DNA from: a virus
Lineage: Duplodnaviria > Caudoviricetes
Direction: 5' to 3' (one strand)
Virus record (IMG/VR): IMGVR_UViG_3300037419_000894
Location: 1 to 64,000 of that record
Length of the DNA stretch: 64,000 nt
Shown: positions 1 through 64,000 of the stretch, one piece after another
How positions within the stretch are numbered: the first letter of the stretch is position 1
Layout: every line of letters starts with the position of its first letter
Translations under genes and position numbers: made by a program
Notes under the pieces: model-generated
The model's database searches: none
What the model saw: the letters and a program-made list of their open reading frames with translations, nothing else
Told to the model about the DNA's origin: nothing

Positions 1-262
1 TTTATTTGCAACAGGTGAATTTGCGGTCCAAGGTGGCCACTTGTGTGGATCTGTGGTATATACGCGCCCGCGGACGTTTTATTAGTTTGCATCAGGTCAG
101 AGATGGGATTTATTTTATTTTTTTTTTGGGATGGGGGTTCAACAAGACTAGAGGGGTATACCCTTTTATACTGTTGATAGTCTATCAGCGGAGGACTAGG
201 ATGATGTGCAGATTTCCACCCCGGCCCGCTGATGCACAGAATTTGGGCAGTTTACTTACGGA

Positions 263-1254
263 AACAAACGCGCACCCACGTTCCACGCACGTTCCACGCG
301 CGTATAAGCGCACGCAGCGCGCGCACGCTGTACCCCTAGCGCAAATTGTTCCACGCGCTTGTACCCACGTTCCACGCGGTTTAAACCGCATGCGCAGGGG
401 TAGCGCACCCGCATGCATAGCAGCGCGTACCACTGTCCATATCAACAGTGTTGTATCCACCCCACAAGACAAAAATATTTGCATCTACTGTATAAAAACC
501 CATTGTAATGCGCAGCGCACAGCGTACAATAAGCACTGTAGTAAGTGCAGTACGTAGTAAGGTGGTGCAGCGGTAAGCACCACTGGTAGCACCCCTGCTA
601 GCGCAACGCTACAGGTGGTACGTTCTTTAACAATGTGCAAGCGCACGTAGTAGCTACCCGTACATAGGTATCGGTAGCAGCGCAACCCCAGTAATACATA
701 CATAGCAATCGGTTCCTTACCCGCTGTGGCAGTTGCTAGCCAAAATGGTAAGTGGTGTAACAGCGCAGGGTACTCCCCTGTAACACAATGGTTGCTTCCT
801 GTATGTAACACATAGCTAGTAGCTATAGTGGGTAAAAGCTTAAACTGGTGCATTATTGCTATTTAGCAATACACTATTACATACCGTAATAGTGCACTTA
901 ACCTAAAGGGTAAACAAAATGGCTAAGCATACCAACACCAGCAACAATACCAACGCACAAGCTAACAATGCAGCTGCACTAGCAGCGCGCGTGCAAGCTA
1001 ACAACGCATACGTGCGTATGCAGCAGCGCATTGCAGCAGTGCAAGCGCAACGCGCAGCTAAGCATGCAGCACGCATTACCGCACGCAAGCAAGCAGCGTA
1101 CATGCAAGCAGTGCAACAGCTTGCTGCGCAATACGGTGTACCCGTACCTAACACCATGTCGGTGCGCGCATATAACAATGCGCAAAAGCACGCACCTAGC
1201 GCAGTACAGGGTGCATGTGCACGGGTGCACGCAATTGCTGCGCAGTACAACGGG
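263..1254. other. GA/TC-dinucleotide-depleted tract
   Basis: Manual count: 1 GA and about 15 TC in about 990 nt (about 60 each expected); none of either in 799-1158. Confidence 0.9.
280..377 (+). repeat. Four direct copies of GTTCCACGC
   Basis: Copies at 280, 291, 348, 369. Confidence 0.85.
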
Positions 1255-1380
1255 GACCGGGCTGCTACGCTTGCAGCATGCAAAGCAGAAGGTATTAACC
1301 CGGCTACCGCACAAACGCAGTATGCAAAGTACAAAAAGCTCCAGCAACAACAGCAACAGCAGCAAGAAGTAGAAGCATAA
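919..1380 (+). CDS. First early gene; Ala/Gln-rich protein with C-terminal putative DNA-binding domain (paralog family member 1)
   Basis: AAAGGG 8 nt before ATG; C-terminal GINPATAQTQYAKYK matches ORFs at 5805, 31746, 32589. Confidence 0.8.
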   Translation: MAKHTNTSNNTNAQANNAAALAARVQANNAYVRMQQRIAAVQAQRAAKHAARITARKQAAYMQAVQQLAAQYGVPVPNTMSVRAYNNAQKHAPSAVQGACARVHAIAAQYNGDRAATLAACKAEGINPATAQTQYAKYKKLQQQQQQQQEVEA

Positions 1381-1393
1381 TGCAACCGACCGC

Positions 1394-1418
1394 ACCCTGA
1401 CCCCAAGCGGGTCAGGGT
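1394..1418 (+). terminator. Hairpin after gene 919-1380, possible terminator or stabiliser
   Basis: Perfect 10-bp stem ACCCTGACCC/GGGTCAGGGT; weak U-tract. Confidence 0.45.
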
Positions 1419-1626
1419 ATTTCCACAAAGTAGCAATAATACACCAGTTTAGGCTAATCAAACACTTTGGGCCCGTAAAATGCGATACCTTACAAGTAAC
1501 GTTTCACGCACTAGGGCCCCGCATGCCCACGTGACAGGTGGCATGTGACTGCATCTTACCATAAAGGCCCTTCGGGCTATAGGGTGCAGTCACTGTACAA
1601 CATGCGTATATGATAGGAGAAATAAC

Positions 1627-1875
1627 ATGAACAAAGTCAACACCCCGGGCCATCAATTCCCAAATAACAAATACGTCAACACCTTCGCCTTGCTGCTTGG
1701 TATTACCTATGCAGCCCACGACGGTGTTAAGCGTAATGCAGTCGATGCGGAGTTGGAATTGCACGCACGCAAGCTAGTTGTGCGCGATTACATCCAAGAT
1801 AATCGCTTACCCGAAACTATCACCAAGGAACAGTCGGGCGCAATCATGCAAGCTTTTGTGTACTTCTATCTGTAA
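1627..1875 (+). CDS. Hypothetical early protein
   Basis: AGGAG RBS, 82 aa. Confidence 0.8.
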   Translation: MNKVNTPGHQFPNNKYVNTFALLLGITYAAHDGVKRNAVDAELELHARKLVVRDYIQDNRLPETITKEQSGAIMQAFVYFYL

Positions 1876-1924
1876 AGCAATTTACTAGCTATGCGTGCAT
1901 GGCTAGTGAGTGCGCTTTTGCACT
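1874..1924 (+). ncRNA. Junction pseudoknot motif copy E1
   Basis: AAAGC, 6-nt linker, hairpin 1885-1906, hairpin AGTGC-[GCTTTT]-GCACT whose loop complements AAAGC. Confidence 0.75.
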
Positions 1925-1941
1925 TGACAGGAGAAACAACT

Positions 1942-2238
1942 ATGAACACCTTTGACCCACGCACTGTAGTACCGTTCGTGAACGTAAAGCAATACATTCA
2001 CGCTGTACTGCAAGAAAACAACGTGTATGACCCTGAACTTGGGGATGACCAGTATTTCCTCGTTATGTACAATGCACGTGAAAAGCTGATTACTGACTGG
2101 CTGGACACGAACTACGGGGAGGACATCGAGGACTATGATGAGTTCTGCGTCCCTATGCACGAAATACATGATGTGTTTAACCACTACATGAAGTATGTGG
2201 AATACCTCATGTGGAACACAATTGCTAACAAGAAGTAG
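1942..2238 (+). CDS. Hypothetical acidic early protein
   Basis: GGAGA RBS before ATG 1942. Confidence 0.8.
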   Translation: MNTFDPRTVVPFVNVKQYIHAVLQENNVYDPELGDDQYFLVMYNAREKLITDWLDTNYGEDIEDYDEFCVPMHEIHDVFNHYMKYVEYLMWNTIANKK

Positions 2239-2295
2239 AGCCCTAGCTTATGACCACACTCTCACGGGTTGGTCATAGTCGAGCGCTCTTGCTCG
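2237..2295 (+). ncRNA. Junction pseudoknot motif copy E2
   Basis: AGAGC ... CGAGC-[GCTCTT]-GCTCG; first hairpin contains TGACCACAC. Confidence 0.75.
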
Positions 2296-2313
2296 GTACT
2301 ATAGGAGAATAAT

Positions 2314-2484
2314 ATGATTATGTTCCGTGGAATGGGTATCACGCATATTGTTGCAGGCGTGGTCCTGTGCGTAGCCCAAGCAATTGGCGTCAACATGGGG
2401 CCTGGTGACACGAACCTTATCATCGAGTCACAATTGTTTGGCGGCCTGTTTATGGCCGCGATTGGTTTCAAATTCAAGCTCTAA
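2314..2484 (+). CDS. Small membrane protein (56 aa, not in ORF track)
   Basis: AGGAGA RBS; MIMFRGMGITHIVAGVVLCVAQAIG...LFGGLFMAAIGFKFKL; two hydrophobic segments. Confidence 0.7.
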   Translation: MIMFRGMGITHIVAGVVLCVAQAIGVNMGPGDTNLIIESQLFGGLFMAAIGFKFKL

Positions 2485-2529
2485 GAGTTCTAGCGTTAGC
2501 CTTTGGGCTAACTCGAGCGCTCTTGCTCG
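2483..2529 (+). ncRNA. Junction pseudoknot motif copy E3
   Basis: AAGAGT ... GTTAGCC/GGCTAAC hairpin ... CGAGC-[GCTCTT]-GCTCG. Confidence 0.75.
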
Positions 2530-2556
2530 CAACCACCACATGAAAGGAGAAGCAGC

Positions 2557-2703
2557 ATGCACATTATCTGGTATCAACTCCTAAATGAAGAGACTGGTAA
2601 GCAGTACAAGATTGAATGCGAGCGGTTGGAAGAGGCTCAACTCGTCTGGGACTCGCTGGTCTACCTTCGCAATGCATACCGGGTCACCTGTAAGCGTCCG
2701 TAA
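2557..2703 (+). CDS. Small hypothetical protein (48 aa, not in ORF track)
   Basis: AAGGAG RBS; MHIIWYQLLNEETGKQY...TCKRP. Confidence 0.7.
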   Translation: MHIIWYQLLNEETGKQYKIECERLEEAQLVWDSLVYLRNAYRVTCKRP

Positions 2704-2753
2704 GAGCAATTTACAATCTCAGCTCGCTGGGATTGCGAGTGCGCTTTTGCACT
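2702..2753 (+). ncRNA. Junction pseudoknot motif copy E4
   Basis: AAGAGC ... CAATCTCAG/CTGGGATTG hairpin ... AGTGC-[GCTTTT]-GCACT. Confidence 0.75.
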
Positions 2754-2779
2754 GCATTCCACAACCAAGGAGAATCAAA

Positions 2780-2977
2780 ATGGCACAAGAGAAAGCATCC
2801 CCATTCGCATCGCTGTTCGAGGCAACTAACAAGGTCTCGAACGACGACCAAATCATCTTCAAGCTTCCCAAGGCGCATCGCGAGGCCTTCGCCGAGCTCT
2901 GCAAGAAGCACAACACCGACATGTCGACTGTGCTTCGCAAGTTCGTGGCAGCGCAAGTGACTTCGAGCGAGGAGTAA
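2780..2977 (+). CDS. Ribbon-helix-helix (CopG/Arc-like) DNA-binding protein
   Basis: IIFKLPKAHREAFAELCKKHNTDMSTVLRKFV fits the strand-helix-helix pattern; AAGGAG RBS. Confidence 0.65.
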   Translation: MAQEKASPFASLFEATNKVSNDDQIIFKLPKAHREAFAELCKKHNTDMSTVLRKFVAAQVTSSEE

Positions 2978-2981
2978 TGCC

Positions 2982-3239
2982 ATGACCACACAACAGACTT
3001 ACACTGTGGTCATCAACGAGTACCAGCGCAACATGCTGGCAGACATCCTGCAAGCTGTTTGTGCGCGCGACGATCTTAAGGATTTTCGCGACGTACTTAA
3101 GTCTCACGCTGGTGATGACAGCGTCTTTCTTGGCGAGGACAGCATGTACGAGGAAATGGAGACTTTCCTTGCGATGTTGAACGACATGCCACTCGCCGAA
3201 CGTTCTACACCGGGTTGCACTCACGGCTTCTGTTGCTAA
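2982..3239 (+). CDS. Hypothetical protein, probable paralog of 13741-14001
   Basis: GGAG RBS; shared I-x-E-x-QR-x2-L and ML-x2-[ML]P...G-x2-H patterns. Confidence 0.75.
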   Translation: MTTQQTYTVVINEYQRNMLADILQAVCARDDLKDFRDVLKSHAGDDSVFLGEDSMYEEMETFLAMLNDMPLAERSTPGCTHGFCC

Positions 3240-3242
3240 CGT

Positions 3243-3292
3243 AAAGTAATCTCCTGCCTTAGCGTGCTAGGGCAGTGGATGCACTTTGCATC
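3243..3292 (+). ncRNA. Junction pseudoknot motif copy E5
   Basis: AAAGT ... GATGC-[ACTTT]-GCATC; compensatory change relative to E1. Confidence 0.75.
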
Positions 3293-3311
3293 TCAACCTA
3301 AAGGAGCTATC

Positions 3312-3572
3312 ATGAAACTCGACGACAACCAAGTAGCAACCATTAGCCTTCAGGAACTGCACGACATCTTGGGCAACGGTGATCTTGGTATCACTGACCC
3401 AGCAACTGGCCAGCTCATGCTGCCTGCAGGATTCGAACTGGAGGTCATTGCTATGGACCCACAGACCGAAGGGAACATGAACAAGATCATGAACCGACTG
3501 AATGCTGTGCGCGACGAGCTCGCTAAACTTGACTCTGCGTTCCACGACGAGTTCGACGGCGCATACTGCTAG
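3312..3572 (+). CDS. Hypothetical acidic protein
   Basis: AAGGAG RBS before ATG 3312. Confidence 0.8.
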   Translation: MKLDDNQVATISLQELHDILGNGDLGITDPATGQLMLPAGFELEVIAMDPQTEGNMNKIMNRLNAVRDELAKLDSAFHDEFDGAYC

Positions 3573-3620
3573 AGTAATCTTACACCTCAGCGTGCTGGGG
3601 TGTTGGATGCACTTTGCATC
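3571..3620 (+). ncRNA. Junction pseudoknot motif copy E6
   Basis: AGAGT ... ACACCTCAG/CTGGGGTGT hairpin ... GATGC-[ACTTT]-GCATC. Confidence 0.75.
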
Positions 3621-3651
3621 GTCCCACCACAACAAATCCAAGAGGCTAAAA

Positions 3652-3855
3652 ATGTTAAAAATCAAAGTCTACTTCTACACCGCAGCATTCGCAGCAGTGC
3701 TCGCGGCAATTTATGGCATCAAGGCTGCGCTGAGCGGTTTGGAACGTGACCCTGTCAACGGCCCACTGTGTACAGCATTTACGATGGTTTCAATTGCTTT
3801 GTACATGATGTGCCTGGAAGCGAAGCAGCAGCTCAAACTCACTAAAGGAGAATAA
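3652..3855 (+). CDS. Small membrane protein
   Basis: GAGG RBS; two hydrophobic helices. Confidence 0.7.
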   Translation: MLKIKVYFYTAAFAAVLAAIYGIKAALSGLERDPVNGPLCTAFTMVSIALYMMCLEAKQQLKLTKGE

Positions 3856-3856
3856 T

Positions 3857-4132
3857 ATGCCTATCGCAGAACGCCAAAAATCCGCAGAAGCTAAGCCCTT
3901 GGACCAAATGACTATCCGGGAGCTTGCACTCACCATCCGCAATGCGTGGCCCAAGCCATACTTCGGCGCCAAGCCTTACATCGAGGCGATGCTGACGCTC
4001 GAGAAACTGAGCGACATGTATTTCTACGACAGCGGCCGCGACATCGTCACGTATTTCCTCGCGAACGCAGGCACATGGCGCGGCGGCATTGCTCAGATGG
4101 TCAAGGCTGAGCTCAAGCGCCGCCTGAAGTAG
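3857..4132 (+). CDS. Hypothetical phage protein
   Basis: AAGGAG RBS; 91 aa. Confidence 0.85.
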   Translation: MPIAERQKSAEAKPLDQMTIRELALTIRNAWPKPYFGAKPYIEAMLTLEKLSDMYFYDSGRDIVTYFLANAGTWRGGIAQMVKAELKRRLK

Positions 4133-4133
4133 T

Positions 4134-4192
4134 AAGAGTAATCTACAAGCTCGTGACCACACATCGCGGGCTTGTGGGTGCGCTCTTGCACC
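4134..4192 (+). ncRNA. Junction pseudoknot motif copy E7
   Basis: AAGAGT ... hairpin 4145-4175 with ACCACAC in its loop ... GGTGC-[GCTCTT]-GCACC. Confidence 0.75.
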
Positions 4193-4213
4193 TCCACCCA
4201 CAAAGGAGAAACT

Positions 4214-4432
4214 ATGACTACTCATATTATCAAATGCGACGAACACGGCGACGCCACCCTCTACGGTGAACTTCTTATTTGCCGTTACCTTGCAGGCGAC
4301 TGCGACACGATCGACTTCAAGAACCCAAATATGACGAACTTGAAGCATGCCCTGTACGATCTCCGCGAATGCAGCGATAAGATCAAGTACAGCGACAATT
4401 TCTCGATCGACGGCGTCGTCTTTACTGTTTAA
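4214..4432 (+). CDS. Hypothetical protein
   Basis: AAGGAG RBS before ATG 4214. Confidence 0.8.
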   Translation: MTTHIIKCDEHGDATLYGELLICRYLAGDCDTIDFKNPNMTNLKHALYDLRECSDKIKYSDNFSIDGVVFTV

Positions 4433-4449
4433 CAACAAGGAGAATTAAA

Positions 4450-4878
4450 ATGAGCCACACTATCGATTACAGCGCCCTTGAAGGTGACGCAAAACGCGAA
4501 GCAGCCATGAAAGATATCAAATTCTGGCTGGGCGAGGACACATTCAAGCGGATGCAAGCAAGTGTCGTGGCGGAGTACAAAGACAAGCCTTTCAGTCTTG
4601 AAACCTTCCGCTTCAGCGCATCGTTTGCAGGTGTCCAAGGTTACCCGGTCCAGGCCTGGTTCGAGACCGTTGTGGCGGAGGCTAAGATGGTTGCTATCAA
4701 GGGCGTGCGCGCCGACGGCATTGAAGTCTGGTACACCGGCAAAGCGGATGCAGAGTGGATCTCTGTATTTTCGGACGACGCCTTCATGGGCTACAACCTC
4801 GAGGGCGCCAAACGCAAGGCTGAGATCTTGAATCACTCGAGCACCATGACCGGCATCACTTTCGCGCCAGACGTGTAA
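4450..4878 (+). CDS. Hypothetical protein
   Basis: AAGGAG RBS; 142 aa. Confidence 0.85.
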   Translation: MSHTIDYSALEGDAKREAAMKDIKFWLGEDTFKRMQASVVAEYKDKPFSLETFRFSASFAGVQGYPVQAWFETVVAEAKMVAIKGVRADGIEVWYTGKADAEWISVFSDDAFMGYNLEGAKRKAEILNHSSTMTGITFAPDV

Positions 4879-4925
4879 AGCTGCAATGAAAGCCTCCACG
4901 CGGGGCTTTCGTGGCAATTTTGCCA
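4877..4925 (+). ncRNA. Junction motif copy E8 (imperfect pseudoknot pairing)
   Basis: AAAGCT ... GAAAGCC/GGCTTTC hairpin ... TGGC-[AATTTT]-GCCA; one mismatch. Confidence 0.5.
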
Positions 4926-4946
4926 GTCCCACCTAAGGAGAATCAA

Positions 4947-5144
4947 ATGGCTGTACATATCTGGATGGATGAAACATCTGGAGAAATCTCGATCAGTGCT
5001 TTTGAACCTGAAAGCACATTCTACGAAGCAAACCACATCATCTTGGTTGAAGATCGTGGCGGGAAAGTGAACAAACACCCATCGGTGCTCAACATCCTGC
5101 AGAATGTGTTGGAGCAAGCAGGCGTTCAAGTTATTCGTGATTAA
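4947..5144 (+). CDS. Hypothetical protein
   Basis: AAGGAG RBS before ATG 4947. Confidence 0.8.
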   Translation: MAVHIWMDETSGEISISAFEPESTFYEANHIILVEDRGGKVNKHPSVLNILQNVLEQAGVQVIRD

Positions 5145-5164
5145 ATTTTAACAAGGAGAATCAA

Positions 5165-5626
5165 ATGAAACAGAAACAAATCTTAGCCGTTATCGGTGGC
5201 GTCACCTTCACGAGCCTGCCTATTGGCGAGAAAGAGGCGCAGCATGTCCTAGACAGCTTCAGCCGCGCAGCCCCAAATTGCGATCCGCAAATCGTCGATG
5301 CCCAACCCGTGACCACACCCATCCGGAATGAGGATGTCGCGGCTGCTGTAAAAGCCGGACTGAAGAGTTATGATCGAGAGCTCTTAGCTCGAGGCAACAA
5401 TCTCGACGTTCTGCCAGCGAATCTGCTCAAGAACCTTGTGGATTACTACGTTGAAATGGGCGCGGCTCGCGACGAAACGGCTGCTCGTGCACTGCTGCGC
5501 ACCGCCTCCTTCGACGGTCTGCTCCGGGCATTCTGTGCATGGAACGGATACGGCGTGAATCCTGGTTCCTTGGCTAGTGCTGTGCGCCAGCTGTACAAAG
5601 CTGTTCATGGCGATAGCGATTCTTAA
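5165..5626 (+). CDS. Hypothetical protein
   Basis: AAGGAG RBS; 153 aa. Confidence 0.85.
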   Translation: MKQKQILAVIGGVTFTSLPIGEKEAQHVLDSFSRAAPNCDPQIVDAQPVTTPIRNEDVAAAVKAGLKSYDRELLARGNNLDVLPANLLKNLVDYYVEMGAARDETAARALLRTASFDGLLRAFCAWNGYGVNPGSLASAVRQLYKAVHGDSDS

Positions 5627-5706
5627 TAAAAAGCGTCCGCCCGGTTGTTAAATCGCAAGCCCACCGGGCATTTTTGCTGTACAATGGAGTTTGTGTTGTG
5701 CAAAAG

Positions 5707-5766
5707 CCGCGCTGATGAGACCTAAAAGGTCGAAACTTCCAGCCCGAAGGGGTTGGAGGTCCGCGG
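5707..5766 (+). ncRNA. Hammerhead ribozyme, type I (HHR-1)
   Basis: Stem I CCGCG/CGCGG; CTGATGA 5712-5718; stem II GACC-TAAAA-GGTC; GAAA 5732-5735; 10-bp stem III; GTC cleavage triplet 5759-5761. Confidence 0.92.
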
Positions 5767-5804
5767 ATGTCCGCGAATAACCACACCACAGGAGTATTAC
5801 CATC

Positions 5805-6509
5805 ATGGCAACTGACAAACAAGCAGCTCGCGCAGGTCGTAACGTCAAAGCAGCCGACGCAGTCGTGGCAAACGGCACGAAAGCTGCCAAAGCCCCGCGC
5901 AAAGTCCCGGCTGGCACACTGTCCGAGAAGCCGAAAATGGCTGAACCGACCAATCCTCCGGTCGAAATCACGGAAGAGCAGCGCAAGGCTGACCGTCGCG
6001 CTGACGACATCACCAAGAACGACGCAATGGCCAGGTTCGTGGCACAGCAGACTGGCGAAACCAAGCCGAAAGTCGACATAGCTGCGTTCGAGGCTGAAAT
6101 GGCTGCGCTGAAAGCTAAGTACGGCGTCACCGCTGAAGTGAAGGTCAAGGCCTCGAAAGGTGATAAAATCGTCCAGAACGGCGTGACCAGGCCTGCAGCC
6201 AGCACCCTATGCGGTAAAATCTGGGCCGCAGCCGACCGCATCAGCCAGCGCATTCACAGCGTGGCGCCGATCGCACTGCTGCGCGAGGATCCGGAGCTGA
6301 AGGGTGTGAATGACCACACTATCAAGACGCAGTACGCGAAATGGCGTGCGTTCAACAACGTCTCGGGCCGGCTCCCGCGCATCCAGGCTGTGCACCAGCC
6401 GGCGGAAGGCATCTACAACGAAGCCCTCCCGCATATCGTGCAACCGCAGGCAACTGAGCCTGCCAAAAGCGAGGAGCAGCCGGCTAGCGACGCACCAGCA
6501 GCTGAATAA
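5805..6509 (+). CDS. Ala/Lys-rich protein with putative DNA-binding C-terminal domain (paralog family member 2)
   Basis: CAGGAG RBS; GVTRP...CGKIWAAAD...GVNDHTIKTQYAKWR. Confidence 0.85.
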   Translation: MATDKQAARAGRNVKAADAVVANGTKAAKAPRKVPAGTLSEKPKMAEPTNPPVEITEEQRKADRRADDITKNDAMARFVAQQTGETKPKVDIAAFEAEMAALKAKYGVTAEVKVKASKGDKIVQNGVTRPAASTLCGKIWAAADRISQRIHSVAPIALLREDPELKGVNDHTIKTQYAKWRAFNNVSGRLPRIQAVHQPAEGIYNEALPHIVQPQATEPAKSEEQPASDAPAAE

Positions 6510-6531
6510 GCCTTCGGACTTGGTCCACACA

Positions 6532-6553
6532 GGGAGCTTCGGCTCCCTTTTTT
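6532..6553 (+). terminator. Rho-independent terminator
   Basis: GGGAGC-TTCG-GCTCCC followed by T6. Confidence 0.9.
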
Positions 6554-6583
6554 ATTGACTGTAACCACACTCAGGAGTATTAC

Positions 6584-6844
6584 ATGTTCGAATTACAAAG
6601 CATTGAAATCGTCAATAGTGCTCTGGCTGAAATTGAACCTGCAATGTTGAAAGCGTGCCTTGCCAAGGTTGCCGACCAAATCGTGAACAGCGGCCTGCGC
6701 AATCGTGCAAGGATTGTGATCTCCAAGCGCACTTCAACAGGTTGGCTGGAATACCCGATCACAATCTTCAATGAGGACCATGTGGCAATATACATTGTAG
6801 CGATACAGCGCACGGTCGATAGCGAAGTTGAGTTTCATTCGTGA
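6584..6844 (+). CDS. Hypothetical protein
   Basis: CAGGAG RBS; 86 aa. Confidence 0.8.
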   Translation: MFELQSIEIVNSALAEIEPAMLKACLAKVADQIVNSGLRNRARIVISKRTSTGWLEYPITIFNEDHVAIYIVAIQRTVDSEVEFHS

Positions 6845-7290
6845 CCACACTCCTGCGGTGCGAATAGGTGCTGTTTGACCTGCTCGCGCTGAGGTTCTGG
6901 TGTTGTGAATTGCATCAATTCATACCCTGTGACAGAGGGTATGTGTGGGAGCAATTAAATACGGGTGGCTACCCTAGTCACCATGCGTTTCACCCTACTC
7001 CGACTAGGGGGGTGCTCATTTGCCCGATTTGTAGGCATCCGACTACCCTCCCCTTACTTTGCCTAAATACCGAGCAAAAATGGTGTTCCAATAGACAGAA
7101 TATGGTATAAATAAGTAATTAAGATTTTTGGTGCTCTGTATAGGGAAAAGTAGTAGTAAATAGTAGTAATGCAATAAAAACGTTAGTCTTTGAAATAAAT
7201 ACAGGAGTAGGTAGGGTTTACTTTTACCCCTCGCACCCCCAACCCGCGCAAAACTCCTAATGCAATGGTCCTACCCCAACATTTTAAATG

Positions 7291-7299
7291 TGCTACAAT
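7291..7299 (+). promoter_or_regulatory. Extended -10 promoter element
   Basis: TGcTACAAT about 30 nt upstream of ORF 7332. Confidence 0.5.
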
Positions 7300-7331
7300 A
7301 GGGGCTCCCATACTTTATTTAAAGGTGCCAA

Positions 7332-8150
7332 ATGCTACAGCTCACTACCCACGTCTCCCAAGAGACTGCCTTTCGTTTCGATTATTTTCCATACACCTTC
7401 GGACACTATTGCCCGATTCGTGTTTGGGTGGACTCCAAGACCGGTAAGGGCCAGCGCCTAGCGTACCGCACGTTCAACCCAATTGACCGTGAGTGGACCA
7501 AACCCAAGTTGTCCGCATACTTCGATCTGGTATTCCTGTTCGAAAAACATGGGTTCGTCACCGAGCAGCTAATCAGCTTCCAAAGCATGCCTCTCGACGA
7601 CCTTCTGCACATTGTCTCGCACTACTACGTAACGTCAGAGCAAAAGCAGCGCATCCAAGCCTACCTAGCAACCGTGGCCAATGTAGGCCGCACAAACTGG
7701 GCAAGTCCTACAGAGCATGCGCAACATCCTGGAGGTTACGAGGTACAAGAGTTATCCATCACAAACAGCGACCCGCTGCTCACAACCAGCTCGCACCTCA
7801 TTGTTCCTGAACCACCTGCGATTGAGCAAAAGCAACTCGGGCGCCCGCCTAGCAAAAACTTGTGGAACGCGCCAAAGGTAGTGGAAGCCACACCAGACAC
7901 AAGTGTGGTCAACGCTCCCAAGCCTTGGTTGCGCGGTCCTCAGCAGCCTGCAATGTCTCAAGCAGCTACAACGTCCCTGCAAAAGCTCATTGATCAAATA
8001 CACGATCATACAGCACTGTTACTTAAGCGCGGAGACGAGCGTGACGAGTATTACATCAATCGAGGTCGTCAAAACCCGGACAACTTCAAGAGCGAAACAC
8101 AAGTGCGCAATTACGCCGCAGTTCTAGGCATCACACTCATCGAAGATTAA
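7332..8150 (+). CDS. Hypothetical protein with Pro-rich linker
   Basis: 272-aa ORF, AAGGT RBS. Confidence 0.8.
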   Translation: MLQLTTHVSQETAFRFDYFPYTFGHYCPIRVWVDSKTGKGQRLAYRTFNPIDREWTKPKLSAYFDLVFLFEKHGFVTEQLISFQSMPLDDLLHIVSHYYVTSEQKQRIQAYLATVANVGRTNWASPTEHAQHPGGYEVQELSITNSDPLLTTSSHLIVPEPPAIEQKQLGRPPSKNLWNAPKVVEATPDTSVVNAPKPWLRGPQQPAMSQAATTSLQKLIDQIHDHTALLLKRGDERDEYYINRGRQNPDNFKSETQVRNYAAVLGITLIED

Positions 8151-8174
8151 CCACACAACCCGAAAGGAACCATC

Positions 8175-8369
8175 ATGTACAACATCTTAGTCACAACCTT
8201 CGTACTCCGCGAGCAACAAATCGTCACCGTGGCTTCTGCCGTAATAAGCGCACCAACAACCGCCGAGGCCGACGCAATCCTTAAGAACGCCAAGAAAACT
8301 TGGTTTGCCAATGACAACCACATCATCCGCATGTTCGAACCGCTGTACAATCTCGGCAGCCCGATCTAG
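8175..8369 (+). CDS. Hypothetical protein
   Basis: AAAGGA RBS. Confidence 0.75.
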   Translation: MYNILVTTFVLREQQIVTVASAVISAPTTAEADAILKNAKKTWFANDNHIIRMFEPLYNLGSPI

Positions 8370-8377
8370 GACACCAA

Positions 8378-8623
8378 ATGACCACAATCGCAAAACGCCT
8401 CTCTAAGCACCTCGGCGGCAAGTGGGCCTACGACAATCTGTCTACTTGGTGGTGCGACGACAATAAGCGCAGCGTGTCCCGTTGCAGCGCGGGCGTCGAT
8501 GAGTTCGATAACGATCTCGGCCCTGCCCAATATTGGTTGTACGGCGACGGCAACCCCCGTCGTGCGGAGCAGTACATGTTCAAGCGACCATCACTCTTAA
8601 CACTCTTAAAGGACTCCCAATGA
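8378..8623 (+). CDS. Hypothetical protein
   Basis: AGGA RBS; 81 aa. Confidence 0.75.
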   Translation: MTTIAKRLSKHLGGKWAYDNLSTWWCDDNKRSVSRCSAGVDEFDNDLGPAQYWLYGDGNPRRAEQYMFKRPSLLTLLKDSQ

Positions 8624-8766
8624 ACCCGACCACAGTCTTCATCCACAGCAGTGGTATCCTTGCTGCCTACCTAGCTATCAGTTACACTACTCGCGGCGAG
8701 TACCTCCTAGCTTCGATTGAGGCAACCATTATGCTGTTCTTCGCCTCCCGCGAACCTAAGCCCTAA
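8620..8766 (+). CDS. Small membrane protein
   Basis: ATGA overlap with upstream stop; hydrophobic. Confidence 0.6.
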   Translation: MNPTTVFIHSSGILAAYLAISYTTRGEYLLASIEATIMLFFASREPKP

Positions 8767-8833
8767 AGCCCTAGCCAATGCCGACTAACCGCACGCCGGC
8801 ATTCCCGAGTGCTTTATCACCAAAGGAGCTACA

Positions 8834-9052
8834 ATGAAATTCAAACCATCGGAGCAAGTTGCCCACCCCCACATCCAACAATTGCGCAGTTCTGCAAGTT
8901 GGCTCGGTTCGTCCTTGCAGCACATTTATCTGAATTACGGTCTGTCCTACAAGCACCTCATGGAACGGCGCAACCAGCTGCTCAAAGGTCCAGGTCTCAC
9001 TGACAATGATCGCGAGCTGCTTAAAACGCTGGACGACATCCTTCACAGATAA
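8834..9052 (+). CDS. Hypothetical protein
   Basis: AAGGAG RBS. Confidence 0.8.
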   Translation: MKFKPSEQVAHPHIQQLRSSASWLGSSLQHIYLNYGLSYKHLMERRNQLLKGPGLTDNDRELLKTLDDILHR

Positions 9053-9070
9053 GCACAGATGGACCGCAAC

Positions 9071-9129
9071 AAGGTTCCACTGTTAGACGCTTACCACACA
9101 TGGCGGCGTCTAACGGGGCAATCTTGCCC
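9071..9129 (+). ncRNA. Junction pseudoknot motif copy E10
   Basis: AAGGTT ... GTTAGACGC/GCGTCTAAC hairpin ... GGGC-[AATCTT]-GCCC; 6-bp covaried pairing. Confidence 0.7.
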
Positions 9130-9144
9130 GACACAGGAGGTTAT

Positions 9145-10320
9145 ATGAAACGTTTCATTAGCACTCTCGCTGCGGCGATGGTTGCTGCTGGCGTCATGGC
9201 AGCTCCAAAGTCTGTAACACCCACTAAGACCGGAGCATTAACAGTCGCGTCTGGTCAAACGTGGTTTAGCGCAAACGGCATCACTTACGTTCCGGTGGGT
9301 CCGAAGTCGTATCCCGAAGGTGATTGGTATGTCCTCTGTGCTTACGATACTGTGGGCACCCTCAATTGCAAACGGCTCGTTCCAGTCTGGAGCATGAAAG
9401 GCATTTTGGTTCAGTCGCAACTTGGGGCGGATGGTACTCCAATCACAACCTACGCGCAAACTGAGATGTACAACGGCCAGGATGTCAGCGCGATGTCTCC
9501 AGTGGAAAAGGTGAATCTAGCGAAGTCTGTTCTAGACAGCCAGAGCCTAGCGATCGCCGTATTCGAAGCAAGGTTGGCTGACGCCATTACACAGTTCGAC
9601 AATGGTTGCGCCGCGGACGTCGGTTGCGAGACTTCGGCAAGTGCGATGCGCAGTGGTCGGGCGCCAAGCAGCTCGAGTGCCAAGGCAAGCAGCAGCGGTG
9701 CGAAGGCAGATTCGGAGCCTGAGCCTAGGAGCGCAAAACCTGCCGGTGGTAAACGCATGCAAACGGTGGAGGTTCCGGGGCAGATTCCCGACCCGGAATA
9801 CCCGCCCAACATGGGTGATCCTGTGCCTGATCCTGTGGCGGACCCAACTGCGCCGTCTGGTGATGGTGGCAACGACGCTGGCGGGCTGCCTGATCAGCCA
9901 GATGGTAGCGGAAGCTGGCGGAAATACAAGATGCCGAGCGAAACTTGCGTCGCGACTCCGCCGCTCCCCGGTATGCCTGTCGTCGGTGGTGGTTGCGTCG
10001 TCAGGGTTCCTGCACCGCACCCTGTTATTCCGCCGGACCCGGAGACCCAGCCGTTGCCTCCCCCGCCTACAGATTGGTGCAGGATCTTCCCGGGAGCCTG
10101 CGCCGGAGCTGATGGACTGCCTCCCAACGTCCCGAACCCGATGCGCGATATGTGCAATTCGCGGTTCTTGGTGAAGGCTATGCGTTGCTACCAGAAGCGC
10201 CTGGATGATCCAGCGCACGTGACCGACAGCGAAACGCGGGTCTGTGTTGCTGGAGCTCAGGCTCAGCTGGCGATCTGCGCCGCAGGAGCTCCGCCGGCGC
10301 TTGCTGCACCTAAGCAGTAA
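9145..10320 (+). CDS. Secreted Pro-rich, Cys-rich protein of unknown function
   Basis: AGGAGG RBS; signal peptide MKRFISTLAAAMVAAGVMA; 12 Cys; Pro-rich second half. Confidence 0.75.
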   Translation: MKRFISTLAAAMVAAGVMAAPKSVTPTKTGALTVASGQTWFSANGITYVPVGPKSYPEGDWYVLCAYDTVGTLNCKRLVPVWSMKGILVQSQLGADGTPITTYAQTEMYNGQDVSAMSPVEKVNLAKSVLDSQSLAIAVFEARLADAITQFDNGCAADVGCETSASAMRSGRAPSSSSAKASSSGAKADSEPEPRSAKPAGGKRMQTVEVPGQIPDPEYPPNMGDPVPDPVADPTAPSGDGGNDAGGLPDQPDGSGSWRKYKMPSETCVATPPLPGMPVVGGGCVVRVPAPHPVIPPDPETQPLPPPPTDWCRIFPGACAGADGLPPNVPNPMRDMCNSRFLVKAMRCYQKRLDDPAHVTDSETRVCVAGAQAQLAICAAGAPPALAAPKQ

Positions 10321-10379
10321 TCTGTAACCACGCCCGGTCGGAGATCATCCCGGCCGGGATTTTATCCACAGGAGGTACA

Positions 10380-10571
10380 ATGGACCCAAAGAAGCAACAC
10401 CGGTTACTCCGCAGTCAGGGAACCGACTGGTGGTACAGGGAACTGGCTGAACAAGCAGCTAACGCACGCATGGAGCGCGAAATTGCTGAATCGTTCAACC
10501 GTCCCCATCTGTACTTGATCGCGCACAACCCGCACATCCCATCCAAACCTAAATACAGGAGGCCAATGTGA
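10380..10571 (+). CDS. Hypothetical protein
   Basis: AGGAGG RBS. Confidence 0.75.
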   Translation: MDPKKQHRLLRSQGTDWWYRELAEQAANARMEREIAESFNRPHLYLIAHNPHIPSKPKYRRPM

Positions 10572-10945
10572 ACAAAATAACCATCTCTTGCGTACCCAAA
10601 TTCATCATGAACTTGTCGCTGGCAGAATGCCAGTTAATCCGAGCGCTAGCAAGTTGGCACTATGACGTAAAATGCAGAAATGCTGGCCACGTAGGCGGGT
10701 TCCTTTACGGTTGGATGAATCAGCTAACGCCTGCTGACGAGAACGACACCGAAGAAAGGTTCGTTAGCGCTTCGTTCGGTGAGCTCGACTTAGTCCTTAA
10801 GATCTTAGAGGTTATGCACTCTTGGCGAGATGATGCTGAGCGCAAAGCCCTTCGCAAAATAGACCTTCAAATAAGGACTGCGCTCAAAGAATCTAACCGC
10901 ATCATGCCAACTCTCAGCTTTGAAGTCGATCTGTCCCACATCTAA
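10568..10945 (+). CDS. Hypothetical protein
   Basis: Overlaps upstream stop; GGAGG RBS. Confidence 0.75.
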   Translation: MNKITISCVPKFIMNLSLAECQLIRALASWHYDVKCRNAGHVGGFLYGWMNQLTPADENDTEERFVSASFGELDLVLKILEVMHSWRDDAERKALRKIDLQIRTALKESNRIMPTLSFEVDLSHI

Positions 10946-10997
10946 AGCGAAAGCTAATGCTAGTTCCATGAGCTAGCATTGTCGAGCGCTTTGCTCG
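10944..10997 (+). ncRNA. Junction pseudoknot motif copy E11
   Basis: AAAGC ... AATGCTAG/CTAGCATT hairpin ... CGAGC-[GCTTT]-GCTCG. Confidence 0.75.
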
Positions 10998-11012
10998 TAA
11001 CAGGAGAAACAA

Positions 11013-11273
11013 ATGGAATTATCCAGAGCAGGTATGGTGTGGTCACAACAGGAGCTTGAACAACTCCGCACCAATTTCGGTTCAGGTATGGACCTTGAAG
11101 AGCTAATGCGGACGCAGGGTCGGTCTGCATACGCTATCATTGCGAAGCTTCAGGAGATGGGCTTGATTGTGCTGGTCGGCCGTAGCAGCTACCACAAGGT
11201 TGTTCCGGATGCGTGGATTACCTCCGAAGGTATCCACTTTATCAACAAGCAATCAAAGGGTGGCGCAAAATGA
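11013..11273 (+). CDS. Small Myb/SANT-like helix-turn-helix protein
   Basis: W-S-x2-E-x3-L...GRS-x2-AI-x2-KL pattern; CAGGAG RBS. Confidence 0.55.
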   Translation: MELSRAGMVWSQQELEQLRTNFGSGMDLEELMRTQGRSAYAIIAKLQEMGLIVLVGRSSYHKVVPDAWITSEGIHFINKQSKGGAK

Positions 11274-11590
11274 TCAACGCAAACCAAATACGACTCCAGC
11301 ATGTCACCGAGTTCCAACTTTGGGACGGCGAAATGACCGTGCATGCCTTTCAACATATCGGCGCCCACGGCTTCCCAAGCGCTGCAATCGTCATCACACG
11401 TATGGACGACCCAATCGAAACACGAGTGTGGTCAGGATACGGGCGTTACAAGCCTAGCGAAAAGCCAACTGAAGCTCACATGAGTCAGTGGATTGCAGAT
11501 CAACTTAATCGCTTAGCAACGGGCGCCTATGGCAGCACGTCAGCAATTGTTGAAATTCGTTCGCCTGATGTAAGGATCATCTATGGGTAA
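11270..11590 (+). CDS. Hypothetical protein
   Basis: ATGA overlap with upstream stop. Confidence 0.7.
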   Translation: MINANQIRLQHVTEFQLWDGEMTVHAFQHIGAHGFPSAAIVITRMDDPIETRVWSGYGRYKPSEKPTEAHMSQWIADQLNRLATGAYGSTSAIVEIRSPDVRIIYG

Positions 11591-11978
11591 GCACTACCGC
11601 GACCCGAAAGACAAGCCCACATTGTTGGAGCAACACTACAATGATGTGGACAAGTACCCGTCGCCTTACCACACTCTCAAAGACGTGTGCGAAGCACTGC
11701 TCAACGCTCCGGCCGACAGCGAGGGTGCACAGCGCGTGCTGTACGCTGTGCTAGTGCCTGAAAATCCGGTCCGCGACAAGCAAGCGCATTGCAGGTATTA
11801 TCTCACTTATGCAGGTGCTAAAGCTTGGATCGAAGGACATAACAGCACGCGCGTTACCAAGCAGAACGAAGGCAACAAGCGCAAGGCGAAATTGCTAGTG
11901 TACAGCCCTGATGAGATGCGTACCTACCTCATTCAACTTGCACCACAAAACAACGAGGGGAGCAATGAGTCTAGTTGA
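11583..11978 (+). CDS. Hypothetical protein
   Basis: AAGGA RBS; 131 aa. Confidence 0.75.
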   Translation: MGKHYRDPKDKPTLLEQHYNDVDKYPSPYHTLKDVCEALLNAPADSEGAQRVLYAVLVPENPVRDKQAHCRYYLTYAGAKAWIEGHNSTRVTKQNEGNKRKAKLLVYSPDEMRTYLIQLAPQNNEGSNESS

Positions 11979-12123
11979 CTTCTTATTCGAGAAACGCACC
12001 AAGCTCGAGCTAGCAAAAGAGCTTGCCAAGACGGCACACGAGAACGCAGCTCTGCGCAACCGCGTGTACGAACTTGAGCATGAGCTTTTCTGGCTCAAGG
12101 CAATCACACCACCACAGGAGTAA
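11965..12123 (+). CDS. Small coiled-coil protein
   Basis: GGGGAG RBS; heptad-like ELAKELAKTAHENAALRNRVYELE. Confidence 0.7.
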   Translation: MSLVDFLFEKRTKLELAKELAKTAHENAALRNRVYELEHELFWLKAITPPQE

Positions 12124-12233
12124 TTATGACTAATCCGACCAATCAAAAACAGCTCAAGTAGCGCCACAGCGTAAGCCCTTCAGTGGGCTTACTCGGTTGC
12201 ACTGCTGTCAATAACCACAACAGGGAGCTTACA

Positions 12234-12428
12234 ATGGAACAAGAAGAAATCTGGATTAACGGTGTGCAGTATGAAGCAAAGCGAGCAACGCTCAGCCACG
12301 GTTGCTCAGGTTGCGTAGCCTATCAACTGTTACCTAGCGGCTCGAGGTACATCAATCAGCAGTTGTGTGGTCAACTTCCGAAGTGTGTAGCACCTAATGT
12401 AGTCTTTACTCTCAAACAGGAGAAATAA
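12234..12428 (+). CDS. Small Cys-containing protein
   Basis: GGGAG RBS; CxxC plus two more Cys. Confidence 0.7.
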   Translation: MEQEEIWINGVQYEAKRATLSHGCSGCVAYQLLPSGSRYINQQLCGQLPKCVAPNVVFTLKQEK

Positions 12429-12908
12429 ATGCGTAAAGTTCAAATTCTGGCTCGTGAGCTCGATGCGGGCGACATCCTCGTCACGGACGATGCTCGCGAC
12501 GTTGTTACCCAAGTCATTGATACTGGTGAACCTCTGATCACCGTATGCGCAGCACGGTTAGGCCTGGGGAACTGCTCGGACTATCCTGTCAACTGGCATC
12601 GAGATTCGAAGGTCTTTGTCGAGCGTCCGCTGCCGAACCCAATGGATGGCTTGTATGCTATCGGTACGCCGGTGCTTGTGGACGTCGATGTGGACATGTT
12701 TCGCACTGGTGTAGTGTGCGGCGTAAGGGTGGAAACAAAGGTCGTCGCATCGCTTGTGAGCAACGTTACGCCTGAAAACGCAAGTTCAAATGTGCAATAT
12801 CAAATTATTTGGACCAAAGGGTCTGTAGGAACAAACCACCCTTGGTTCGAGCAACATCTCGTTAAGGCTACAGCATCTGAGTTTCATCAAATCAAAAAGT
12901 TCCTATAA
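12429..12908 (+). CDS. Hypothetical protein
   Basis: CAGGAG RBS; 159 aa. Confidence 0.8.
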   Translation: MRKVQILARELDAGDILVTDDARDVVTQVIDTGEPLITVCAARLGLGNCSDYPVNWHRDSKVFVERPLPNPMDGLYAIGTPVLVDVDVDMFRTGVVCGVRVETKVVASLVSNVTPENASSNVQYQIIWTKGSVGTNHPWFEQHLVKATASEFHQIKKFL

Positions 12909-12975
12909 CAGTGCTACAACGCAAGCTCCTGCCCATGCGGTGGGCTTGCTTGGTAACACTCACAAAGGAGGAAGT

Positions 12976-13263
12976 ATGAAACATACTACTGAAACAGAAG
13001 ATTTTGTCCTCGCAACCGAGGACGGCAAACAGTTCGTGCAGGTCAAGAGGGGTGCTTGGAATGATACACCGTACATCGAACTCACGACGGAGTTTGCGCG
13101 AGCTACTCCAATGAAGTCTGAGTCGGTCTTTCGGACGCACAGCATCACAATCAAAGATTATTGCGGAGCAACGCGCCGCATCCCAATTAAGATCACTCGC
13201 GTAGTCGAAGTGATGACTGAGGAGCTTAATTTTAACCTGCCTCCGGAGGACGGACATGGCTAA
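12976..13263 (+). CDS. Hypothetical protein
   Basis: AAGGAGG RBS. Confidence 0.8.
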   Translation: MKHTTETEDFVLATEDGKQFVQVKRGAWNDTPYIELTTEFARATPMKSESVFRTHSITIKDYCGATRRIPIKITRVVEVMTEELNFNLPPEDGHG

Positions 13264-13627
13264 CCCTGCGCACACTCGACGTGCTACAGCTCAGGAGGCT
13301 GTAGAATTTAATCAGATGCGGTGGCAGTCTAAAAACTGGCAGCGTCTGCATGAGTTGAGTCTGGAATTTGTTCGCACAGGTTCATTCAAGTGTAAAGAAG
13401 ACCAACAAGCTCACTCTGAAGTGACTAAGGCTTGGCATGCTGAACTTATGACTTCGAAGTTCCGCTTCGGGGCACATGGCTTGCAGGTGGTCAAAGAACG
13501 CAATGAGCGAGTTGTGCGCCCCAAGCGCACCGCAGGCAGGGCTTTTTACAGCCATTGTGAACTGTGCACAAGGCCTCTAGTTGGCGCAGAACGAAAGAGT
13601 CCTGCTTGTGCAGATTGCTCACCTTAA
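13256..13627 (+). CDS. Hypothetical protein with C-terminal zinc ribbon
   Basis: CELC...CADC; GGAGG RBS. Confidence 0.75.
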   Translation: MANPAHTRRATAQEAVEFNQMRWQSKNWQRLHELSLEFVRTGSFKCKEDQQAHSEVTKAWHAELMTSKFRFGAHGLQVVKERNERVVRPKRTAGRAFYSHCELCTRPLVGAERKSPACADCSP

Positions 13628-13681
13628 TTAACGGACCCAAATGCAGCATTGGTATCCGTGCGTGCGGGCGTATAACGCGCG

Positions 13682-13690
13682 TGTTATAAT
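13682..13690 (+). promoter_or_regulatory. Consensus extended -10 promoter element
   Basis: TGtTATAAT 50 nt upstream of ATG 13741. Confidence 0.6.
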
Positions 13691-13740
13691 GTTGTTTGCT
13701 GTACCTTTCACCTTGTAGTTCTACAATCAAAGGAACTAAG

Positions 13741-14001
13741 ATGACTAAAGTATCTGAAAAACGGCCCAACGGCCCGTTCGACCTGCGCATCAGCGAGCGG
13801 CAGCGTAAGCTGCTGGTGCGTGCGCTCACCGAAGGTTTGTCGGACGACTTCGTCCTGACACTCATGTCCGAGAACGCGCAGAGTGTGGTCATGGGCAACA
13901 ATCTCCAACAACTCCAAGAGTTGACCAGCATGCTCAGCACCCTTCCCGACAACAATGTAGCGGGCATGCTGCACGCTCTTTTGCATGCGAGCGAACGATG
14001 A
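13741..14001 (+). CDS. Hypothetical protein, probable paralog of 2982-3239
   Basis: AAGGA RBS; ISERQRKLL...MLSTLP...GMLH. Confidence 0.75.
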   Translation: MTKVSEKRPNGPFDLRISERQRKLLVRALTEGLSDDFVLTLMSENAQSVVMGNNLQQLQELTSMLSTLPDNNVAGMLHALLHASER

Positions 14002-14288
14002 CCACACAACAGCGCACAATCAAGACGGTTTACCGTTTTCAAGGCGAAGAGACCAAGGTGACCACAGCCTGCAATCCCAACCGCGCTGTCGCTAAATGCG
14101 TCGAGCACTTGCAAGTGAATGACTACGGCGCAACGGTTGCCGAGGTCTACGATCGCGAAAGCGGGGTTTTGCACGCCATTGTCAAGCGTAGCATTAACGG
14201 TAGCATTAACATTGCCTACCGTTACAACCCTGAAGACTTCAAACCCATGCGTCTGTCTCTCGGCGCACTGCTGGAGGAAAAGAAATGA
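13998..14288 (+). CDS. Hypothetical protein
   Basis: ATGA overlap; 96 aa. Confidence 0.75.
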   Translation: MTTQQRTIKTVYRFQGEETKVTTACNPNRAVAKCVEHLQVNDYGATVAEVYDRESGVLHAIVKRSINGSINIAYRYNPEDFKPMRLSLGALLEEKK

Positions 14289-14548
14289 CCACACCATCAT
14301 TCAGAACGCTCAAGGCGCTACGCATGTGGCACTGGCAGCAGATGAAGACGCACCGTGCAGAGCAAGACCGCTTGGAACGGCTTGTGGATCAATCAACTCG
14401 CGCGCACCACAAGAAAGAGTATCGCGAGGAGGCGCGTCAGCACCGCATGCTAGCAGACCTCCACCTATCTGCTGTGCAAGTGCTGAACGACAGTGTGCCT
14501 GGAACTGCTGAACAAGACTGCGCAGAGGAGGACGCTCAAAAGACTTAA
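14285..14548 (+). CDS. Hypothetical helical protein
   Basis: GGAGG RBS; ATGA overlap. Confidence 0.75.
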   Translation: MTTPSFRTLKALRMWHWQQMKTHRAEQDRLERLVDQSTRAHHKKEYREEARQHRMLADLHLSAVQVLNDSVPGTAEQDCAEEDAQKT

Positions 14549-14596
14549 AGTTCCAGCGTATGCCCTTCACCGGGCATACTCGGGCGCTTTGACCCG
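14547..14596 (+). ncRNA. Junction pseudoknot motif copy E12
   Basis: AAAGT ... GTATGCCC/GGGCATAC hairpin ... CGGGC-[GCTTT]-GACCCG (one bulge). Confidence 0.7.
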
Positions 14597-14622
14597 TAAC
14601 CTCCACAAACAAAGGAGCTTGT

Positions 14623-16077
14623 ATGTCAAGAACTTGGTCACCCTATCAACAAACCATCTTTGCTTTCGTTGCTGAAGCGAATGCTGGTAACGCAATCGTG
14701 AACGCAGTTGCTGGTTCTGGTAAATCTACAACTATTGTCGAAGCCTGTAACCACATCCCGTCCGGGCAAACGCACCTCATGCTCGCGTTCAACAAGTCGA
14801 TCGCAGAGGAGCTGAAGGAACGCGGCGTCAACGCTCGCACCTTCCACTCGCTGACGTACACGCCTGTGACGCGTGCTAAAGGCACGTCGTCGGTGGATTC
14901 GAACAAGCTGCGCACCATCTGCAAGATGAAGATGCCCAGCAAGGACGAATTCTTGTACGCCAACTTCTGCTGCCGGCTGGTTGGCATCGTGCGCCAAATG
15001 GGTATCGGGTTTCTATGCCCGGATGAGCGCTGGGTGTACGAAGACGTCATCGATCACCACATGCTCGAACTGGACAGCGAGAATGCTGAACTGGACGTGG
15101 CAATCGACTACGCCCAAAAGCTGCTCACATGGTCCAACGCTAGCCCGGTGGTCGATTTTGACGATCTGCTGTACCTCGCAGTGAAAGACAATATTGCGCT
15201 GCCGAAGTACGACTTCATCTTCGTTGACGAAGCCCAGGACACCAACGCTATCCAGCGTGAAATCCTGCGCAAGATCATGAAACCAACCTCGCGCATCATT
15301 GCAGTGGGCGACCCGGCACAAGCAATCTACGGCTTCCGCGGCGCCGACAGCAACTCGCTCAAGCGCATTGAAGACCAGTTCGGTGCAACCAACCTGCCGC
15401 TGACCGTTTCGTATCGCTGCGGCACCGAGATCGTCAAGTACGCTCAGCAGTGGGTGCAGCACATTGAACCCGCGCCGGGTGCTCCGGCAGGTGTGGTCAA
15501 CGATCTCAACAAGGACTGGAACACTGGCATGTTCCAGTCGGACGACCTTATCGTCTGCCGTACAACGAAGCCACTGGTCGCGCTGGCGTACAGGCTGCTG
15601 CGCGATCGCATCCCAGCGAAAATTATGGGGCGCGACATTGGTGCGGGTCTGATCTCACTCATCAAGCGTCAGAAAGCTACCAGCATTGATCAGCTGATCG
15701 AACGCGTTAGCAACTGGGCAGCGCGTGAAGCGGATGCAGCATTGCTGCAAGGTAAGGAGTCCAAAGCGCAGGCGCAACAGGACAAGGCTGACGCTATTAT
15801 CGTGCTGTGCGAAACCCTGCCGGAGCACGAGCGCACGGTCGAACATCTGGTGGAGGTCATCAACAACCTGTTCACCGACCGCGCGAGCAACTGCCTCACC
15901 CTTGCCACTATCCACAAGGCTAAGGGCATGGAAGCTGACCGCGTGTGGTGGCTCAACCGCCGGCAGTGCCCTGCAAAATGGGCCAAGAAAGACTGGATGC
16001 AAGAGCAGGAACGAAACCTTTGCTATGTCGCCACGACGCGAGCAAAATCTGAACTCAACCTTATTGAGGAGCGTTAA
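14623..16077 (+). CDS. UvrD/Rep-like SF1 helicase
   Basis: AVAGSGKST, FVDEAQD, VGDPAQAIYGFRG, TIHKAKGME, YVATTRAK. Confidence 0.95.
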   Translation: MSRTWSPYQQTIFAFVAEANAGNAIVNAVAGSGKSTTIVEACNHIPSGQTHLMLAFNKSIAEELKERGVNARTFHSLTYTPVTRAKGTSSVDSNKLRTICKMKMPSKDEFLYANFCCRLVGIVRQMGIGFLCPDERWVYEDVIDHHMLELDSENAELDVAIDYAQKLLTWSNASPVVDFDDLLYLAVKDNIALPKYDFIFVDEAQDTNAIQREILRKIMKPTSRIIAVGDPAQAIYGFRGADSNSLKRIEDQFGATNLPLTVSYRCGTEIVKYAQQWVQHIEPAPGAPAGVVNDLNKDWNTGMFQSDDLIVCRTTKPLVALAYRLLRDRIPAKIMGRDIGAGLISLIKRQKATSIDQLIERVSNWAAREADAALLQGKESKAQAQQDKADAIIVLCETLPEHERTVEHLVEVINNLFTDRASNCLTLATIHKAKGMEADRVWWLNRRQCPAKWAKKDWMQEQERNLCYVATTRAKSELNLIEER

Positions 16078-16078
16078 A

Positions 16079-16282
16079 ATGCAATCATTAAAGAGCCCGA
16101 CTCACGAACAACTGATTCAAGCTCACACCGACATTGTAAGCGTTGACGAGAATGTCGAAATTGTCGTGGACAAAATCGGTCACGTTGTGTGGGTGAACAT
16201 CGCGGGCGCGTGCGTCCTACGTGTTCACGGCGCAAGGAATGTGGTCATCAAGGACGAACGCAACAAAAAACCAGCCAACTGA
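16079..16282 (+). CDS. Small hypothetical protein
   Basis: GAGGAG RBS; its TGA stop lies inside the HHR-2 core. Confidence 0.75.
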   Translation: MQSLKSPTHEQLIQAHTDIVSVDENVEIVVDKIGHVVWVNIAGACVLRVHGARNVVIKDERNKKPAN

Positions 16283-16335
16283 AGAGCTCTCGGTCTAATA
16301 TGAGCGAAACGCCCAGAACATCGGGCGTCTTGGTT
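16273..16335 (+). ncRNA. Hammerhead ribozyme, type I (HHR-2)
   Basis: Stem I AGCCAA/TTGGTT; CTGAAGA 16279-16285; stem II GCTC/GAGC; GAAA 16306-16309; stem III CGCCC/GGGCG; GTC 16327-16329. Confidence 0.9.
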
Positions 16336-16359
16336 AATCCACAAACAAAGGAGAACACA

Positions 16360-16746
16360 ATGGCTGCAATCAACAATCGAGATTTGAACTTTATTCTGAC
16401 CACTGTCATTGAAGGTGGTAGCGCCTACTGGGCGAATGATAGTGATGTGTGTCAAACTGTTGAAATCAAACGTGAAGCAGACTCTGATGAAGATTTGCGC
16501 TCATTGAAGTTGGTTAGTGAGATCAAAATAACCACAGACGTCGATGGCAAAGGTTGGAAAACTCAGACCATTACTGCAACTGAAATGCGCAAGGCGCTGA
16601 AAGCAATGAAGGAAGATCAGAAATTGCCTGAGCATCTGCGCAAAATGGCTCGTAAGCTTCTGAATAATGGCGACGAAGATTACGATGCTGGCGACGCTGA
16701 CGTGATCTTTCAATACGCTCTGTTTGGTGAAATCGTGTTTGGTTAA
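16360..16746 (+). CDS. Hypothetical phage protein
   Basis: AAGGAG RBS; EGGSAYWA...DAGDADVIFQYALFGEIVFG. Confidence 0.85.
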   Translation: MAAINNRDLNFILTTVIEGGSAYWANDSDVCQTVEIKREADSDEDLRSLKLVSEIKITTDVDGKGWKTQTITATEMRKALKAMKEDQKLPEHLRKMARKLLNNGDEDYDAGDADVIFQYALFGEIVFG

Positions 16747-16903
16747 GCTAGCTGCGCACCGCAACAGCGCTAAGCACGCACGGCAAGCACCCGCCATTGC
16801 GCTCCTGCAGGGTTGCGCATACCCGCACTAGGGTGCACACTGTTAAAGCGCTTGTAGCGCGCATTTAAACGTGCTACAAGCGTGCCTCAAATTTGGAGAT
16901 TAG

Positions 16904-17155
16904 ATGGGAGCAACTGCTGAAGAGTATCAAGGGTTTCAACGAGCTGTTGCATTAGCTCTTGCAAAAGAACGACAAAAAGTAAAAGAGCAAGCGCCAACAG
17001 AAGTGGTTAGGTACATTGCTCAGTTTATGATCGCTGGCAAACCTAAGAAGGTTGAGAATACCGACTTTGACGTTTTCGAACAGATTATACTTCAGTACAG
17101 TAAGTCATTTCCGAACGTCCCGATTAATTTGTTTTCATATACGGAGTTAAAGTGA
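16904..17155 (+). CDS. Hypothetical protein
   Basis: GGAG RBS. Confidence 0.75.
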   Translation: MGATAEEYQGFQRAVALALAKERQKVKEQAPTEVVRYIAQFMIAGKPKKVENTDFDVFEQIILQYSKSFPNVPINLFSYTELK

Positions 17156-17628
17156 CCAAAACACCCAAACTCACGAAGCGAGCGCAAGAAGACTTGATTA
17201 TCTCTCAAGCGCTTGCAATCATCAACCGGCGTATGCATCGGAAGGATTACATTCTCAATCAGCCCAACGTGCTTGAAGATTACTTGCGGCTCAAGCTTGA
17301 CCACATGGACCGCGAAGTCTTTGGTGCACTGTTTCTAACAACTACGTTTCAGCTTATCGACGACGAAGTGCTATTTCAAGGCACGCTGTCGCATACACAA
17401 ATCGTACCGAGAGAGATTGTGCGCGCAGCGCTCAAGCACAACGCTGCGTTCGTGATCTTTTACCACAACCATCCACACGGGGACGACAACCCGAGCGGCC
17501 AGGACTTGATCATTACCAAGTCTCTAAAGACTAGTCTTGCAACCGTGGATGTAAAGGTAGTCGACCATATCATTGTACCGCGTGGCCGACAGAACGTATT
17601 CTCTTTCTCAACTGCCGGAGTGCTGTGA
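17152..17628 (+). CDS. RadC-like stand-alone JAB/MPN domain protein
   Basis: REVFGALFL, PREIVRAALKHNAAFVIFYHNHPHGDDNPSGQD, VDHII. Confidence 0.9.
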   Translation: MTKTPKLTKRAQEDLIISQALAIINRRMHRKDYILNQPNVLEDYLRLKLDHMDREVFGALFLTTTFQLIDDEVLFQGTLSHTQIVPREIVRAALKHNAAFVIFYHNHPHGDDNPSGQDLIITKSLKTSLATVDVKVVDHIIVPRGRQNVFSFSTAGVL

Positions 17629-17927
17629 TGCCTAACATGGGTCTGTACAGACGCGCACCTGCTCCAAAGAGGGTAGAACGTCTGTGCAAGCAGTGTGGTC
17701 AAAAGTTCTCGCCACGGGCAGTAGATGTCGCGCGTGGCTGGGGTCTGTTTTGCAACAAGGGCTGCAAAGCTGTATACCAGTCGGGTCACGCTCGACCAAG
17801 ACAACAACCCAAGCCAAACAAGCCTGCCGCTGCGCACGAAGTTGAGCATGCAGCAGTGCAGTCAAATTTCGACGAATGGGACCGTATTTGTGCTCAGGAA
17901 GATGCTTTATTAACTCAACGGAGATAA
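17628..17927 (+). CDS. Zinc-finger protein
   Basis: CKQC...FCNKGC. Confidence 0.7.
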   Translation: MPNMGLYRRAPAPKRVERLCKQCGQKFSPRAVDVARGWGLFCNKGCKAVYQSGHARPRQQPKPNKPAAAHEVEHAAVQSNFDEWDRICAQEDALLTQRR

Positions 17928-17928
17928 A

Positions 17929-18501
17929 ATGGATAATGACCATACAACCGCTGCAGAACTAGCCTATTTGCTGCAATGCGCCGTGGAGAACATGCGCAGC
18001 GCTGATCCGGAAAATGCAGAGCGAATTCGCGAAGCACGTTATCGAATCGCGTTTAAGCTCGAACAGGCTGCGAAACAATTGCTCGCTGCCCCGAGCAGCA
18101 CCGAGGTCAGCGCACAGACTGCTCCTGCATGGGATTGGGGTGTCGCTTTTACCGGCTACCAGATCGGACGATCCCAGCCCGCCGCCAGCTCCGAGAGCAT
18201 CGATACGCCGGAACTGCGGGCGTTGATGGAGGGTGACACGCTTTCTGCAGAAGCGCGTATTGCCCACATCGAATCCCTGATCGCTGCGCGGGTAGCACAG
18301 GCCGCGCCGGATGCGGTGCGCAATGCGGCGCTGGAGGAAGCGGCGCAAGCAATCGACAAATACGGCGACGCGAGCCTTGAGAGTGAGCAGCTTGAGGCGG
18401 CCATCACCTGCATGCATATTATCCGCGCCCTCAAGCGCACCCCGGCAGACGACAGCCAGCCCGCTGTGGGCGCAGCAGGTCAGGAAGGCGGTGTGTCATG
18501 A
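17929..18501 (+). CDS. Ala-rich hypothetical protein (GC-rich block)
   Basis: GGAG RBS; 190 aa. Confidence 0.75.
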   Translation: MDNDHTTAAELAYLLQCAVENMRSADPENAERIREARYRIAFKLEQAAKQLLAAPSSTEVSAQTAPAWDWGVAFTGYQIGRSQPAASSESIDTPELRALMEGDTLSAEARIAHIESLIAARVAQAAPDAVRNAALEEAAQAIDKYGDASLESEQLEAAITCMHIIRALKRTPADDSQPAVGAAGQEGGVS

Positions 18502-18797
18502 CGCGACAGGAAAAACTCTTGGCGCTGGCCGACCGCATCGACCACGAAAAGCTGTGGAGGCGGCCCGCCATGGACCGCCACAAAATGACAGACGACCAGC
18601 AAACGCGCCTTGATGCTGGCGTGATGCTGCGCCGCTACGCCGACATCCTGACCCCTGGCCGGTGGCTTTTGATTCCGCCAACCGGGTCCGTGCAGTTCAG
18701 CGCAAGCACCTTGGACAAGGTCGTGGAAATGGCGAAGCGCGATGGAGCGAGAGCATCCGCCCAGCAGGCAGATGACAGCCAGAAAGGCGACGAATGA
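18498..18797 (+). CDS. Hypothetical protein
   Basis: ATGA overlaps at both ends. Confidence 0.75.
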   Translation: MTRQEKLLALADRIDHEKLWRRPAMDRHKMTDDQQTRLDAGVMLRRYADILTPGRWLLIPPTGSVQFSASTLDKVVEMAKRDGARASAQQADDSQKGDE

Positions 18798-19069
18798 AAA
18801 GCAAGCACTTGGAAAAGCGGGAAGTCGAGTTCATCAACGACCCGCTGGAAGATGGCGTTCTGTACGTGTCGCGCCGCTTTCAACTGGCGATCCACCTGTG
18901 CGCGTGCGGCTGCCGAGAAAAGACGGTCACGCCGCTGGATGACGGGACAAGCGGCTGGAGGCTTACCGAGGAACCGAACGGCGTCACGCTCCATCCATCC
19001 ATCGGCAACCAGAATTTCAATTGCCGTTCGCACTACTGGATTACAAACGGCGAAGTCGTGCCGTGCTGA
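18794..19069 (+). CDS. DUF6527-like small Cys/His protein
   Basis: HLCACGC...TLHPSIGN...CRSHYWITNGEV. Confidence 0.75.
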   Translation: MKSKHLEKREVEFINDPLEDGVLYVSRRFQLAIHLCACGCREKTVTPLDDGTSGWRLTEEPNGVTLHPSIGNQNFNCRSHYWITNGEVVPC

Positions 19070-19084
19070 TACCAAAGGACAACC

Positions 19085-20053
19085 ATGACCGACAAGACCA
19101 CCCCCGCAGGCATCGACCTGGACCGCGATACCGTCCGCGCCGTGTTCATGAAGCACGGATTCACCATCAAGGAAGGGCAAACCGATCTCAAACCGTATGT
19201 GTATGCGGCAGCGGCAGAACTGATTGCGATCGCCCGTCAGCCGCGCGTGAGCGAACAGGCGGACGGGCGGGCGCTGCCGGCGTTGCCTGAGCCAATCCAC
19301 ACGTATGAGGCTCACATGGGGTTGCGCGTACCAGCCTTTTCCACCGAGCAGATGCATGCTTATGCCCGCGCCGCCCTCAACCTGCACGCTGCGCCCGAAG
19401 CACCAGCCACCCAGCAGGCAGGATCGGCTGTCGAGGGAACATGGGAACCAATGGGCAAGTTCGCTGAACGGTTAGTACCTGCGGCCACCACGGCAAGCGC
19501 CCTGCCCCTCATCACCGATGCCGACCTGCCAGCGACACTCGAGCCTGGCTTCTACCTTGTGGGCGTCACGGCAAGCGCGAGCGGGGAGCCCTTCATGTGG
19601 TTCGATCCGGAACAGGTCGAGCGGGCAAAGCTGACGGACTACGCTGACCACATCGGCATCTTCGGGTCGAGCGTCAAGTTTGGTAGCTTTACGGCACCAC
19701 TCTACCGCACCCCAGTACCCAGCCGTGAGGCTGCACCGCTGGACAATGGAGAAGTCGCCCGCCTACGCCGTGTGGTGCGTGCCCTCAACATGGAGTCGCA
19801 AGTTCCTGACGATGATGCGACGTTGCGGGGCTGCCTGTTCTCCGTACTCGGGATGATCGCGTACAAGCTGGAGTGCGCAGCCCGCGCCGAGCAGGGCGCA
19901 GGACAGGTAGCACAAGAAATCTCCAACGGTTTGGTCCAATTCTTTGATGAATGGGAACAAATTATCCCGCAAGATGCCCGTGCAGCACTCCAAACGATTG
20001 TGAGTAAGTGTAGGGAATCTCTCACTCCAACACCAACCAAACAGGGAGAATGA
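19085..20053 (+). CDS. Mosaic Ala-rich hypothetical protein
   Basis: AAGGA RBS; 322 aa. Confidence 0.75.
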   Translation: MTDKTTPAGIDLDRDTVRAVFMKHGFTIKEGQTDLKPYVYAAAAELIAIARQPRVSEQADGRALPALPEPIHTYEAHMGLRVPAFSTEQMHAYARAALNLHAAPEAPATQQAGSAVEGTWEPMGKFAERLVPAATTASALPLITDADLPATLEPGFYLVGVTASASGEPFMWFDPEQVERAKLTDYADHIGIFGSSVKFGSFTAPLYRTPVPSREAAPLDNGEVARLRRVVRALNMESQVPDDDATLRGCLFSVLGMIAYKLECAARAEQGAGQVAQEISNGLVQFFDEWEQIIPQDARAALQTIVSKCRESLTPTPTKQGE

Positions 20054-20054
20054 C

Positions 20055-20174
20055 ATGCCAGTCTATACAATGATCGACCAAATGTCTCGTATTGCCATTG
20101 ACATTTACATGGAATGGTGGTTCCAGTTGTGGTCACCGAACTGGCTGGTGCTACCTCCCGTGCAACCAGAGTAG
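20055..20174 (+). CDS. Small protein (39 aa, not in ORF track)
   Basis: GGGAG RBS; MPVYTMIDQMSRIAIDIYMEWWFQLWSPNWLVLPPVQPE. Confidence 0.5.
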   Translation: MPVYTMIDQMSRIAIDIYMEWWFQLWSPNWLVLPPVQPE

Positions 20175-20268
20175 ACCCTGCCTGTTGCAAATAGTTTAGT
20201 ACGAACGTTGTGATAAGCGCTGGGGGTGTGTAATAATACCCCCTCGCAACACTTTGAGCTTAAATAAG

Positions 20269-20520
20269 ATGCAAACCAGTAATAACACATCCATCCTGGA
20301 TGCTCAAAAAGAGTTTGACGACAAATACATAACGGCGTCCGAAGTGATGCAGTTGTTGGACATTGATCGGTCCGTCTTATTGTACGCCCGTAACCACAAC
20401 AAACTTCCCGCGCCTATCTCCGCGAACGGCGGGCGTGTGCTGTTGTGGGAACGCAAAGTAATCCAGCCTTATTTGGATAATTGGAAAAAGAGCCTGCAAA
20501 CTCGCCGGGGTGAGCGTTAA
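20269..20520 (+). CDS. AlpA/excisionase-like HTH DNA-binding protein
   Basis: YITASEVMQLLDIDRSVL...KLPAP...LLWER pattern; abuts the primase start. Confidence 0.7.
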   Translation: MQTSNNTSILDAQKEFDDKYITASEVMQLLDIDRSVLLYARNHNKLPAPISANGGRVLLWERKVIQPYLDNWKKSLQTRRGER

Positions 20521-23066
20521 TGCCATTTAACTACGACAACATCCCTGAAGAGCTGCGTTGGATGCGCCAGTGGTACATTGCTGGTCCTGACGAGCACGGC
20601 AACTTTAAGTCACCACACGCCAAGGGGCGTAAGGGACTCTTCCATGTTAGCCCAAAGGATGAGCAACATGGTCAGGATTTCGAAACCATTGTCGAGTTTG
20701 TGTCTGCAAATTCACCGTGTGGTCTCGGGTTCATCCTTCGTCGTGGGGACGGCTACACGGTTATCGATCTCGATGTTAAAAATGAGGTCAATTATCCAAA
20801 CAAAGTTGACCATCTTGGTAGGCCTGTAAAATGGACTACCGAGGATGAGCTTTCTAGGTTCCACAAAATCATTGAAGCTTTTGATAGCTATACTGAGCGC
20901 AGTGCGAGCGGTCAAGGTTTCCACATTTGGGTGGAGGGAACCATCCCAAGCCGCGACGGCATGGGTATTAAGCGCGACGGTGTGGAGGTCTATTGCCAAG
21001 AGCGCTTTATTGTGTGCACGGGTGACGTGTTCCTGGACCGCCCAATCCGCAGACAGCAAGATTTGCTTGATATGCTGGTGACCGAGATTGAAGCTGGGCA
21101 GAAACAGTCGCAACGTTTCGATCTGGTTGAAGAAACGGAAGTAAAGACAGACGACGAAATCTTCGCTGAAGCCTGCTCGGCTGAAAACTCGGAAAAGTTT
21201 GTAAGTCTGTGTGAGGGTAACATTGACGGGTATCCGTCACAGTCTGAAGCAGACCTTGCATTAATGTCAATGTTTGCGTTCTACTCAAAATCGAACGCAC
21301 AGTGCCGGCGCATGTTCAGGCTAACCAGACTTGGCCAGAGATCCAAAGCGAACCGCAATGATGTGCACTTGGATCGAATCCTGCGCATTATTCGGTCTAG
21401 GCAATCGCTGGAGGAGCAAGCACAGGAATATGCTGAACGGATGACTGCTGCACTGGTGGCAAACCTGCGGCCCGGTGCACCCGTAGCACCCCCGCCGGTA
21501 CGCCCGGCAGCACAGCAAAGCACACCGCACAGCGCTCCCGCACCTGTACCGCCTGTGGTAGCACCCGCACCTGTACAAACTGCACCAGTAGCACCGCAAC
21601 CGATTCCGTACACGCAACCGCTTGAAGTCTCGCACATCCCATTCCCGGATGAAGTTGAACCGGAGGGTGACACATTCGAGTACGAGGAGACTAATAGGCC
21701 TGCTGGTATCGATTGGCCGCCAGGCATGGCTGGAGCGCTAGCGCGTTACATCTACAATAGCTCGCTGCGACCCGTGCGCGAAGTGTCGATTGTGGCCACA
21801 CTGGGCCTGCTTGCCGGAGTGTGTGGTAAAGCATTCCAAATCCCGCAGTCGGGCTTGAACCTGTACATCACATTGGTCGCACGGTCAGCAGTTGGTAAAG
21901 AGGCGATGCACAGTGGTATTGCTAACGTCATGAACTTTGTGCGCGATGCAGTGCCCAATGCTATGTCGTTTGTTGACTTTGCGGAGTATGCGTCCGGTCC
22001 TGCACTAACGAAAGTCACAGCAGCTAACCCATCGTTCGTGAACGTGTCTGGTGAGTGGGGTCGCCGTCTAAAACGTCTTGCAATGGAGGATGGCAGGGAC
22101 GGTCCGATGCAAAGCCTCCGGACGGTAATGACCAACCTGTATCAAAAGTCCGCATCGACGTCCATTGTTGGCGGTATTGGCTACTCCGACCAAGAAAAGA
22201 GTGTGGCTAGTGTTTCTGGTGTAGCGTACAGTATGATTGGTGAGACAACACCAAACACTTTCTATGAGTCGCTGACAGATAATATGATGGAAGATGGCTT
22301 TTTGAGCCGTTTCACCATTATTGAATACACTGGTGAGCGTCCACCTGAGAATGAGAATCCGGTTATGAAAGCGGACCCCATCCTCATCGAAGCTGTCTGT
22401 GCCCTGATGGCACAAGCTGTCACACTTAACGAGCGCTTTACAGTGCAACAGGTTCTGAGGAGCCAAGCTGCCCACGACATGTTGCGAGCATTTAATCTGG
22501 AGTGCGACGCAGAGATTCATGAAAGTGGCGATGATGAGAGTCGTCGTCAGATGTGGAACCGTGCGAGCTTAAAGGCTAGCCGAATTGCTGCTCTACTTGC
22601 TGTTGCAGATAACCATGTCAACCCGGTCATTCAGCAGAACCACGCAGAATGGGCTCTTGATGTGATTCGCCGTGACATTGCACTTATGCGCAGGCGCATT
22701 AACTCCGGTGACGTTGGTGTCGGTGATGCAACTCGTGAAAAGAAAGCCTTGTCGCTCATCCATCGCTATTTGGTGTCATCCTTGCCGCCGAGCTACGGTA
22801 TTCCGGAGCGCATACGTCAGGACGGCATCGTGCCTCGCAAGTATTTGCAATTGACCACACAACGCATTGCGTCCTTCACGACGCACAGGAATGGTCAGAA
22901 CTTAGCGCTCGACGCGACGCTTAAATCGTTGGTTGATAGTGGCTATCTAGTTGAAGTGCAAAAAGAGAAGATGCTGACACAGTACAACTTCTCCGGTCGA
23001 GCGTTCCGTGTAGTCTCCCTTCCGCCTAATATAGGCGAGAAGAAAAGTAGTGCAAAGCGTCAATAG
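20520..23066 (+). CDS. Primase-polymerase (AEP, NrS-1-like N-terminus and helix bundle) with DUF3987-type C-terminal domain
   Basis: VIDLD, SASGQGFHIW, EVY-x3-RF, SQSEADLAL; Pro-rich linker; E-x-G...P-x3-FLSRF. Confidence 0.8.
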   Translation: MPFNYDNIPEELRWMRQWYIAGPDEHGNFKSPHAKGRKGLFHVSPKDEQHGQDFETIVEFVSANSPCGLGFILRRGDGYTVIDLDVKNEVNYPNKVDHLGRPVKWTTEDELSRFHKIIEAFDSYTERSASGQGFHIWVEGTIPSRDGMGIKRDGVEVYCQERFIVCTGDVFLDRPIRRQQDLLDMLVTEIEAGQKQSQRFDLVEETEVKTDDEIFAEACSAENSEKFVSLCEGNIDGYPSQSEADLALMSMFAFYSKSNAQCRRMFRLTRLGQRSKANRNDVHLDRILRIIRSRQSLEEQAQEYAERMTAALVANLRPGAPVAPPPVRPAAQQSTPHSAPAPVPPVVAPAPVQTAPVAPQPIPYTQPLEVSHIPFPDEVEPEGDTFEYEETNRPAGIDWPPGMAGALARYIYNSSLRPVREVSIVATLGLLAGVCGKAFQIPQSGLNLYITLVARSAVGKEAMHSGIANVMNFVRDAVPNAMSFVDFAEYASGPALTKVTAANPSFVNVSGEWGRRLKRLAMEDGRDGPMQSLRTVMTNLYQKSASTSIVGGIGYSDQEKSVASVSGVAYSMIGETTPNTFYESLTDNMMEDGFLSRFTIIEYTGERPPENENPVMKADPILIEAVCALMAQAVTLNERFTVQQVLRSQAAHDMLRAFNLECDAEIHESGDDESRRQMWNRASLKASRIAALLAVADNHVNPVIQQNHAEWALDVIRRDIALMRRRINSGDVGVGDATREKKALSLIHRYLVSSLPPSYGIPERIRQDGIVPRKYLQLTTQRIASFTTHRNGQNLALDATLKSLVDSGYLVEVQKEKMLTQYNFSGRAFRVVSLPPNIGEKKSSAKRQ

Positions 23067-23143
23067 TCCAAAGCTAGCGCCGCGCCCCTACATGCGTTAT
23101 AATGGGGTGCAGTACGTTAATAACCACACAACAAGGAGTCACA

Positions 23144-23698
23144 GTGTTGAAGAAAACCACATTTGAGCTCGTGTCTGCAATGAACGAAACTTTCGGCAAC
23201 CCAAAGGGCGATCCGAGCAATATCAACTGGGCACGAGTGCGCAACCAGTTCAAGAATGTCGGCCATGAGTTCGTGGAGCTGATGCAGGCGTTGGGACTTG
23301 ATCCGGCTTGTGTAGAGAACATTCTCGGAGCCATTGACCGCAACACCAACCCTGAGCAGTTCACCCAGCCTATCAACCTGTATAAGGTGCGTGACGCGTC
23401 CCGGGATGTGGTCGTGTTTGCAGATGGTGGACACCACTTGATGGGTATCAACGGCGACCGCGACATGCAGTCGGTAATCGACGGCGTGATGACCCGCTTC
23501 GTGAAAGACGATGCTGACATGAAAGCGACGCTGGAAAAGCATCACGCAAAGGGTATCAAGCACACTTACATCGAGGGGTCGTACCCAACTCTGATCCTGA
23601 AATCAGCAGCTGACCAGCCTGACGCTCCCTACGGTAAGTTCCTGAAATCTGCCAGCTACCGGGAACCGGTGTTCTATGACCCGACTGCGGAGGCCTGA
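23144..23698 (+). CDS. MazG/PRA-PH-like nucleotide pyrophosphohydrolase
   Basis: AAGGAG RBS with GTG start; MNETFG, EFVEL, RDASRDVVVF, GKFLKS pattern. Confidence 0.7.
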   Translation: MLKKTTFELVSAMNETFGNPKGDPSNINWARVRNQFKNVGHEFVELMQALGLDPACVENILGAIDRNTNPEQFTQPINLYKVRDASRDVVVFADGGHHLMGINGDRDMQSVIDGVMTRFVKDDADMKATLEKHHAKGIKHTYIEGSYPTLILKSAADQPDAPYGKFLKSASYREPVFYDPTAEA

Positions 23699-23699
23699 C

Positions 23700-23852
23700 A
23701 TGGACCGTGCTGTTGAATTTTCAACTAATCATCCGGAGCCCTACAACGGCGCTCCGGTGCAGGAGTTAGACCCAACTGATCCGCGTGATCACGATGCGCC
23801 CGGTTGCGTAGGCAACCTGAACCACTGGACCGACGAAGTACGTCCGCGCTAA
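23700..23852 (+). CDS. Small protein (50 aa, not in ORF track)
   Basis: GGAGG RBS; MDRAVEFSTNHPEP...DEVRPR. Confidence 0.6.
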   Translation: MDRAVEFSTNHPEPYNGAPVQELDPTDPRDHDAPGCVGNLNHWTDEVRPR

Positions 23853-23859
23853 TGCGCGT

Positions 23860-23998
23860 GCACCCGAAAGGGTGCCAACATTTGAGCCAATTGTAATGAG
23901 GTCACTTCGTTAAGACTGACGAAGCTCTCAGCGCCTAGAGCCAGTGGGTGTTGACCGAATAGATTGGCAATTAGTTTCCGCAGTTGGCTCAAATGTTG
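23860..23998 (+). ncRNA. Structured intergenic element A
   Basis: GAAA-capped hairpin 23860-23875, then perfect 15-bp stem 23876-23890/23984-23998 enclosing branched helices. Confidence 0.65.
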
Positions 23999-24035
23999 TT
24001 CCGTAGTAGTGTCCCACCACAACAGGAGTGAAATT

Positions 24036-24485
24036 ATGTCAGACGACAAAGAAGTGCCTAAGACCGCCCTGCCGGTCGTTGAAGTTGTCACGCAGGAAGA
24101 AATGAATGAGTGGTACGAGCTCACTCAGAAGATGGCGGAAATGAAGACCCGCGAATTGGTCCTCCGCAACAAAATCTTCAACAGCTACTTCCCCGATCCG
24201 GTGGAGGGCACCAACAACATCCCGCTCGAAGATGGCTTCGTGCTCAAGGCCCAGTACAAGCTGAACCGCACCGTCGACGAAGCTGTGCTCTCCGAGAAGG
24301 CTCAGGAGTTCAAGGATGCCAAGATCCCCGTGAAAGATCTGGTGGTGCTCAAACCCGAACTGTCAACCCGCGTCTACCGCGAACTGACCGAAGAACAGCG
24401 CGCCCTGTTCGACAAGGCGCTGGTTATCAGACCCGGCACCCCGCAACTGGAAATCACCAAAGCCAAGCGCGCGCTGCGCAAGTAA
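24036..24485 (+). CDS. Replication-module protein of unknown function
   Basis: CAGGAG RBS; 149 aa. Confidence 0.8.
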   Translation: MSDDKEVPKTALPVVEVVTQEEMNEWYELTQKMAEMKTRELVLRNKIFNSYFPDPVEGTNNIPLEDGFVLKAQYKLNRTVDEAVLSEKAQEFKDAKIPVKDLVVLKPELSTRVYRELTEEQRALFDKALVIRPGTPQLEITKAKRALRK

Positions 24486-24492
24486 CCACACA

Positions 24493-24530
24493 GCCGGCGG
24501 CCTGCGGGCCGTCGGTTTTTTTCTTTTTTT
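24493..24530 (+). terminator. Rho-independent terminator
   Basis: CCGGCGGCC/GGCCGTCGG stem followed by a long T-run. Confidence 0.85.
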
Positions 24531-24540
24531 AAAGGCTATC

Positions 24541-24876
24541 ATGACTGAGAATGTGAAAGGTGAGTTCACTGGTGGTAACGTGAACTACTACCTTGTCGAC
24601 ATTAAAAAACCGAAGCGGCTGCTCCCTTACACAGCGGAAGCTGAAGATATCATTGAAGCTCTTGGCATGAACTTCGCCGAGGGTTGCGCGTTCAAGGCCA
24701 TTTGGCGTAGCTGCGCTGCAAGGCAACTGGGCCTCTTCAAGGAGGGCATGGACGTTCACGGTGTGTATGACGCTGAAAAGACCGTGTACTACGGCAATCG
24801 CATGTTGGCACAGCGCACCCAAGAGCGCGACCAACAGCTCAGCTTGCCTAGCATTCCGCCGGTTCCAACCAAATAA
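24541..24876 (+). CDS. DUF3310-like protein
   Basis: VNYY...EDIIEALGMNFAEGCAFKAIWR...DAEK. Confidence 0.7.
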   Translation: MTENVKGEFTGGNVNYYLVDIKKPKRLLPYTAEAEDIIEALGMNFAEGCAFKAIWRSCAARQLGLFKEGMDVHGVYDAEKTVYYGNRMLAQRTQERDQQLSLPSIPPVPTK

Positions 24877-24881
24877 CGGGA

Positions 24882-25829
24882 GTGGTCATGGTAAAGAATT
24901 GCATGCTAGCAGATGATTTAGAAGAAGATAAGCTGAGGTTCCCGCTGGGAATGCAGATGAAGATTGACGGAGTCCGAGGCTGGTATCCGAAAGACAAGCT
25001 GCTCGCACGCAGCAACAAGGAATTCGGCAACCGCTACACACAGCGCTTTTTCAGCGACCCGATCTACCAGTACCTCGACGGTGAGTTTGCAGCTGAGCGG
25101 GAAACGCACCCTGCACTGGCCAGGCTTACCAGCAGTGCAACGCGCACGTTCGAAGGTGAACCGTACCTACTCTGGCATGTGTTCGATTATCTACATCCAG
25201 ACGTCATCGGGCTGCCTTACGAGCAACGATATGCTGCGCTCGCAGAACACGTCAAGCAATTGTGGCAACGTGGCGAAGAACACATTCGACTCGTTCCAAT
25301 GGTTGTGGTCAATAGCCTCGAAGAATACCTTGCGCAAAAGAAGGTCTGGCTTGACATGGGTTACGAGGGTGTCATTGTGCGCTGCTTGAAAGGTTTGTAC
25401 AAGCACGGACGCAGCACGGTCAAGCAGATGTGGCTCTTGCGCGGAAAGGACTTCATCGACTTCGAGTTTGTGGCCACACGCATCACCGAGGGCCGCACAA
25501 ACCTGAACGAAGCCACGACCAACGAGCGCGGGCTAACCGAGCGCAGCACGCATCAGGAGAACATGGTGCCTAACGGAATGGTGGGCAACCTTATCGGCAA
25601 CGTGTGCAAGGACGTGAAAGACCCGCAGACCAAGCAGGTTTTGCTCACCGCTGGTCAGGAAGTCACTGTCAGCCCGGGCGAAATGGACCACACAATGCGC
25701 AAGCATTATTTCGAGAACCAGCATCTGATTCTCGGGCAAATCAATAAAGCTAAGTTCTTTCCCAAGGGACATAAGGACAAGCCGCGTTTCCCGATCTGGC
25801 AGTCTTTGCGCGCAGCGGAGGACATGTGA
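24882..25829 (+). CDS. ATP-dependent DNA ligase
   Basis: KIDGVRG (KxDG), LDGEF, VFD, GYEGVIVR, PRFP. Confidence 0.93.
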   Translation: MVMVKNCMLADDLEEDKLRFPLGMQMKIDGVRGWYPKDKLLARSNKEFGNRYTQRFFSDPIYQYLDGEFAAERETHPALARLTSSATRTFEGEPYLLWHVFDYLHPDVIGLPYEQRYAALAEHVKQLWQRGEEHIRLVPMVVVNSLEEYLAQKKVWLDMGYEGVIVRCLKGLYKHGRSTVKQMWLLRGKDFIDFEFVATRITEGRTNLNEATTNERGLTERSTHQENMVPNGMVGNLIGNVCKDVKDPQTKQVLLTAGQEVTVSPGEMDHTMRKHYFENQHLILGQINKAKFFPKGHKDKPRFPIWQSLRAAEDM

Positions 25830-26059
25830 AATTTATTGACCCGAACGACTACAGTAGACAAGTATCAATCTGTCTAGAAATTGATCAAGTTATTAGACAG
25901 GAAGTTGGTGGCATGCCATGGGTCTATGGTAGCGAGATAAACTCTTTAAAAGCGCAAGTTGAGACGTTGACTAACATCTTGGTCATCATGGCGAATCATA
26001 TGCCCGAGCGCTGCAAGCAGACGATTGCACAGAGCCTCGGTTACACACCTGCAGACTAA
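25826..26059 (+). CDS. Hypothetical protein
   Basis: GGAGG RBS; GTGA overlap. Confidence 0.7.
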   Translation: MKFIDPNDYSRQVSICLEIDQVIRQEVGGMPWVYGSEINSLKAQVETLTNILVIMANHMPERCKQTIAQSLGYTPAD

Positions 26060-26080
26060 AACATCCAACGCGAATATCAC

Positions 26081-26109
26081 TTGCGTTAGCGCAAAAAGTC
26101 GCGCACAAT
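26081..26109 (+). promoter_or_regulatory. Sigma70-like promoter overlapping palindrome TTGCG-TTAG-CGCAA
   Basis: TTGCGT-N17-CACAAT; the same 15-mer recurs at 31131. Confidence 0.5.
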
Positions 26110-26189
26110 ACCTGTTACCCGCACTGCGGAGTTTATAACCGGACGCCCTGACCACACAGCAGGGCCGTTCACTAACTATTGGAGTCACA

Positions 26190-27029
26190 ATGTCGATTCT
26201 TAGCATGGTCAGCACGCAAACCGCCCGAGCTGGTGTGCGTGTGGTCATTGCGGGAACCGAGGGCATCGGTAAAACGACCCTTATGGCCAGCGCACCCCGC
26301 GTGCTGGCGGTCCCGCTCGAAAACGGCCTCGTGGGTGTCAACGTAGCGAAGACGCCACCGCTGGAGCACTATGATCACGTCATGATGCTGCTGGACGAGA
26401 TCGAAGGAAACATCAAGGCTGGGCAGTTCCCCTACATGACACTCGCTGTGGACAGCGCCACCGCACTGGAACGCCTGATTCATCAGAAGGTGCTCGAGAC
26501 CGACCCGACCTACGGCAAAGGCAATAAGAAGGCCCTGACCATGGAATCGGCGCTCGGCGGTTACGGCAAGGCGTACCAGTACGCCAACGAATTGTTCGAC
26601 AACTTCCTCAAGAAGTGTGATGTCCTGTCGCAGTGGTACGGCCTGAATATCATTCTGACCTGCCACGTTTTTTCCGCACAAGTTCTCGACCCGACCGCCG
26701 GCGAATACAACTGCTGGGATCTCCTGCTGCACTCGCCAAAGAACCAGAAGGCCTACGGTAAGCGCGAGATGCTGACGCAGTGGGCGGACATCGTTGGCTT
26801 CCTGTACGAACCCATCTTCGTCACCGAGGGTGACAACATGAACAAGGGCGTCAGCGCAGGCAAAGGTCGTCTGCTTGGCGTCACCCGTGAGCCAGGCTTC
26901 GTCGCCAAGAACCGCTTCAACGTCGGTCCGCCGATCCCCATCCCGCGTGAGCAAGGCTGGAACCAGCTTGCGCATGCGATCTACCAGGCCAGCGGTTACG
27001 ACTGCTACAACCGCGACGTTCCGCAATGA
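26190..27029 (+). CDS. Sak4-like AAA ATPase (single-strand annealing recombinase)
   Basis: GTEGIGKTT Walker A, TLAVDS, WADIVGF, AKNRF; followed by SSB and nuclease genes. Confidence 0.85.
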   Translation: MSILSMVSTQTARAGVRVVIAGTEGIGKTTLMASAPRVLAVPLENGLVGVNVAKTPPLEHYDHVMMLLDEIEGNIKAGQFPYMTLAVDSATALERLIHQKVLETDPTYGKGNKKALTMESALGGYGKAYQYANELFDNFLKKCDVLSQWYGLNIILTCHVFSAQVLDPTAGEYNCWDLLLHSPKNQKAYGKREMLTQWADIVGFLYEPIFVTEGDNMNKGVSAGKGRLLGVTREPGFVAKNRFNVGPPIPIPREQGWNQLAHAIYQASGYDCYNRDVPQ

Positions 27030-27304
27030 CCGAATTCCGTGTGAGTAAGGTTGATACAACTACGATCACCTTGACCAAGAAAGGATGCTGCATAATGCCT
27101 CGTAGCAAGATGCAGGAGCGAATCGACATATTCGCACAGGCCCGCAGATTCAGCGGTTCCCCTAATTACATGATGAAGCATCTTCCCGCTATCATCAGCA
27201 ACCTGTTTGCCCGCGGCCTACCCCACGGCTGGGGTAATTAAGATTTTTCAACCCGCATAGCCGGCCTGCGGAAAAGGTCGGCGTCCTCAATATAGGGAAT
27301 TAAA

Positions 27305-28198
27305 ATGCCAGTTATCAATTTCGACCCGCGTACCGTTGCCCCGGACGCAGGCCAACCCGATGCCCTGCCGAACGGCTGGTACGTGTTCATCGCCAAGGAA
27401 ATGGAAGTCAAGCCTGGCGACAACGGCTGGAGCCTGAGCACCATGTTCGAAGTTGTCGAGCCTGCGCAGTTCAAGGGCCGCAAAGCCTTCCACAACTTCA
27501 ACATGGAAAACACCAGCGAAAAGGCACAGAACATCGGCCGCGCGCAACTGAGCGCCCTGTGCTACGGTGTGGGCCACTTGGACATCGTTACCGATACCGC
27601 GCTGCTGTATGACCGCCCGTTCAAGGGCAAGGTCGCCTTCAAGCCTGCAGAAGGCCAATACCAAGCGAAGAACGAGTTCAAGGCCTTCAAGCCGATGTCC
27701 GAAGACGTCGTCCTCGGCCCGTCGGGTGGTGCAACCCCCGCCAAAGGTGCACAAGCGCCGACCGGTCCCGCAGGCTTCCCGCCGCCCGCGCAACCTGTCA
27801 CCCCTCCGCCGATGCAGCAACAACCGCAATGGCAGCAGCCTGCCCAACAGCCACCGATGCAACAAGCTCCGGTCCAGCAAGCCCCTGTTCAACAGCTAAT
27901 GCAACAACCGGTCCAACAGCAGCAACAGCCATGGAACAACGGCGCTCAGCAACCGTGGCAGCAACCGGCCGCGCAAGCTCCGATGCAACAGCAGGCTCCG
28001 GTCCAACAGCCCCCGATGCAACAGCCGCCGATGCAGCAACAAGCTCAGCCGGCCTGGGCAGCAGCACCTGCCTATGACCCAAACGTCGGGGCTGGTGCGG
28101 CCAACTCGGCTGCCCCGGCCCAGCAGCCGACTACTGCCCCGTCACCGGAAGCCCAAGCTGCCCAATCGGCTCCGCCGCCGTGGGCTCGTCAAGGCTAA
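27305..28198 (+). CDS. DUF669-like ssDNA-binding protein with long Gln/Pro-rich tail
   Basis: LPNGWY...GRKAFHNFN...QLSALC...KNEFKAFK; PPW C-terminus. Confidence 0.8.
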   Translation: MPVINFDPRTVAPDAGQPDALPNGWYVFIAKEMEVKPGDNGWSLSTMFEVVEPAQFKGRKAFHNFNMENTSEKAQNIGRAQLSALCYGVGHLDIVTDTALLYDRPFKGKVAFKPAEGQYQAKNEFKAFKPMSEDVVLGPSGGATPAKGAQAPTGPAGFPPPAQPVTPPPMQQQPQWQQPAQQPPMQQAPVQQAPVQQLMQQPVQQQQQPWNNGAQQPWQQPAAQAPMQQQAPVQQPPMQQPPMQQQAQPAWAAAPAYDPNVGAGAANSAAPAQQPTTAPSPEAQAAQSAPPPWARQG

Positions 28199-28210
28199 AG
28201 TGACCACACA

Positions 28211-28362
28211 GCCTGCCTTCGGGCAGGTTGTTTAAAGCTGACGATGCCGCGTAAGCGGAGCTACGGTCTGCTAATCTGCCTGGAATACACGCCACGGGAA
28301 CCGTGACACGGTAACGAAGCATTTTAGTCGCTGGATGCCTTCCAGCCGTCAGCTTTAAACAA
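28211..28362 (+). ncRNA. Structured intergenic element B
   Basis: TTCG hairpin 28212-28227, then perfect 16-bp stem 28228-28243/28347-28362 enclosing three hairpins; ends at the RBS. Confidence 0.65.
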
Positions 28363-28371
28363 GGGAGAACT

Positions 28372-29334
28372 ATGGGTATTCAGCTTGCAATCAAAACACT
28401 GGACGCGATTGCGACTCAAATTGAGTCGGACCAAGGCGCGAAGTTCCGCACTCACCTCGGTCAAGTGATCCCACACATTGGTGATGCCTACCGTGGTGAG
28501 GACAGCGGTTTCCGTTCGCACCTTGGCGCGTCCATGATTGGCAGGCCGTGTGGTCGTAGTCTGTGGTTCAATTTCCGCTGGGTCAAGAAAGCCCGGTTTT
28601 CTGGACGCATGCTGCGTCTGTTCAATAGGGGACATCTTGAAGAAGCTCGCTTCATTGCTATGTTTTTGGCGATTGGTTGCCAAGTTTATCAGCAAGATGC
28701 TAATGGTAATCAGTTTAGGATTTCTGAGCTGGGTGGTCATTTCGGGGGTAGTGGTGACGGCGTTATTGTTGGGATTCCTGATCTCCCTCCTAACACCCCC
28801 GCTCTAGCTGAATTCAAAACCCACAACCTCAAATCATTCACCAAGCTGCAAAAGTCTGGTGTGCGCGAAGCCAAGTTCGAACATTTTGTGCAGATGCAGA
28901 TGTACATGCGCAAGATGCAGCTTCCAGTAGCGATCTATGGTGCGGTATGCAAAGACAACGATGAGCTCCACTTAGAAATCGTCTACCCAGACCAATACTT
29001 TGCAGACCAGTACCTTGAACGTGGGCGCACCATTGTTATGATGCGTCAAGTCCCCGAGCCAATCAAGAACGCTTCGCCTGGCCTGTTCGACTGCAAGTAT
29101 TGCGACTACAACGGTATCTGCTATGACCGTGAGCCTCCCGAGCACAACTGCCGGACTTGCGTACATTCTGAACCGCGTGCAGATGGGACTTGGTGGTGTG
29201 GTGATAAGAAACGACACATGGCAATGTCGTTTGGTAATCTGAGTGACGATGACCACACTCCAGGCGAAACTCTCCAGCTTAGTAAGGAACGTCAGCTCAA
29301 AGGCTGCAAGACCTTCTACGCCTCGGTGATGTAA
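28372..29334 (+). CDS. Cas4/AddB-like PD-(D/E)XK exonuclease
   Basis: ASMIGRPC, GSGDGVI, EFKT, QMQMYM, CKYCDYNGIC. Confidence 0.88.
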   Translation: MGIQLAIKTLDAIATQIESDQGAKFRTHLGQVIPHIGDAYRGEDSGFRSHLGASMIGRPCGRSLWFNFRWVKKARFSGRMLRLFNRGHLEEARFIAMFLAIGCQVYQQDANGNQFRISELGGHFGGSGDGVIVGIPDLPPNTPALAEFKTHNLKSFTKLQKSGVREAKFEHFVQMQMYMRKMQLPVAIYGAVCKDNDELHLEIVYPDQYFADQYLERGRTIVMMRQVPEPIKNASPGLFDCKYCDYNGICYDREPPEHNCRTCVHSEPRADGTWWCGDKKRHMAMSFGNLSDDDHTPGETLQLSKERQLKGCKTFYASVM

Positions 29335-29335
29335 T

Positions 29336-31123
29336 ATGTCGGCGCCTCTTATCCCTCGGGACTACCAAACCGAGGCAGTCAACTCTATTTGGCACTATTT
29401 TCAGACGCATGCTACGGGTAATCCGGTTGTCGCATTGCCAACAGGCACAGGCAAGGCATTTTGCATTGCCCTATTCCTGCAACAAGTGCTGATGCAATAC
29501 CCTAACCAGCGTATTCTGATCGTCACGCACAGCAAAGAGCTTATCGGACAGAACTACGAGGAGTTCCTAGGGCTGTGGCCAACCGCACCAGCCGGCATCT
29601 TTAGTGCTGGTCTTAAGCGTAAAGACTTGTTCAACCGCATTACGTTTTGCGGCATCGCGTCTATTAACAAGCACATAGAGAAGTTTGGTCACGTTGACCT
29701 CATGCTTGTGGACGAGTGTGATCTGATCAGCGATAAAGAAACCACGATGTACCGCAAGGTCATTGCGAAGCTGACAGAAGTTAACAAGTACCTCAAGCTT
29801 GTCGGTTTCACCGCAACCCCGTGGCGCACTGGTCAGGGTATGATTACGGACGAAGGTGGTATCTTTACAGATATCTGCTTCAACGCTACGGACATGGCTT
29901 CTTTCAATTGGTTTATTGAAGAAGGCTATCTCATTCCACTTGTATCGCCTATTACCAGCACCTTTATTAATCTTGAAGGCGTGCACGTCCGCGGTGGAGA
30001 GTTTGTAGAAAAAGAACTCCAAAAAGCATCCAGCAACGACGAAGTCACATTTGCAGCAGTTCAAGAAACTGTAGCAGGTGGGTTGGCTCGGAACCGTGAA
30101 CATTGGCTCGTGTTTGCCACAGGTGTCGCAAATACAGTCAAGGTAACCGAGATGCTTCAGTATCTGGGTATCCCCGCGCGCTGTGTCCACAGCAATATGT
30201 CGGACGGCGAACGCGACCAGAACATCAAGGACTGGAAGGACGGCAAGTTCACTGCAATGGTGAACAACGGTATCTTGACCACAGGCGTCAACTACAAAAA
30301 GATTGACTTCATCATTATGTTGCGCGGCACAGCATCGTCCCGCTTGTGGGTGCAGATGCTTGGTCGTGGAACTCGACCAGACTACGCTCCCGGTTACGAC
30401 CTCACCACTAAAGCTGGACGCCTAGCTGCCATTGCTGCCAGCCAGAAGCATGATTGCTTGGTCTTTGACTTTGCACGTAACGTAGAGCGGCTTGGACCGA
30501 TTAATGACCCTGTTATTCCAAAACAGAAGGGTAAGGGAACGGGTGAATTACCCATCAAAACCTGCGATACCGAGAAGCTGCTGCAACCGGACGATAAAAA
30601 TGCACCGAAACTCAAAGGTTGTGGGATGTACAACCATCCGAGCGCGCGGTTCTGTGGAGGTCACCCTTTTAAGACAGAGTTTGGTTGTGGCGCCGAGTTC
30701 AGCTTCAAGAGCAAAATTGTGGCCGAGGCGAGCACTGGTGAGCTTATCCGTACGGTTAAAGAGGACGATGCTCCAGTCTTCAAAGAGTTTGTGGTCAAAC
30801 ACATCACTTACGATATCCACCGGAAGATTGGCAAACCTGAATGCCTGCGCGTCACTTACTGGTGTGGTAATCAGAAGTTCAACGACTTTGTGTTTTTTGA
30901 GCACGAAGGCGGGGCACAGCGAAAAGCCCGTAAGTGGTGGGCAGAGCGAACAAGTGCCGAGTTTCCATCAAGCACCGCCAAGGCTCATGAACAAATTCAC
31001 ATGCTGCTTGAGCCGAAAGCTGTCAAGGTCTGGATGAACTGCCACCCATATCCTAAAGTTCACCAAGTAAGTTTTACTGGAGCCTTCCAAAAACCAATCG
31101 TTGGGGATGAAGTTCCTTTTTAA
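29336..31123 (+). CDS. SF2 DExD helicase (RadD/YejH-like)
   Basis: LPTGTGK, DECD, TAT, QMLGRGTR; Cys cluster near the C-terminus. Confidence 0.93.
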   Translation: MSAPLIPRDYQTEAVNSIWHYFQTHATGNPVVALPTGTGKAFCIALFLQQVLMQYPNQRILIVTHSKELIGQNYEEFLGLWPTAPAGIFSAGLKRKDLFNRITFCGIASINKHIEKFGHVDLMLVDECDLISDKETTMYRKVIAKLTEVNKYLKLVGFTATPWRTGQGMITDEGGIFTDICFNATDMASFNWFIEEGYLIPLVSPITSTFINLEGVHVRGGEFVEKELQKASSNDEVTFAAVQETVAGGLARNREHWLVFATGVANTVKVTEMLQYLGIPARCVHSNMSDGERDQNIKDWKDGKFTAMVNNGILTTGVNYKKIDFIIMLRGTASSRLWVQMLGRGTRPDYAPGYDLTTKAGRLAAIAASQKHDCLVFDFARNVERLGPINDPVIPKQKGKGTGELPIKTCDTEKLLQPDDKNAPKLKGCGMYNHPSARFCGGHPFKTEFGCGAEFSFKSKIVAEASTGELIRTVKEDDAPVFKEFVVKHITYDIHRKIGKPECLRVTYWCGNQKFNDFVFFEHEGGAQRKARKWWAERTSAEFPSSTAKAHEQIHMLLEPKAVKVWMNCHPYPKVHQVSFTGAFQKPIVGDEVPF

Positions 31124-31128
31124 AATCA

Positions 31129-31157
31129 TTTTGCGTTAGCGCAAACCCGTGTATAAT
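31129..31157 (+). promoter_or_regulatory. Sigma70-like promoter overlapping palindrome TTTGCG-N4-CGCAAA
   Basis: Consensus TATAAT at 31152; second copy of TTGCGTTAGCGCAAA. Confidence 0.55.
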
Positions 31158-31200
31158 TAATTGTGCTAAAAATATTTAACTCGGCAGAAAGGAACTAACT

Positions 31201-31743
31201 GTGTTGTCCAATTCCCAAAATTACATCTGCACTGCCACAGGCGGTTTCTTCAACTTTGATGAACCTGAACAGAACGTTTTCAATATTCGTGATATTGCAC
31301 ACGCGCTGTCGCGTATCTGCCGCTTCACCGGGCATACGAGTCGCCATTACTCTGTCGCCCAGCATTCGGTGATGGTATCCCATATTGTTCCGCCCAAGTT
31401 TGCGCTGCAAGGTCTAATGCACGACGGATCGGAAGCATACCTCGGGGATGTGTCTTCGCCTCTCAAGCGTTTGCTGCCCGATTACAGGCGTATTGAAAAG
31501 CGTGTAGAAGCTGCTCTTTTCTCCGCATTTGGATTACCAGATCAACTAGACGAATCTGTCAAGAAGGCAGACATGATACTCCTTGCCACTGAGCGCCGCG
31601 ATTTCATGCCTGTAACGTGGGACAAATGGGAGTGCTTGACCGGTGTGCAACCTCTTGAAAAGAAAATCATACCGTGGTCGAACGACGGTGCGAAGCTTGC
31701 CTTCCTGACCCGGTTTGAAGAGCTTATTTCTGGTAAGGCATAA
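31201..31743 (+). CDS. HD-domain phosphohydrolase (YfbR-like)
   Basis: DIAHALSRICRFTGH, YSVAQHS, LMHDGSEAYLGD, VKKAD. Confidence 0.9.
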   Translation: MLSNSQNYICTATGGFFNFDEPEQNVFNIRDIAHALSRICRFTGHTSRHYSVAQHSVMVSHIVPPKFALQGLMHDGSEAYLGDVSSPLKRLLPDYRRIEKRVEAALFSAFGLPDQLDESVKKADMILLATERRDFMPVTWDKWECLTGVQPLEKKIIPWSNDGAKLAFLTRFEELISGKA

Positions 31744-31745
31744 CC

Positions 31746-32480
31746 ATGTTTATTCTGTTGGACCTCGAAGAGATGTGCGTGCGCTACCGACATCCAAATC
31801 AGAACGTGCTCTTTAATCTTATGACTATCGAGTTCACGAATGCGGCGGTAGCATGCCAAGCAGACGACGATCCTGCGTCGTTCACGCGTTACACGGACCT
31901 GGAGCTCAAACTCTTGTTCCAAAACCTTACCGGACAAAAGTACACGGGCTACAGCCGGGAAATTCTGGTCAAGACCATTATTGCACTCATTGCAACCATT
32001 GAACCCGTGCAAGTCAATGCGTTGGAGCTGCGTGCGCAATCTCTGCACATCAAGGATGAGGAGCAAGGCTTCTTTAAGTACGTGCCTGGGCGCGTTTCGC
32101 CTACCCCGATGCCTGATGGTTACAAACCGCAAGCGCTTACAGCGCGCGCTGGGGTTGCCCCCATAGTTACCCCTAACCCTCCCGCTTTAACGCTGCCTGC
32201 GCGCGCTACGCAAGCGGCAGCTACCCCCGCACCAGCGCCGCAGCGCACCGCTAACCACACTCCAGCGGAGGCGCCCAAAGCTGGAGGTAAGACTGCTAGG
32301 GTTTGGGAGATTGCTGACCGGCAATTGCAACTCCAGCGTGAGGCAAATGAGAAGACTGGTGCAGCGTTAGACCTGAAAGCTCTACGCAAAGCTGTTGCAG
32401 CAGCCTGCGAAGCTGAGGGAGTGAACCCAAGTACCATGAGTGTCCAATTTTCCAAGTGGAAGAGCACCAAAAATTTGTAA
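31746..32480 (+). CDS. Two-domain protein, paralog family member 3
   Basis: C-terminal TARVWEIAD...AEGVNPSTMSVQFSKWK. Confidence 0.8.
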   Translation: MFILLDLEEMCVRYRHPNQNVLFNLMTIEFTNAAVACQADDDPASFTRYTDLELKLLFQNLTGQKYTGYSREILVKTIIALIATIEPVQVNALELRAQSLHIKDEEQGFFKYVPGRVSPTPMPDGYKPQALTARAGVAPIVTPNPPALTLPARATQAAATPAPAPQRTANHTPAEAPKAGGKTARVWEIADRQLQLQREANEKTGAALDLKALRKAVAAACEAEGVNPSTMSVQFSKWKSTKNL

Positions 32481-32498
32481 GTATCCAGAAAAAATCGC

Positions 32499-32527
32499 TT
32501 GCCCCGCATTAAAGGCTTTGTTATAGT
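32499..32527 (+). promoter_or_regulatory. Sigma70-like promoter
   Basis: TTGCCC-N17-TATAGT upstream of ORF 32589. Confidence 0.6.
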
Positions 32528-32588
32528 AATCACTCGCAGCCAAATTATTCACCTGTAGTTCATCTCAAACCACAACTAGGGAGTCATC

Positions 32589-33185
32589 ATGGAAAACCAA
32601 GCCGCCCCGGTCGAAAAGACCGCCGAACAAATCGAAGCTGAAAACAAAGCTGCTGCAAAAGCTGCTGCTGACGCCGCCAAGGCTGAAGCTAAAGCCCAAA
32701 AGGAAGCTGCAAAAGCTGCCGCTGATGCTGCCAAGAAAGAAGCCAAAGAAAAGGCCGATGCTGCGCGCGCTGAAGCTAAGAAAGCCAAAGAAGAGGCTGC
32801 TGCCGCCGCCAAGAAGGCTAAGGAAGATGCCGCTGCTGCCGCTGCCAAAGCAAAGGCTGATGCTGCCGCTGCTAAGCAAGCCGAAAAGACCAAGGTCGTC
32901 ATGCCCAGCCAGAACGGCATCACCCGCCCGAAAGCAGACGGCGCCTGCGGAAAGGTCTGGGCCCTGGCCGACGCTGAATCCGCACGTCTGCAACAACCGG
33001 TGCCGATCTCGAATCTGCTGACCGCCGCCCGCGCTGCTGGCCTGAACGACGCGACTACCCGCACGCAGTACGCCCGCTGGAAGACCTTCAACGGCGTATT
33101 CGGCTCGGTGCCGAAGATTGTCGAAGTTGCGCCGGCCGCTGCTGAAACTGCATCGAACGACCAAACCAACACCGCAGCCGCCTAA
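32589..33185 (+). CDS. Histone-H1-like Ala/Lys-repeat protein, paralog family member 4
   Basis: AAKA/EAKK repeats, then GITRP...CGKVWALAD...GLNDATTRTQYARWK. Confidence 0.85.
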   Translation: MENQAAPVEKTAEQIEAENKAAAKAAADAAKAEAKAQKEAAKAAADAAKKEAKEKADAARAEAKKAKEEAAAAAKKAKEDAAAAAAKAKADAAAAKQAEKTKVVMPSQNGITRPKADGACGKVWALADAESARLQQPVPISNLLTAARAAGLNDATTRTQYARWKTFNGVFGSVPKIVEVAPAAAETASNDQTNTAAA

Positions 33186-33324
33186 TTCGGCGCCGGCCTG
33201 GTCCAAGTAGTTGTAGCAAAGAAAACGCGAGCGCCCTCCTCCACTCATAGACGCTCGCGCTTTCCCCTCCTATAAACCCGTACTCGACAAGCTAAGGGCT
33301 TGCTCGATCCTCGTGAGGTTGTCA

Positions 33325-34053
33325 ATGATTCCTATCAACACCCAAGCGCCTGAAAAACGGCGCCAAGCTGACGACGGCTCCAGCTTGGAGGTGCACTCCC
33401 TCTTCTACACAATCCAAGGCGAAGGACCGTACTGCGGTTATCCGTCCGTGTTTGTGCGGCTGGCCGGGTGCAACCTTCAATGCCCGTCCTGTGACACGGA
33501 GTACACCGAAGGTCGCGAGCATTTGCACATCCACATCCTCGGTCCCAGCGCATGCAGGCTCTTTCCCAAAGAAATGAACCACAAGCTTGTGGTCATTACC
33601 GGTGGTGAACCCTTCCGCCAAAACATTGGTCCGTTTGTAAAAGGATTGATTGCAAACGGGACGCATGTTCAGATCGAAACAAACGGCACGCTCGCACCAT
33701 CCGAAGAGTTCCTTGAGGTGATCAACAAACACCCTGACGACGTCACGATCGTTTGCAGCCCAAAGGCTGGCAAGGTCAACCCGTCTCTGTGGCCACACAT
33801 CGACGCCTACAAGTACGTGCTGGATTATAACAGCATGGACCTCGACGGCCTACCGATCCGTGCGCTTAACCACACATGCGCCCCGCGCGTCGCTCGTCCC
33901 CACGAAGGGTTCAACGGTCCGATCTATCTGCAACCAATGGACCCAAAGCATGACGCGGATTACATGCGCAACGTCCGCGCTGTCAAGCGTAGCTGTATGC
34001 AGCACGGATACATCCTCCAATTGCAGATCCACAAAATCATAGGGGTCGAATAA
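33325..34053 (+). CDS. queE: 7-carboxy-7-deazaguanine synthase (radical SAM)
   Basis: FYTIQGEG, VRLAGCNLQCPSCDT (CxxxCxxC), ITGGEP, IETNG, QIHK. Confidence 0.95.
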   Translation: MIPINTQAPEKRRQADDGSSLEVHSLFYTIQGEGPYCGYPSVFVRLAGCNLQCPSCDTEYTEGREHLHIHILGPSACRLFPKEMNHKLVVITGGEPFRQNIGPFVKGLIANGTHVQIETNGTLAPSEEFLEVINKHPDDVTIVCSPKAGKVNPSLWPHIDAYKYVLDYNSMDLDGLPIRALNHTCAPRVARPHEGFNGPIYLQPMDPKHDADYMRNVRAVKRSCMQHGYILQLQIHKIIGVE

Positions 34054-34238
34054 TGGCGGGTGCTAAATCTAACGTTATCGTCCAAAAGGCTTTTCAAATG
34101 GTCCTTACCTTGGACGAGGACGAGGTTCGTATGTTAAAGGGTATGGTGCAGAATCCTTACCATCCGGACGAAACTCAAAAAGAAGCGGACCTCCGCGCCA
34201 CAATCCACAACGCAATCTTTGCAATGGGAGTCATGTAA
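34053..34238 (+). CDS. Small hypothetical protein
   Basis: TAATG coupling at both ends. Confidence 0.7.
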   Translation: MAGAKSNVIVQKAFQMVLTLDEDEVRMLKGMVQNPYHPDETQKEADLRATIHNAIFAMGVM

Positions 34239-34459
34239 TGTCTAAGAAACAAAAGCGCGTCTTCGCGTACAGCAATCTGCCGGCTCGCCCGGGCAACGTG
34301 CTCACGCAGGCAATTGCAGTGGGCCTGCTCATGGACCGCTTGAATGCGCCGGGCTGGGTGTGGGGCGCAGTGGGCCTGTTTTACGCACTCATCTTCATTG
34401 TTGCCATTGTTGCTTCGTTCACTCAAGTCCAGATCGATTACTTCAACAACGAGAAATAA
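34238..34459 (+). CDS. Small membrane protein
   Basis: Two hydrophobic helices; TAATG coupling. Confidence 0.7.
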   Translation: MSKKQKRVFAYSNLPARPGNVLTQAIAVGLLMDRLNAPGWVWGAVGLFYALIFIVAIVASFTQVQIDYFNNEK

Positions 34460-34460
34460 C

Positions 34461-35258
34461 ATGTCCAAACAGAAAGCTCTCGTCGTGCTGAGCGGCGGCC
34501 AAGACTCCACTACCTGCCTAGCCTGGGCTATTGCCCAAGGCTTCGACGTCCACACCATCACCTTCGATTACGGTCAAAAGCACGCAATTGAAATTGCGTC
34601 AGCGTTCAAGGTTGCCAAGATTCTTGGTATCCCGCCGGCCAAAATGGAACTGGTCCAACTCGGTGAAGGCATCCTTGCGGGTACGTCGCCGCTGGTCAAC
34701 CGGGCGGTTGAGCTCGAGCAGTATGCTGATCACCACAGTCTGCCTGGCGGCCTGGAAAAGACGTTCGTGCCGATGCGCAACCAACTGTTCCTGACCGTCG
34801 CTGCGAATCGCGCCTATGTCATGGGCTGCAACGTGCTGGTGACGGGCGTCTGCCAAGAAGACTCCGGCGGCTACCCTGACTGCCGTGCGGTGTTTATCAA
34901 CGCCTTGCAAAGTACGATCAACCACGGCACGTTCACCGGCGAACCGGGCACCCTGCCGCCGCTGCGTATCCTTACCCCGCTGATGTTCCTCACCAAGGCG
35001 CAGTCGGTCAAGCTGGCTATGGAACTGCCAGGCTGCATGGAAGCGCTCGCGTATAGTCATACCAGCTACGACGGCGCCTATCCTCCGGTCGGACACGATC
35101 ACGCAACCCTGCTGCGCGCCAAGGGGTTCGAAGAGGCTGGCGTGCCTGACCCGTTGGTCGTGCGTGCGTGGAAGGAGGGCTTGATGGATTTGCCTAAAAC
35201 CCGGAATTATAATAATGTGATCCCGAATATGGAGGCTGCACAAAGGGCAGTGGAATAA
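34461..35258 (+). CDS. queC: 7-cyano-7-deazaguanine synthase (lacks the Cys4 zinc motif)
   Basis: LSGGQDST PP-loop, FDYGQ, VPMRN, YPDCR, TPLM. Confidence 0.95.
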   Translation: MSKQKALVVLSGGQDSTTCLAWAIAQGFDVHTITFDYGQKHAIEIASAFKVAKILGIPPAKMELVQLGEGILAGTSPLVNRAVELEQYADHHSLPGGLEKTFVPMRNQLFLTVAANRAYVMGCNVLVTGVCQEDSGGYPDCRAVFINALQSTINHGTFTGEPGTLPPLRILTPLMFLTKAQSVKLAMELPGCMEALAYSHTSYDGAYPPVGHDHATLLRAKGFEEAGVPDPLVVRAWKEGLMDLPKTRNYNNVIPNMEAAQRAVE

Positions 35259-35758
35259 TGACTTATCAATCAACTAAGACATTCGGTCACGAGCTCGGCC
35301 TGTCCGCATGCTTCCGGCAGCATGCAGCAACTCACTCGCATTGCTCACTTTTGCACGGCTACGCGCTGTCGTTCAAGTTTGTCTTTGAAGCGGACACTCT
35401 AGACGACCGTAATTGGGTCCAAGACTTCGGGGGTTTAAGAGAACTGAAGCGCCAGCTGCAAGCAACCTTTGACCACAAGCTTGTTGTCGCTGAAGATGAT
35501 CCAAACTTGGACGCAATCTGCTCTCTCAACGGCACAATTGCAGATGTGCTGCTATTGCCCGCTGTTGGATGCGAAGCCTTTGCAAAGCTGGCTTATGATA
35601 TGGCAGTGCAGGTCATCCAAAATGCCAATAACAGGGAGTTCGTAGCCAAGCGCGCGAAAGGTTTGGTGTGGGCAGAAAGTAATCGCGTCCGCGTTGTCTC
35701 GTGCGAGTGTGCTGAACACGGCGCCAATAGCGCCATTTATATCGGAGAAAAGAAGTAA
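35258..35758 (+). CDS. queD: 6-carboxy-5,6,7,8-tetrahydropterin synthase
   Basis: HSHCSLLHGY, DFG, FDHK, C-terminal E-H-x2-NSA. Confidence 0.9.
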   Translation: MTYQSTKTFGHELGLSACFRQHAATHSHCSLLHGYALSFKFVFEADTLDDRNWVQDFGGLRELKRQLQATFDHKLVVAEDDPNLDAICSLNGTIADVLLLPAVGCEAFAKLAYDMAVQVIQNANNREFVAKRAKGLVWAESNRVRVVSCECAEHGANSAIYIGEKK

Positions 35759-36396
35759 TGGAATACCTTCACAAAGACATGGTTGAAATCGACGGTGTGC
35801 AGTACGTCCCGGTGACCGATTTCGACAACGACCGGCAACTCGTCGAGCGCGATGAGATTGTGCGAGCACTTCTTCGCATGGTTGGTGAAGATCCACAACG
35901 CGGCGGTCTGCTGGAGACCCCGAACCGTGTGGTTAAAGCTTGGCAAGCGTGGACGTGCGGTTACAGAATGCAGCCAGCTGATATCCTGAAGGTCTTCGAG
36001 GATGGCGCCGAGAACTGCGATGAAATGGTGGTGCGCAAAGACATCCCCATCTACTCGCACTGCGAACATCACCTCGCACCGATCATCGGCCGCTGCACAA
36101 TCGCCTATATCCCGAACGGCAAGATTGTCGGCTTGTCGAAGATGGACCGCCTGGCGGACGTTTTTGCTCGACGCTTGCAAGTGCAGGAGCGCATGACCAA
36201 CCAAATCGCTGATGCAATGTACGAGCATCTGCAACCCAAGGGCGTCGGCGTGTGGATCAGCGCGCGTCACATGTGTGTCGAGTCACGCGGCGTCCGCAAC
36301 TCCAACAGCGAAACGGTGACGAGCGCTCTGCGCGGCGTCTTCAAGTCGGAAGCAGCAACGCGCGCTGAATTCCTATCGCTGGTGCAGGGGCGCTAG
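35758..36396 (+). CDS. folE: GTP cyclohydrolase I
   Basis: LLETPNRV, SHCEHHL, IVGLSK, RRLQVQER, HMCVESRG. Confidence 0.96.
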   Translation: MEYLHKDMVEIDGVQYVPVTDFDNDRQLVERDEIVRALLRMVGEDPQRGGLLETPNRVVKAWQAWTCGYRMQPADILKVFEDGAENCDEMVVRKDIPIYSHCEHHLAPIIGRCTIAYIPNGKIVGLSKMDRLADVFARRLQVQERMTNQIADAMYEHLQPKGVGVWISARHMCVESRGVRNSNSETVTSALRGVFKSEAATRAEFLSLVQGR

Positions 36397-36403
36397 TCCA
36401 GCT

Positions 36404-36661
36404 ATGACCACACTTGTCAAAGAGGAGTATCTGGTCTTTAACTATGTAGTTGAAGAGATGTTTTACTTTCACCAGAGCAACGCGAAACGCTGGCCTGCTT
36501 GCGTAGAACTGCCCGAGCCCCTCTTTGGCAAGTTGGTCAAGCAGAACTTTCCAGCGCTAGCATTCGTGTCTCACGTTGAGATCAACGCGGTTCCAGTTTT
36601 TCCTGTTAAACAGGCTTATCCGTCGTTTATCGACGAGTACGGTATTCGACACTTCATCTAG
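36404..36661 (+). CDS. Hypothetical protein
   Basis: 85 aa, in-cluster position. Confidence 0.7.
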   Translation: MTTLVKEEYLVFNYVVEEMFYFHQSNAKRWPACVELPEPLFGKLVKQNFPALAFVSHVEINAVPVFPVKQAYPSFIDEYGIRHFI

Positions 36662-36671
36662 GGAGAAAAAA

Positions 36672-37061
36672 ATGAATAAAAACGCCGTCATCACAATCCT
36701 GCTCTTTTGTGCAGCCATTATCTTAGCTCTGCTGAGCGGCTGCAATAACTCGCCAAGTGTCGCGCCACCGCCATCGGTCGTCTATCAGCAACAACCTCAA
36801 CCGCCAGCCTACCAGCAGCAACCGGTCATCATCCAGCAAGCGGCGCCACAACAGGCTCATTCGGACACCGGGGCACTGCTCACGGGCGCTGCGCTCGGCG
36901 CGCTTGCAACCCATGCAATGACCACACCCAGCCGGCAAGCGGTTGCTCCTGCACCTGTCATCAACCGCACCGTTATCAAGAAGACCGTCGTTGTGAATCG
37001 TTACGTCCCGCCGTCGCGTCCGGTGTCGAGCCCTCAGATGTCCAGCTTCCGCAAGCGTTAA
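36672..37061 (+). CDS. Lipoprotein, Gln/Pro-rich
   Basis: GGGAG RBS; lipobox LSGC; TGALLTGAALGALA segment. Confidence 0.8.
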   Translation: MNKNAVITILLFCAAIILALLSGCNNSPSVAPPPSVVYQQQPQPPAYQQQPVIIQQAAPQQAHSDTGALLTGAALGALATHAMTTPSRQAVAPAPVINRTVIKKTVVVNRYVPPSRPVSSPQMSSFRKR

Positions 37062-37175
37062 AACGCGCTGTACGCTGCGCAACTTACGGGGTACACTTGC
37101 ATACGTGCACCCCGCTTTGAACCGCTTGCCAGCGCTGTACGTGCGCGGCAGCAGTACCCTAACCGGACCAACACC

Positions 37176-37397
37176 ATGCAAGCATTAGAGTTCATTATTT
37201 CTATCAGGCCTGCTGTTCCGTTCTCAGTGGAGAAGCCATGCCAGCCTGCTAGCAATAGCGAGATTCGACGCTGGTTTAACAACAGAGCTATACGTATCAA
37301 CGGAACATTCCCAAATTGGAATGACACCGTAGTGTTACCAGTTAGTGACCTAGTATTCTTCCCTAAGTCCGTCAATCGTAGAACAACTATCTTTTGA
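37176..37397 (+). CDS. S4/alpha-L-motif-like small protein
   Basis: SNSEIRRWFNNRAIRING resembles the S4 motif S-x-S-EARR-x6-V-x-ING. Confidence 0.5.
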   Translation: MQALEFIISIRPAVPFSVEKPCQPASNSEIRRWFNNRAIRINGTFPNWNDTVVLPVSDLVFFPKSVNRRTTIF

Positions 37398-38329
37398 CCA
37401 TGAATTTGTTTTTAGCCGCGGTCTACACGAACAGCTACATGAAGACCCAAAATCGGTACTCAAAGCTTACCGAGGTTGAGCAGCGGATTATGGACCGAGT
37501 ACCTCACATTCTGGAAAGTTTTCACTATGTCAACGGACAAAAATATGTCGACGTCATGCGGCAACAAGGTGCAAAAGTTTTTCTTGACTCTGGTGCTTTC
37601 TCCGCTCATTCTTTGGGCGTTAGCATCGATATTAATGCTTATTGTGATTACATTATCCGCAATCGTGATATTCTACGGGTTGAGGATGGTGCAGTCATGG
37701 CTTCTGTACTTGACGGTATTGGTGACCCATTACAAACCTACCGCAATCAGCTCTACATGGAAGCAATGGGTGCGAAGCCGTTGCCTTGCTTTCACTTTGG
37801 AGAAGACCCCCGTTACCTCGAATACTACGTTGCGAACTATGACTACATCACCATCGGTGGCCTGGTTCGCAAAACTGCGCAAGACCAAAAAGTCTGGCTC
37901 GACCGCATCTGGCCGCTAATGCTCGACGGTAGCGGTAGACCGAAGCTTAAGGTGCACGCGTTCGGTATGACTGCGCCGTGGCTGATGGAGCGTTACCCTT
38001 GGTGGAGTGTGGACTCTTCGTCTTGGATTCAGGCTGCTGCATTCGGCAGCATCTTCACCAGCGAGCACGGCCCAATTGCTGTGTCAAAGGACTCACCTGC
38101 AAAGCATGACGCAGGTCGCCATCTTAGTACGCTTAAAGACGTGGAACGGCAGGCAATTGAAATGATGCTTGACCTTAAAGGCTTCAACTTCGAGCGTTTG
38201 TCCACAGTCTACGAGTCGCGAGCTTGTTACAACACGCTCGGCTATATGGAACTGAACGATATCATTAACGACCGAATTTCCAGAAACGGCGGTCGGTTTG
38301 AAGTAGAACAAATACAAGAACTTTTCTAG
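37394..38329 (+). CDS. dpdA: DNA 7-deazaguanine transglycosylase (TGT fold)
   Basis: FLDSGAFS, VLDGIGD, PCFHFGE, IGGLV, VHAFG, SVDSSSW; next to folE/queD/queE/queC. Confidence 0.88.
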   Translation: MTMNLFLAAVYTNSYMKTQNRYSKLTEVEQRIMDRVPHILESFHYVNGQKYVDVMRQQGAKVFLDSGAFSAHSLGVSIDINAYCDYIIRNRDILRVEDGAVMASVLDGIGDPLQTYRNQLYMEAMGAKPLPCFHFGEDPRYLEYYVANYDYITIGGLVRKTAQDQKVWLDRIWPLMLDGSGRPKLKVHAFGMTAPWLMERYPWWSVDSSSWIQAAAFGSIFTSEHGPIAVSKDSPAKHDAGRHLSTLKDVERQAIEMMLDLKGFNFERLSTVYESRACYNTLGYMELNDIINDRISRNGGRFEVEQIQELF

Positions 38330-38338
38330 GGAGTCAGT

Positions 38339-38611
38339 ATGGCAATCTATAACGACAACACGATGGACGTATTGTGTAACGGCAGGGTTGAACGTCGACC
38401 ATGTATCCTGACTGCTCGCTTACCGCTGTCCCGCCCCAAGTCCATGACCACACCTCCTGACGTACAACCTGTGCTCCAACCGGGTGAGGATGTACAATAC
38501 TTCAACGGCAGCCCAATCCCGCACATTGTCCCAATTCAATGGCCTGAGCCCGAGCGCTGCGGCACGCTGGTCGAGCGGATTAAGTGGGACGGAGTCGGAG
38601 GTGCGGAATGA
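38339..38611 (+). CDS. Hypothetical Pro-rich protein
   Basis: GGGAG RBS. Confidence 0.7.
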   Translation: MAIYNDNTMDVLCNGRVERRPCILTARLPLSRPKSMTTPPDVQPVLQPGEDVQYFNGSPIPHIVPIQWPEPERCGTLVERIKWDGVGGAE

Positions 38612-39030
38612 GTGTGGTCAACCGGTTCAGCGGGGAGTACGCATTCCTGTCGAACTTCTACCCTTCACCAGTTGTGTTCATGGGCAAGGAATACGCAAGC
38701 GTTGAACATGGGTTCCAAGCGCACAAGATGACGACACCCAAAGACCATGAGCGGGTGCGCCTTGCTACCACTTCGGGGAACGCTAAGCGTATTGCGCGCG
38801 CTTACCCGATGCGTGAGGATTGGGACTTGATTCGGGAGGACGTTATGCTTTATTTCCTGAAGCTCAAGTTTCAGATTCCCGACTTGCGCGCAGCACTCAT
38901 CAAGACAGGTGATGCTCAGCTCATTGAAGGTAACACTTGGGGCGACACCTACTGGGGCATCTGCAAAGGCGAAGGGTTGAACCGCTTGGGCATATTGCTC
39001 ATGCAAATACGTTCGGAGATTCAACAATGA
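38608..39030 (+). CDS. NADAR (YbiA-like) hydrolase
   Basis: FLSNFYPSP, SVEHGFQAHK, K-F, LIEGNTWGDTYWG, G-x-NRLGILLM. Confidence 0.92.
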   Translation: MSVVNRFSGEYAFLSNFYPSPVVFMGKEYASVEHGFQAHKMTTPKDHERVRLATTSGNAKRIARAYPMREDWDLIREDVMLYFLKLKFQIPDLRAALIKTGDAQLIEGNTWGDTYWGICKGEGLNRLGILLMQIRSEIQQ

Positions 39031-40001
39031 CCGACATCCTCACCGCACTCAAGTTCGTTCGCGGCAGTGTGGCGAAAAAGGACTTCGTGCCTGCGCTCAA
39101 GCATTTCGTCATCGAACATGGCCTGGTGCGCGGGTTCAACGGCGTGCTGGCGCTGTGCACGCCCATCCCTTTTGACATCTCCTGCAAACCACACGCTGAA
39201 ACGCTTATCAAAGCGATTGCAAACTGCAAGGATACGGTGCAGCTGAGCTTGACACCTGCAGCCAGGCTTGCGGTCAAATCCGGCACATTCAAAGTGTTCG
39301 TCGACTGCATTCAAGAGGACACACCACATGCGATGCCTGAAGGTACGCATATTGCTATCGACGGGACTGCACTGCTTGCAGGCTTACAGGTTGTCGCACC
39401 TTTCATGAGTGACGATGCTGCTAGGCGTTGGTCCAATGGCGTGCTTGTGGCTGATAACTGCCTACAAGTCACCAACAACGTGATCGCTATCCAGCGCTGG
39501 GTCGGCTTCAGCTTCCCGCAACCGGTAACCATTCCAAGCGAAGCAGTCAAAGAAATGCTGCGCATTGGCGAGCCTCCGACGCACGCGCAATTGACGGACG
39601 GCAGCATAACGTTCCATTACGAGGGGAATCGCTGGCTGCGCACCCAGCTTTACGAGTCGGACAAGTGGCCCGACTTTAACCGCATCCTGGATAACCCTGA
39701 CGCGCTCTTAACAGCAATTGACGAAGAAATCTTTGTCGCTGCTGAGTCGCTTAAACCATTTGTCGAAAAAAGCGGTGCGCTGTACTTCAACATGCAGCAG
39801 TTGGCCACCAGTGCAGCGGAAGCTGGTGGCGAAGGCGCCACCTACGACGTACCAAGCCTTATGAACGAAGGTAGCTATCACGTCGACCATCTGCTTCTAC
39901 TGCAAGGTGTGGCCACACACATTGATTGGAACCTGTACCCTAAGGCTTGCATCTTCCAAGGTGAAATGCTGCGCGGTGCAATTATCGGGAGAAAACGGTG
40001 A
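39027..40001 (+). CDS. Sliding-clamp (DNA Pol III beta-like) protein
   Basis: About 324 aa; beta-clamp-like repeat pattern ending RGAIIG; upstream of the polymerase. Confidence 0.65.
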   Translation: MTDILTALKFVRGSVAKKDFVPALKHFVIEHGLVRGFNGVLALCTPIPFDISCKPHAETLIKAIANCKDTVQLSLTPAARLAVKSGTFKVFVDCIQEDTPHAMPEGTHIAIDGTALLAGLQVVAPFMSDDAARRWSNGVLVADNCLQVTNNVIAIQRWVGFSFPQPVTIPSEAVKEMLRIGEPPTHAQLTDGSITFHYEGNRWLRTQLYESDKWPDFNRILDNPDALLTAIDEEIFVAAESLKPFVEKSGALYFNMQQLATSAAEAGGEGATYDVPSLMNEGSYHVDHLLLLQGVATHIDWNLYPKACIFQGEMLRGAIIGRKR

Positions 40002-40189
40002 AACTGTTACTTAAGCCTGGCATCAAGCCTGGTAAGGCAAAGAAGCGCAAGTTCGTGTGTACGGGTGGACCATTTGACAAAGCAGAGCTTTATCTTGAAT
40101 CTGGTTCAACAATGCACTTGAATGTAAAGGGTTTGCAGGGGCGCTATGTGAAGCATGGTGTCTCAACTCTAATATGGGAGACAAAATGA
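39998..40189 (+). CDS. Small basic protein
   Basis: GTGA overlap. Confidence 0.65.
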   Translation: MKLLLKPGIKPGKAKKRKFVCTGGPFDKAELYLESGSTMHLNVKGLQGRYVKHGVSTLIWETK

Positions 40190-40590
40190 TTACAATCGAC
40201 AAGGTGCTCATCTGTGGTGGGCGCGAGTTTGCAGATCAAGCTCTGTTTAACCACACTCTGCATTGCTTGCCCGCGCTCATTTCGGAGCACTTCAAAGGGC
40301 AGCGCAGGCTGGATAGCGAGTATTGCATCATTCAAGGTGAAGCTAAAGGCGCCGACCGCATGGCCAAAGTCTACGCCAAGTATGCTGGCCTACCTTGCAT
40401 GGGGTTCGAAGCAAATTGGCACTACTACGAGAACGCAGCCGGGCCAATCCGTAATCGCTGGATGAAGAAGTTCGGGCAACCTCAAATTGGCTTGGCGTTC
40501 CCGGGCGGTAGTGGTACGCGGGACATGATGAAAGCGCTGGTTGCAGCGGGTGTCCCGGTATTTGATGTTGAAAAAAGCTGCTGGCTCTAA
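40186..40590 (+). CDS. DUF2493/YspA-like SLOG-family protein
   Basis: VLICGGREF, IIQGEAKGAD, AAGPIRN-x2-M, AFPGGSGT. Confidence 0.88.
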   Translation: MITIDKVLICGGREFADQALFNHTLHCLPALISEHFKGQRRLDSEYCIIQGEAKGADRMAKVYAKYAGLPCMGFEANWHYYENAAGPIRNRWMKKFGQPQIGLAFPGGSGTRDMMKALVAAGVPVFDVEKSCWL

Positions 40591-40639
40591 ACCCTACAGT
40601 GTTGGCCGTCACTCAATACGGTACTTATAGAGGAATAAG

Positions 40640-42889
40640 ATGTCACGACGTTCTGACGCCATTGGCATGTTTTGGGAGGACCATGCAAAAGTCAAACCTC
40701 CCAAGGTTGAAAAGGTAAAGCGTACTCCGCCGCATCCGTTTTGGCTTGAACCTGATTACTTGCCGAACTACGAGCAGGCACTGGCGTACAAGCCTGACTT
40801 GTTCTCGGACATGGAGCTCCTAGCTGCGCAGCAGCGCGGAGAGCGCTTGTCTTACGATATTGAGATCTACCCGAACTACGCTCTGTTCAGCTTTAAGGGT
40901 ATTGATTGCGGCAAGGTGCTCATCATGGAGGTCCACCTAGACCCTCTTGAACATCACGAATATCCCTTGGACATTCCCAAGCTGACATGGGTGCTCCATA
41001 ACTTCTGCATCGTCAACTTCAATGGCCGCAAGTATGACTTCCCTGTGACCACACTCGTGCTTGCGGGGCACTACGATCCTGAGCAACTCTGGGACGCAAC
41101 GGTCATGCTCATCGCTGAGCGATTGCAGCCTAAAGAGGTCTACAAGAAGTACAAGACGCACGCGCTCAAGATTGACCAGATTGACCTTATTGAACTGACT
41201 GCACTTGCTCCCGGTTTGAAGGTGTGCGCTGGGCGCCTGCATGCACCGCGCTTGCAAGACCTGCCATTCAAACCCGGTACGTATCTAACCCAGCAACAGA
41301 TTGTTGTTCTTCGTTACTACAACATTAATGACTTGGACAACACAATCATTCTGCACAACAGTTTGATTGAACAGATTCAGTTGCGGGAAGCTGTCGGCAA
41401 GAAATACAATATTGATCTTCGCTCGCACTCAGATGCGCAGATGGCGGAAGCCATTATGTCGAGTGAGATACGCAAGCTGAAGCGGATTAAGTATCTGCCG
41501 AAGCCTGTGGTCAACCCAGCGTTCGAACACAAGTACAAACCACCAGCGTACATCCGGTTTCAGACTCCGCTCATGAACCATGTTATGAGTGTGGTCACAA
41601 ATGCGGTGTTCAAAGTGGATGGCTTTACTGGTGAGGTTATCCCGCCGAAAGAATTTGACGATCTTGTTATCCGAATGGGTAACAGCAACTACAAGGTTGG
41701 CATCGGTGGCATGCACACGCAGGAAAAGAACGTTGCGCATGTAGCAGACGACGAGTACGAAGTGATTGACACTGACGTTACGTCGTACTACCCGTTCCTT
41801 ATCCTGAATGCAGGCCTTGCACCAGCAGCCCTCGGCGTCGACTTCTTGCGCGTGTTCCGGGCAATTGTTGAAGCGCGCGTGAAGGCTAAAGCTGCCGGCG
41901 ACACGGTCACTGCTGACAGCCTTAAGATTGTTATTAACGGTACGTTCGGTAAGCTTGGAAGCAAGTGGTCGATCATGTACTCACCTGACCTGTTGTTGCA
42001 AGTGACACTTACCGGCCAGTTGTCGATTCTCATGCTTGCTGAAGCATGCGAACTCAATGGCATCGAAGTTTGCTCGGTCAACACTGACGGTATTGTGGTC
42101 AAGTGCCACAAGTCCAAACGTGAATTCTTTAATTCGCTGGTCAAGTGGTGGGAACAGGCAACTGGCCTGAACACTGAGGAGACTCGCTACTGTGGCACAT
42201 ACAGCAAGGACGTGAACAACTACATTGCTGTCTACGAGAAACCTCAGAAGGGTGAACTATTTAAAACGAAAGGTCTGTATGCGAAAACGTCGTCTAAAAA
42301 GAACGCGGTTAATGAGGTCTGCATTGACGCGGTCAAAGCGTTTATTCAAAACGGCACTGCGCCAGACGTTACAATCCGCGCATGTCGAGAGATTAAGAAG
42401 TTCACAACGATGCGCGCAGTTAGTGGTGGAGCTGTTAAGATGTCAGGTAGCATGTATGACCCAAACGCTTCAGTACAAGAAATGCTGTCAGTTGTCCAGA
42501 AAAACGGATGGGTTCCATGGCATGCGGATAAATGGATTCATCAGCCCTCCCATCAAAACTTGGACGAGGGCTGCACTCTTGCGGAGGCATACAAGTTGTG
42601 TTGCCCCGTCACCCAAGGCGAATACCTCGGGAAGCTCATACGTTGGTACTATGCTGTTGACGCGCAGGGGGAAATCATATCTGCCAAGACTGGCAATAAA
42701 GTTGCGCGAACTGACAATGCGAAACCGCTGATGAACTTGCCTAGTGAGTTCCCGACCGACATCAATTATCAGTGGTACGTAGACGAAGCTAATAAGATCC
42801 TTAAGAAAGTCGGTTACCTTAAGGATGGACCAGTTGTGCCGGATGGGTCCGAGGAAGAGGAAGAAGATGACGAGGAGGAAACCGCTTAA
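40640..42889 (+). CDS. Family B DNA polymerase with 3'-5' exonuclease domain
   Basis: YDIEIY, FNGRKYD, DVTSYYP, KIVINGTFGK, NTDGI. Confidence 0.93.
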   Translation: MSRRSDAIGMFWEDHAKVKPPKVEKVKRTPPHPFWLEPDYLPNYEQALAYKPDLFSDMELLAAQQRGERLSYDIEIYPNYALFSFKGIDCGKVLIMEVHLDPLEHHEYPLDIPKLTWVLHNFCIVNFNGRKYDFPVTTLVLAGHYDPEQLWDATVMLIAERLQPKEVYKKYKTHALKIDQIDLIELTALAPGLKVCAGRLHAPRLQDLPFKPGTYLTQQQIVVLRYYNINDLDNTIILHNSLIEQIQLREAVGKKYNIDLRSHSDAQMAEAIMSSEIRKLKRIKYLPKPVVNPAFEHKYKPPAYIRFQTPLMNHVMSVVTNAVFKVDGFTGEVIPPKEFDDLVIRMGNSNYKVGIGGMHTQEKNVAHVADDEYEVIDTDVTSYYPFLILNAGLAPAALGVDFLRVFRAIVEARVKAKAAGDTVTADSLKIVINGTFGKLGSKWSIMYSPDLLLQVTLTGQLSILMLAEACELNGIEVCSVNTDGIVVKCHKSKREFFNSLVKWWEQATGLNTEETRYCGTYSKDVNNYIAVYEKPQKGELFKTKGLYAKTSSKKNAVNEVCIDAVKAFIQNGTAPDVTIRACREIKKFTTMRAVSGGAVKMSGSMYDPNASVQEMLSVVQKNGWVPWHADKWIHQPSHQNLDEGCTLAEAYKLCCPVTQGEYLGKLIRWYYAVDAQGEIISAKTGNKVARTDNAKPLMNLPSEFPTDINYQWYVDEANKILKKVGYLKDGPVVPDGSEEEEEDDEEETA

Positions 42890-42985
42890 AACGTGCTGTA
42901 CGGTGCGCAGGGCGCGGGAGGGGGTTTGCTACGGGGTGCAGGGTTTGCGCAGCGCCTGCACCCCTTGCCGTGTGCGGCAGGGTCG

Positions 42986-43519
42986 TTACTTGCTCGTTGC
43001 TGCCGGTGCCTGCGCAAGCAGTTCGGTCTTGCGACCGCTGTCGTGGGTCGTGCCGAACCAGAAGGCCATGACCACACCCCAGCCGGTGCTCAGGGAACCA
43101 AGCATCAGTAGGAGCGCCTGGGAGTCCGACACCTTCAGCCACCCCGTCATCATGCCGACGAGGATAAAGAAATACCCGAAGGTTACAGCGATCGACAGCG
43201 CTGCCGGCACCCATGAACGAGTAGCCTTCTGCATATCCCGGGCATCTTTGCGGTCTGCCGCCGCAATGGCTTCCAGGTCGGTAACATTCTTGAAGCCGAG
43301 TTCCTGCATCTGCAGCGCAAAGGTGTTGTCAGCATTCTTCAGCGCCAGCATCTGCTCTGGGGTTGCACCGGACAGCGCCTGCTTTAGCGTGTCGGCGGTT
43401 TTCTCGGACAGTCCAAGGGCCTTGCCCGCAGCTTCAACAGCCATGCCGCCCAACGGTCCACCAATTGCGGTGCCGATCCACGGCGCGACAGTTTTCAGGA
43501 GTGCAGAGAAGTCCATCAT
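42986..43519 (-). CDS. Holin-like membrane protein (3TM holin type)
   Basis: APWIGTAIGGPLGG N-terminus; DRKDAR; C-terminal TMs ending FWFGT; adjacent to endolysin. Confidence 0.75.
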   Translation of the reverse strand: MMDFSALLKTVAPWIGTAIGGPLGGMAVEAAGKALGLSEKTADTLKQALSGATPEQMLALKNADNTFALQMQELGFKNVTDLEAIAAADRKDARDMQKATRSWVPAALSIAVTFGYFFILVGMMTGWLKVSDSQALLLMLGSLSTGWGVVMAFWFGTTHDSGRKTELLAQAPAATSK

Positions 43520-43932
43520 TTCACCTCCTTTCCAGCCTTAAGGTCAGCAATGCTTAGCCCGCCCGTGTACTGGCAGTGAGCGGTTTCCTTGAACGTCTTC
43601 CAGCGCCCAGCCCACTCCAGGCCGACACTTTCCGCGATTTGACCACACTTCAGGTACAGTGCAGCGTCGCCCCATTGCGGTTTGCTACCAACCATCGGCA
43701 CCCAATCAAAGGCGCAACGATAGTTGTGGTACGACTCACCAGCCCTGGCATTGGTGACAACCTTGCCCGGTTTGGTGCGACCCATCGCGTACAGACCTGC
43801 TTGGCACTCGTTGTCGCGATAGGTGCAATAGATCATCACTTGCACGCCCTGCTTCTCGCATGCTGCAAGAAACGCAAGAGCTTTCGTCCGGACTACCGGG
43901 AGCAGTTCTTCAAGGCTTCGACTGTCGATCAT
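43516..43932 (-). CDS. Endolysin, M15-family L-Ala-D-Glu peptidase
   Basis: YR-x3-Q-x2-LY-x2-GR, SYHNY-x2-AFD, WAG-x-W...E-x2-H. Confidence 0.93.
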   Translation of the reverse strand: MIDSRSLEELLPVVRTKALAFLAACEKQGVQVMIYCTYRDNECQAGLYAMGRTKPGKVVTNARAGESYHNYRCAFDWVPMVGSKPQWGDAALYLKCGQIAESVGLEWAGRWKTFKETAHCQYTGGLSIADLKAGKEVK

Positions 43933-44116
43933 TTTGTTTCTCCATTTGCTCAAGCTGCCTTTGTTTCAGGCGGTTGTCCAGAATGCCGCCTCGGATCCGG
44001 ATGCACATCCAAATAAACGCCGCGAGTGTGGTCAAACCGGGGACCAGGCCTAGCAAAGCGCTCACCCACGTAGTAATGGATAATACGTCAGCAAGATGCT
44101 TGAGGTCGTCGGTCAT
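43910..44116 (-). CDS. Small holin/antiholin-like membrane protein
   Basis: Hydrophobic central segment and charged C-terminal tail, upstream of endolysin. Confidence 0.6.
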   Translation of the reverse strand: MTDDLKHLADVLSITTWVSALLGLVPGLTTLAAFIWMCIRIRGGILDNRLKQRQLEQMEKQNDRQSKP

Positions 44117-44182
44117 TTTAGGGCCTGAGAAGAAGTTGCGTGTTTGCAATTGTACGCTCCTGTAGCACCCTACGCAAGGATT

Positions 44183-44683
44183 TTACACAACAGTCCTGAC
44201 CTCCAGTTTAATGGACAACTCATCCACCAATTCGCCAGGTGAAATCATACGACTGTGTTCGGACCATCCTGCCATCTCGTAGATTTGCACCGACCCGCCA
44301 GAACAGACAATGATCTTGCGCCAATGGATGAATATCTTGAGGCGTAACGCACATTTTAAACCGATGATTGGGAACGCGAGGAACCCGTAATCGATTTGTT
44401 TCGCTAACCAGTCGAACACTGCACGCTCAATGTCATCACGATTCAAACCTGAAGGCGGGTCGCACACGTCGAAATTAGACAGTTGGGACACAGCGGTCAG
44501 ATGATTGCGCCCACTGTTTAGGTCTGCTATAAATAGCCTCTCCCCTAACCACACTGCCACGCCTGTGTGGGTGTAAGGTGAATGGGTGAAGACCTGAGTG
44601 AGAGTTCCGAGGATGTTATGCACATCCCGCACAGCAATCAGGTCACCAGTTTGAATCTGAACGCGAGCAGCAGCATAATCCAT
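44183..44683 (-). CDS. Permuted papain-like NlpC/P60 (YiiX/YebB-like) protein
   Basis: TGDLI, SPYTHTG (His) preceding IVCS (Cys). Confidence 0.8.
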   Translation of the reverse strand: MDYAAARVQIQTGDLIAVRDVHNILGTLTQVFTHSPYTHTGVAVWLGERLFIADLNSGRNHLTAVSQLSNFDVCDPPSGLNRDDIERAVFDWLAKQIDYGFLAFPIIGLKCALRLKIFIHWRKIIVCSGGSVQIYEMAGWSEHSRMISPGELVDELSIKLEVRTVV

Positions 44684-44711
44684 GCGAAACTCCTATGTTT
44701 GGTTTGTTGTG

Positions 44712-45254
44712 TTAGATGCCCAGTTGAGTGCGAAGGTTTGAGATAAAGTTTGACCACACATCGACCGCAGAGGTCAGTTCTGCAGGTGTGGTAGCTGCGC
44801 GCATAGCGGACTGGCTGGCGAAACGCTGATTTCGCATCGCCAGCTTTGCGTTCGCGAATGCATCTGCTCTTTGAATGATTTGGTTAGCAGCCCATTGGTC
44901 GGTCTGCACTTCACCAGTCGGGTTATGAAGGGTGTAGCCGTGCACGTAATCGGATGCTGTACCGGTATAACCTGCCGCTGCGAAAGCACGCGCTTCCACT
45001 TCCGCATCCTTGTATTCTTCGGTGCGGTTGCCTACAGCATCCACATAAATACTGTCAACATCCGTGTAGCACTTGGCAATGGCGGCGCTCTTAAGCGCTT
45101 CGAGGTCAATTACATCCGGTACATCGACTTCATCAATCCCCATAGCAGCCCGGTTATCTGCATCATAAAACCAACCTACCGGGTACTGAACATCGTCAAT
45201 AATGTGGATGTGGTTGATGTCGAACGGCTCCCCGTTTCGTGTATATTGAATCAT
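44712..45254 (-). CDS. Tail-fibre-associated/assembly protein (DUF4376-like)
   Basis: Follows a fibre gene; helical C-terminus similar in type to 59858-60397. Confidence 0.55.
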   Translation of the reverse strand: MIQYTRNGEPFDINHIHIIDDVQYPVGWFYDADNRAAMGIDEVDVPDVIDLEALKSAAIAKCYTDVDSIYVDAVGNRTEEYKDAEVEARAFAAAGYTGTASDYVHGYTLHNPTGEVQTDQWAANQIIQRADAFANAKLAMRNQRFASQSAMRAATTPAELTSAVDVWSNFISNLRTQLGI

Positions 45255-45263
45255 TGTTATTCC

Positions 45264-46307
45264 TTAGAAGAAGGCTGCGAAATTTGGAAGAGCCTTGTAG
45301 AAGGTAATGCCCGTGTTGTTGCCAAGGTCCGTGCTAGCACGGCCAACAAACGTACTGGTGGGGGAGAAGCCAATGTCCTTGATTGAACAGTAGTCTAGGT
45401 AGACAGTACCGCCACCAGTTTTAGTCAAGAATGCTCGGTTACCTGCTGTGCCTGATTGCAGAGTGATCCCGTTCCCTGCCACCCCCGTAATGGAGAACGA
45501 TGCAGCTGTCAGCGTTCCGCCTGACATAAAGCGAACGGTACATCCGGGTTGCACTGTCACACTACTGAACGTGTTAGCATTAACAAACGTCACTCCACCT
45601 GAGCCTGTGGCTGAAATTACAATTGCTGTATTTCCAGATGTACCAGAAATCTTACCATACAGCTGCTTCGCGGTTGCACTGGTATCTGTGATATTCACAG
45701 TACACCCTGCCCCGCTGGTAACGGTCAACCAAGTATCATCAAACACTGTTCCTGAGCCTGTGAAGGTCCAAGTACCACTGCCCATGTTTACAGTGACCGT
45801 TGCGGCAGACGTATTAGTCAGCTTACCCAATGTGAAGCTGTACCCGCTGGCGTTGATTGTATAGGGTAGCTCTGTAGTGGCGTCTGTATCAAGTGCTTTA
45901 TCAAGCGTTACGTTTCCAGTTACGACAACATTAGATGCAAGGGTTAGTCCTGTCGCCACACCCAACGTACCAATAGAAACATTAGCTGCGGTTAGAGTGA
46001 CTACATTAGTATTGCCGAGCTGCTGGTCAACATTTAGTGTAGCCACACTAACCATGCCCGACAGATTGCACACAGTTCCGTAAGCACCGATAGTCCCTGA
46101 GAACGTCATTGCTGCCGCCCCGGTGGTGTTAATATTCTGAACTGAGATGTTCCCCGAGATAGTCCTTGCGGACCCGGAGTTGGCGTCAAAGATTGCCGTG
46201 TCGTTAATCGTCGGCTTCGACCCGTTGGAAGCTCCACCAGAAGTGTTAGACCATCCCCCTGTTACGTTTAGGTCAGTAAGGGATGGAAGTGCATACATTG
46301 TCGCCAT
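45264..46307 (-). CDS. Tail fibre/receptor-binding protein, beta-helix-like
   Basis: Thr/Gly/Asn-rich, WS-x-TSGG motif, tail-distal position. Confidence 0.65.
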   Translation of the reverse strand: MATMYALPSLTDLNVTGGWSNTSGGASNGSKPTINDTAIFDANSGSARTISGNISVQNINTTGAAAMTFSGTIGAYGTVCNLSGMVSVATLNVDQQLGNTNVVTLTAANVSIGTLGVATGLTLASNVVVTGNVTLDKALDTDATTELPYTINASGYSFTLGKLTNTSAATVTVNMGSGTWTFTGSGTVFDDTWLTVTSGAGCTVNITDTSATAKQLYGKISGTSGNTAIVISATGSGGVTFVNANTFSSVTVQPGCTVRFMSGGTLTAASFSITGVAGNGITLQSGTAGNRAFLTKTGGGTVYLDYCSIKDIGFSPTSTFVGRASTDLGNNTGITFYKALPNFAAFF

Positions 46308-46317
46308 TGTCCACCTC

Positions 46318-47178
46318 TTACATATTGTTGATCGCTGCGATCAAGTCCCATTTAGTGTCAGCAGCGTTGTAGATAAAGCCAAGATACAACGTCTTGCCCA
46401 CGACGGTAGTGGACGGGAAAGGTAGTTCGACTGATGCACGATAAATGGCATTATATGCGATTGTTCGTGCTACGCCGTTGTCTTTGATTCGGTACATCAA
46501 ACCTTGACCGTCAGATGGCGTCCCCGTTGGGGCTCCAATAGTCAACGAGCCTGCAAGTGCAGTAATAACGTAGAGGTCTGTTGTCGCGATATTCGGATTT
46601 GGGGCCGTGTTTGAAGCTACGCTAGTTACACGGCGAACCAATGTGCCCGGAGGGCCGATGTCACCTGTGCGCTGGAAGTACAGTAGGACAGCGTCCCCGT
46701 TAACAAAAGGGCTGGAAGAACTGCCGCCTACATTGACAACAGTAAGAGTGTGATATCCACCCGGTCTACCTACCGCTGTGACATTAAATGTCTGCCATTT
46801 TGTTGGGTCGGAAACTTTTACGATTCGCACTGCGCCTTTAACTACGCTAGACGATGCGTCCATGTTATCTAGATCGCCCGCATGGGTAGTCCCATCAGAA
46901 CCAAGATCATCCAGTACAAGCGTTGTAGCAGTGTACTGCAAGGTAGCTTGGTTCATCCTCATTTTGCCGTTACCCGGATCACTAACGGTCGTATTGATGT
47001 CGAACGTGTACGGAATCGCATACGCCCCGCCTGCTGCAATGCTATTCAAGTTAGCAGCAAGCGCATTTGCATCACTAACGAAAGTAGGCAGTGCAGCAAT
47101 CCAGGTGTTCATCGTCGCCACATAAGTGGCGGAATCCATCAGGCGGGTCGGAGCCGGAGGAAGGAGTGTGATAGCCAT
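46318..47178 (-). CDS. Minor tail protein / fibre
   Basis: MAITLLPPAP... N-terminus; position after the distal tail protein. Confidence 0.7.
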   Translation of the reverse strand: MAITLLPPAPTRLMDSATYVATMNTWIAALPTFVSDANALAANLNSIAAGGAYAIPYTFDINTTVSDPGNGKMRMNQATLQYTATTLVLDDLGSDGTTHAGDLDNMDASSSVVKGAVRIVKVSDPTKWQTFNVTAVGRPGGYHTLTVVNVGGSSSSPFVNGDAVLLYFQRTGDIGPPGTLVRRVTSVASNTAPNPNIATTDLYVITALAGSLTIGAPTGTPSDGQGLMYRIKDNGVARTIAYNAIYRASVELPFPSTTVVGKTLYLGFIYNAADTKWDLIAAINNM

Positions 47179-49007
47179 TATGTCAAACTTTCAATTTCAA
47201 TGTGGAGAGTCGCGTGCTCGACATAGTCGGCACCCATGCTGTATTCCTTGTAGAACCCGTACTGCATTGAGCCAGTTTCAGAATCGTCACCAACATACAC
47301 AACCGGGATTGCGCGATAGCTGTTAAGCAAGTCCAAGAACATCTTTACTTTAGCGCGGTCAATGAATGCTGTGAGCGTCATTGTTTTTGCAAAAGGACGT
47401 TCTTGGACATAGGTCTGACCAAAGTCATTCGTGTCTTTAACGGAGTAGTCTTGACTACTCATCGACATACCGGATTGAGTTGGTCCGAATACCTTTGACA
47501 GACCCATCAGGCAAAGACCGCAATACACGGTTTCCCCGGTACTGCTGAACAGCGCGATCGATATTATTGCGTCCGAGTATGGCGGCAGATTGAAGAACGC
47601 AACGTCCGTCAGTCGTACAATCGGCTCAAAGCAGTAAGTATATGGATCGGTTATCCCGTCTGTTGAAATCAAGCTAACCGTCTGATCATAAACTACTCCG
47701 TCTACAGGGTGCAGCATAGCCACACGCGCAGCAGTTGCGCCCGAAATGTTTTGCAGGACAATGCTGTCAACAAGACTATCCGAAGGTGTGGTCAGTCCCG
47801 CGCAGATTGCACCAACGTTGGAAGTCTGGGAGCCGACGGATTTGTCAAACATTGCCCATTTATTCGTAGAACCTGCGTCCAACCAGTAGTCGGTGTTCGG
47901 GGGTACTTTTCCGTAGTTTGTGGACGCTCTCGCTGTAGCGCTTCCAACCGACCCGCTGGTGTTGATGTTCGTTGTGCCGTTCACAGCTGCCACAAGCTGG
48001 AACGAATTGGCCAGGAGGTTAGTGCTTGACACATAGTACACAGTGTTCAGCGCCAGACCCGTCGGAACCGTCCCTGAAGTGAATTGTACAGGCGTATTTG
48101 CAGCCAGCCCGTGGCCATTCCAAGTGACCACACATGGACTTGCTGCGCTGATTGAGACTGTGGCCGTGCTACCAGTCGCAGACTCGTAGACTTTGTGTTG
48201 TCCCGTTGAGGTATCCATCACACGGTCACCAATTACGTACAGCTTGGTCACGTCGTGCAAAGGATAGTCGGTTTCCGTAAGTGTGCTGATCAATCCCAGC
48301 GTGTTGACATCGGCTGCACGGGTGACAGGGCCAGTCGTTGTAAGGATGAAAGATGTAGCAACACTTCCCACTTCGACTTGAGGACCAAACATATCAACCG
48401 TAAGCGCTGCTCCGAAGTCGTCTCGGTACAAGTGGAGAGTCCTGTTCCCGGTCGAATCAGGGATAAAGGTCACGGCAGCACGGACCCAGCCACCTCCAAC
48501 GTTAGTAAATTTGATAGTTGCGCCACCTGTTGTACTCAGTACCTGTAATGTCACAGGGTTAAAAACTGCATATTGGCTAGGCGACTCCAGTCCGAATTGC
48601 AAATTTCCCGTTCCACTTACGTAGCGAAAGAACACGCTCAGAGTGTGAACAGCCCCGTCAGTCATAACACCGGCGCCAGCCTGCCCGCTCCGCATGTAAT
48701 ACCCATCACCTATCCCGGAAAGTGCCCAACGGGCGGCCCCGGTAGCCCCTGTCGGGTCGGTACTTGGACTGGCAGAAACCACACCACCGTTAAAAAACCA
48801 TGAAGGACCGAAGCCACCAGCAAGATTGGTAGCAACAGGTTCGATCAGCAGACACGGAGGTTTAGTTAAATCCGTTGGATCATAACTAAACCGTGGGACG
48901 TCATTTGCAACCGTTATCAACGTCCCGGTTTTGTCCCACATGGTAGCAGATGAGGCCCGGCTAAAGGCCCCGCTGTCTTTTATTGCAGCTGGTCGAATAA
49001 TTTTCAT
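47178..49007 (-). CDS. Distal tail/baseplate protein with inserted carbohydrate-binding-like domains
   Basis: Directly after the tape measure gene; lectin-like N-terminal region; C-terminal SQDYS...FG...R pattern. Confidence 0.65.
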   Translation of the reverse strand: MKIIRPAAIKDSGAFSRASSATMWDKTGTLITVANDVPRFSYDPTDLTKPPCLLIEPVATNLAGGFGPSWFFNGGVVSASPSTDPTGATGAARWALSGIGDGYYMRSGQAGAGVMTDGAVHTLSVFFRYVSGTGNLQFGLESPSQYAVFNPVTLQVLSTTGGATIKFTNVGGGWVRAAVTFIPDSTGNRTLHLYRDDFGAALTVDMFGPQVEVGSVATSFILTTTGPVTRAADVNTLGLISTLTETDYPLHDVTKLYVIGDRVMDTSTGQHKVYESATGSTATVSISAASPCVVTWNGHGLAANTPVQFTSGTVPTGLALNTVYYVSSTNLLANSFQLVAAVNGTTNINTSGSVGSATARASTNYGKVPPNTDYWLDAGSTNKWAMFDKSVGSQTSNVGAICAGLTTPSDSLVDSIVLQNISGATAARVAMLHPVDGVVYDQTVSLISTDGITDPYTYCFEPIVRLTDVAFFNLPPYSDAIISIALFSSTGETVYCGLCLMGLSKVFGPTQSGMSMSSQDYSVKDTNDFGQTYVQERPFAKTMTLTAFIDRAKVKMFLDLLNSYRAIPVVYVGDDSETGSMQYGFYKEYSMGADYVEHATLHIEIESLT

Positions 49008-52000
49008 ACGCCCGAGGTCGCGTCGCGAATAAAGATACCTTGAGTTTCAAGTCGCTTCAACTTGCTTGCTGTCACTGCCGTGTCACGCTGCAATGCAACC
49101 ATACCTGCCTTGTTTTCCGCGCGGAAGCCTGCAAACTGCGCTTCCAGTCGTTGAACCGCTGAGACAAACACTGCACTATTGTCCGACCGCTTCATCCGCA
49201 GCAGCGACATCAGTTCGTTGTTATCTGCTTTAGGCATGACTCGCTCACCCTCATGGAGAAGCGCAGGCATGGTTTTCGGCACAACGTTGATACCATCTGC
49301 AAACGGATGCAACCACTTGTATTCGTTGCTCTGCATAATTGCACGACCCACATCAGCAATCGTAGCGCCACGGTTCTTAATTGCGTCCTGCCAGAAGGCT
49401 AACCCTTCTGCATCACCCGGACGACCGAGAAGCTGCTGATACAGGACGTCCAAGCCCATGCCGTTCGCACTTTCAAAGCTGCTGCCAGTTGGAGCGTTGA
49501 CCACAGCCTGCTGAGCTTGTGCAATCGTTGCAGAGTTGTTGAACGCTACCAGCGCATCGCGAACCGACAAGACTGAGCTATTGATACCCTTCAGAAGATC
49601 GTTGCGTTGCTTTGCATCGTTAAGGATTTTATCCTGTTCAGCAATGTCCGATTTGTACTTAGCATCGAGAGCAGCGAGCTGAGCGGCGGTTCCAGAGTCA
49701 ATTGCTGCAATGGTAGCATTAATGCCGTCGATTTGCAACTGGGTATAGTCTTCTTGCGTCTTGGAACTTTGTCCCAAAGTCTCCAGGATCTGCTTTGTAC
49801 GAGCTTGATCCCGCATAAAGTCAAGCTCAGTTGCAAACATCTTTGTAGACACTTGCGAAACATTTGCCAATGCATCGTCAAGACCGCCAGCTTTTGTTAG
49901 ATCTGCACCACTGCTCGACAGGTTAGTTAGATACTTCTGAGCAGCCAATCGACGCGAGTAGTCAAGCTGTGTTGAGTGAACAATGGTGCTCTTGATAGCA
50001 TTTTGGATGCTGGAGGTCACATGCTGGATGGCATTTAGATAATCCTGGGCAACCTTCAGTCGCCCCTGCGCATCCTTTTTTGCAACGTCCGCAGCACTTT
50101 GAATCGAATCCTTTTGTACGTTGTAAGCATCCTCAATAGCGGTCTTTTGCGCGCTCACTGCATCGGACAGACGGCTGTAATCGCTGTCGGCTTGTTTCAG
50201 CAGACTGTCGAGCAGGTCTTGTGACGCTTGCTTAGCCTTAGTTGCTGCGTCAGCTTCATCTTGAAGTGCCCACACACGCTCCTGCAACGGGCGCAGGCTT
50301 GCATCCATACTATCCAACTCCATCTGACGCTGCGCAGTGACCACACGCTGCTTCTCGACGCTGTTGTTAGTGAGGTCCGCGAGCTGGGACTCAAGGGCTA
50401 GGCGGTCTTTTGTGAGACCCTTCTGGAATTCCTGGACCTTAAAGAAAGCGTCCTGCACAGACATGATATCAGCCAATCGCTTGACACCGTCTTGAGTAGA
50501 CAGGTCGAGCCCAGCGACCACAGCTTTGAGCTGTGCCTCAGTTTGGATACTCGACAGACCCAACTTGTCAAGCGCATCCGATACAGCTTTTGTGAGCGGA
50601 GCAATCTTTTCTGAGTCGGTAAGATAGTTCTGCGTGTACGAGTTAATGGATGCATTAACTGCATCCAAGCCACCCATCATGCTCACAAGTTGTTCACGGA
50701 CCGAATCCGACGCCAAGCCTACTGCCCCAAACGCCGTCTTGGTATCTTTTCCAAGGGCTTGCGCCGCAAGGTCTGTCACCTTGAAGACATTGTTCAGGCG
50801 CGTCAAAGTTTGAGACGCAGTTTCATTAGCTTGGCTAAACTCAGCAATGTTCGGAATGACCTGTTTGGCCATATCGTCGCTGAGGCTAGAGAAATAGTCC
50901 GTGAGGGCTTTTTGGTTAGCAGCAGTATCGTTCGTCAACGTGATATCAAACGTTGTTTGGAACCTATCAATCGCTTCAGTAGACAGACCAAGGTCGCTCG
51001 CAGCTTGATGAGCGGTAGTCCGCAGAGCTAGGAAACTTTGATACAACGTATTGGTGAAGTCCTTTGTAAGGTCTTGACCAGCCATCCAGCTGCTATCGCT
51101 ACGGAACCAACCACCCTTCTCCTTAATATTCTGATACGAGATACCTCCCGCAGCCGAACCATCGATCCAGCCTTTAATACCTTGGCTTTGAACCTCAGCT
51201 GGACCGTGCCCAAAAGCTTTGTCCCATAGGGCAGCGGCAGCTATCACACCTCCAATCCATGGAAGAGCTGCTGCGGTGGCTGCACCGAAGGTGGCAGCAC
51301 TAGCCTCAGCTGCCATACCTGCGCTTGCGAAGGTTTCCGCAGCTCCGGTCATCATTGTAAAACCGCCAGCCATTGGTACAGTACCAGCCATACCTGCACC
51401 GAAAGCGGACAAGCCGCTTCCACCGAGAGAGCCCAAACCGAAGTAAGATCCAACAGAGCTCAATCCGTTACCGACACCAGCGATAGCAGTACCAGCCCCG
51501 CCAAACACGTTGCCTTTAAGCAGATTGTACGAGTTAGAGATAGATGACGCGGTTCCGAGCAGATTAGCCCCCGAGCCTGCAGCCGTAGCATTCGGGCTAA
51601 CCACACTTGCTACAAAGTTGCTCACAGGTTCAATGATTGGGTGCAGGATCGTTTTTGCAAACGATACCTCCATATCATGGATGAGCTTTTTCAAGCCTTT
51701 GCCGCCACCGTCGACAATTGCGCTCGCAAGGTCGTCACCAATCTTTTTATTGGTTTGTTTCCAAAGCTGGTCAGCTTCTTTTTGAGCAGCAGCAGCAGCT
51801 TCTAATTCCGCACCACGGTTAAGTGTGCCGGAGTATTCTCGACGCTTTTCGATGATTTGCTTCAGCTTGTCAAGCTCAGCCTCATACATCTTCTGAGCCT
51901 CGCTGCCCACACTCGCGTAAGTTACACCAAGCTCGGTCCAAATAACACCCTTCTCGAGCAGCAATTGTATTGCGTCTGCTTGTGCCTGAAGCTCGTTGGT

Positions 52001-54748
52001 TGCAGCGTCCTCTTGAGCCTGCTTGTACAGGTCGATCTGCTCTTTGGTCTTGCCAATCTCCCCGTTCTTTTCTTTTTGTTTATCGATCAGCTGGTTCAGG
52101 CGTTTAAGTTCATCGTCACCGGACTTATTGATCGCTTTGACGTATTTGTCAACTTGCTGCTCGTTGAACTGTTGGTCAGCCAACGCTTGGGCAGCAGCAA
52201 TCTTAGCCCTGCCTTCGTTGTATGCGTCAATGGTAGCCTGGATCTGCTTACGGACGTTAGCTGCGTCTACGTTGTTCAGCGGCTTGTACTTCTCCAAGAT
52301 TGCAAGCTTGGCCTTTTCTTCGTTTTCGAGTGCAGTGAGTTCTTCAGCACGAGCAGCCTTAGCTTGCTCGTATGCATCCTCTTGGCTCAGGCTACCTTTC
52401 TTAAACTGGTCTTGAATCAGCTTAATGCGTGCATCACCAGACTGCTTCGCCATGTTGAACAAGGCAGTCTCATGATCCAATGCACCCTGCAAGTCTTGCT
52501 TGCGTCCGTCGTTTTTGACCGCTGCAACCTTTTGCGTGTGAGTCTTAATAATATTTTCTTCACGCTCAGCAAGATATGCTGCATTGTCTTTTTTATAACC
52601 CGGTAGTCCCGCTTCAATAATATCGTTTTCTTGATGAAACTTGTCCAAAGCGTCTTTAAGCTCGCTTTGGGACTTCTTCATCAGCCGCACGTCTTCAATA
52701 GCACGTACAGTCAGTAAGTGCTTTGCATCAGCAGCCTTCTGCTCTTGGTCAGCCTGCTTTGCTGCTCGCTCATTCTCGTTGCCAATCTTTTGCTCGAGAT
52801 CATAATACTGCTGCAAAAGCAAGATGTCTGTTTTAGACATATGGGTCGTGTCAGTCTTAATCGACCCATCGTCATTCTTCGCAAGCTTGTTTATTAAAGT
52901 TTGTTCTTGGTTGGCTAGGCTGCTTTTCTTGCCAATATCAGCCATTGCCTGAATTGCACCCTTGACGGCGCCGGTTACAGCATGCCAGCCACGCTCAATC
53001 CAACCAATGTACTCGGTGGAAGCTTCAGCTTGCCGCTTAGTTTCTTCTGCATAAAGCTTGATCGCAAGTGCAGAGGCTTCCCGAGACTTACCTTCTTTCT
53101 CAAGCTGGATAATTGCTTCCATCTGCGAGACGGTAAGGAAGTGGTAATGCTCGTCAAGCTTTTCAATCGCCTTACTGACTTGGAAATAACCATTAATGCC
53201 TGAAGTGGTTCCGCGAACAACAAGCGTTTCAAATTCGGAGATCGTCTTATTGACTTCCACGCCAAAGGCGTGCGCTAGCCCGGTTGCGCTGGCAGTGATT
53301 TCGTCAATCTGGTCTTTAGTGAACTTCCCCGACGAAGTTAGCAGCGCGGCCGACTTGTATGCGTCCGTGTAAGCCCCGTGCACCTTGCCCACACTCTGCG
53401 CGAGTGCTTCAAGGCTGTCGCGGGTTTCGCCTGCAAAACCGTTAGTCCGGTTAATTGCATCGTTAAATGCGCGTGTCTGCTGCTCACCACGATTGACTTC
53501 GTAAGCAAGAACACCGAGCGCAGCAACCACCCCAAGTGTGGTCATGCTAAAACCTGTCAGCGAGATGGATGCGGAGTTGAGATACTCCATCATAACCATC
53601 AGCGATCCCGGAATACGAGTAAAGCGGCCTTGCAAAGCTTCATGGGCAATAACGATTGCTTCGGTCCGCACTCGGTTATTGCCGAAAGCTGCGCTAAGCC
53701 CGTTAGTGGCCTGTGTAGCGTCTCGTGCTCCGTGTCCTACTGATGCGAGTTGTTGCACAAGCGCATCGTAGTTCGGCAAGTCGCGAATAGCGGCTGCGCT
53801 GAACGTGTTTTCAATTGTACCTTGAGAGATCGCGGGGTTGGCTTGGTACGCCCGCAAACGGTCAAGAATCGCAACCTTTTGTTTAGCAGATGTCTCAGCC
53901 CACTTGATTTCTTCGATTGCTTGTTTTTCTGCAAGTGCAATGCCCTTAGCAACCGCTGCATCCTGCGCAGCAAGTTCACGCTCCCAAAAGGCTACATAAT
54001 CAGCCTCTTGTTTCTGGCGCATCTTCCACAGCTCCACGTCGCGTCGCTGTTGGATTTCAATCTGCTTCGCAACCGCAGCCTCTTCAGCAGCTGTCTGTTT
54101 CGCCAATGCAGCATCTTGAGCAGCCAGGGTCTTCTCCCACCAGCCCACGTATTCGACAAGTTGCTTGTTGCGCTGTTCGTTTAACCACACATCGCGCTCT
54201 TGTTCAATGCGGGTTATCTCTTGGTAGGCGCGCACCTGCTCTTGATATACCTCGATGTCGCGTTTCTGCTGAAGCGTATGCTCCATTTCTGCGCGAGTGA
54301 GACGCTCCAAGTTTGCAATGAGTGGTTCAGCGTCGTTTATAACCCCGAGTTGAGCAGCACGATAGCGATACAGCTCCTCAGTAGACATGCCAAAGGTTGC
54401 ATTGAGCTCGCGTAGCTTAGCAACAAGGTTGCTGCCAGCGTCAGCTGTCGCTCGTTGGATACGCTCAATCTCTTTCTCAGCTTCAATTTGCGCAAGGATG
54501 GACCTTTGGAGATCGTCAAAACCTTGCTTAGTGACAACCGTGCCGGTCTTGAGGTCTTCGAGCTTTTTAACAGCACGGATCGTAGCAGTGCCAATCTTGG
54601 TTCCAACCAAGTCAGCAGTATCTGCCACTTGATTGAGAGACTTCTCCAACTGTTCAACTTGCTTAATCCCGTCCCTAGTGTCCACACCAAGGGAAAGAGT
54701 TGCCGTGTCGCCGTTTCCGCCGTTGCCGCCAGTTGGAGTGCTCATCAT
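49004..54748 (-). CDS. Tail tape measure protein with C-terminal DUF4214-like domain
   Basis: 1914 aa, helical Ala/Gln/Glu-rich; LYQQLLGRPGDAEGLAFW...MQSNEY near the C-terminus. Confidence 0.93.
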   Translation of the reverse strand: MMSTPTGGNGGNGDTATLSLGVDTRDGIKQVEQLEKSLNQVADTADLVGTKIGTATIRAVKKLEDLKTGTVVTKQGFDDLQRSILAQIEAEKEIERIQRATADAGSNLVAKLRELNATFGMSTEELYRYRAAQLGVINDAEPLIANLERLTRAEMEHTLQQKRDIEVYQEQVRAYQEITRIEQERDVWLNEQRNKQLVEYVGWWEKTLAAQDAALAKQTAAEEAAVAKQIEIQQRRDVELWKMRQKQEADYVAFWERELAAQDAAVAKGIALAEKQAIEEIKWAETSAKQKVAILDRLRAYQANPAISQGTIENTFSAAAIRDLPNYDALVQQLASVGHGARDATQATNGLSAAFGNNRVRTEAIVIAHEALQGRFTRIPGSLMVMMEYLNSASISLTGFSMTTLGVVAALGVLAYEVNRGEQQTRAFNDAINRTNGFAGETRDSLEALAQSVGKVHGAYTDAYKSAALLTSSGKFTKDQIDEITASATGLAHAFGVEVNKTISEFETLVVRGTTSGINGYFQVSKAIEKLDEHYHFLTVSQMEAIIQLEKEGKSREASALAIKLYAEETKRQAEASTEYIGWIERGWHAVTGAVKGAIQAMADIGKKSSLANQEQTLINKLAKNDDGSIKTDTTHMSKTDILLLQQYYDLEQKIGNENERAAKQADQEQKAADAKHLLTVRAIEDVRLMKKSQSELKDALDKFHQENDIIEAGLPGYKKDNAAYLAEREENIIKTHTQKVAAVKNDGRKQDLQGALDHETALFNMAKQSGDARIKLIQDQFKKGSLSQEDAYEQAKAARAEELTALENEEKAKLAILEKYKPLNNVDAANVRKQIQATIDAYNEGRAKIAAAQALADQQFNEQQVDKYVKAINKSGDDELKRLNQLIDKQKEKNGEIGKTKEQIDLYKQAQEDAATNELQAQADAIQLLLEKGVIWTELGVTYASVGSEAQKMYEAELDKLKQIIEKRREYSGTLNRGAELEAAAAAQKEADQLWKQTNKKIGDDLASAIVDGGGKGLKKLIHDMEVSFAKTILHPIIEPVSNFVASVVSPNATAAGSGANLLGTASSISNSYNLLKGNVFGGAGTAIAGVGNGLSSVGSYFGLGSLGGSGLSAFGAGMAGTVPMAGGFTMMTGAAETFASAGMAAEASAATFGAATAAALPWIGGVIAAAALWDKAFGHGPAEVQSQGIKGWIDGSAAGGISYQNIKEKGGWFRSDSSWMAGQDLTKDFTNTLYQSFLALRTTAHQAASDLGLSTEAIDRFQTTFDITLTNDTAANQKALTDYFSSLSDDMAKQVIPNIAEFSQANETASQTLTRLNNVFKVTDLAAQALGKDTKTAFGAVGLASDSVREQLVSMMGGLDAVNASINSYTQNYLTDSEKIAPLTKAVSDALDKLGLSSIQTEAQLKAVVAGLDLSTQDGVKRLADIMSVQDAFFKVQEFQKGLTKDRLALESQLADLTNNSVEKQRVVTAQRQMELDSMDASLRPLQERVWALQDEADAATKAKQASQDLLDSLLKQADSDYSRLSDAVSAQKTAIEDAYNVQKDSIQSAADVAKKDAQGRLKVAQDYLNAIQHVTSSIQNAIKSTIVHSTQLDYSRRLAAQKYLTNLSSSGADLTKAGGLDDALANVSQVSTKMFATELDFMRDQARTKQILETLGQSSKTQEDYTQLQIDGINATIAAIDSGTAAQLAALDAKYKSDIAEQDKILNDAKQRNDLLKGINSSVLSVRDALVAFNNSATIAQAQQAVVNAPTGSSFESANGMGLDVLYQQLLGRPGDAEGLAFWQDAIKNRGATIADVGRAIMQSNEYKWLHPFADGINVVPKTMPALLHEGERVMPKADNNELMSLLRMKRSDNSAVFVSAVQRLEAQFAGFRAENKAGMVALQRDTAVTASKLKRLETQGIFIRDATSGV

Positions 54749-55586
54749 TGACCTTTTTCAGCTTTTTTCCGACTCTCAGAATAAGAGTGGAGGAGGAAGG
54801 CGCGATCAACTGCCATTAATGCTCTTACTTCAATCGGGAGCAATTCAATCTGAAGATTAAACGCCCAATTTCGAATCTCGGTATGGGTGATCGGCCCATG
54901 CGCCATAAAGCTTTGCCGCGTTGCGTCCAGCTCTGTAAACCATGACCACACATGCTCAAGTTCCCAAGGGCAAGGAACTTCAGGTGGTACGTCCTCGAAG
55001 GTCTGATCCGTTATGACTTGGGGAGCGAAGCAGTTCTTCTTTGCCGCATTGACATGCTCCGTCGTTGTGGCTCCGTCGTCCTGCTTGCTCCCCCAAAAGA
55101 ACTTGCACTTGGCAAACTCTACCAGCCTACGGATCAGATCTTCATAAAATTTCCGTCAGCTTCCAGACCCTGGCTGATTTTGGTGCGCCACAGCGGGTAC
55201 TGCGTCAGCAGGGTGTCGACAATCTTGCGGTCGAAGGTTGCAGCCTGGCCCTCGTCGCCGAAGCCGAACCATCCGACGGTCACTGCGACCGCCATGCCGT
55301 GCTCGCTCTGATCAACGCTGTCAGCGATGACCTTGGCGCCTTCTTCGGTGGAGCTGTCGACCTGCTGGGTGCGGGTTGCTGCGCGCATGATGCCCGTGAT
55401 GCGCTGACGAGCTTTCTCGTCTTGGTATTCTTGACTGTTCTTGCCGACGATATAGAAGCCGGCAAGCGGCTTGCCTTCAGCATCAAAGACAACTGGTACT
55501 GAATGCTGGGTCTGGTTCAGACCCGATTGGGTAAGACGGCCGATTTCGATCAGGCCGTTGACGAGGATTTGTTGCGCGTTCGACAT
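54745..55586 (-). CDS. Tail assembly chaperone, -1 frameshift fusion (gpGT-like)
   Basis: Slippery A-AAT-TTT (complement of 55146-55152); the -1 frame is open from there into ORF 54745-54951. Confidence 0.8.
55134..55586 (-). CDS. Tail assembly chaperone (gpG-like)
   Basis: Between tail tube and tape measure genes; 150 aa. Confidence 0.85.
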   Translation of the reverse strand: MSNAQQILVNGLIEIGRLTQSGLNQTQHSVPVVFDAEGKPLAGFYIVGKNSQEYQDEKARQRITGIMRAATRTQQVDSSTEEGAKVIADSVDQSEHGMAVAVTVGWFGFGDEGQAATFDRKIVDTLLTQYPLWRTKISQGLEADGNFMKI

Positions 55587-55613
55587 GTTATATTCCTTGT
55601 GTTGTTACGGTTT

Positions 55614-55642
55614 AAAAAGCCCCTCGGGAGCTACCCGAGGGG
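55614..55642 (-). terminator. Rho-independent terminator after the tail tube gene
   Basis: CCCCTCGGG/CCCGAGGGG stem plus T5 on the - strand. Confidence 0.8.
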
Positions 55643-55682
55643 AAAGCGCACAAGCCCGGGAGTCACCGCGAGCTTGTTAAGA

Positions 55683-56918
55683 TCAGACGTACTGGCTGTC
55701 CTGAATTGCCATGACGGTTTGGAAGTTAGTCTGTCCAGAACCGCCAGCAATGCATTCCAGTGCGGTGAACGGTGCGGTCAGGACCAGACCTTTCTCACCA
55801 TCGTCCTTACCAGCACCTCCCATTTTAACACGGGGCAAGGAAATTGCAACGAAATCCGCGTTTGCTGCGTTGCTGGCCGTGAAGGCAGCGTACAGCGACA
55901 CTTCCACTTCGTTGACGAAGTAGTCGCGGATCGTTGCATCGGTGAACAGCACCGTGGCCTGGCCGCTGACCTCGATGACGCCCGGCAGGATGTCCGGGTC
56001 AACGTTTGAGCCAACCACACCGCCGATGACGTTGTAGTTACCCTTGACGGTAACGTTCAACCCTGTCACCAGACCGACAGCGACGCCATTCAGGTACAGG
56101 ACGCCGTTCGATGCTGCCAGGCTGGAACCCGTGGTCACCGGAGTCGGGCTGACGAAGTAGCCTGCGGTGCTCGTGGTCATGTTAAGACCCTTCACGCCGA
56201 AGTCGACGGTCGCCATGCCGGTCGGCGGCAGCTTGATGTCAGCCTGGTCGATCACGCAGTCGGTGAACTGTTCCGCCTGCACGATGTCCTGGAAGTTGTG
56301 CTCGAAGGTGAAGTAGTCGCGGGTATGACCGGTCTGCGGGACGTAGGTATGCTTGCCAACGGACGTGATGGTAACTGCTGCGGTTTCAGTCTTCGCAACC
56401 ACAGGCTGGCCGTCCAGGCGGCAGACAGTCATAACCTTGTCGGTCAGGTTGGTGATCATCATGTTAGCTGCGTTGTTGGCGGTCGCCGTCGTGGTGAAGC
56501 CCGATGCACGAACCACCATGCCGATCTTGAACTTGTTGCCAGTCAGGAAGCTTGCAGTGGTTGCGGTGAGCGTGCCCGTATTGGTTCCGGTCGAGGCAGA
56601 GACAATATCACCAGCTGCTCCAACCACAGACACAGCGCTGACCACACGCTGACGAAGGATAGCCTCGAAGAACTGCTGATGGGTGGCTACACTCAGCTCA
56701 CCAGAGACGGTGCCGTCAACACTGCGCACGCCGTGACGGAAGTCAGCGCGTTGCTGCGACGGTCGGATCTCGCTTGACTGGTAGGTAGCCTTTTTCAGAT
56801 CCAGATTCGAAGTGGTACGGCGCAGATTCTGGCCCGTACCGGTGCCAGCTGCTTGTCCCAGGCCTGGTTGACGCTTGAACGTTACAAGCTTATTTACGCC
56901 GGAGGCGATGGTAGTCAT
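55683..56918 (-). CDS. Major tail tube protein
   Basis: 411 aa; SEIR-x-S...R-x-G-x-R-x-V-x-G pattern; position. Confidence 0.88.
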   Translation of the reverse strand: MTTIASGVNKLVTFKRQPGLGQAAGTGTGQNLRRTTSNLDLKKATYQSSEIRPSQQRADFRHGVRSVDGTVSGELSVATHQQFFEAILRQRVVSAVSVVGAAGDIVSASTGTNTGTLTATTASFLTGNKFKIGMVVRASGFTTTATANNAANMMITNLTDKVMTVCRLDGQPVVAKTETAAVTITSVGKHTYVPQTGHTRDYFTFEHNFQDIVQAEQFTDCVIDQADIKLPPTGMATVDFGVKGLNMTTSTAGYFVSPTPVTTGSSLAASNGVLYLNGVAVGLVTGLNVTVKGNYNVIGGVVGSNVDPDILPGVIEVSGQATVLFTDATIRDYFVNEVEVSLYAAFTASNAANADFVAISLPRVKMGGAGKDDGEKGLVLTAPFTALECIAGGSGQTNFQTVMAIQDSQYV

Positions 56919-56980
56919 AATTTCCTCTCTGTTTAAGAACCCGCCAAAGCGGTAATTGAGCCGCCCTCAGCGGCAGGTTA

Positions 56981-57628
56981 TCAACTATTAAAAATGTCTG
57001 CTTGGTATTCGATTACTACGGGCACAACAAAGTATTCGTCCACAGGATGCCCGCCAATGATTGCCGGGGTCTTAAGGATCTTTACATCCACACCGTCTGC
57101 ACTAAACACAGCTCCGCGCTTAAACGTAGACCGGATTAGTTCAGCGCGTGTGGTCACGGCTAATGTACCAAGGCCTGTCGGATAGTTGAGCATGATCTGG
57201 AACATGCCCGTTTCCCGAATCAAACTGTTGCCGTAACTTGGGTTCTCAGGGGTAGCTGGAAGCAGATATGCGCGCTGGTAGGCAACCCCGGCAAGCGGTT
57301 TAAAGTAAGCACCCTCCCATGCGGTAAGCTTTGCGCGCGCAACCCCGCCAGCACCCGCTGCCGTGCTTGCTATGGGGGTGTTCGTAACGGGGTGCAGCAG
57401 CGTAAAAGTGCTTGACCCCGTCACGTTCACTGTAAATGCGCCGTTCAATGCTCCAACCGAGTGACCTTGAATTTCAACAAGCAGACCGCTCTGGAGGTTG
57501 TGCGTAGCCTGTGTGGTTACAGTGACCACACTCCCGGAGGTAGAGCTCACGATCACTGCATCTGGGATGATTCCAGGCAGGCTATCGAGTGCGCTCTCCA
57601 ACGCTTGTCGGATCTTTACCAGAGACAT
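56981..57628 (-). CDS. Tail terminator (DUF4128-like) with inserted beta-rich domain
   Basis: IRQALE...AWE...GMFQI-x-L-x-YP-x-G-x-G; insert about aa 24-98. Confidence 0.7.
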   Translation of the reverse strand: MSLVKIRQALESALDSLPGIIPDAVIVSSTSGSVVTVTTQATHNLQSGLLVEIQGHSVGALNGAFTVNVTGSSTFTLLHPVTNTPIASTAAGAGGVARAKLTAWEGAYFKPLAGVAYQRAYLLPATPENPSYGNSLIRETGMFQIMLNYPTGLGTLAVTTRAELIRSTFKRGAVFSADGVDVKILKTPAIIGGHPVDEYFVVPVVIEYQADIFNS

Positions 57629-58111
57629 TTATTTACCCTCGCTAGCAATGTAGTCCAGCTCTGCTTGACGGCAAATCTGAGCAAACTCCATGCGCGTTAG
57701 ACCAACAATGCCTTGAGGCGGAACCTGCGTGCTGTGTAGACCAGTCTCAAGCAAAGCGGCGTAAGGTACATTGTTCACAAAGTAGTACACATGCCCGACA
57801 GGCCACCTAGGGATTGCCTTCCTCATGCGCTCCATTGACGCATGGCCCATCTTATCAGATCCGGGAATCTCACCAGTCGGGACTGTGTCCACTCCAAGCT
57901 GCCAGTTGTTCTTAAAGTGGCCCGGGACATACCCCTTTGGCCAGTATGGAGGATGCCACAATTCAGGATTGCCGACAACCGACCGATACACAAGCTTCCA
58001 AGAGATTTCTTCCAGCACCATTCGCGTAACTTTCTGAACGGCACCCTTACCCTTGAGCACGAAGCGGAACATGTCGTCCCGCGCTTTCATGTTAAGCTCT
58101 TTCGCGCTCAT
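57629..58111 (-). CDS. Tail completion protein (HK97 gp10-like)
   Basis: G-x-FKNNW, NNVPYA-x2-LE-x-G-x-S-x-Q-x-P-x-G. Confidence 0.8.
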   Translation of the reverse strand: MSAKELNMKARDDMFRFVLKGKGAVQKVTRMVLEEISWKLVYRSVVGNPELWHPPYWPKGYVPGHFKNNWQLGVDTVPTGEIPGSDKMGHASMERMRKAIPRWPVGHVYYFVNNVPYAALLETGLHSTQVPPQGIVGLTRMEFAQICRQAELDYIASEGK

Positions 58112-58494
58112 GCTCGTAGCACCAAAAGATAGAGCAGCGGGACCGGTCCTGGCCGTTGCTCCTGAATGTTGACGATTGTGTAGGTGAGACCGTCAAGAAT
58201 TACTTGATCCTGGAAGTTCGGTTTCGGACCCACTGCATCCATATATACCCATTTTTCTGATTTTTGTGAGAGGCTATTGGGTACAAGTGTCTGGCCGAAC
58301 TGTAGTGCAATGCGCAGGCCAGGCTGGTCCATTGTAACGACATATCGCGTGGACTCCACAGGGGCAACAGTTTCTATCATGCCTGTGGACGGATCGTAAG
58401 TTCCTGATCCTAAGGATTGCTGGCGCAATGTTGCAGCCCGTCCAAATTTTTGGATCGTTTTTGCAACGTTGGTAGCAACCCTGTTATAATCCAT
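58108..58494 (-). CDS. Head-closure protein
   Basis: KFGR-x2-TL...YDP-x-TG; position. Confidence 0.75.
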   Translation of the reverse strand: MDYNRVATNVAKTIQKFGRAATLRQQSLGSGTYDPSTGMIETVAPVESTRYVVTMDQPGLRIALQFGQTLVPNSLSQKSEKWVYMDAVGPKPNFQDQVILDGLTYTIVNIQEQRPGPVPLLYLLVLRA

Positions 58495-59022
58495 TTAAGT
58501 CCTGCTAAGCTTCATTGTAGCACCGCCAGTCCGGCCAGATAGATACGGTTTCAAAATTGCGTCAACAGCGGGGTATTGTTTTTGCCGGATGCTGTAAGGA
58601 TCATATTCCGTGGTGATTGGCCCTATGGTCTCCAGCAATACAGCCTGTGACGTGTCCTCCGTTAATTCCCCCATGCTAGCACGTAGAGCGAGCTCAATGC
58701 AAGCCCTTTTTACTTCATTGGGAACCTTGTCAAACGGGAAATAATTGAAACCGTAGACCCACTCACCGTCTACTGTGATTTGCACATTGACTCGCGGCCA
58801 GTCAAGAGCCTGCTCGATGGTGCGCCGCGCGCCAAGCCATCTACCTCGATAATTCTGAGTCATGTAGTCCGTCGCGCGACGCAAAGCTTGTTCTTTTTCA
58901 ACAACAGTTACATCACCCCAAATGGTGATGCCGCGGTTGGTGAAGTAAGTGTCGGCATCATCTACCGAAGCGTAGGACTCCGCATCGCTAATACCTTGAC
59001 CAATTTCGATAGTAAGAGCCAT
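58495..59022 (-). CDS. Head-tail adaptor (DnaT-like domain)
   Basis: ESYASVDDADTYF, QALDWPR, VPNEVKRACIELA, ETIGPITTEY. Confidence 0.85.
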   Translation of the reverse strand: MALTIEIGQGISDAESYASVDDADTYFTNRGITIWGDVTVVEKEQALRRATDYMTQNYRGRWLGARRTIEQALDWPRVNVQITVDGEWVYGFNYFPFDKVPNEVKRACIELALRASMGELTEDTSQAVLLETIGPITTEYDPYSIRQKQYPAVDAILKPYLSGRTGGATMKLSRT

Positions 59023-59023
59023 T

Positions 59024-59857
59024 TTATTTCTCCAATGGATATTTCTGACGCCGCCCCTTTAGCGGATAAGCTTGTTGGCGCCCGTACAGCGGGAAGTGCC
59101 TTGGTATCACAATACCACTCAGCAAGCTCACTGAGGGGCAAGAGTTCACTTGCCTACACAACGTTACAAGGATTTCATGCCGCTGCGTAACTAATCCGCC
59201 CAATGATTGATTTACTTGGCTACACGGGGAGGACAGAAGCCTATAATGTTGCGACACCGATCCTGCGCTACAGCTGTTTGCTTGGTCCACAGCTGCACCA
59301 GTTAATTGATAATGCTGTTGGACACTCCCGCTATCTGCGGAATTGACCTGAGTGCACTCAGCGGCAGTTAACGTAGCTCTGCCTTGAGTTGGAATTGCAC
59401 CTGTGGAGCTACTGTTCGTCTGGCTGCAATCGCTAGCTGTGAGTTCATGGTGCTGTATAACCACACTACCGCTTGAAGTGTGGTTATTGACATCGCTACC
59501 GCCAATGAGTTCGTGATGTTGCACTACCAGTGCAGACAAGCTCAAGTTCACCTGCGAGCTGTCCGCAGCTAGTAGTTTGTGACGCGATGCCACAACCCCA
59601 GAACCAGATGCATTCGCTTGTGAGCTATTTTCTGCGGTCAGCTCATGACGGACCCCTGTGACCACACCTACTGAAGAAGTATTGGTCTGGGTGCAATTCG
59701 CACCAATAAGTTCGTGGTGTTGTGTTACAACACCGGTAGCGCTGGAATTGACTTGAGCAGAACCAACTGCGGTCAAAGTGTGGCGGGTGACCGTTGTGCT
59801 GGTGCGCGCACCGAGGCCGAGCGATCGTAGGCCTAGCGGTATTAGGCCGAGCGCCAT
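59024..59857 (-). CDS. Virion protein with ten approximately 22-aa repeats
   Basis: Repeat unit (R/H)HELT-A-x2-(C/S)-x-Q-x-N-SS-x-G-x-V. Confidence 0.75.
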   Translation of the reverse strand: MALGLIPLGLRSLGLGARTSTTVTRHTLTAVGSAQVNSSATGVVTQHHELIGANCTQTNTSSVGVVTGVRHELTAENSSQANASGSGVVASRHKLLAADSSQVNLSLSALVVQHHELIGGSDVNNHTSSGSVVIQHHELTASDCSQTNSSSTGAIPTQGRATLTAAECTQVNSADSGSVQQHYQLTGAAVDQANSCSAGSVSQHYRLLSSPCSQVNQSLGGLVTQRHEILVTLCRQVNSCPSVSLLSGIVIPRHFPLYGRQQAYPLKGRRQKYPLEK

Positions 59858-60397
59858 TTACACCTCCGGCCAGCCGGTTGAGTAGTCGTAAGCAACCACA
59901 GCTTCAACAGTCTCCAGTGCCATGATAGCGTCACGGTGCTTGCCGTCAGTTCCGCCAATTGCGGATTCAGCTGCTTCGAACCGAGCCGCGTTCGCGTGCA
60001 CCTTAGCAACCAGAGCAGCTAGAGAGATGCCTCGTTTTGCAGCTTCATCGGACAGCATGGCGTATGGCGCACCAGCATCACCTTCACTATCATAACGGAT
60101 GGCACTGTCCCGTTTAATCGACCAGCTTGCCATCTCACCCTTGCTAACAAGCTCAACGACTTTGTCGCGTAGACGCTTAGAGTGCAATAGCACCTCCCGA
60201 CATTTATCCGCCTTTACGGAAGATAGGAGATCGGGGGCGGTAAAACTGTCAATAATGGCTTGCACGGCAGCAGCATCGTCCGCATACCACACATCGTTAT
60301 TGCATTCAAGGGCATAGCCGGCATCAGCTATAGCCTCGCTTAATCCAGGATAGCTTCCGGGAGCTATAGTTACCTTGTGATTGTTATCGTAGATCAT
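59858..60397 (-). CDS. Fibre-associated protein (DUF4376-like)
   Basis: Helical, ends V-x-AYDYSTGWP. Confidence 0.6.
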   Translation of the reverse strand: MIYDNNHKVTIAPGSYPGLSEAIADAGYALECNNDVWYADDAAAVQAIIDSFTAPDLLSSVKADKCREVLLHSKRLRDKVVELVSKGEMASWSIKRDSAIRYDSEGDAGAPYAMLSDEAAKRGISLAALVAKVHANAARFEAAESAIGGTDGKHRDAIMALETVEAVVAYDYSTGWPEV

Positions 60398-61311
60398 TTC
60401 ACCATCACCAAAGGTTGTCCACCAGAGCTTCGGGTCGTAGCGCCGGACATGGTTGCAAGGCTATCAGCAGATGCTGGAGCTGCGCCATAAGTTGCATCCT
60501 TGTACAGGTACATAACATCGCGTGAGTTAGTAATACCTGCGCCCATGTTCGTCGCTGGGTTAGCAAACAGCAATTGTATTGCGGCATCAGCCTGCAGCAT
60601 AAACCAGTACCAGCCACTCGGCAGGAAAAGAGGGTTTGCAGGAGTGATAGATTTAGCTCCAGTAGCAGTGTTCACAGCGATTTGCGCTGCGGATGTGAAT
60701 TCCTTGATCAGGTTTCCGGGCCCGCCGTCGCTACCCCAATCGTAGACAGAAAGACGCACATTGCCGGTAGTGGCGATGGAGGTAGCGTTCACCGCAAGCG
60801 TCGTAATTGGTTTACCGAAGATAAATTCGGAAGGAATGTACATCCGACGACCTGCGGTTAAGGCCACCCCTCCAGAATTGGAGTCAACTATGATGCGGTT
60901 GTTAAACGGGGCGTAGCTATCAGTAATGGCGCCAGACATCACTGGAACTGATGGGAGCGCAGGTCGCAGCGAGCCCGACTTTGCGTTCAGCATGATGTCG
61001 ATGTTCGCTGCGGTGCTACCAAAGTTGAGCGGAGTTGCGCCCGTCGATAGATACGTATTACCTGAGCTCACCCAAGTGGTGTGGACCTCGTCGCGGGTGA
61101 GGACACCTGTCGACAGGTTCAAAACACCTCTACCCTCCTCAGCCTGCACAACGGAGCTCCTAGCGGAGTCCCACTCTACAATATTGTATTCAACACGACG
61201 GCTTCCGGATACCCCGAGCACATCCGTCGGCAGTGGGAGCCCTCCTGCGCGAGCTGTGGTAAGCGCTCCCGTGCCGCCCGTGCTGCTAGTGCAGCTGACG
61301 AAGTTAAACAT
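60394..61311 (-). CDS. Fibre/decoration-like virion protein
   Basis: Ser/Thr/Gly-rich; RLSVYD-x4-GGPG-x-L pattern. Confidence 0.6.
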   Translation of the reverse strand: MFNFVSCTSSTGGTGALTTARAGGLPLPTDVLGVSGSRRVEYNIVEWDSARSSVVQAEEGRGVLNLSTGVLTRDEVHTTWVSSGNTYLSTGATPLNFGSTAANIDIMLNAKSGSLRPALPSVPVMSGAITDSYAPFNNRIIVDSNSGGVALTAGRRMYIPSEFIFGKPITTLAVNATSIATTGNVRLSVYDWGSDGGPGNLIKEFTSAAQIAVNTATGAKSITPANPLFLPSGWYWFMLQADAAIQLLFANPATNMGAGITNSRDVMYLYKDATYGAAPASADSLATMSGATTRSSGGQPLVMVK

Positions 61312-61313
61312 CT

Positions 61314-61700
61314 TTACACCGGCTGCGCCGAGTTATAGGTAACGACCGGGAAATCAACCGGATTACCCGAAGTAATCACCTGATTGGAAGTCTCGTCCGT
61401 CACCCACAACACTTTCGAGTTGACGGTGTCCAGGAACGCGATATGCAGATCCGGTGACGCGCCCGACGTCGCTGTGGCGTTCGCACTCTTGCTTGCAGGA
61501 GTTGCCAAGCGTCGGTCATTGACGTTGTTGGTCAGGGTGTAGTCACCCGCGACTGTGGCAACGGACGCAAGCTTTGCGGCGTTGACGGTCGCGTAACTAT
61601 CGCCAAAAGCATAACCTGAAATGAGGGCCATCAGGTTAGCGTTAGCCTTGATGTACGCAGGGCCGTTGTCCAGAACATCAGGGTGTGCGTATTTAGCCAT
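61314..61700 (-). CDS. Virion structural protein
   Basis: 128 aa in the head cluster. Confidence 0.7.
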   Translation of the reverse strand: MAKYAHPDVLDNGPAYIKANANLMALISGYAFGDSYATVNAAKLASVATVAGDYTLTNNVNDRRLATPASKSANATATSGASPDLHIAFLDTVNSKVLWVTDETSNQVITSGNPVDFPVVTYNSAQPV

Positions 61701-61718
61701 GGTATCAACCTTAAAGGC

Positions 61719-61916
61719 TTACTTGCGCAGCCACGGAGCAGCCTGCTCTTGCACAGGCGGCGCGACCGGTTGTTCCGGGGTCGGTTGCAGCGCCACTTCT
61801 TCGTCGAACAACTCATGCTGGTCCGCGTTGAAGTCAGATTTGTTGATGACGTAAAAGCCGAGGTCGTTGCCCGGGACTTTGTCGCACTTGACGCGAACGG
61901 TTTCACAGGTGTTCAT
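61719..61916 (-). CDS. Small head-associated protein
   Basis: GGAG RBS; INKSDFNADQHELF; follows capsid gene. Confidence 0.7.
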   Translation of the reverse strand: MNTCETVRVKCDKVPGNDLGFYVINKSDFNADQHELFDEEVALQPTPEQPVAPPVQEQAAPWLRK

Positions 61917-61935
61917 TTTGATCTCCAATTGGACT

Positions 61936-61964
61936 AAAAACCAACCCGATCGCTCGGGCTGGTT
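61936..61964 (-). terminator. Rho-independent terminator after the capsid gene
   Basis: AACCAGCCCGA-GCGA-TCGGGTTGGTT plus T-run on the - strand. Confidence 0.8.
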
Positions 61965-61985
61965 CTAGATTACAAAGCGCAGTGA

Positions 61986-63149
61986 TCAGCCCAGCAGCTG
62001 AGCCGCGTGCGCCGCCTTGATGCCGCCCGTGCCCCAGGCCGCCGACACCTCGTACTGCATTTGGCGGTATTGAGCGTACATCGCTACCTCGAAGGTGATG
62101 CCCGAACGCGGATCGGTGATCAGCATGCGGTCGACCGCGGAATCGCCACCGGACGGCAGCGCCGGGGCGCGAGTCGCCAGCAGCATCGACGACTTATGGA
62201 AGGCGATGTTGGCGGTTGCGTTGGCGCCGACGGTGACGGCGACTGCGGATGCTGCGATTGCTTGGACCAGGCCCGGCTTGTTGAGGGTCAGGACACCGGC
62301 GCCGTCGGTGCCGAGGTCTTTAGCTGCGACGTACTTGTTCGGGTCACCCGCGAAGGTCACGACGTCGCCGGCCAGAATGGTGCCGGTGCCGGTAATCAGC
62401 GTGATGGCGCGCGATCCGACCGCATAGCCTGCGGTATTGGTCGTGTAGCTTGCAGCAGTACCCTTGGCGATCGACTTGGGCGCCAGCGACTCGTGGAAGG
62501 ACAGACCGTTCAGGTCCAGCAGTTCGCCGGAGCGCAGGGTCAGCGTGGTGCCAGCCTCGTTCGCCTTGATCAGGTTCGGGATGGAACGCAGGTTGACGCC
62601 AGCGGTCGAGTTGATCACCAGTGCGCGTTCGCCGCCCGGGGCGCCATTGTCGTCCAGGATCTGGCGGATGTACGCGGAGTCGGCGATGCCAGCGCCAGCT
62701 GGGTTGAACGGGGTGGAGCCGGCGGTGCCGTAGGCCCGCGAGCAGGCGCGGCGCGCTGCCAGCCACATGTCCGTTTCCATTTCGTTGACCAGCGTGCGGA
62801 TTGCTTGGGTCATCTGGTCAGCTTGGATAGCGGCCGGCGCGGTGCCGGACGAGCGCAGCGCCTGTTCTTGTTCGCCGTTCCAGCGGAACGGTACGCGGCG
62901 CGATTTGGTAATGCGGAACTCGTTGGAGTCGATGGTCTGTTCACCGTCGTCCGGCGGCAGCATGCCCGGAACAATGTCGGTGGCTTGCGACGGGTTCGTC
63001 TCGAACGAGTACAGCACTTGGCCGATTGCGGCGCGTTCAGCGTTGGTGTCCAGCGTGACACATGGGATCATGCCCACCATCTCTTGTGAGACAATGTCCA
63101 GCGAGCGGTACAGCGGGCCGATCAGGTTGGTAAGGGTATTTTGTGCCAT
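61986..63149 (-). CDS. Major capsid protein (HK97 fold, P22 coat-like)
   Basis: 387 aa with strongly biased codons; follows scaffold; terminator downstream. Confidence 0.88.
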   Translation of the reverse strand: MAQNTLTNLIGPLYRSLDIVSQEMVGMIPCVTLDTNAERAAIGQVLYSFETNPSQATDIVPGMLPPDDGEQTIDSNEFRITKSRRVPFRWNGEQEQALRSSGTAPAAIQADQMTQAIRTLVNEMETDMWLAARRACSRAYGTAGSTPFNPAGAGIADSAYIRQILDDNGAPGGERALVINSTAGVNLRSIPNLIKANEAGTTLTLRSGELLDLNGLSFHESLAPKSIAKGTAASYTTNTAGYAVGSRAITLITGTGTILAGDVVTFAGDPNKYVAAKDLGTDGAGVLTLNKPGLVQAIAASAVAVTVGANATANIAFHKSSMLLATRAPALPSGGDSAVDRMLITDPRSGITFEVAMYAQYRQMQYEVSAAWGTGGIKAAHAAQLLG

Positions 63150-63162
63150 TTAAGGCTCCTTC

Positions 63163-64000
63163 TTAGTCGACGATTTGGGTGCCCGCGCTGATAACCGTAG
63201 CCTTTTCAGTCGGCTGCAGAGCATCGAACGCAGAACGTTTCATGGTCTTCCCGTTGCCACTCGCCTCACGAGCGTTACCGGAACCGCTACCCGACGTTGC
63301 TGCCGGGAACCAGTGCGGCTTTGCTTCTTTTTGCAGCTCCATCCATTCGGACGGACCGAACGGGGTTTTGCCGTCTTTGCCCAGCTCGGGTTGACCGTTC
63401 GGGCCGAGTTTCACAGCCCGGCCCTCGGCGTCGAGCGTGAAGATGTTGCGGGCCAGCATCAGGGCGTCTTCCACAGCACCCTTGTGCAGGCCACCGGTCA
63501 CGGACAGGATCTGGTTGTCCAGGACCGCACCTTGGTACTTTTTGGCCTGTTCCTGTGCAGCCTTGATCTGCTCTTGCAGGGAGTTGACCTTCGACTCGTG
63601 GTCGTTGCGCATGCGCTGCGTGTACTTGTCGATCAGTTCGCTGGTCTTGCCCTCGGAAATCAGGCGCGCGTCTTCGTCTTGGTCCAGGCGTTGCTGGTAA
63701 GCGGTCAGCTTCTCGATGTCCAGGCCTTTCAGCTTGGCAGGGTCGAGTCCCTCGAACGCCTTAGCAGCGTCCTTGAGCGTGCGGACAGTGCCCAGCAGCT
63801 CGTCGTTTTTAGCCTTCAGGCCGGAAACCTGCGTAGCAACCGCGTCCGAGATCGCCTTTTCGAAGTCCGCCTTGCTCATGGTGACGTTGCCGTCGCCGCC
63901 ATCACCACCGTCACCACCGTCACCTTCGTGGATGGACAGGATGGTCGGTTCGTACTTCGCCGTGTAGCCTGCGTTCTTCATCAGGTTTTCGAACAGTTTG
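63163..64000 (-). CDS. Capsid scaffolding protein (5' end probably beyond the window)
   Basis: Coiled coil GLKAKNDELLG; PHWFP...GSGSG; reading frame stays open to the window edge. Confidence 0.8.
   Translation of the reverse strand, partial: KLFENLMKNAGYTAKYEPTILSIHEGDGGDGGDGGDGNVTMSKADFEKAISDAVATQVSGLKAKNDELLGTVRTLKDAAKAFEGLDPAKLKGLDIEKLTAYQQRLDQDEDARLISEGKTSELIDKYTQRMRNDHESKVNSLQEQIKAAQEQAKKYQGAVLDNQILSVTGGLHKGAVEDALMLARNIFTLDAEGRAVKLGPNGQPELGKDGKTPFGPSEWMELQKEAKPHWFPAATSGSGSGNAREASGNGKTMKRSAFDALQPTEKATVISAGTQIVD

Follow-up and report, generated by a model that had tools for sequence, protein, structure and literature searches.

Why is roughly the first kilobase of a soil phage genome, including its first early gene, written almost without the dinucleotides GA and TC? 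The question arises at the left end of IMGVR_UViG_3300037419_000894, a soil phage record with a 74-kb genome, of which positions 1-64,000 form the window. Over 263-1254 (992 nt) GA occurs once, at 468, where base composition predicts 67.6 copies, and TC 15 times where it predicts 54.1, with expected totals ranging over methods from 58 to 68 for GA and from 54 to 59 for TC. Between 797 and 1159 neither dinucleotide occurs, and all of these coordinates and counts reproduce those of a preliminary description of the locus (one GA, about 15 TC, none of either in 799-1158). Sliding 992-nt windows along the genome, a check that the same description had proposed, held on average 57.8 GA (sd 11.2) and 58.0 TC (sd 11.3), with genome-wide minima of 1 GA at position 262 and 11 TC at 457. 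Poisson tails computed from the dinucleotide frequencies of the remaining genome were 2e-24 for GA and 1e-11 for TC. The two longest GA-free gaps of the whole genome are those from 468 to 1255 (787 nt) and from 261 to 468 (207 nt), followed by one of 168 nt, and the gap from 797 to 1159 is the genome's longest that lacks both GA and TC, the runner-up outside the tract measuring 93 nt; no stretch in the rest of the genome comes near this level of depletion. AA and TT show no enrichment in the desert, and a mutational footprint of the APOBEC kind (TC to TT, GA to AA) was rejected on that ground. Coordinates of the desert and of the features discussed below are collected in Table 1.

Table 1. Positions, strands and supporting evidence for the motif desert, its surrounding elements, gp1 with its paralogues, and the modification genes.
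Feature	Position	Strand	Evidence
Terminal-repeat copy of the record, equal to 74053-74241	1..188		blastn, 99.5% over 189 nt
Conserved element AGTTTACTTACGG (CCAATTTACTTACAG across the family), bounds the GA-free run on the left	249..261	+	14 loci compared
Motif desert: 1 GA, 15 TC and 3 GGC/GCC in 993 nt	262..1254		word counts
Four direct repeats of GTTCCACGC	280..384	+	repeat search, families D1/D3
Invariant 23-nt box CTACTGTATA(A/T)AAACCCAT(T/G)G	485..507	+	invariant in 5 loci; shared 9-mers
Desert core without GA or TC on either strand	798..1158		GA|TC gap 797 to 1159
28-nt inverted repeat, left arm, pairs with 1428-1455	837..864	+	repeat I1, 89% complementary
gp1, first early gene, 153 aa	919..1380	+	ORF; 82 homologues; structure model; codon tests
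Terminator-like hairpin ACCCTGACCC/GGGTCAGGGT, directly 3' of the gp1 stop codon	1394..1418	+	repeat I17
28-nt inverted repeat, right arm	1428..1455	+	repeat I1
Conserved element CACGTGACAGGTGGCATGTGACTG before the second gene; has GA, outside the desert	1527..1550	+	L039, L041 and G002 compared
gp1 paralogue (shared C-terminal domain), 12.4% Asp+Glu, GA/TC density normal	5805..6509	+	
gp1 paralogue, 9.8% Asp+Glu	31746..32480	+	
gp1 paralogue adjoining QueE, 13.1% Asp+Glu	32589..33185	+	
QueE-like radical SAM enzyme (preQ0 pathway)	33313..34053	+	phrog_2076, E 2.5e-58; Pfam Radical_SAM
QueC	34344..35258	+	PF06508, E 3.6e-51
QueD (PTPS)	35258..35758	+	PF01242, E 1.9e-11
FolE (GTP cyclohydrolase I)	35758..36396	+	PF01227, E 1.6e-70
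DpdA-type DNA guanine transglycosylase	37394..38329	+	phrog_887, E 9.4e-80

The avoidance acts at the level of the DNA, as the preliminary description had supposed, in that about 650 nt of the desert are non-coding leader DNA and, within gp1, synonymous recoding would bring back 6-13 GA and 11-14 TC. Codon-shuffled controls, also proposed beforehand, bear this out: residues 1-112 recoded with genome codon usage held a mean of 6.3 GA and 11.3 TC against an observed 0 and 1 (P <= 0.0005), and in six genes or parts of genes taken from the deserts of four phages recoding gives 5-10 GA and 6-23 TC against an observed 0-1 (P <= 0.004). The same preference is visible codon by codon in four pooled gp1 genes, where GCC serves for 0 of 147 Ala, GGC for 1 of 17 Gly, TCN for 1 of 19 Ser, ATC for 0 of 11 Ile and GTC for 0 of 46 Val. 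A blind trinucleotide test, which ranked by depletion the 24 complementary pairs that contain no GA or TC in seven related deserts, revealed a second banned word, with GCC/GGC the most depleted pair in six of the seven. Observed and expected GGC/GCC counts were 3 vs 33 in this phage (G000), 0 vs 36 in G005, 1 vs 13 in L001, 4 vs 21 in G002, 1 vs 9 in L011 and 6 vs 14.5 in L012; GGT/ACC and GGG/CCC showed no depletion in the same scan. The two rules also share their extent in L041, where a 744-nt run free of GGC and GCC coincides with an 816-nt run free of GA and TC.

These words lead to the phage's own modification genes. The genome carries a FolE, QueD, QueE and QueC set, which would make preQ0, together with a DpdA that by tblastn is 63% identical to Seuratvirus DpdAs (the genus of CAjan), 57.7% to that of Iggy and 56.9% to that of 9g; a Pfam TGT (PF01702) search of the genome gave no match, although DpdA is present. 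For CAjan the DpdA motifs have been mapped to GA and GGC (PMC7544227), and for Iggy to GA only, where at least 97% of the sites carry the modification (PMC10484667). Our locus resembles these Queuovirinae dPreQ0 systems in having the same five genes in syntenic arrangement, and the desert bans precisely the motifs mapped in those systems, together with their complements. It differs in that the CAjan and Iggy papers report no motif-free region and neither genome has one, and in that the specificity of the enzyme is here read indirectly, from the words that the desert avoids. From these genes we infer that the phage very probably replaces some guanines in its own DNA by a modified base. Because orthologues at 58-63% identity have mapped motifs, DpdA would most likely put a 7-deazaguanine in place of G at GA sites, and probably GGC sites too, in both strands, genome-wide and after replication.

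Evaluating related phages, we found about ten metagenomic loci that keep the same desert at 22-30% nucleotide divergence, although 42-45% of all single-base changes in gp1, and about 50% of the synonymous ones, create a banned word, which argues firmly that selection keeps the desert in these diverged relatives. In G005 and L041 not a single banned word occurs across 393-402 nt of gp1. Every long contig with a gp1 homologue also has a DpdA, at 71-79% identity (seven contigs, 68426, 62744, 47790, 70657, 71881, 64579 and 71069, paired by equal nucleotide counts), and no relative lacking dpdA was found. The desert is not obligatory: in G003 all preQ0 genes and a DpdA at 79% identity are present, yet GA and TC are near normal in its gp1, and L002/L003/L006, L042 and G004 share this combination. 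Scans of the cultured phages CAjan, Iggy, VPv62 and GH32 found no desert, and neither megablast nor blastn matched the left end to any cultured phage. In L004, the 280 nt that follow gp1 are free of GA and TC but rich in GGC/GCC (21 vs 9.4 expected); a reading of L004 as a GA-only lineage (26 vs 30 GGC/GCC) was withdrawn, as gp1 and its upstream sequence are poor in GGC/GCC (5 vs 20.6) and the excess is confined to those 280 nt.

Taken together, we read 262-1254 as a self-modification motif desert that keeps the first early cassette unmodified, and give this reading a probability of roughly 0.72. The inference at the core of the preliminary description, that selection keeps the tract clear of DpdA motifs and hence of 7-deazaguanine, is supported by the preQ0/DpdA genes, the blind GGC/GCC result and the conservation in relatives. 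The first early unit (promoter-like box, leader, gp1 and terminator hairpin) is composed almost without GA, TC, GGC and GCC, under a rule that reaches into the codon choice and amino-acid make-up of gp1, whose residues 1-112 have no Asp or Glu. Motif avoidance, its action on the DNA, its maintenance by selection and the set of enzyme genes are established by these data, the modification, its motifs in this phage and the purpose of the desert being deduced. With almost no guanine in it that DpdA could replace, the cassette is expected to arrive in the cell as canonical DNA within an otherwise modified chromosome, and about 1 kb of first early gene and control region thus probably stays ordinary DNA.

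As for the purpose, we tentatively propose, at somewhat less than even odds, that the unmodified strands of the gp1 gene leave modification-dependent host defences nothing to cut or excise, such that gp1, needed first, would be made from a cassette spared by the GmrSD-like GrwAB and by Dag glycosylases. GrwAB (PMC12137116) and Dag1/Dag2 (bioRxiv 10.1101/2025.10.29.685425) attack Queuovirinae or preQ0 DNA, and a selective agent of this kind, hitting modified guanine on either strand, fits a purge of a whole gene on two strands. The parallel is imperfect in that the published escape is loss of DpdA function and not a desert. Surviving defences against modified DNA is nevertheless the best fit to the two-strand purge, with readability by RNA polymerase as its main rival. 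A broader and more doubtful extension is that phages which hypermodify their DNA begin their early arm with a "stealth" cassette of canonical DNA, with nothing in it for type IV GmrSD-like nucleases or deazaguanine glycosylases, and that gp1 is a first-strike counter-defence or take-over factor. Some relatives have a second acid-free protein, proposed in the same role as gp1; in G005 a second acid-free ORF encodes 88 aa. A literature search returned no description of a modification-free region in phage DNA.

The purpose put forward in the preliminary description, that the tract stays readable by host RNA polymerase, terminase or an initiator, fared less well than its core inference. In its main form this rival holds that promoters or templates containing 7-deazaguanine impede host RNA polymerase, sigma-70 or some other protein of host or phage that reads DNA, that the first gene is kept readable for the unaided host enzyme, and that gp1, as a paralogue of an annotated transcriptional activator, would then aid transcription of the modified remainder. 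In the -35 consensus TTGACA, positions G-33 and A-32 form a GA, which means that every consensus -35 would be modified, and the box upstream of gp1 is of a TG-TATA(A/T)A type that would need no -35. Further in keeping with this rival, the coding strand of G005 and G002 is TC-free (and the template therefore without GA) for about 750 nt past the end of the two-strand desert; gp1 ends in a three-helix bundle with weak matches to the DNA-binding domains of Fis and NtrC, to Mu Mor/C and to homeodomains; and Iggy gp51 and CAjan gp46, syntenic to the paralogue that adjoins QueE, are annotated as putative transcriptional activators. Template reading, however, cannot account for the purge of GA from the coding strand, which costs all Asp and Glu codons, and the remaining early genes are GA-rich and still need to be transcribed. 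Early genes are moreover expressed from modified DNA, with no desert, in CAjan, in Iggy and in the closely related G003, and the literature search found no evidence of preQ0 impeding RNA polymerase; we therefore consider this purpose unlikely, although it is the strongest of the rivals to survival of host defences.

Three further alternatives were weighed. Avoidance of host readers of GA/TC sites, such as restriction, Dnd/Ssp phosphorothioation-dependent systems or DarT, was the other option raised beforehand; it would leave the phage's own DpdA without a part, and it might seem apt in that GA or TC is found in many sites of restriction and phosphorothioation and that GATC, TCGA, GGCC and CCGG have zero copies in the desert. 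A ban on all GA and TC in any context is far wider than any such site, however, the second banned word, GGC/GCC, is a DpdA motif, and palindromes free of GA and TC are enriched instead of avoided, 3-4 fold for GCGC (28 vs 8.2), TGCA (19 vs 6.9), GTAC (13 vs 3.4) and CTAG (6 vs 1.5), and 2-6 fold when CGCG and GCATGC (3 vs 0.5) are included. The GTTCCACGC repeats within the tract also contain GTTC, a known phosphorothioation site, and we hold avoidance of host sites to be very improbable. Slimmer still is the prospect of a constraint on the RNA, in which the transcript would escape a ribonuclease, or Rho, through a lack of the pyrimidine-C steps that its primary site recognises. UC is indeed rare on the mRNA strand, CC is mildly low in 263-1254 (50 vs 78 expected), and the downstream extension in G005 is low in both TC and CC with GA normal; but GA (1 vs 68) is more strictly absent from the mRNA strand in the window than UC, and relatives lack both, so that both strands obey the rule alike and the depletion is not confined to pyrimidine-C as in a Rho-evading, YC-poor transcript. 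GGC and GCC are also both banned, the GA-free run reaches upstream of the conserved promoter-like box, and Rfam returned no family for the desert region, with a chance miRNA-like match only. Least probable of all is that the protein came first, with an acid-free, basic, low-complexity gp1 leaving the DNA bias as a by-product or as a remnant of foreign origin. The gp1 homologues are Ala/Gln/Asn/Arg-rich, and 34 of the 82 are entirely without Asp and Glu, as such a need would predict, but the non-coding leader and 3' flank are likewise purged, the codon-shuffle controls contradict this reading, GA and TC being avoided at synonymous and cross-codon positions for a given protein sequence, the avoidance of TC, GGC and GCC is unlinked to acidic residues, and the desert has survived the divergence described above.

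Several conserved elements frame the desert. The AGTTTACTTACGG element at its left edge is unique, being the window's sole match at <=2 mismatches, and TTACTTAC lies upstream of gp1 in 14 of 14 loci examined. The GTTCCACGC repeats contain four of the desert's 15 TC, and their word is also found in the closest relative, L039. The invariant box at 485-507 is, judged by its sequence, a candidate extended -10-type early promoter or an operator of the gp1 unit; a generic scan for sigma-70 promoters and terminators did not rise above shuffles (3 vs 3.4). The 28-nt inverted repeat brackets gp1, and L039 has an analogous covarying pair, with pairing of the 5' and 3' flanks strong in both this phage and L039 (the control, a mononucleotide shuffle, is too weak for judging other loci). 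Equivalents of the hairpin 3' of gp1 occur in L004, L039, L041 and G005, and the CACGTGACAGGTGGCATGTGACTG element recurs in L039, L041 and G002.

Whether the desert lies at the end of the chromosome that enters first bears on comparison with known systems. The terminal repeat at 1-188 is G/T-rich, normal in GA density and outside the desert, and may be a true DTR or else an assembly overlap. Iggy has a 1091-bp DTR at the syntenic place, the G003 record has a 158-nt end repeat, and the records of this phage and G003 both begin upstream of gp1. Logan contigs of 20,971 nt from X1 and X3 read through position 1 and span window positions 1-2000, that of X3 extending 2,680 nt beyond position 1. Upstream of the desert, over record positions 1-261, GA density is normal, and therefore a simple picture of an unmodified leading end fails if position 1 is the physical end.

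T7 gene 0.3 (Ocr), with transcription-driven entry, and the first-step-transfer DNA of T5 are leading-region strategies. Our locus is similar to these in having a self-contained first gene of the early arm whose product would be needed while the remaining genome is still unexposed. In contrast to them, the leading position of this end is putative here; gp1, unlike Ocr, is basic (17 Lys+Arg vs 4 Asp+Glu) and not an acidic DNA mimic, and the protection would be aimed at modification-dependent attack and not at classical restriction. Restriction-site avoidance in phages is alike in that selection strips short words read by an enzyme acting on DNA; here, however, the words are those of the phage's own modifying enzyme and not of host nucleases, they are a dinucleotide and a trinucleotide on both strands, and they are avoided locally (about 1 kb) and not genome-wide, while palindromes are not depleted in general, ordinary ones being enriched in the tract. 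If our reading is right, 7-deazaguanine modification is locally costly or hazardous, enough to strip a protein of two amino acids and to dictate which codons are used across about 1 kb. The vocabulary of a desert would then give a prediction of DpdA motifs in uncultured phages from sequence alone (GA and GGC here), where only two DpdA motifs have been mapped experimentally so far, and gp1 would become a candidate early regulator or counter-defence factor of modified phages facing modification-dependent immunity. Desert-bearing and desert-free sister phages with near-identical DpdA sets make the question directly testable by culture.

The product of the gene so constrained is Ala/Gln/Asn-rich, and its contrast with its paralogues agrees with the preliminary description, which had noted no acidic residue in positions 1-112 and three Asp/Glu-rich paralogues: the first Asp/Glu is residue 113, and the four in total make up 2.6% of gp1 against the percentages in Table 1. 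Searches of gp1 against Pfam and PHROG gave no family, and no relation to known anti-defence proteins was detectable, the fold matches being weak. Foldseek with gp1 and with its C-terminal domain gave no significant match (best E 2.3, Fis), the full-length search being dominated by the long helix, and a VIA search with the C-terminal domain reached Z 5-6.4, with homeodomains amid unrelated helical matches. By tblastn against cultured phages the paralogue domain alone was found, in Rhizobium and Vibrio phages, and a single-protein scan of IMG/VR gave no match, whereas an alignment-based scan did find relatives. In the structure model (pLDDT 84.5) the N-terminal part is a long helix, and the C-terminal domain, of three helices, is common to the three paralogues in the same genome. 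On our leading proposal for the purpose, gp1 would be a basic, probably dimeric, HTH-like protein. The window's gp1 belongs to the gp1 clade that holds the most relaxed members, and its own desert is leaky, with its 15 TC and with all four Asp/Glu codons of the gene at the C-terminus of gp1.

Between positions 263 and 1254, at the start of the genome, we recounted one GA (at 468) against 68 expected and 15 TC against 54 expected from base composition, which confirms the depletion reported in the preliminary description; Poisson tails for this desert versus the remaining genome were 2e-24 for GA and 1e-11 for TC. No GA-free gaps in the whole genome are longer than the two that adjoin here (261 to 468 and 468 to 1255; the third longest is 168 nt), and GA counts per sliding 992-nt window (mean 57.8, sd 11.2) reach their genome-wide minimum of 1 at position 262. 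The longest run with neither GA nor TC extends from 797 to 1159, matching the word-free stretch described earlier at 799-1158. Likewise as described, the first early gene, gp1 (919-1380), encodes no acidic residue before position 113, while its three paralogues contain 10-13% Asp+Glu. Elsewhere, a 528-nt run without TT (32559-33087), also low in GT, AC and TC, forms the Lys/Ala/Glu-rich low-complexity N-terminal part of the paralogue at 32589-33185.

A purely protein-level cause of the desert is contradicted by recoding and by codon usage. With the protein fixed and genome codon usage applied, 5-10 GA and 6-23 TC per gene arise versus 0-1 observed (window gp1 residues 1-112, gp1 of the related locus L001, gp1 and gp2 of L004, gp1 and orf2 of the related phage G005; P ≤0.004), and counts also rise when each gene's own synonymous codons are shuffled. 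Codons that are common in the remaining genome are nearly missing from four pooled gp1 genes (Ala GCC 0/147, Gly GGC 1/17, Ser TCN 1/19, Ile ATC 0/11, Val GTC 0/46). The non-coding DNA upstream of gp1 is purged as well, over ~650 nt. The cause is at the DNA level, as had been proposed from the sequence.

Ranking the 48 trinucleotides without GA and TC by island/background frequency revealed GCC (0.16) and GGC (0.29) as the two most depleted, and GCC/GGC ranks first of the 24 complementary pairs in 6 of 7 deserts. Observed versus expected counts were 3 versus 33 in the window's own phage (Markov-1: 40), 0 versus 36 in G005, 1 versus 13 in L001, 4 versus 21 in G002, 1 versus 9 in L011 and 6 versus 14.5 in L012, and the same test found no depletion of GGT/ACC or GGG/CCC. 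Avoidance of GA/TC alone would if anything favour GCC, since as an Ala codon it is "safe" at either junction. Published DpdA motifs come from two phages only, CAjan and Iggy (PMC7544227, PMC10484667), whose published GA figures our recounts match (3213 and 2840). The CAjan motifs are GA and GGC, as the preliminary description stated, with weak GGT besides (PMC7544227); the Iggy motif is GA alone, with ≥97% of sites modified (PMC10484667). The vocabulary avoided on the two strands of the desert thus coincides exactly with the words modified by a Seuratvirus-like DpdA, and we class the desert as a local, cassette-shaped motif avoidance aimed at the phage's own modification words. Neither the CAjan and Iggy motif papers (PMC7544227, PMC10484667) nor full-text literature searches yielded any account of a modification-free region. 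L004 was considered as an exception to GGC/GCC avoidance and rejected, with 5 versus 20.6 expected in gp1 and its upstream region; its excess is confined to the 280 nt after gp1.

Among 82 gp1 homologues, all metagenomic, 34 lack any Asp or Glu. When the loci are oriented with gp1 on the plus strand, gp1 and the DNA flanking it lie within two-strand deserts of 450-1,400 nt in the closest relative, L039, and in L001, L011, L004/L005, L012, L041 (816 nt without GA and TC), G002 and G005 (1,205 nt without GA, TC, GGC and GCC); in L040 the desert is partial. The strongest, in L010/G005, includes a second ORF (reverse strand, 28250-28516 in gp1 orientation) of 88 aa without Asp or Glu; at the matching place L004 has a 53-aa acid-free ORF, but in a GGC/GCC-rich stretch (21 versus 9.4 expected). 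Since gp1 genes diverge by 22-30% in nucleotides while 42-45% of all single-base changes within a desert (roughly 50% when only synonymous changes are counted) would create a banned word, the deserts are held by purifying selection. In the gp1 tree, acid-free members are scattered throughout and members with at least 4 Asp/Glu, the window's gp1 included, fall mostly in one clade, a distribution indicating that the constraint was relaxed repeatedly.

The desert is optional. G003 has a full preQ0 pathway and DpdA at 79% identity, yet no desert; no dpdA-minus relative was found among those examined. The same scan found none in L002/L003/L006, L042 and G004 or in cultured CAjan, Iggy, VPv62 and GH32, and DpdA is, as judged by contig-length matching, carried by desert-bearing and desert-free long contigs alike. 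The circular record of Vibrio phage GH32 (L045) has a 414-nt CA-free, C-poor tract near its start (69-483).

In tblastn the phage's own DpdA, which the Pfam TGT model did not match, shares 63% identity with Seuratvirus DpdAs, 57.7% with the gene annotated as DpdA in Iggy and 57% with that of 9g. The early/replication arm runs rightward (~0.9-43.5 kb) and the structural arm leftward; the replication module is syntenic with Iggy and CAjan, and the primase/helicase is 53% identical to counterparts in Pseudomonas phages PaMx25 and NP1. Metagenomic runs containing DNA of this phage are from soil and rhizosphere. The window makes up the first 64 kb of a 74,241-bp record with repeated ends (1-188 = 74053-74241). 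This record (1-188) and G003 (1-158) each open upstream of gp1, with end repeats that show a one-base difference within a T-run. They may be genuine DTRs; alternatively, a homopolymer bubble is where each assembly was cut.

As to purpose, we tentatively suggest, at a probability of roughly 0.35, that the cassette is unmodified so that modification-dependent host defences find no target. The purge takes in a whole transcription unit, both strands and all Asp/Glu codons, which fits an agent acting at modified G on either strand. GmrSD-like GrwAB restricts all Queuovirinae, with escape by DpdA mutations (PMC12137116), and Dag glycosylases degrade preQ0, dG+ and 7-deazaguanine DNA (bioRxiv 10.1101/2025.10.29.685425). 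Under such attack an unmodified cassette would remain intact and transcribable, and a pressure varying with host would explain desert gain and loss between lineages.

The purpose first proposed, a tract kept readable by host RNA polymerase, strikes us as rather unlikely: the GA step within TTGACA and a template-strand-only TC avoidance, which in G005 and G002 continues downstream for ~750 nt, are in its favour, but it leaves the coding-strand purge and the relatives without a desert unexplained. In that downstream tract of G005 and G002 (~750-1400 nt downstream of gp1, past the two-strand desert), the coding strand is nearly TC-free (1 versus 33 expected in G005) with normal GA, and CC is also 3-fold low; the tract follows a template-strand-only or YC-type rule. 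Avoidance of restriction or phosphorothioate sites, the alternative offered earlier, and RNA-level readers such as Rho are both contradicted by our codon and word data.

Features of the gp1 cassette and the preQ0/DpdA genes (window positions)
Feature	Position	Remarks
Unique conserved element, family form CCAATTTACTTACAG, also written (CC)AATTTACTTAC(A/G)G	249-261	upstream of gp1 in 14/14 loci
Four repeats of GTTCCACGC	280-384	just inside desert, after the conserved element
23-nt box CTACTGTATA(A/T)AAACCCAT(T/G)G	485-507	invariant in five loci
28-nt inverted repeat	837-864 / 1428-1455	89% complementary; flanks entire gp1 gene
Terminator-like hairpin	1394-1418	3' of gp1; recurs in relatives
Conserved ~24-nt element CACGTGACAGGTGGCATGTGA(A/C)TG	1527-1550	ahead of second early gene, outside desert; common to L039, L041, G002
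QueE	33313-34053	
QueC	34344-35258	
QueD	35258-35758	
FolE	35758-36396	
DpdA-type transglycosylase	37394-38329	phrog_887, E 9e-80

Ahead of the first element lie a T-run, a G/A-rich tract and a ATATCACCCCGG-like box; the element itself bounds the GA-free run on the left and may be a packaging site, terminus or start signal. Of the desert's 15 TC, each a GA site on the bottom strand, 4 lie in the GTTCCACGC repeats. The 23-nt box, followed in order by leader, gp1 and hairpin, resembles an extended -10 promoter of the TG-TATA(A/T)A type and would as such need no GA-containing TTGACA. Modelled gp1 has a ~65-residue helix and a three-helix C-terminal domain (pLDDT 84-86); Fis, NtrC DNA-binding domains, Mu Mor/C and homeodomains come up as weak fold matches, which makes DNA binding no more than plausible. 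The inverted repeat, with an analogous covarying pair of different outer sequence around gp1 in L039, could be a 5'UTR/3'UTR pairing (e.g., a processing or stabilising stem) or the cassette ends. The element ahead of the second early gene contains GA, so modification is predicted there; the main early operon may use this element as its operator or promoter. The 9-mer TGACCACAC, which contains GA and does not occur inside the desert, recurs at -552 to -829 relative to gp1 in six related loci.

Follow-up and report, generated by a model that had tools for sequence, protein, structure and literature searches.

A recurrent intergenic RNA element with two mutually exclusive folds in an uncultured soil phage

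The element and its copies in the phage genome

Here we analyzed a stretch of 64,000 nucleotides (the window) of the uncultured soil phage IMGVR_UViG_3300037419_000894, in which 13 gene boundaries carry, on the plus strand, a copy of a recurrent RNA element of 50-60 bases that our analysis confirmed to be real. A sequence-only reading had listed 12 of these sites, from 1874 to 14547 and including 8765; all are present on that strand with the layout it described, and we added the 13th (12159..12207). Each copy begins with a U and a purine strand of 5-6 nt, followed by a linker of 5-8 nt, a stable hairpin of 7-12 bp (h1), a spacer of 0-5 nt and varied sequence, and a second hairpin (h2) with a stem of 3-5 bp; the RBS comes next. 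The h2 loop complements the purine strand, with which it forms the long-range helix, and the h2 stem has 4-5 bp in all 12 listed copies except the degenerate one at 8765, where it has 3 bp. The gene gaps holding the element measure 57-92 nt, and within the region 1627-4947 each intergenic gap of 66-81 nt is occupied by a copy while the junctions of 0-20 nt have none. Orientation follows the direction of transcription in all copies, and covariance-model scans found zero copies on the minus strand of the window and zero downstream of 14.6 kb. The element is a cis-acting RNA module of the cistron boundaries of the early and middle operons of this phage. The operons bearing it also contain clear terminators with long U runs, at 6531 and 10333.

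The claim that the copies are diverged in primary sequence holds only in part, as they share sequence similarity and form two subfamilies with the linkers AAUYUA (A) and YYYAGC (B), between which few unpaired nucleotides are kept. Subfamily A is found at 1873..1924 (U AAAGC, linker AAUUUA, h1 of 9 bp, h2 AGUGC-GCUUUU-GCACU; 65.3 bits with covariance model R2), 2701..2753 (U AAGAGC, AAUUUA, 9 bp, AGUGC-GCUUUU-GCACU; R2 65.8 bits), 3242..3292 (U AAAGU, AAUCUC, 9 bp, GAUGC-ACUUU-GCAUC; R2 63.7 bits), where the actual stop codon lies 5 nt upstream, 3570..3620 (U AGAGU, AAUCUUA, 8 bp, GAUGC-ACUUU-GCAUC; R2 67.3 bits) and 4133..4192 (U AAGAGU, AAUCUA, 11 bp, GGUGC-GCUCUU-GCACC; R2 63.7 bits). Its h1 carries a U.G wobble in six of seven copies, and such recurrent G.U pairs, together with strand specificity, bear out the earlier view that the structure exists at the RNA level. 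Subfamily B is found at 2236..2295 (U AGAGC, CCUAGCU, h2 CGAGC-GCUCUU-GCUCG; R1 33.6 bits), whose h1 loop contains TGACCACAC as does that of 4133..4192, 2482..2529 (U AAGAGU, UCUAGC, 7 bp, CGAGC-GCUCUU-GCUCG; R1 42.1 bits), 10943..10997 (U AAAGC, GAAAGCU, 11 bp, CGAGC-GCUUU-GCUCG; R1 33 bits) and 14546..14596 (U AAAGU, UCCAGC, 8 bp, CGGGC-GCUUU-G(A)CCCG; R1 56.3 bits), the last adjoining the helicase gene on its upstream side and having orthologs in five relatives.

The remaining copies are less regular. That at 8764..8820, of subfamily B (R1 27.7 bits), has its long-range helix off by one (UAAAG/CUUUA); that at 9070..9129 is divergent (AAGGUU with AAUCUU; R2 32.1 bits) and starts 19 nt past the stop codon; and the 13th is degenerate (AGCGC against GCACU, 4/5 pairs, weak h2; R1 31.7 bits) and lies 36 nt beyond it. 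The copy at 4876..4925 (U AAAGC, UGCAAU, h1 of 9 bp, h2 UGGCA-AUUU-UGCCA; R1 16.3 bits) has an h2 made of a 5-bp stem and an AUUU tetraloop, and its poor long-range pairing recurs in its ortholog at 2484-2532 of the relative L275. The sequence-only reading had already recognized this copy as imperfect and that at 8765 as degenerate.

Detection and occurrence in other phages

Two covariance models (R1 and R2), neither having a pseudoknot term, together recovered all regular copies with E values of 1e-5 to 1e-17; the copy at 4877 reached only 2e-4, over a short stretch and with filters off. A control of 858 kb of unrelated viral contigs, each having the 15-nt h2 core, yielded one true outside copy and nothing else. 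The relatives contribute 21 copies at syntenic junctions in five related phage groups, and L086, a phage without protein similarity to that of the window, has one nearly identical copy. No Rfam family matches the element even at E 10, in a comparison that took in the hammerhead, pistol, twister, HDV, preQ1 and the RAGATH families present in Rfam, in agreement with the earlier statement that it resembles none of the first four.

Covariation and the two folds

The long-range helix, whose covariation had been proposed from the window, is paired in 98.9% of alignment cells although the alignment came from a model without a pseudoknot term, and in 100% within subfamily A; it has at least 5 bp in 30 of 34 copies. 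Changes on both sides were observed at four of its five pairs, and none of 500 shuffles scored as high. Cognate strands and loops paired better than shuffled partners among the 13 copies first parsed (12 from the window and one from outside; P ~ 3e-4), with one representative per duplicate cluster (P = 0.004-0.014) and among the 20 distinct haplotypes of the 34 copies (P < 5e-6). New haplotypes in the relatives stay complementary (AACAU/AUGUU, AGAGU/ACUCU, AAGAGC/GCUCUU and GAAAGU/ACUUUC), the last being that of a copy with a TGA stop, which an extra loop C matches, and the terminal pair of the pre-helicase orthologs is C-G, U.G or U-A and never C.A. This helix is A/U-rich and weak, with duplex energies of -1.6 to -6.7 kcal/mol.

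Besides its own 3' half (h2b), the 5' half of h2 (h2a) has a second partner in the linker, a pairing that covaries as well and is incompatible with the first. This middle helix is 96.3% paired (80% in subfamily A), and its three pairs all changed on both sides (a score that none of 500 shuffles reached), part of which could reflect the common ancestry of few lineages. The h2 duplex is itself more stable between cognate than non-cognate halves (-4.8 versus -1.6 kcal/mol; P < 5e-5), and three sites vary together as C/G/C, U/A/U and G/C/G, namely the second base of the linker, the fourth of h2a and the second of h2b. All four helices were shown to covary, h2a with two partners.

The element consequently has two exclusive folds, with h1 and the long-range helix common to both. 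As modelled, the first would be an unbranched irregular rod of the long-range helix, linker:h2a and h1, with some 18 bp, about 21 nt per arm and roughly two helical turns; the second would consist of h1 and h2 (h2a:h2b), with the long-range helix open or, when closed, making an H-type pseudoknot. The long-range pairing described from sequence is real and covarying, but the pseudoknot represents only one of the two folds, the rod having been overlooked. Each of the first 27 parsed copies is predicted to adopt a single unbranched hairpin, its arms 15-30 nt long (21 on average), and the rod carries conserved 1x1 mismatches. The nearest-neighbour model, which cannot score the pseudoknot, favours the rod in most copies, with mean energies of -22.0 kcal/mol for the rod and -18.5 kcal/mol for the two hairpins. 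Rod z-scores range from -1.5 to -5.5 (4133..4192, -35.9 kcal/mol, z -5.5; 9070..9129, -31.8 kcal/mol, z -4.7), and we infer that the rod would be the ground state while the RNA is untranslated. A copy in the relative L285 (3377-3422) retains the rod, lacks h2b and has no RBS after it.

Position relative to the upstream stop codon

Nine of the 13 window copies have a 5' arm beginning within the stop codon, as do 13 of the 14 copies of the gene-called relatives and all seven L285 copies; overall this holds for approximately 30 of 34. This frequency suggests that the element is tied to translation termination, for which a pure nuclease model has no need. The h1 hairpin begins 11-14 nt downstream of the first nucleotide of the stop codon, roughly as far as the footprint of a ribosome engaged in termination reaches. 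Because of this spacing, a ribosome at the upstream stop codon would cover the 5' arm, strip the rod and force the second fold. When 13 nt were masked as a ribosome mimic, predicted SD opening rose in short-spacer copies (0.001 to 0.25, 0.04 to 0.79 and 0.03 to 0.78); predicted SD accessibility over all copies had no uniform change (mean 0.09 to 0.15; 10 copies up and 11 down). In long-spacer copies the SD is held by a separate anti-SD hairpin in both states.

Functional interpretation

Given two alternative folds, the element most likely marks a processing site of the early mRNA or insulates translation. The "RNA-processing class" and the "coupling element" of the sequence-only reading are the best remaining of its proposals. 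We tentatively favour (probability about 0.4) an intercistronic processing and stability signal resembling those that separate the early genes of phage T7, a role the rod would fill. A double-strand-specific endonuclease of the RNase III type would cleave the polycistronic transcript close to the foot of h1; h1 would then cap the upstream message at its 3' end, and h2 the downstream message at its 5' end. T7 early RNA has five RNase III signals; the ideal substrate of this enzyme, which may not be that of the host of this phage, is 22 bp, mismatches confine cutting to one strand, and the resulting 3' hairpins are stabilizing (PMC3867540). The modelled rod appears to fit these features. The T7 signals (R0.3, R0.5, R1, R1.1 and R1.3), like the element, form a set of related irregular hairpins, each about two helical turns long, that separate genes within a single early polycistronic RNA (PMC3867540), and internal mismatches would confine cutting of the element, too, to one strand and leave a protective 3' hairpin. 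The likeness drawn here is one of structure and position, and cleavage of the element is putative; moreover, its 5' arm begins within the stop codon, unlike that of the T7 signals, and its 3' arm can pair, with covariation, with h2b as well, a feature undescribed for them. Other junctions of these operons, and junctions in the relatives, carry hammerhead-like elements whose product would start with a hairpin from the 3' strand of stem I, the same design as h2. The sequence-only reading was right in that these junctions are comparable, but the scores of the hammerhead-like elements fall below Rfam thresholds.

The main rival, possible though less probable, is a switch, working without cleavage, that would detect translation termination and insulate the downstream gene. 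It would explain the start in the stop codon, the answering of a TGA stop by an additional loop C, the position of h1 near the ribosome edge and the SD opening of masked short-spacer copies. Stable mRNA structures directly after stop codons (RTS), enriched in operon gaps longer than 25 nt and proposed to keep ribosomes from re-initiating on the following cistron (Chemla et al. 2020, PMC7518266), resemble the element with its gaps of 57-92 nt; however, an RTS is a statistical folding-energy signal whereas the element is a defined, repeated and covarying family with two exclusive folds. The attenuator-type switches of the trp, erm and cat leaders (1:2 / 2:3 pairings) likewise have a middle strand, here h2a, with two exclusive partners and a fold that would depend on ribosome position at strand 1, but in the element the sensing ribosome terminates a full-length gene with no leader-peptide stall, and neither a terminator nor a uniform SD-masking helix is formed. 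Against such a switch stand the non-uniform SD effect, the anti-SD hairpins of the long-spacer copies, the L275 copy at 1958, which belongs to a 5' leader and is preceded by no ORF, and the two window copies starting 19 and 36 nt past the stop; h2b and the long-range helix would also be superfluous for a mere insulating hairpin.

The other explanations are less probable still. That the element is an operator for a phage or host RNA-binding protein, such as an early-gene repressor or antitermination factor recognizing the h2 loop or the h1 apex, is doubtful. The loop (GCUYUU/ACUUU) and closing pairs (GC-loop-GC) are conserved across many copies of one operon, the h1 apex of subfamily A is conserved (U.G wobble plus GCGUGC), and the loop is similar to lambda boxA, CGCUCUUA. 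Yet the boxA-like letters vary between copies, and the loop changes (AAUCUU, AUGUU, ACUCU) while remaining complementary to the 5' strand, which argues for pairing rather than protein read-out; a Pfam scan of 10 larger proteins of the early and middle region recognized no RNA-binding protein, and the put-like antitermination suggested earlier is without support. A new self-cleaving ribozyme class, the pseudoknotted form of which would cut operon RNA at gene boundaries, is unlikely. The absence of the element from Rfam families, its covarying pseudoknot topology, the junctions of a type shared with hammerhead-like elements in this phage and its relatives, and h2 as a possible 5' hairpin of a cleaved product, as at the hammerhead junctions, would suit it. 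Pistol (RF02679) is also a small phage-associated RNA with a loop/single-strand pseudoknot adjoining another hairpin; the element, unmatched in Rfam even at E 10, presumably differs in having its single strand 5' of the hairpin (the reverse order), no P2, and neither a conserved core nor a G-U site for cleavage, and the consensus structures of the HDV-like and twister folds misfit as well. With hardly any unpaired nucleotide common to the subfamilies, whose linkers differ and whose h1-h2 spacer varies, and with this helix order, nothing indicates a catalytic core, and the pseudoknot faces a competing plain rod predicted to be more stable; the self-cleavage proposed earlier is hence unsupported, there being no positive sign of self-cutting.

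It is very unlikely that the copies are weak intrinsic terminators or attenuators stopping polymerases that lack a trailing ribosome, with h1 and the linker:h2a helix as the hairpin before a U-rich GCUUUU. As in many terminators, a GC-rich hairpin is flanked by A-rich sequence on its 5' side and U-rich sequence on its 3' side, and a ribosome at the stop codon would block the extended hairpin; however, none of the copies passed a terminator scan, the U run is just 3-4 nt, often broken (CUCUU, AUGUU) and begins 2-3 nt past the stem, h2b covaries although it lies downstream of the supposed stop point, and the same operons possess the long-U-run terminators mentioned above. Equally improbable as the primary role are DNA-level recombination boundaries that, like the PeSL (promoter-early stem-loop) cassettes of T4-type phages, shuffle small early genes, with RNA structure being secondary. 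PeSL cassettes are repeated stem-loop spacers between small early genes that may favour gene shuffling. PeSLs bear an early promoter, whereas the copies of the element have no promoter-like box, and its RNA pairings covary; G.U pairs and compensatory changes in four helices reflect selection on RNA pairing, and every copy is co-oriented with transcription. Small accessory genes are nevertheless flanked by the repeats, gene content between conserved copies varies among the relatives and a near-identical copy occurs in L086, whose proteins are dissimilar, and a role of this kind would be compatible with an RNA function.

Distribution of the element in the window and in related phages

The sequence-only reading had described a repeated RNA motif of fixed layout at about eleven early gene junctions, listing twelve sites, and when we read these sites individually and then parsed them by coordinates the layout was found at every one of them. 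Each copy starts with a U, in most copies the first base of TAA/TAG, and continues with a purine strand of 5-6 nt, a linker of 5-8 nt and a stable hairpin h1 (7-12 bp; within the window, -7 to -15 kcal/mol), followed after 0-5 nt by a hairpin h2 of 3-5 bp (4-5 bp everywhere but in the degenerate copy at 8765), whose loop of 5-6 nt complements the purine strand. The element is ~55 nt long and is followed by C/A-rich sequence and then a strong RBS. There is a copy in every intergenic gap of 66-81 nt between 1627 and 4947 and none in junctions of 0-20 nt, and a descriptor based on structure only found nine copies on the + strand and zero on the minus strand. The copies fall into two sequence groups, subfamily A with the linker AAUYUA and subfamily B with the linker YYYAGC and an h2 that is often CGAGC/GCUCG. 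Covariance models of these groups (R2 for A and R1 for B), built without any pseudoknot term, recovered the regular copies at E values of 1e-5 to 1e-17 and the copy at 4877 weakly, and identified a further copy at 12159-12207 (+ strand), which brings the window total to 13, all in the same orientation and situated between genes of the early and middle regions. Counting other phages, 34 copies were found in six phage groups. Alignment of all copies jointly in MAFFT was structurally inconsistent, and we therefore used two subfamily alignments and the coordinate-based parse instead. A 9-mer over-represented genome-wide, TGACCACAC, with eight exact + strand occurrences within the first 16 kb, lies in the apical h1 loop of several copies (window 2251 and 4154, and ~2945 in contig L285), and appears as TTACCACAC in the copy at window 9093.

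The source record is an uncultured siphovirus of 74,241 bp, of which the window covers positions 1-64000 and includes a tape-measure gene, a primase, a helicase and a family B DNA polymerase. Known phages gave no DNA-level match to the window, the nearest cultured relatives being PaMx25/NP1-like phages with just 46% identity in the DNA polymerase, and a Pfam scan of ten larger proteins of the early and middle regions returned nothing informative. Genes from 1.6 to ~19 kb are small and without exception on the + strand. Clear intrinsic terminators with long U runs lie at 5627-5680, 6531-6556 and 10333-10368 and split the region into several transcription units; downstream of the terminator at ~5.65 kb come a TGnTACAAT box and, after it, the first of the hammerhead-like elements. 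A stretch of ~189 nt is repeated at the contig ends (window 1-189, genome 74053-74241), pointing to either a short terminal repeat or the overlap of a circular assembly.

The sequencing runs containing the phage are eleven DNA runs from soil and rhizosphere, with no RNA run listed, and their sequence is identical, without natural variants; neither these runs nor the near-identical contigs L237 and L238 added variation. Helicase homologs at 64-66% identity are encoded by contigs L275/L276, L277, L278, L279 and L280, which are syntenic with the window and keep the element at the same junctions. A metagenome pattern scan yielded L285, a 72.5-kb contig with seven copies within 5.4 kb. The more distant helicase relatives (L281-L284, 58-59%) and the relatives of a 406-aa protein (L002/L003 at 68%, L239/L240 at 35%) are without the element. 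Scanning IMG/VR with the h2 core alone produced 112 mostly chance matches and one true outside copy, in L086, a GC-rich phage that has this single copy and no detectable protein in common with the window phage; a looser two-gap pattern gave chance matches among the matches listed, and a stricter pattern gave L086 alone. Run on unrelated viral contigs totalling 858 kb, every one of which has the h2 core, R1 and R2 likewise scored in L086 alone, and the search for relatives of its flanking protein gave none. The genome-collection scan returned 33 chance matches, the layout being present in none. The 71.9-kb relative L275 has two tRNA genes on the minus strand at 272-463, upstream of the early region, which score 76 and 55 bits in Rfam.

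One strand with two covarying partners

The structural evidence throughout is comparative or thermodynamic. Covariation of the long-range helix between the purine strand and the h2 loop, as claimed from the sequence, was borne out: across the 18 sequences aligned with R1 the helix is 98.9% paired, 4/5 pairs show changes on both sides, and its score was reached in 0/500 shuffles, slid controls giving 17-61%, although such shuffle tests overstate independence, copies within a genome being paralogs and the relatives representing ~six lineages. In subfamily A, aligned plainly with MAFFT, it is 100% paired. Among the haplotypes are AAAGC/GCUUU, AGAGC/GCUCU, AAAGU/ACUUU, AGAGU/ACUCU, AAGGUU/AAUCUU, AACAU/AUGUU and AAAAGU/ACUUUU, and a copy with a TGA stop has GAAAGU/ACUUUC, in which an additional loop C is the partner of the stop-codon G. 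At the junction preceding the helicase gene, the terminal pair in six orthologs is U.G, U-A, U.G, C-G, U-A and C-G, and never C.A. At least five contiguous pairs occur in 30 of the 34 copies (the copy at 840 in L285 is counted among these), and random re-pairing of the 20 distinct haplotypes reached the observed total in 0/200,000 trials. The exceptions are 4877 and its ortholog, in both of which an AUUU tetraloop caps the h2 stem, 8765, where the register has moved by one, and the L275 copy at 7436. Judged by these comparisons, the long-range helix is genuine.

The 5' half of h2 (h2a) has a second partner. For most copies, nested folding gave not h1 and h2 but an extended hairpin that pairs the linker with h2a and the spacer. 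With the 3' half of h2 (h2b) removed, each of the first 27 parsed copies folded into one rod of 14-23 bp, unbranched and with a mean arm length of 21 nt. The middle helix of this rod (linker with h2a) is 96.3% paired in subfamily B, with changes on both sides in 3/3 pairs and 0/500 shuffles reaching its score, and 80% paired in subfamily A, with three pairs changed on both sides. The stem of h2 covaries too, its 16 distinct combinations being more stable as cognate than as non-cognate pairings (-4.8 vs -1.6 kcal/mol; p<5e-5; control pairings not significant), and as helix S2 of the pseudoknot it is 100% paired in the A7 alignment. Position 2 of the linker, position 4 of h2a and position 2 of h2b covary together as C/G/C, U/A/U and G/C/G. 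Because both the linker:h2a and the h2a:h2b pairings covary, h2a has two selected, mutually exclusive partners. On average the rod is predicted at -22.0 kcal/mol vs -18.5 for the two-hairpin state without the pseudoknot, and the gap is <1 kcal/mol in several copies. The H-type order S1a-S2a-S1b-S2b is found, with covariation supporting both helices (S1 98.9-100% paired); once closed, the pseudoknot would have its loop wholly paired with 0-1 nt to spare, and the nested rod competes with it. The pseudoknot as originally described is thus supported in its covarying helices and is one of two predicted folds, the other being the rod, which shares h1 and the long-range helix with it.

Comparison with known families

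Rfam 15 was searched with the 64-kb window at gathering thresholds, with 1-16000 and 1860-4210 at E up to 10, and with the copies of the relatives at E values to 0.1, and no copy was matched in any of them. These searches covered hammerhead, pistol, twister, twister-sister, hatchet, HDV-like, preQ1 and other families, including the RAGATH families held by Rfam, and agree with the earlier statement that the element does not match the hammerhead, pistol, twister or HDV cores. In the pistol consensus the loop of the P1 hairpin pairs with a 3' strand, and helices P2 and P3 accompany a conserved core and a G-U cleavage site; besides having no Rfam match, the element has the strand order reversed and no P2. 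On sequence variability or the lack of an Rfam match we also rejected boxA sites, preQ1-I riboswitches, RNase P/tRNA-like mimics, CRISPR-repeat decoys, type III toxin-antitoxin RNA repeats and gene-60-type ribosome bypass. As to intrinsic terminators (GC-rich stem followed by at least 5 U in 8), no copy is in the terminator scan, which lists 6531 and 10333. The boxA/nut consensus is GCUCUU(U)A, while the loop of the element varies (GCUUU, ACUUU, AAUCUU, AUGUU, ACUCU) and is flanked by stems; the copies have no conserved single-stranded boxA box, and the suggested put-like antitermination role has no support. PeSL (promoter-early stem-loop) repeats, which carry a sigma-70-type early promoter, were rejected as well, promoter-like sites being at chance level and zero lying within copies.

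The element is outside every catalogued family and probably works most like the RNase III signals of T7 or the ribosome termination structure (RTS); what sets it apart is that one arm is embedded in the stop codon and that one strand covaries with two partners. As a structured RNA family new to Rfam it is well supported, four helices showing compensatory changes. Its likeness to RTS lies in a stable fold that begins right after the stop, in gaps of 57-92 nt (the RTS criterion being >25 nt). The copies have minimum free energies between -21.6 and -35.9 kcal/mol (z-scores from -1.5 to -5.5).

Possible functions of the element

Our favoured reading, to which we give a probability of roughly 0.4, is that the element acts as a processing and stability signal of the early operon RNA. 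The early RNA of T7 has five RNase III signals, and in signals of this kind mismatches can confine cutting to one strand, such cuts leaving stabilising 3' hairpins (PMC3867540). Like these signals, the element is intercistronic, lies in an early polycistronic transcript in several related copies and, in the first 27 copies, is predicted to fold as an irregular hairpin of ~two helical turns, interrupted by internal loops or mismatches. Were an RNase III-type enzyme to cut close to the h1 base, h1 would close the 3' end of the upstream message and h2 could fold at the 5' start of the downstream one, so that all four conserved helices would be accounted for. In one L285 copy (3377-3470) the rod is retained and h2b is missing, and in place of an RBS comes TGGTATAAT, an extended -10-like promoter box. 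If the element is a processing signal, uncultured soil siphoviruses would segment their early transcripts by hammerheads together with host-nuclease sites, where T7 does so by RNase III alone.

The main rival, possible but somewhat doubtful in our judgement, is a cleavage-free switch that senses translation termination, a defined form of its parent concept, the RTS (PMC7518266), which is proposed to reduce re-initiation at the next cistron. It gives the best account of the overlap with the stop codon, the U of the element being the first base of the upstream ORF's stop codon in 9/13 window copies, 13/14 copies of gene-called relatives and 7/7 copies of L285, and copies 3243 and 4134 having a TAA of their own directly after the real stop codon. 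The start of h1 lies 11-14 nt after this U, about where the leading edge of a ribosome stands with the stop codon in its A site. A ribosome terminating upstream would open the long-range and middle helices and leave h1 intact, and h2a would then be free to pair with h2b. When 13 nt were masked to mimic the ribosome, accessibility of the SD showed no consistent overall change, and its opening rose sharply in some short-spacer copies, in which h2b (CUC) pairs with the SD (GAG). Two window copies begin 19 and 36 nt past the stop codon, and the L275 copy at 1958 lies in a 5' leader with no ORF upstream. A termination sensor of this kind would be a natural, portable insulator or coupler of cistrons, useful for operon design. 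An operator for a protein is improbable, and there is a small chance that the pseudoknot is the active form, either of a new minimal self-cleaving RNA or of an element that recruits a nuclease only after upstream termination; the element would then record translation of the upstream gene and the operon RNA would be cut accordingly. A new self-cleaving ribozyme, as proposed in the sequence-only reading, is slightly less probable again and offers no conserved core to point to, while a weak terminator or a recombination boundary is very unlikely in either case. Being ~55 nt long and working in cis, the element is cheap to test.

Other elements at gene junctions

Hammerhead-like elements occupy conserved junctions at 5707-5775 and 16279-16332 in the window, and in the relatives at L275 3133-3184, 8578-8623 and 11814-11891, L277 3334-3422, L278 750-891 and 3451-3541, L279 2953-3099 and L280 3526-3668. 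Their cores are complete by eye (CUGAUGA or CUGAAGA, GAAA, GUC), with Rfam scores under threshold (35.3 vs 56.3 bits; 27.8-28.7 vs 34 bits) and no Rfam match for the element at 16.3 kb. A downstream copy of the 5' strand of stem I is found at these junctions in the window and four relatives. After cleavage of the first type, the 3' strand of stem I would re-pair with this copy, and the product would start with a hairpin of 4-5 bp; a hairpin at the 5' end of the downstream product is a putative logic shared with the element.

At RBSs the SD often lies in a small conserved hairpin, for example at window 4193-4210 and 14597-14620 and at most RBSs of L275-L280, composed of an anti-SD (CCUCC, UUCC or AUUCU), a 9-nt C/A-rich loop (ACAAACAAA or ACAUACAAA) and the SD. 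Its stem covaries (CUCC/GGAG, CCUC/GAGG, UUCC/GGAA), and it is found at element-free junctions too. A second family of repeated intergenic hairpins, with a lower stem and no h2 (ACAAC-G-hairpin (GYAAGCY...)-CUUG-GUUGU), occurs at window 12908-12976, L275 5582-5645, L280 1184-1263 and L279 ~800-870.

Follow-up and report, generated by a model that had tools for sequence, protein, structure and literature searches.

Two kinds of intercistronic RNA structure, candidate mRNA-processing modules, in the early region of an uncultured soil phage

Intercistronic structures of the early arm

The window analyzed here is a stretch of 64,000 nucleotides (positions 1 to 64,000 of IMG/VR record IMGVR_UViG_3300037419_000894) from an uncultured soil phage, a Queuovirinae-like siphophage whose early arm is dotted with two kinds of intercistronic RNA structure (Table 1). 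A gene-by-gene list of the junctions between 1.6 and 17 kb contains 21 spacers of at least 40 nt. Eleven of these carry a conserved ~50-nt element that can adopt either of two folds, X and Y, and two others (5707-5766 and 16273-16335) carry complete type I hammerheads, giving 13 early gaps with one structure or the other. The remaining long spacers contain terminator-like hairpins, promoter-like boxes, or hairpins resembling X without a hairpin 2. Neither element nor hammerhead occurs at the 22 tight junctions (24 nt or less) of the same region. An earlier sequence-only reading of this DNA had claimed such a distribution, with a structured motif or a hammerhead at many junctions with spacer DNA and neither between tightly overlapping genes, and the junction survey bears it out.

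With 24 copies from relatives, the curated set of X/Y elements comprises 35 copies in 8 lineages. All lie on the sense strand, and in every case a CA-rich leader, an SD and an ATG come next; the stop codon of the upstream gene falls inside P1a in 27 of the copies. There are no -35/-10 boxes and no U-tract within the element, no U-tract follows it, and the RBS is free in both folds. The element matches no Rfam family. A cmscan of 1860-4960 with E up to 10 gave no match to the other small ribozymes (twister, twister-sister, pistol, hatchet, HDV-like, hairpin), and self-cleaving classes other than hammerheads were likewise absent from an Rfam search of 1-20000. The element is a well-supported RNA motif that has not been described before.

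Table 1. Features of the early region; the first coordinate of each X/Y copy is its listed stop-codon position
Feature	Position	Strand	Remarks
X/Y copy 1, family A	1873..1926	+	68 bits; stop UAA within P1a; RBS and ATG at 1942 downstream
X/Y copy 2, family B	2236..2297	+	hairpin-2 loop GCUCUU; ortholog L003:6628 with compensatory change
X/Y copy 3, family B	2482..2529	+	ortholog L003:6771
X/Y copy 4, family A	2700..2753	+	65 bits; L003 homology block begins precisely at copy start
X/Y copy 5, family A	3241..3293	+	true stop 3237, second UAA in P1a; 5' half identical to chimeric L003:8059
Small gene between copies 5 and 6	3312..3572	+	missing in L003, which has a single chimeric element there
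X/Y copy 6, family A	3570..3620	+	3' tail and downstream gene match L003:8059
X/Y copy 7, family A, long hairpin 1	4133..4193	+	
X/Y copy 8, divergent	4875..4925	+	hairpin-2 loop AAUUUU
HH1, type I hammerhead	5707..5766	+	predicted cleavage after 5761
Refolding hairpin CGCGG-AUGU-CCGCG	5762..5775	+	5' end of HH1 3' product
X/Y copy 9, weak hairpin 2	8764..8820	+	
X/Y copy 10, family B	10943..10997	+	
Long X-like hairpin without hairpin 2, degenerate or variant copy	spacer 12909..12975	+	
X/Y copy 11	14545..14596	+	5' of UvrD-type helicase gene; ortholog at same junction, L007:14422
HH2, type I hammerhead	16273..16335	+	predicted cleavage after 16329; ortholog L007:16310

Folds of the element and of the hammerheads

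The X/Y element is bistable. Fold X is one imperfect hairpin of ~21 bp, in which a 1x2 internal loop separates a 7-bp lower helix that includes the stop codon from ~14 bp capped by a tetraloop. Fold Y consists of two hairpins. The minimum free energy structure is fold X in 34 of the 35 copies, with a mean advantage over Y of 3.6 kcal/mol. Fold X pairing is found in 91.9% of cells (74.8% in shuffles, and 49% at most in slid registers), and 14 of the 21 pairs show two-sided changes; these cells are drawn from a few subfamilies related by duplication, so that the independent covariation events are fewer than the counts suggest. The observed pairing of P1a was matched by none of 5000 permutations. 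P1a covaries with the loop of hairpin 2 (A-U is replaced by G-C at position 4 and G-C by A-U at position 1), an A-C mismatch at position 4 is absent across the copies, and both its sequence, A(A/G)AG(C/U), and the partner strand are unusually conserved. Hairpin 2 is 99% paired, versus 48% when permuted, and occurs with 14 stem types. Alignment column 60 covaries with column 16 (U-A 12, C-G 9) and, as judged by eye in the aligned rows, also with its hairpin-2 partner. Overall, the helices contain 112 G-U pairs but only 8 A-C mismatches, which assigns the structure to the sense-strand RNA. There is hardly any conservation among the unpaired nucleotides, and in family B the bulge nucleotide varies.

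The sequence-only reading had called this motif a pseudoknot. Its pairing proved to be real and covarying, but the H-type pseudoknot was rejected: the 6-7 bp of P1a consume hairpin 2's entire 4-6-nt loop and often reach 1-2 nt into the hairpin-2 3' strand, and the helices are therefore mutually exclusive. P1a is thus an alternative helix rather than a simultaneous one, and P1b takes up the 5' strand of hairpin 2.

The hammerhead descriptor finds two sites in the genome, compared to 0.005 expected per random genome, and both are complete type I hammerheads between a stop codon and an RBS, as had been claimed. A terminator-like hairpin (5630-5675) and a TACAAT box precede HH1, and the RBS of gene 5805-6509 follows it; in HH2, the UGA of the CUGAAGA core box doubles as the stop of ORF 16079-16282. 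The cores read CUGAUGA...GAAA...GUC in HH1 and CUGAAGA...GAAA...GUC in HH2, and each contains C3-U4-G5-A6-N7-G8-A9, G12-A13-A14, the A15.1-U16.1 pair and, at the predicted cleavage site, H17. Stems I, II and III measure 5, 5 and 11 bp in HH1 and 6, 4 and 6 bp in HH2, with stem I open. The hammerhead models of Rfam detect neither sequence at their gathering thresholds: with RAGATH-1-hammerhead, HH1 gets 35.3 bits where 56.3 are required, and HH2 goes unreported. The Rfam models carry extra 5' or peripheral elements that are missing from HH1 and HH2.

Twelve further copies from relatives bring the hammerheads to 14 in 7 lineages, every one of them in sense orientation. All 14 share an invariant core, and 10 of the 13 consensus pairs show double-sided changes with none broken. 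Twelve copies start between -7 and +11 nt from the upstream stop. In 10 of the 14, the 3' product opens with a terminal hairpin of at least 4 bp, compared to 14% at arbitrary positions, and this product hairpin mirrors hairpin 2 of the X/Y element. The hammerheads are predicted to provide nuclease-independent cutting, which may be partial because the refolding hairpin could compete with the ribozyme fold. No tertiary contact between stems I and II, the feature that makes cleavage fast, was identified in the hammerheads, where stem I is just 5-6 bp.

Interchange among relatives and a model for processing

The two structures substitute for each other before one gene family. Homologs of gene g13998 are preceded by the element in one relative (L007) and by a hammerhead in two others (L013 and L014); in the window phage the junction is tightly coupled. 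This exchange of a ribozyme for a non-ribozyme structure in the same stop-to-RBS slot provides comparative evidence that the job of the hammerheads is intercistronic mRNA processing.

Comparison with relatives also supported the proposal that the elements could act as recombination boundaries, with breakpoints in gene content coinciding with elements and one clear chimera. The element at L003:8059 joins window copies 3241 and 3570, with the intervening gene gone. Homology blocks shared with L003 begin where elements do, at 2700, 3570 and 4134; L003 keeps copies 2236 and 2482 while the neighboring genes differ. In distant relatives, nucleotide-level homology in the early arm is confined to the elements. 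The element marks crossover sites in the exchange of small early genes.

The reading that we favor, and to which we give about an even chance, is that these structures are two interchangeable kinds of cis-acting module for intercistronic processing, each lying at a stop codon and ahead of the next gene's CA-rich leader and RBS, with the hammerheads cutting themselves and the element being cut by a double-strand-specific nuclease. Given the 13 early gaps with a hammerhead or a two-way-folding element, the early message is probably cut into short pieces. The type I hammerheads would self-cleave after GUC, and the released downstream mRNA would usually refold the former 3' strand of stem I into a 5'-terminal hairpin. 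The element would fold first as X, whereupon an endonuclease, most likely host RNase III, would cut the 3' side just under the upper stem. Hairpin 1 would then stay as a protective 3' hairpin on the upstream mRNA, and the freed downstream strand would form hairpin 2 at its new 5' terminus. Since the outer helix of both module types overlaps the upstream stop, it would form only once the terminating ribosome is gone. The structures, their covariation and placement, their interchange between relatives and the product hairpins of the hammerheads are observed, and the cleavage, the enzyme and the cut position in X are inferred. A cut in the conserved 1x2 loop would deprive hairpin 2 of its 5' strand and defeat the rationale for a product hairpin. 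As a by-product, the repeated elements would act as crossover points for the gain and loss of small early genes.

This model departs from the sequence-only reading, which envisioned single-gene units and RNA-encoded processing that could do without host nucleases. Strictly single-gene units are not implied, since several tightly coupled gene pairs lie between elements. An RNA-encoded scheme is backed at 2 of the 13 junctions, those with hammerheads, because the element is almost devoid of conserved unpaired nucleotides and fits no ribozyme family. The 11 element junctions probably resemble RNase III-type substrates, and the part of the scheme based on them would accordingly not be host-independent. 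Perreault et al. 2011 (PMC3088659) had already put forward, and in part tested, the hammerhead half of the idea.

The bistability of the element can also be explained without its cleavage, leaving the hammerheads as the only structures that cut. A ribosome terminating on the P1a stop might melt the lower helix and convert X to Y, making the element a ribosome-actuated switch, or the structures might stabilize or insulate the mRNA, either by shielding it from exonucleases and RNase E, as REP-like sequences do, or by standardizing the context of the next RBS. The location of the stop codon within P1a, the two mutually exclusive and covarying folds separated by ~3.6 kcal/mol, the lack of a following U-tract and the unsequestered RBS are all consistent with this proposal. 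However, RBS accessibility is the same in either fold, which leaves the output of a switch unclear, and a ~21-bp helix would be hard to conceal from RNase III. That a cleaving ribozyme takes the element's place at an orthologous junction, and that the two share the product-hairpin logic, points to cleavage, and we consider an uncleaved element rather unlikely. The gene swaps raise the further idea that the element is mainly a DNA-level recombination module or selfish repeat of the PeSL type, with incidental RNA structure. The chimera, the block boundaries, the copies conserved amid differing flanks and the isolated homology in distant relatives would all fit, but the excess of G-U over A-C, the strict sense orientation and the fixed register to stop and RBS would not. 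The helices are preserved by compensatory changes, implying selection on the RNA, and the element lacks the internal promoter of PeSLs. Any conserved repeat draws crossovers, and recombination is therefore better seen as a consequence; we judge the DNA-level proposal improbable.

Even less probable is a role as the operator of an RNA-binding regulator (a RegA-like repressor) or as a boxA/NusB-type antitermination site acting via GCGCUCUU in hairpin 2. The hairpin-2 loop, GCUCUU or GCUUU, is conserved and resembles lambda boxA, CGCUCUUA, and several early genes would be co-regulated. This loop covaries with the stop-proximal strand, however, so that its sequence is constrained by pairing, and antitermination sites occur once per operon rather than at 8 junctions within 4 kb. 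We give the least credence, a very slight one, to the proposal that the element is a self-cleaving ribozyme of a new class, or the target of a phage nuclease, which would free the whole scheme from host nucleases. An autonomous device of this sort, whether a minimal ribozyme or a dedicated phage-nuclease substrate, could be toggled by the terminating ribosome and release each cistron after at least one round of translation, a version that we hold to be equally doubtful. The element does share the hammerhead slot and replace hammerheads, the kind of association through which Weinberg et al. reportedly discovered twister-sister, pistol and hatchet in 2015, and its absence from Rfam and the conservation of P1a and its partner argue in the same direction. 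Yet fold X is a plain hairpin with no multi-helix junction or feasible pseudoknot, and very few unpaired nucleotides are conserved. A recognizable RNase, RtcB or PNK was found in none of the 29 larger ORFs scanned, many of the ORFs being unannotated.

Comparison with known systems

Phage operons punctuated by hammerheads have been known since 2011, when clustered hammerheads were found to flank single genes in prophages and phages, with several per operon among small non-conserved genes (Perreault et al. 2011, PMC3088659). These authors proposed that long phage transcripts are processed to single-gene or operon-length mRNAs, and they demonstrated that three arrangements cleave in vitro and one in vivo (PMC3088659). 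The phage described here shares the multiple hammerheads in one operon and the same processing idea, but its hammerheads are all of type I, their stem I is short and open and overlaps the stop codon of the preceding gene, most have a spare complement with which the 3' product can form a terminal hairpin, and their slots are shared with a far more numerous non-ribozyme element. What hammerheads do in bacteria and phages is still mostly a matter of inference, and the two structures offer a matched pair of modules for testing.

The T7 early sites R0.3, R0.5, R1, R1.1 and R1.3 are likewise intercistronic, repeated and partly sequence-conserved hairpins of ~two turns with a small internal loop. When folded from the T7 record, they show the lower stem, loop and upper stem plan of fold X. 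The element has no sequence similarity to these sites, its cleavage is predicted only, and it differs in having an extra, mutually exclusive 3' hairpin (H2) and a stop codon in the lower helix. RNase III requires about two helical turns, and internal loops lead to single-strand cuts that leave protective 3' hairpins; the proximal-box, distal-box and antideterminant rules have been defined for E. coli (PMC1540722). Fold X, with ~21 bp interrupted by the 1x2 loop, has the length of such a site.

T4-type PeSL cassettes, which combine an early promoter with a terminator stem-loop (PMC2839356, PMC4122927), are also repeated intergenic stem-loops amid small variable early genes, where crossovers add, delete and swap genes. 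Recombination within the element shuffles its flanking small genes in the same way, as seen at L003:8059 and at the block boundaries, but it has no promoter-like boxes or U-tract, and the constraint is on RNA pairing.

In RiboJ-type insulators, a ribozyme just 5' of the RBS leaves a hairpin at the 5' end that is thought to stabilize the mRNA and expose the RBS (PMC6206723). The hammerheads described here would likewise place a self-cleaving ribozyme before the RBS and a hairpin on the new 5' end. RiboJ, however, was engineered from a plant satellite ribozyme and uses a separate hairpin, whereas here the 3' strand of stem I is re-used. The design common to both modules, a single strand that covaries with two partners and ends up as a terminal hairpin of the product, hints at a general rule by which processed phage mRNAs are stabilized, and makes the modules natural equivalents of engineered insulators like RiboJ.

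Gene junctions of the early arm and the phage that carries them

When plus-strand genes were called between 1.6 and 20 kb and each junction was printed and inspected, 21 spacers of at least 40 nt were found, of which 11 carry the ~50-nt element and two a complete type I hammerhead (see table). Neither structure occurs at any of the 22 junctions no longer than 24 nt, and this distribution (13/21 versus 0/22) bears out the sequence-only reading, which held that many spacer junctions carry one or the other and tight junctions neither. Element junctions begin with the stop codon, which is also the start of the element, and continue with a CA-rich leader, a strong SD and the ATG. The other spacers of at least 40 nt contain terminator-like hairpins, promoter-like boxes recognized by eye, or hairpins that resemble fold X, the single long hairpin of the element, and lack hairpin 2. 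Many junctions, whether or not they hold an element, have the CA-rich leader directly before the SD, where it could enhance translation or serve as a standby site. Extended -10-like boxes in long spacers, identified by eye only, suggest several host-type promoters inside the "early" arm; a generic sigma-70 promoter and terminator scan gave a signal at chance level.

The IMG/VR record is complete at 74,241 bp, with the window covering bases 1-64000. Identical sequence at the two contig ends suggests either terminal redundancy or the overlap of a circular assembly, and is consistent with a complete genome. The deazaguanine cluster is in keeping with a Queuovirinae-like phage whose DNA is modified, and the primase shares 53% amino acid identity with those of NP1/PaMx25-type Pseudomonas and Xanthomonas siphophages (Queuovirinae). 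Megablast and blastn searches of cultured phages returned no close DNA-level match and no copy of the element, and NP1, whose primase makes it the closest cultured relative, has neither hammerhead nor element. DNA runs containing the phage (window 1600-6600) came from soil and rhizosphere metagenomes only.

Features of the phage, in window coordinates unless stated
Feature	Position	Detail
~50-nt element copies (stop codons)	1873, 2236, 2482, 2700, 3241, 3570, 4133, 4875, 8764, 10943, 14545	
Type I hammerheads	5707-5766; 16273-16335	
CA-rich AACCACAC-type leaders	5775-5795, 6560-6575, 6845-6852, 8151-8160, 10325-10332	
Extended -10-like boxes	~5672, ~7305, ~13680, ~16870	TGnTACAAT / TGnTATAAT
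Intrinsic terminator	6531-6554	junction 3' of gene 5805-6509, not a hammerhead
255-nt spacer	11979-12233	11-codon mini-ORF with own RBS (12126-12161), then X-like hairpin without hairpin 2
Identical contig ends	30-138	= genome 74082-74191 (outside the window)
ACCCACGTTCCACGC, three direct copies	274-393	left end, 5' of first genes
7-deazaguanine/queuosine-type cluster	33313-36396	radical SAM QueE-like, QueC, PTPS/QueD, GTP cyclohydrolase I (FolE)
Tape-measure protein, tail tube, NrS-1-like primase-polymerase, UvrD-type helicase		encoded in window

Two exclusive folds of the intercistronic element

The element was analyzed in 35 curated copies from eight lineages; a relaxed descriptor, non-specific genome-wide, served solely to spot genuine copies. 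Fold X totals ~21 bp: 7 bp are followed by a 1x2 internal loop and then by about 14 bp capped with a tetraloop, often CGUG. Fold Y consists of two hairpins. The lower helix of X (P1a, 6-7 bp) pairs the strand next to the stop codon with the loop of hairpin 2 in the 35 copies. At its position 1, 16 copies have C-G, nine U-A and eight U-G; at position 4, 22 have A-U, nine G-C and four G-U, and none has an A-C mismatch. P1a takes up the whole 4-6-nt loop of hairpin 2 and often the first bases of the 3' strand of that hairpin as well, and in P1b an adjacent AAUYU pairs with its 5' strand. Folds X and Y are therefore mutually exclusive. The element had been described as a pseudoknot, and the pairing on which that description was founded is genuine, its level being reached by none of 5000 permutations; the folds are alternatives, however, and a simultaneous pseudoknot is rejected on steric grounds. 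A boxA-like reading was also rejected, given the covariation between the loop and its partner.

Fold X is the minimum free energy structure of 34/35 copies, on average 3.6 kcal/mol more stable than Y. On the Infernal alignment of the 21 rows from family A, an element subfamily, 91.9% of cells are paired in X versus 74.8% in shuffles, both partners have changed in 14 of the 21 pairs, and sliding the register yields no more than 49%. MAFFT misaligns hairpin 1 and Infernal mis-registers 5-nt loops, so hairpin 2 was counted with a structure-anchored script, which found it 99% paired versus 48% when permuted, its stem occurring in 14 versions. In X, covariation links column 60 to column 16 (U-A 12, C-G 9, unpaired 0), and column 60 also covaries, as read from aligned rows, with its hairpin-2 partner, so that a single strand covaries with two partners. 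The element helices contain 112 G-U pairs versus eight A-C mismatches, and the structure therefore acts in the sense-strand RNA. The true stop codon falls within P1a in 27/35 copies. Judged from this comparative evidence, the element is a bistable hairpin in which both X and hairpin 2 are real.

Hammerheads of the phage and its relatives

The hammerhead descriptor found two matches in the genome, versus 0.005 per random genome. Rfam gave no match at the gathering threshold; below it the hammerhead at 5707-5766 was the sole scorer, and a permissive search of 20-64 kb returned nothing. Relatives were reached through homologs of the protein encoded at 5805-6509 and their encoding contigs, and through a motif pattern scan, from which contig L012 was omitted as probably a chance match; a related-locus search seeded with that single protein found no relative. 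The relatives contributed 12 more type I hammerheads, built like those of the window phage, and each occupies a gene junction in sense orientation. Across the resulting 14-sequence alignment the core CUGAnGAG...CGAAAC...GUC is invariant, and compensatory double changes occur in 10/13 consensus pairs with none broken. The hammerhead starts between -7 and +11 nt from the upstream stop codon in 12/14 cases, and at 16273-16335 the upstream UGA forms part of the ribozyme core. In the window phage, cleavage is predicted after 5761 and 16329. On such conservation, these predicted hammerheads are real.

The predicted 3' product opens with a hairpin of at least 4 bp in 10/14 hammerheads versus 14% of arbitrary positions (binomial P about 2e-6, with some of the cases orthologous). 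This hairpin combines the 3' strand of stem I with a spare complement downstream, and its loop is often AUGU. Homologs of gene 13998-14288, which is tightly coupled in the window phage, are preceded by the element in one relative (L007) and by a hammerhead in two others (L013 and L014). The two modules are interchangeable. In contig L006 the homolog of gene 5805-6509 has hammerheads on both sides (9816-9876 and 10602-10660), and in some relatives a hammerhead lies directly 3' of it (L010 has sites at 4075-4124 and 5119-5169).

Proposed processing, recombination and known systems

Folding the early RNase III sites in the T7 record gave a layout that fold X shares, with a small internal loop separating a lower stem from an upper stem of 9-13 bp. 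Dunn and Studier (1983) reportedly placed the T7 cuts on the 3' side, immediately beneath the upper stem. RNase III requires about two helical turns, and where an internal loop is present it cuts a single strand and leaves a protective hairpin at the 3' end (PMC1540722). By analogy, a dsRNA nuclease, probably that of the host, would cut X at the equivalent place, on the 3' side where hairpins 1 and 2 meet; the upstream mRNA would retain hairpin 1, and the freed downstream strand would refold into hairpin 2 at the new 5' end. The hammerheads would self-cleave, with the 3' product refolding a terminal hairpin through the spare complement. The T7-like fold, the shared product hairpin and the exchange of modules lead us to favor such intercistronic processing, at roughly even confidence, where we infer the cleavage, the enzyme and the site. 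The earlier proposal of a T7-like scheme encoded in the RNA itself, perhaps free of host nucleases, thus survives in part: the layout of X and the interchange support it, and for the element a host nuclease is probable. No RNase III, RtcB or PNK was recognized among the 29 larger phage ORFs scanned.

The element might instead stay uncleaved, as a switch or stabilizer toggled by the ribosome, a minor possibility that deserves some weight. Its use as a protein operator is quite doubtful. That it is a new ribozyme or a phage-nuclease substrate seems more doubtful still, since X is a simple hairpin in which hardly any unpaired nucleotide is conserved. A DNA-level recombination module is improbable, since the constraints on the element lie at the RNA level. 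Recombination at elements is nonetheless evident. Nucleotide homology between the window phage and its relative L003 comes in blocks that begin exactly at element starts 2700, 3570 and 4134, copies 2236 and 2482 are conserved there between differing genes, and the early arms of more distant relatives share no nucleotide homology with it other than the elements. The element at L003:8059 is chimeric: over its 5' half it is identical to copy 3241, whereas the 3' tail and the gene downstream match copy 3570, with a crossover in the hairpin-2 sequence common to both copies; gene 3312-3572 is missing at this point. The suggestion that the elements could bound gene swaps, as proposed for PeSL elements, is supported by these breakpoints, with the crossovers read as a consequence of the repeats.

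The hammerhead half of this arrangement is not new, because Perreault et al. (2011) described prophages in which single genes are flanked by clustered hammerheads, proposed processing to single-gene mRNAs, and demonstrated cleavage both in vitro and in vivo (PMC3088659). The bistable ~50-nt element is new (no Rfam family matched at E up to 10 in a 3-kb slice), as are its overlap with the stop codon, its interchange with hammerheads and the product-hairpin design common to both. The engineered insulator RiboJ likewise has a hairpin at the new 5' end, as proposed here for the products of element and hammerhead (PMC6206723). The analogy with PeSL elements (PMC2839356, PMC4122927) holds for gene shuffling, but the element itself has neither promoter nor terminator and, unlike PeSL, is constrained at the RNA level.
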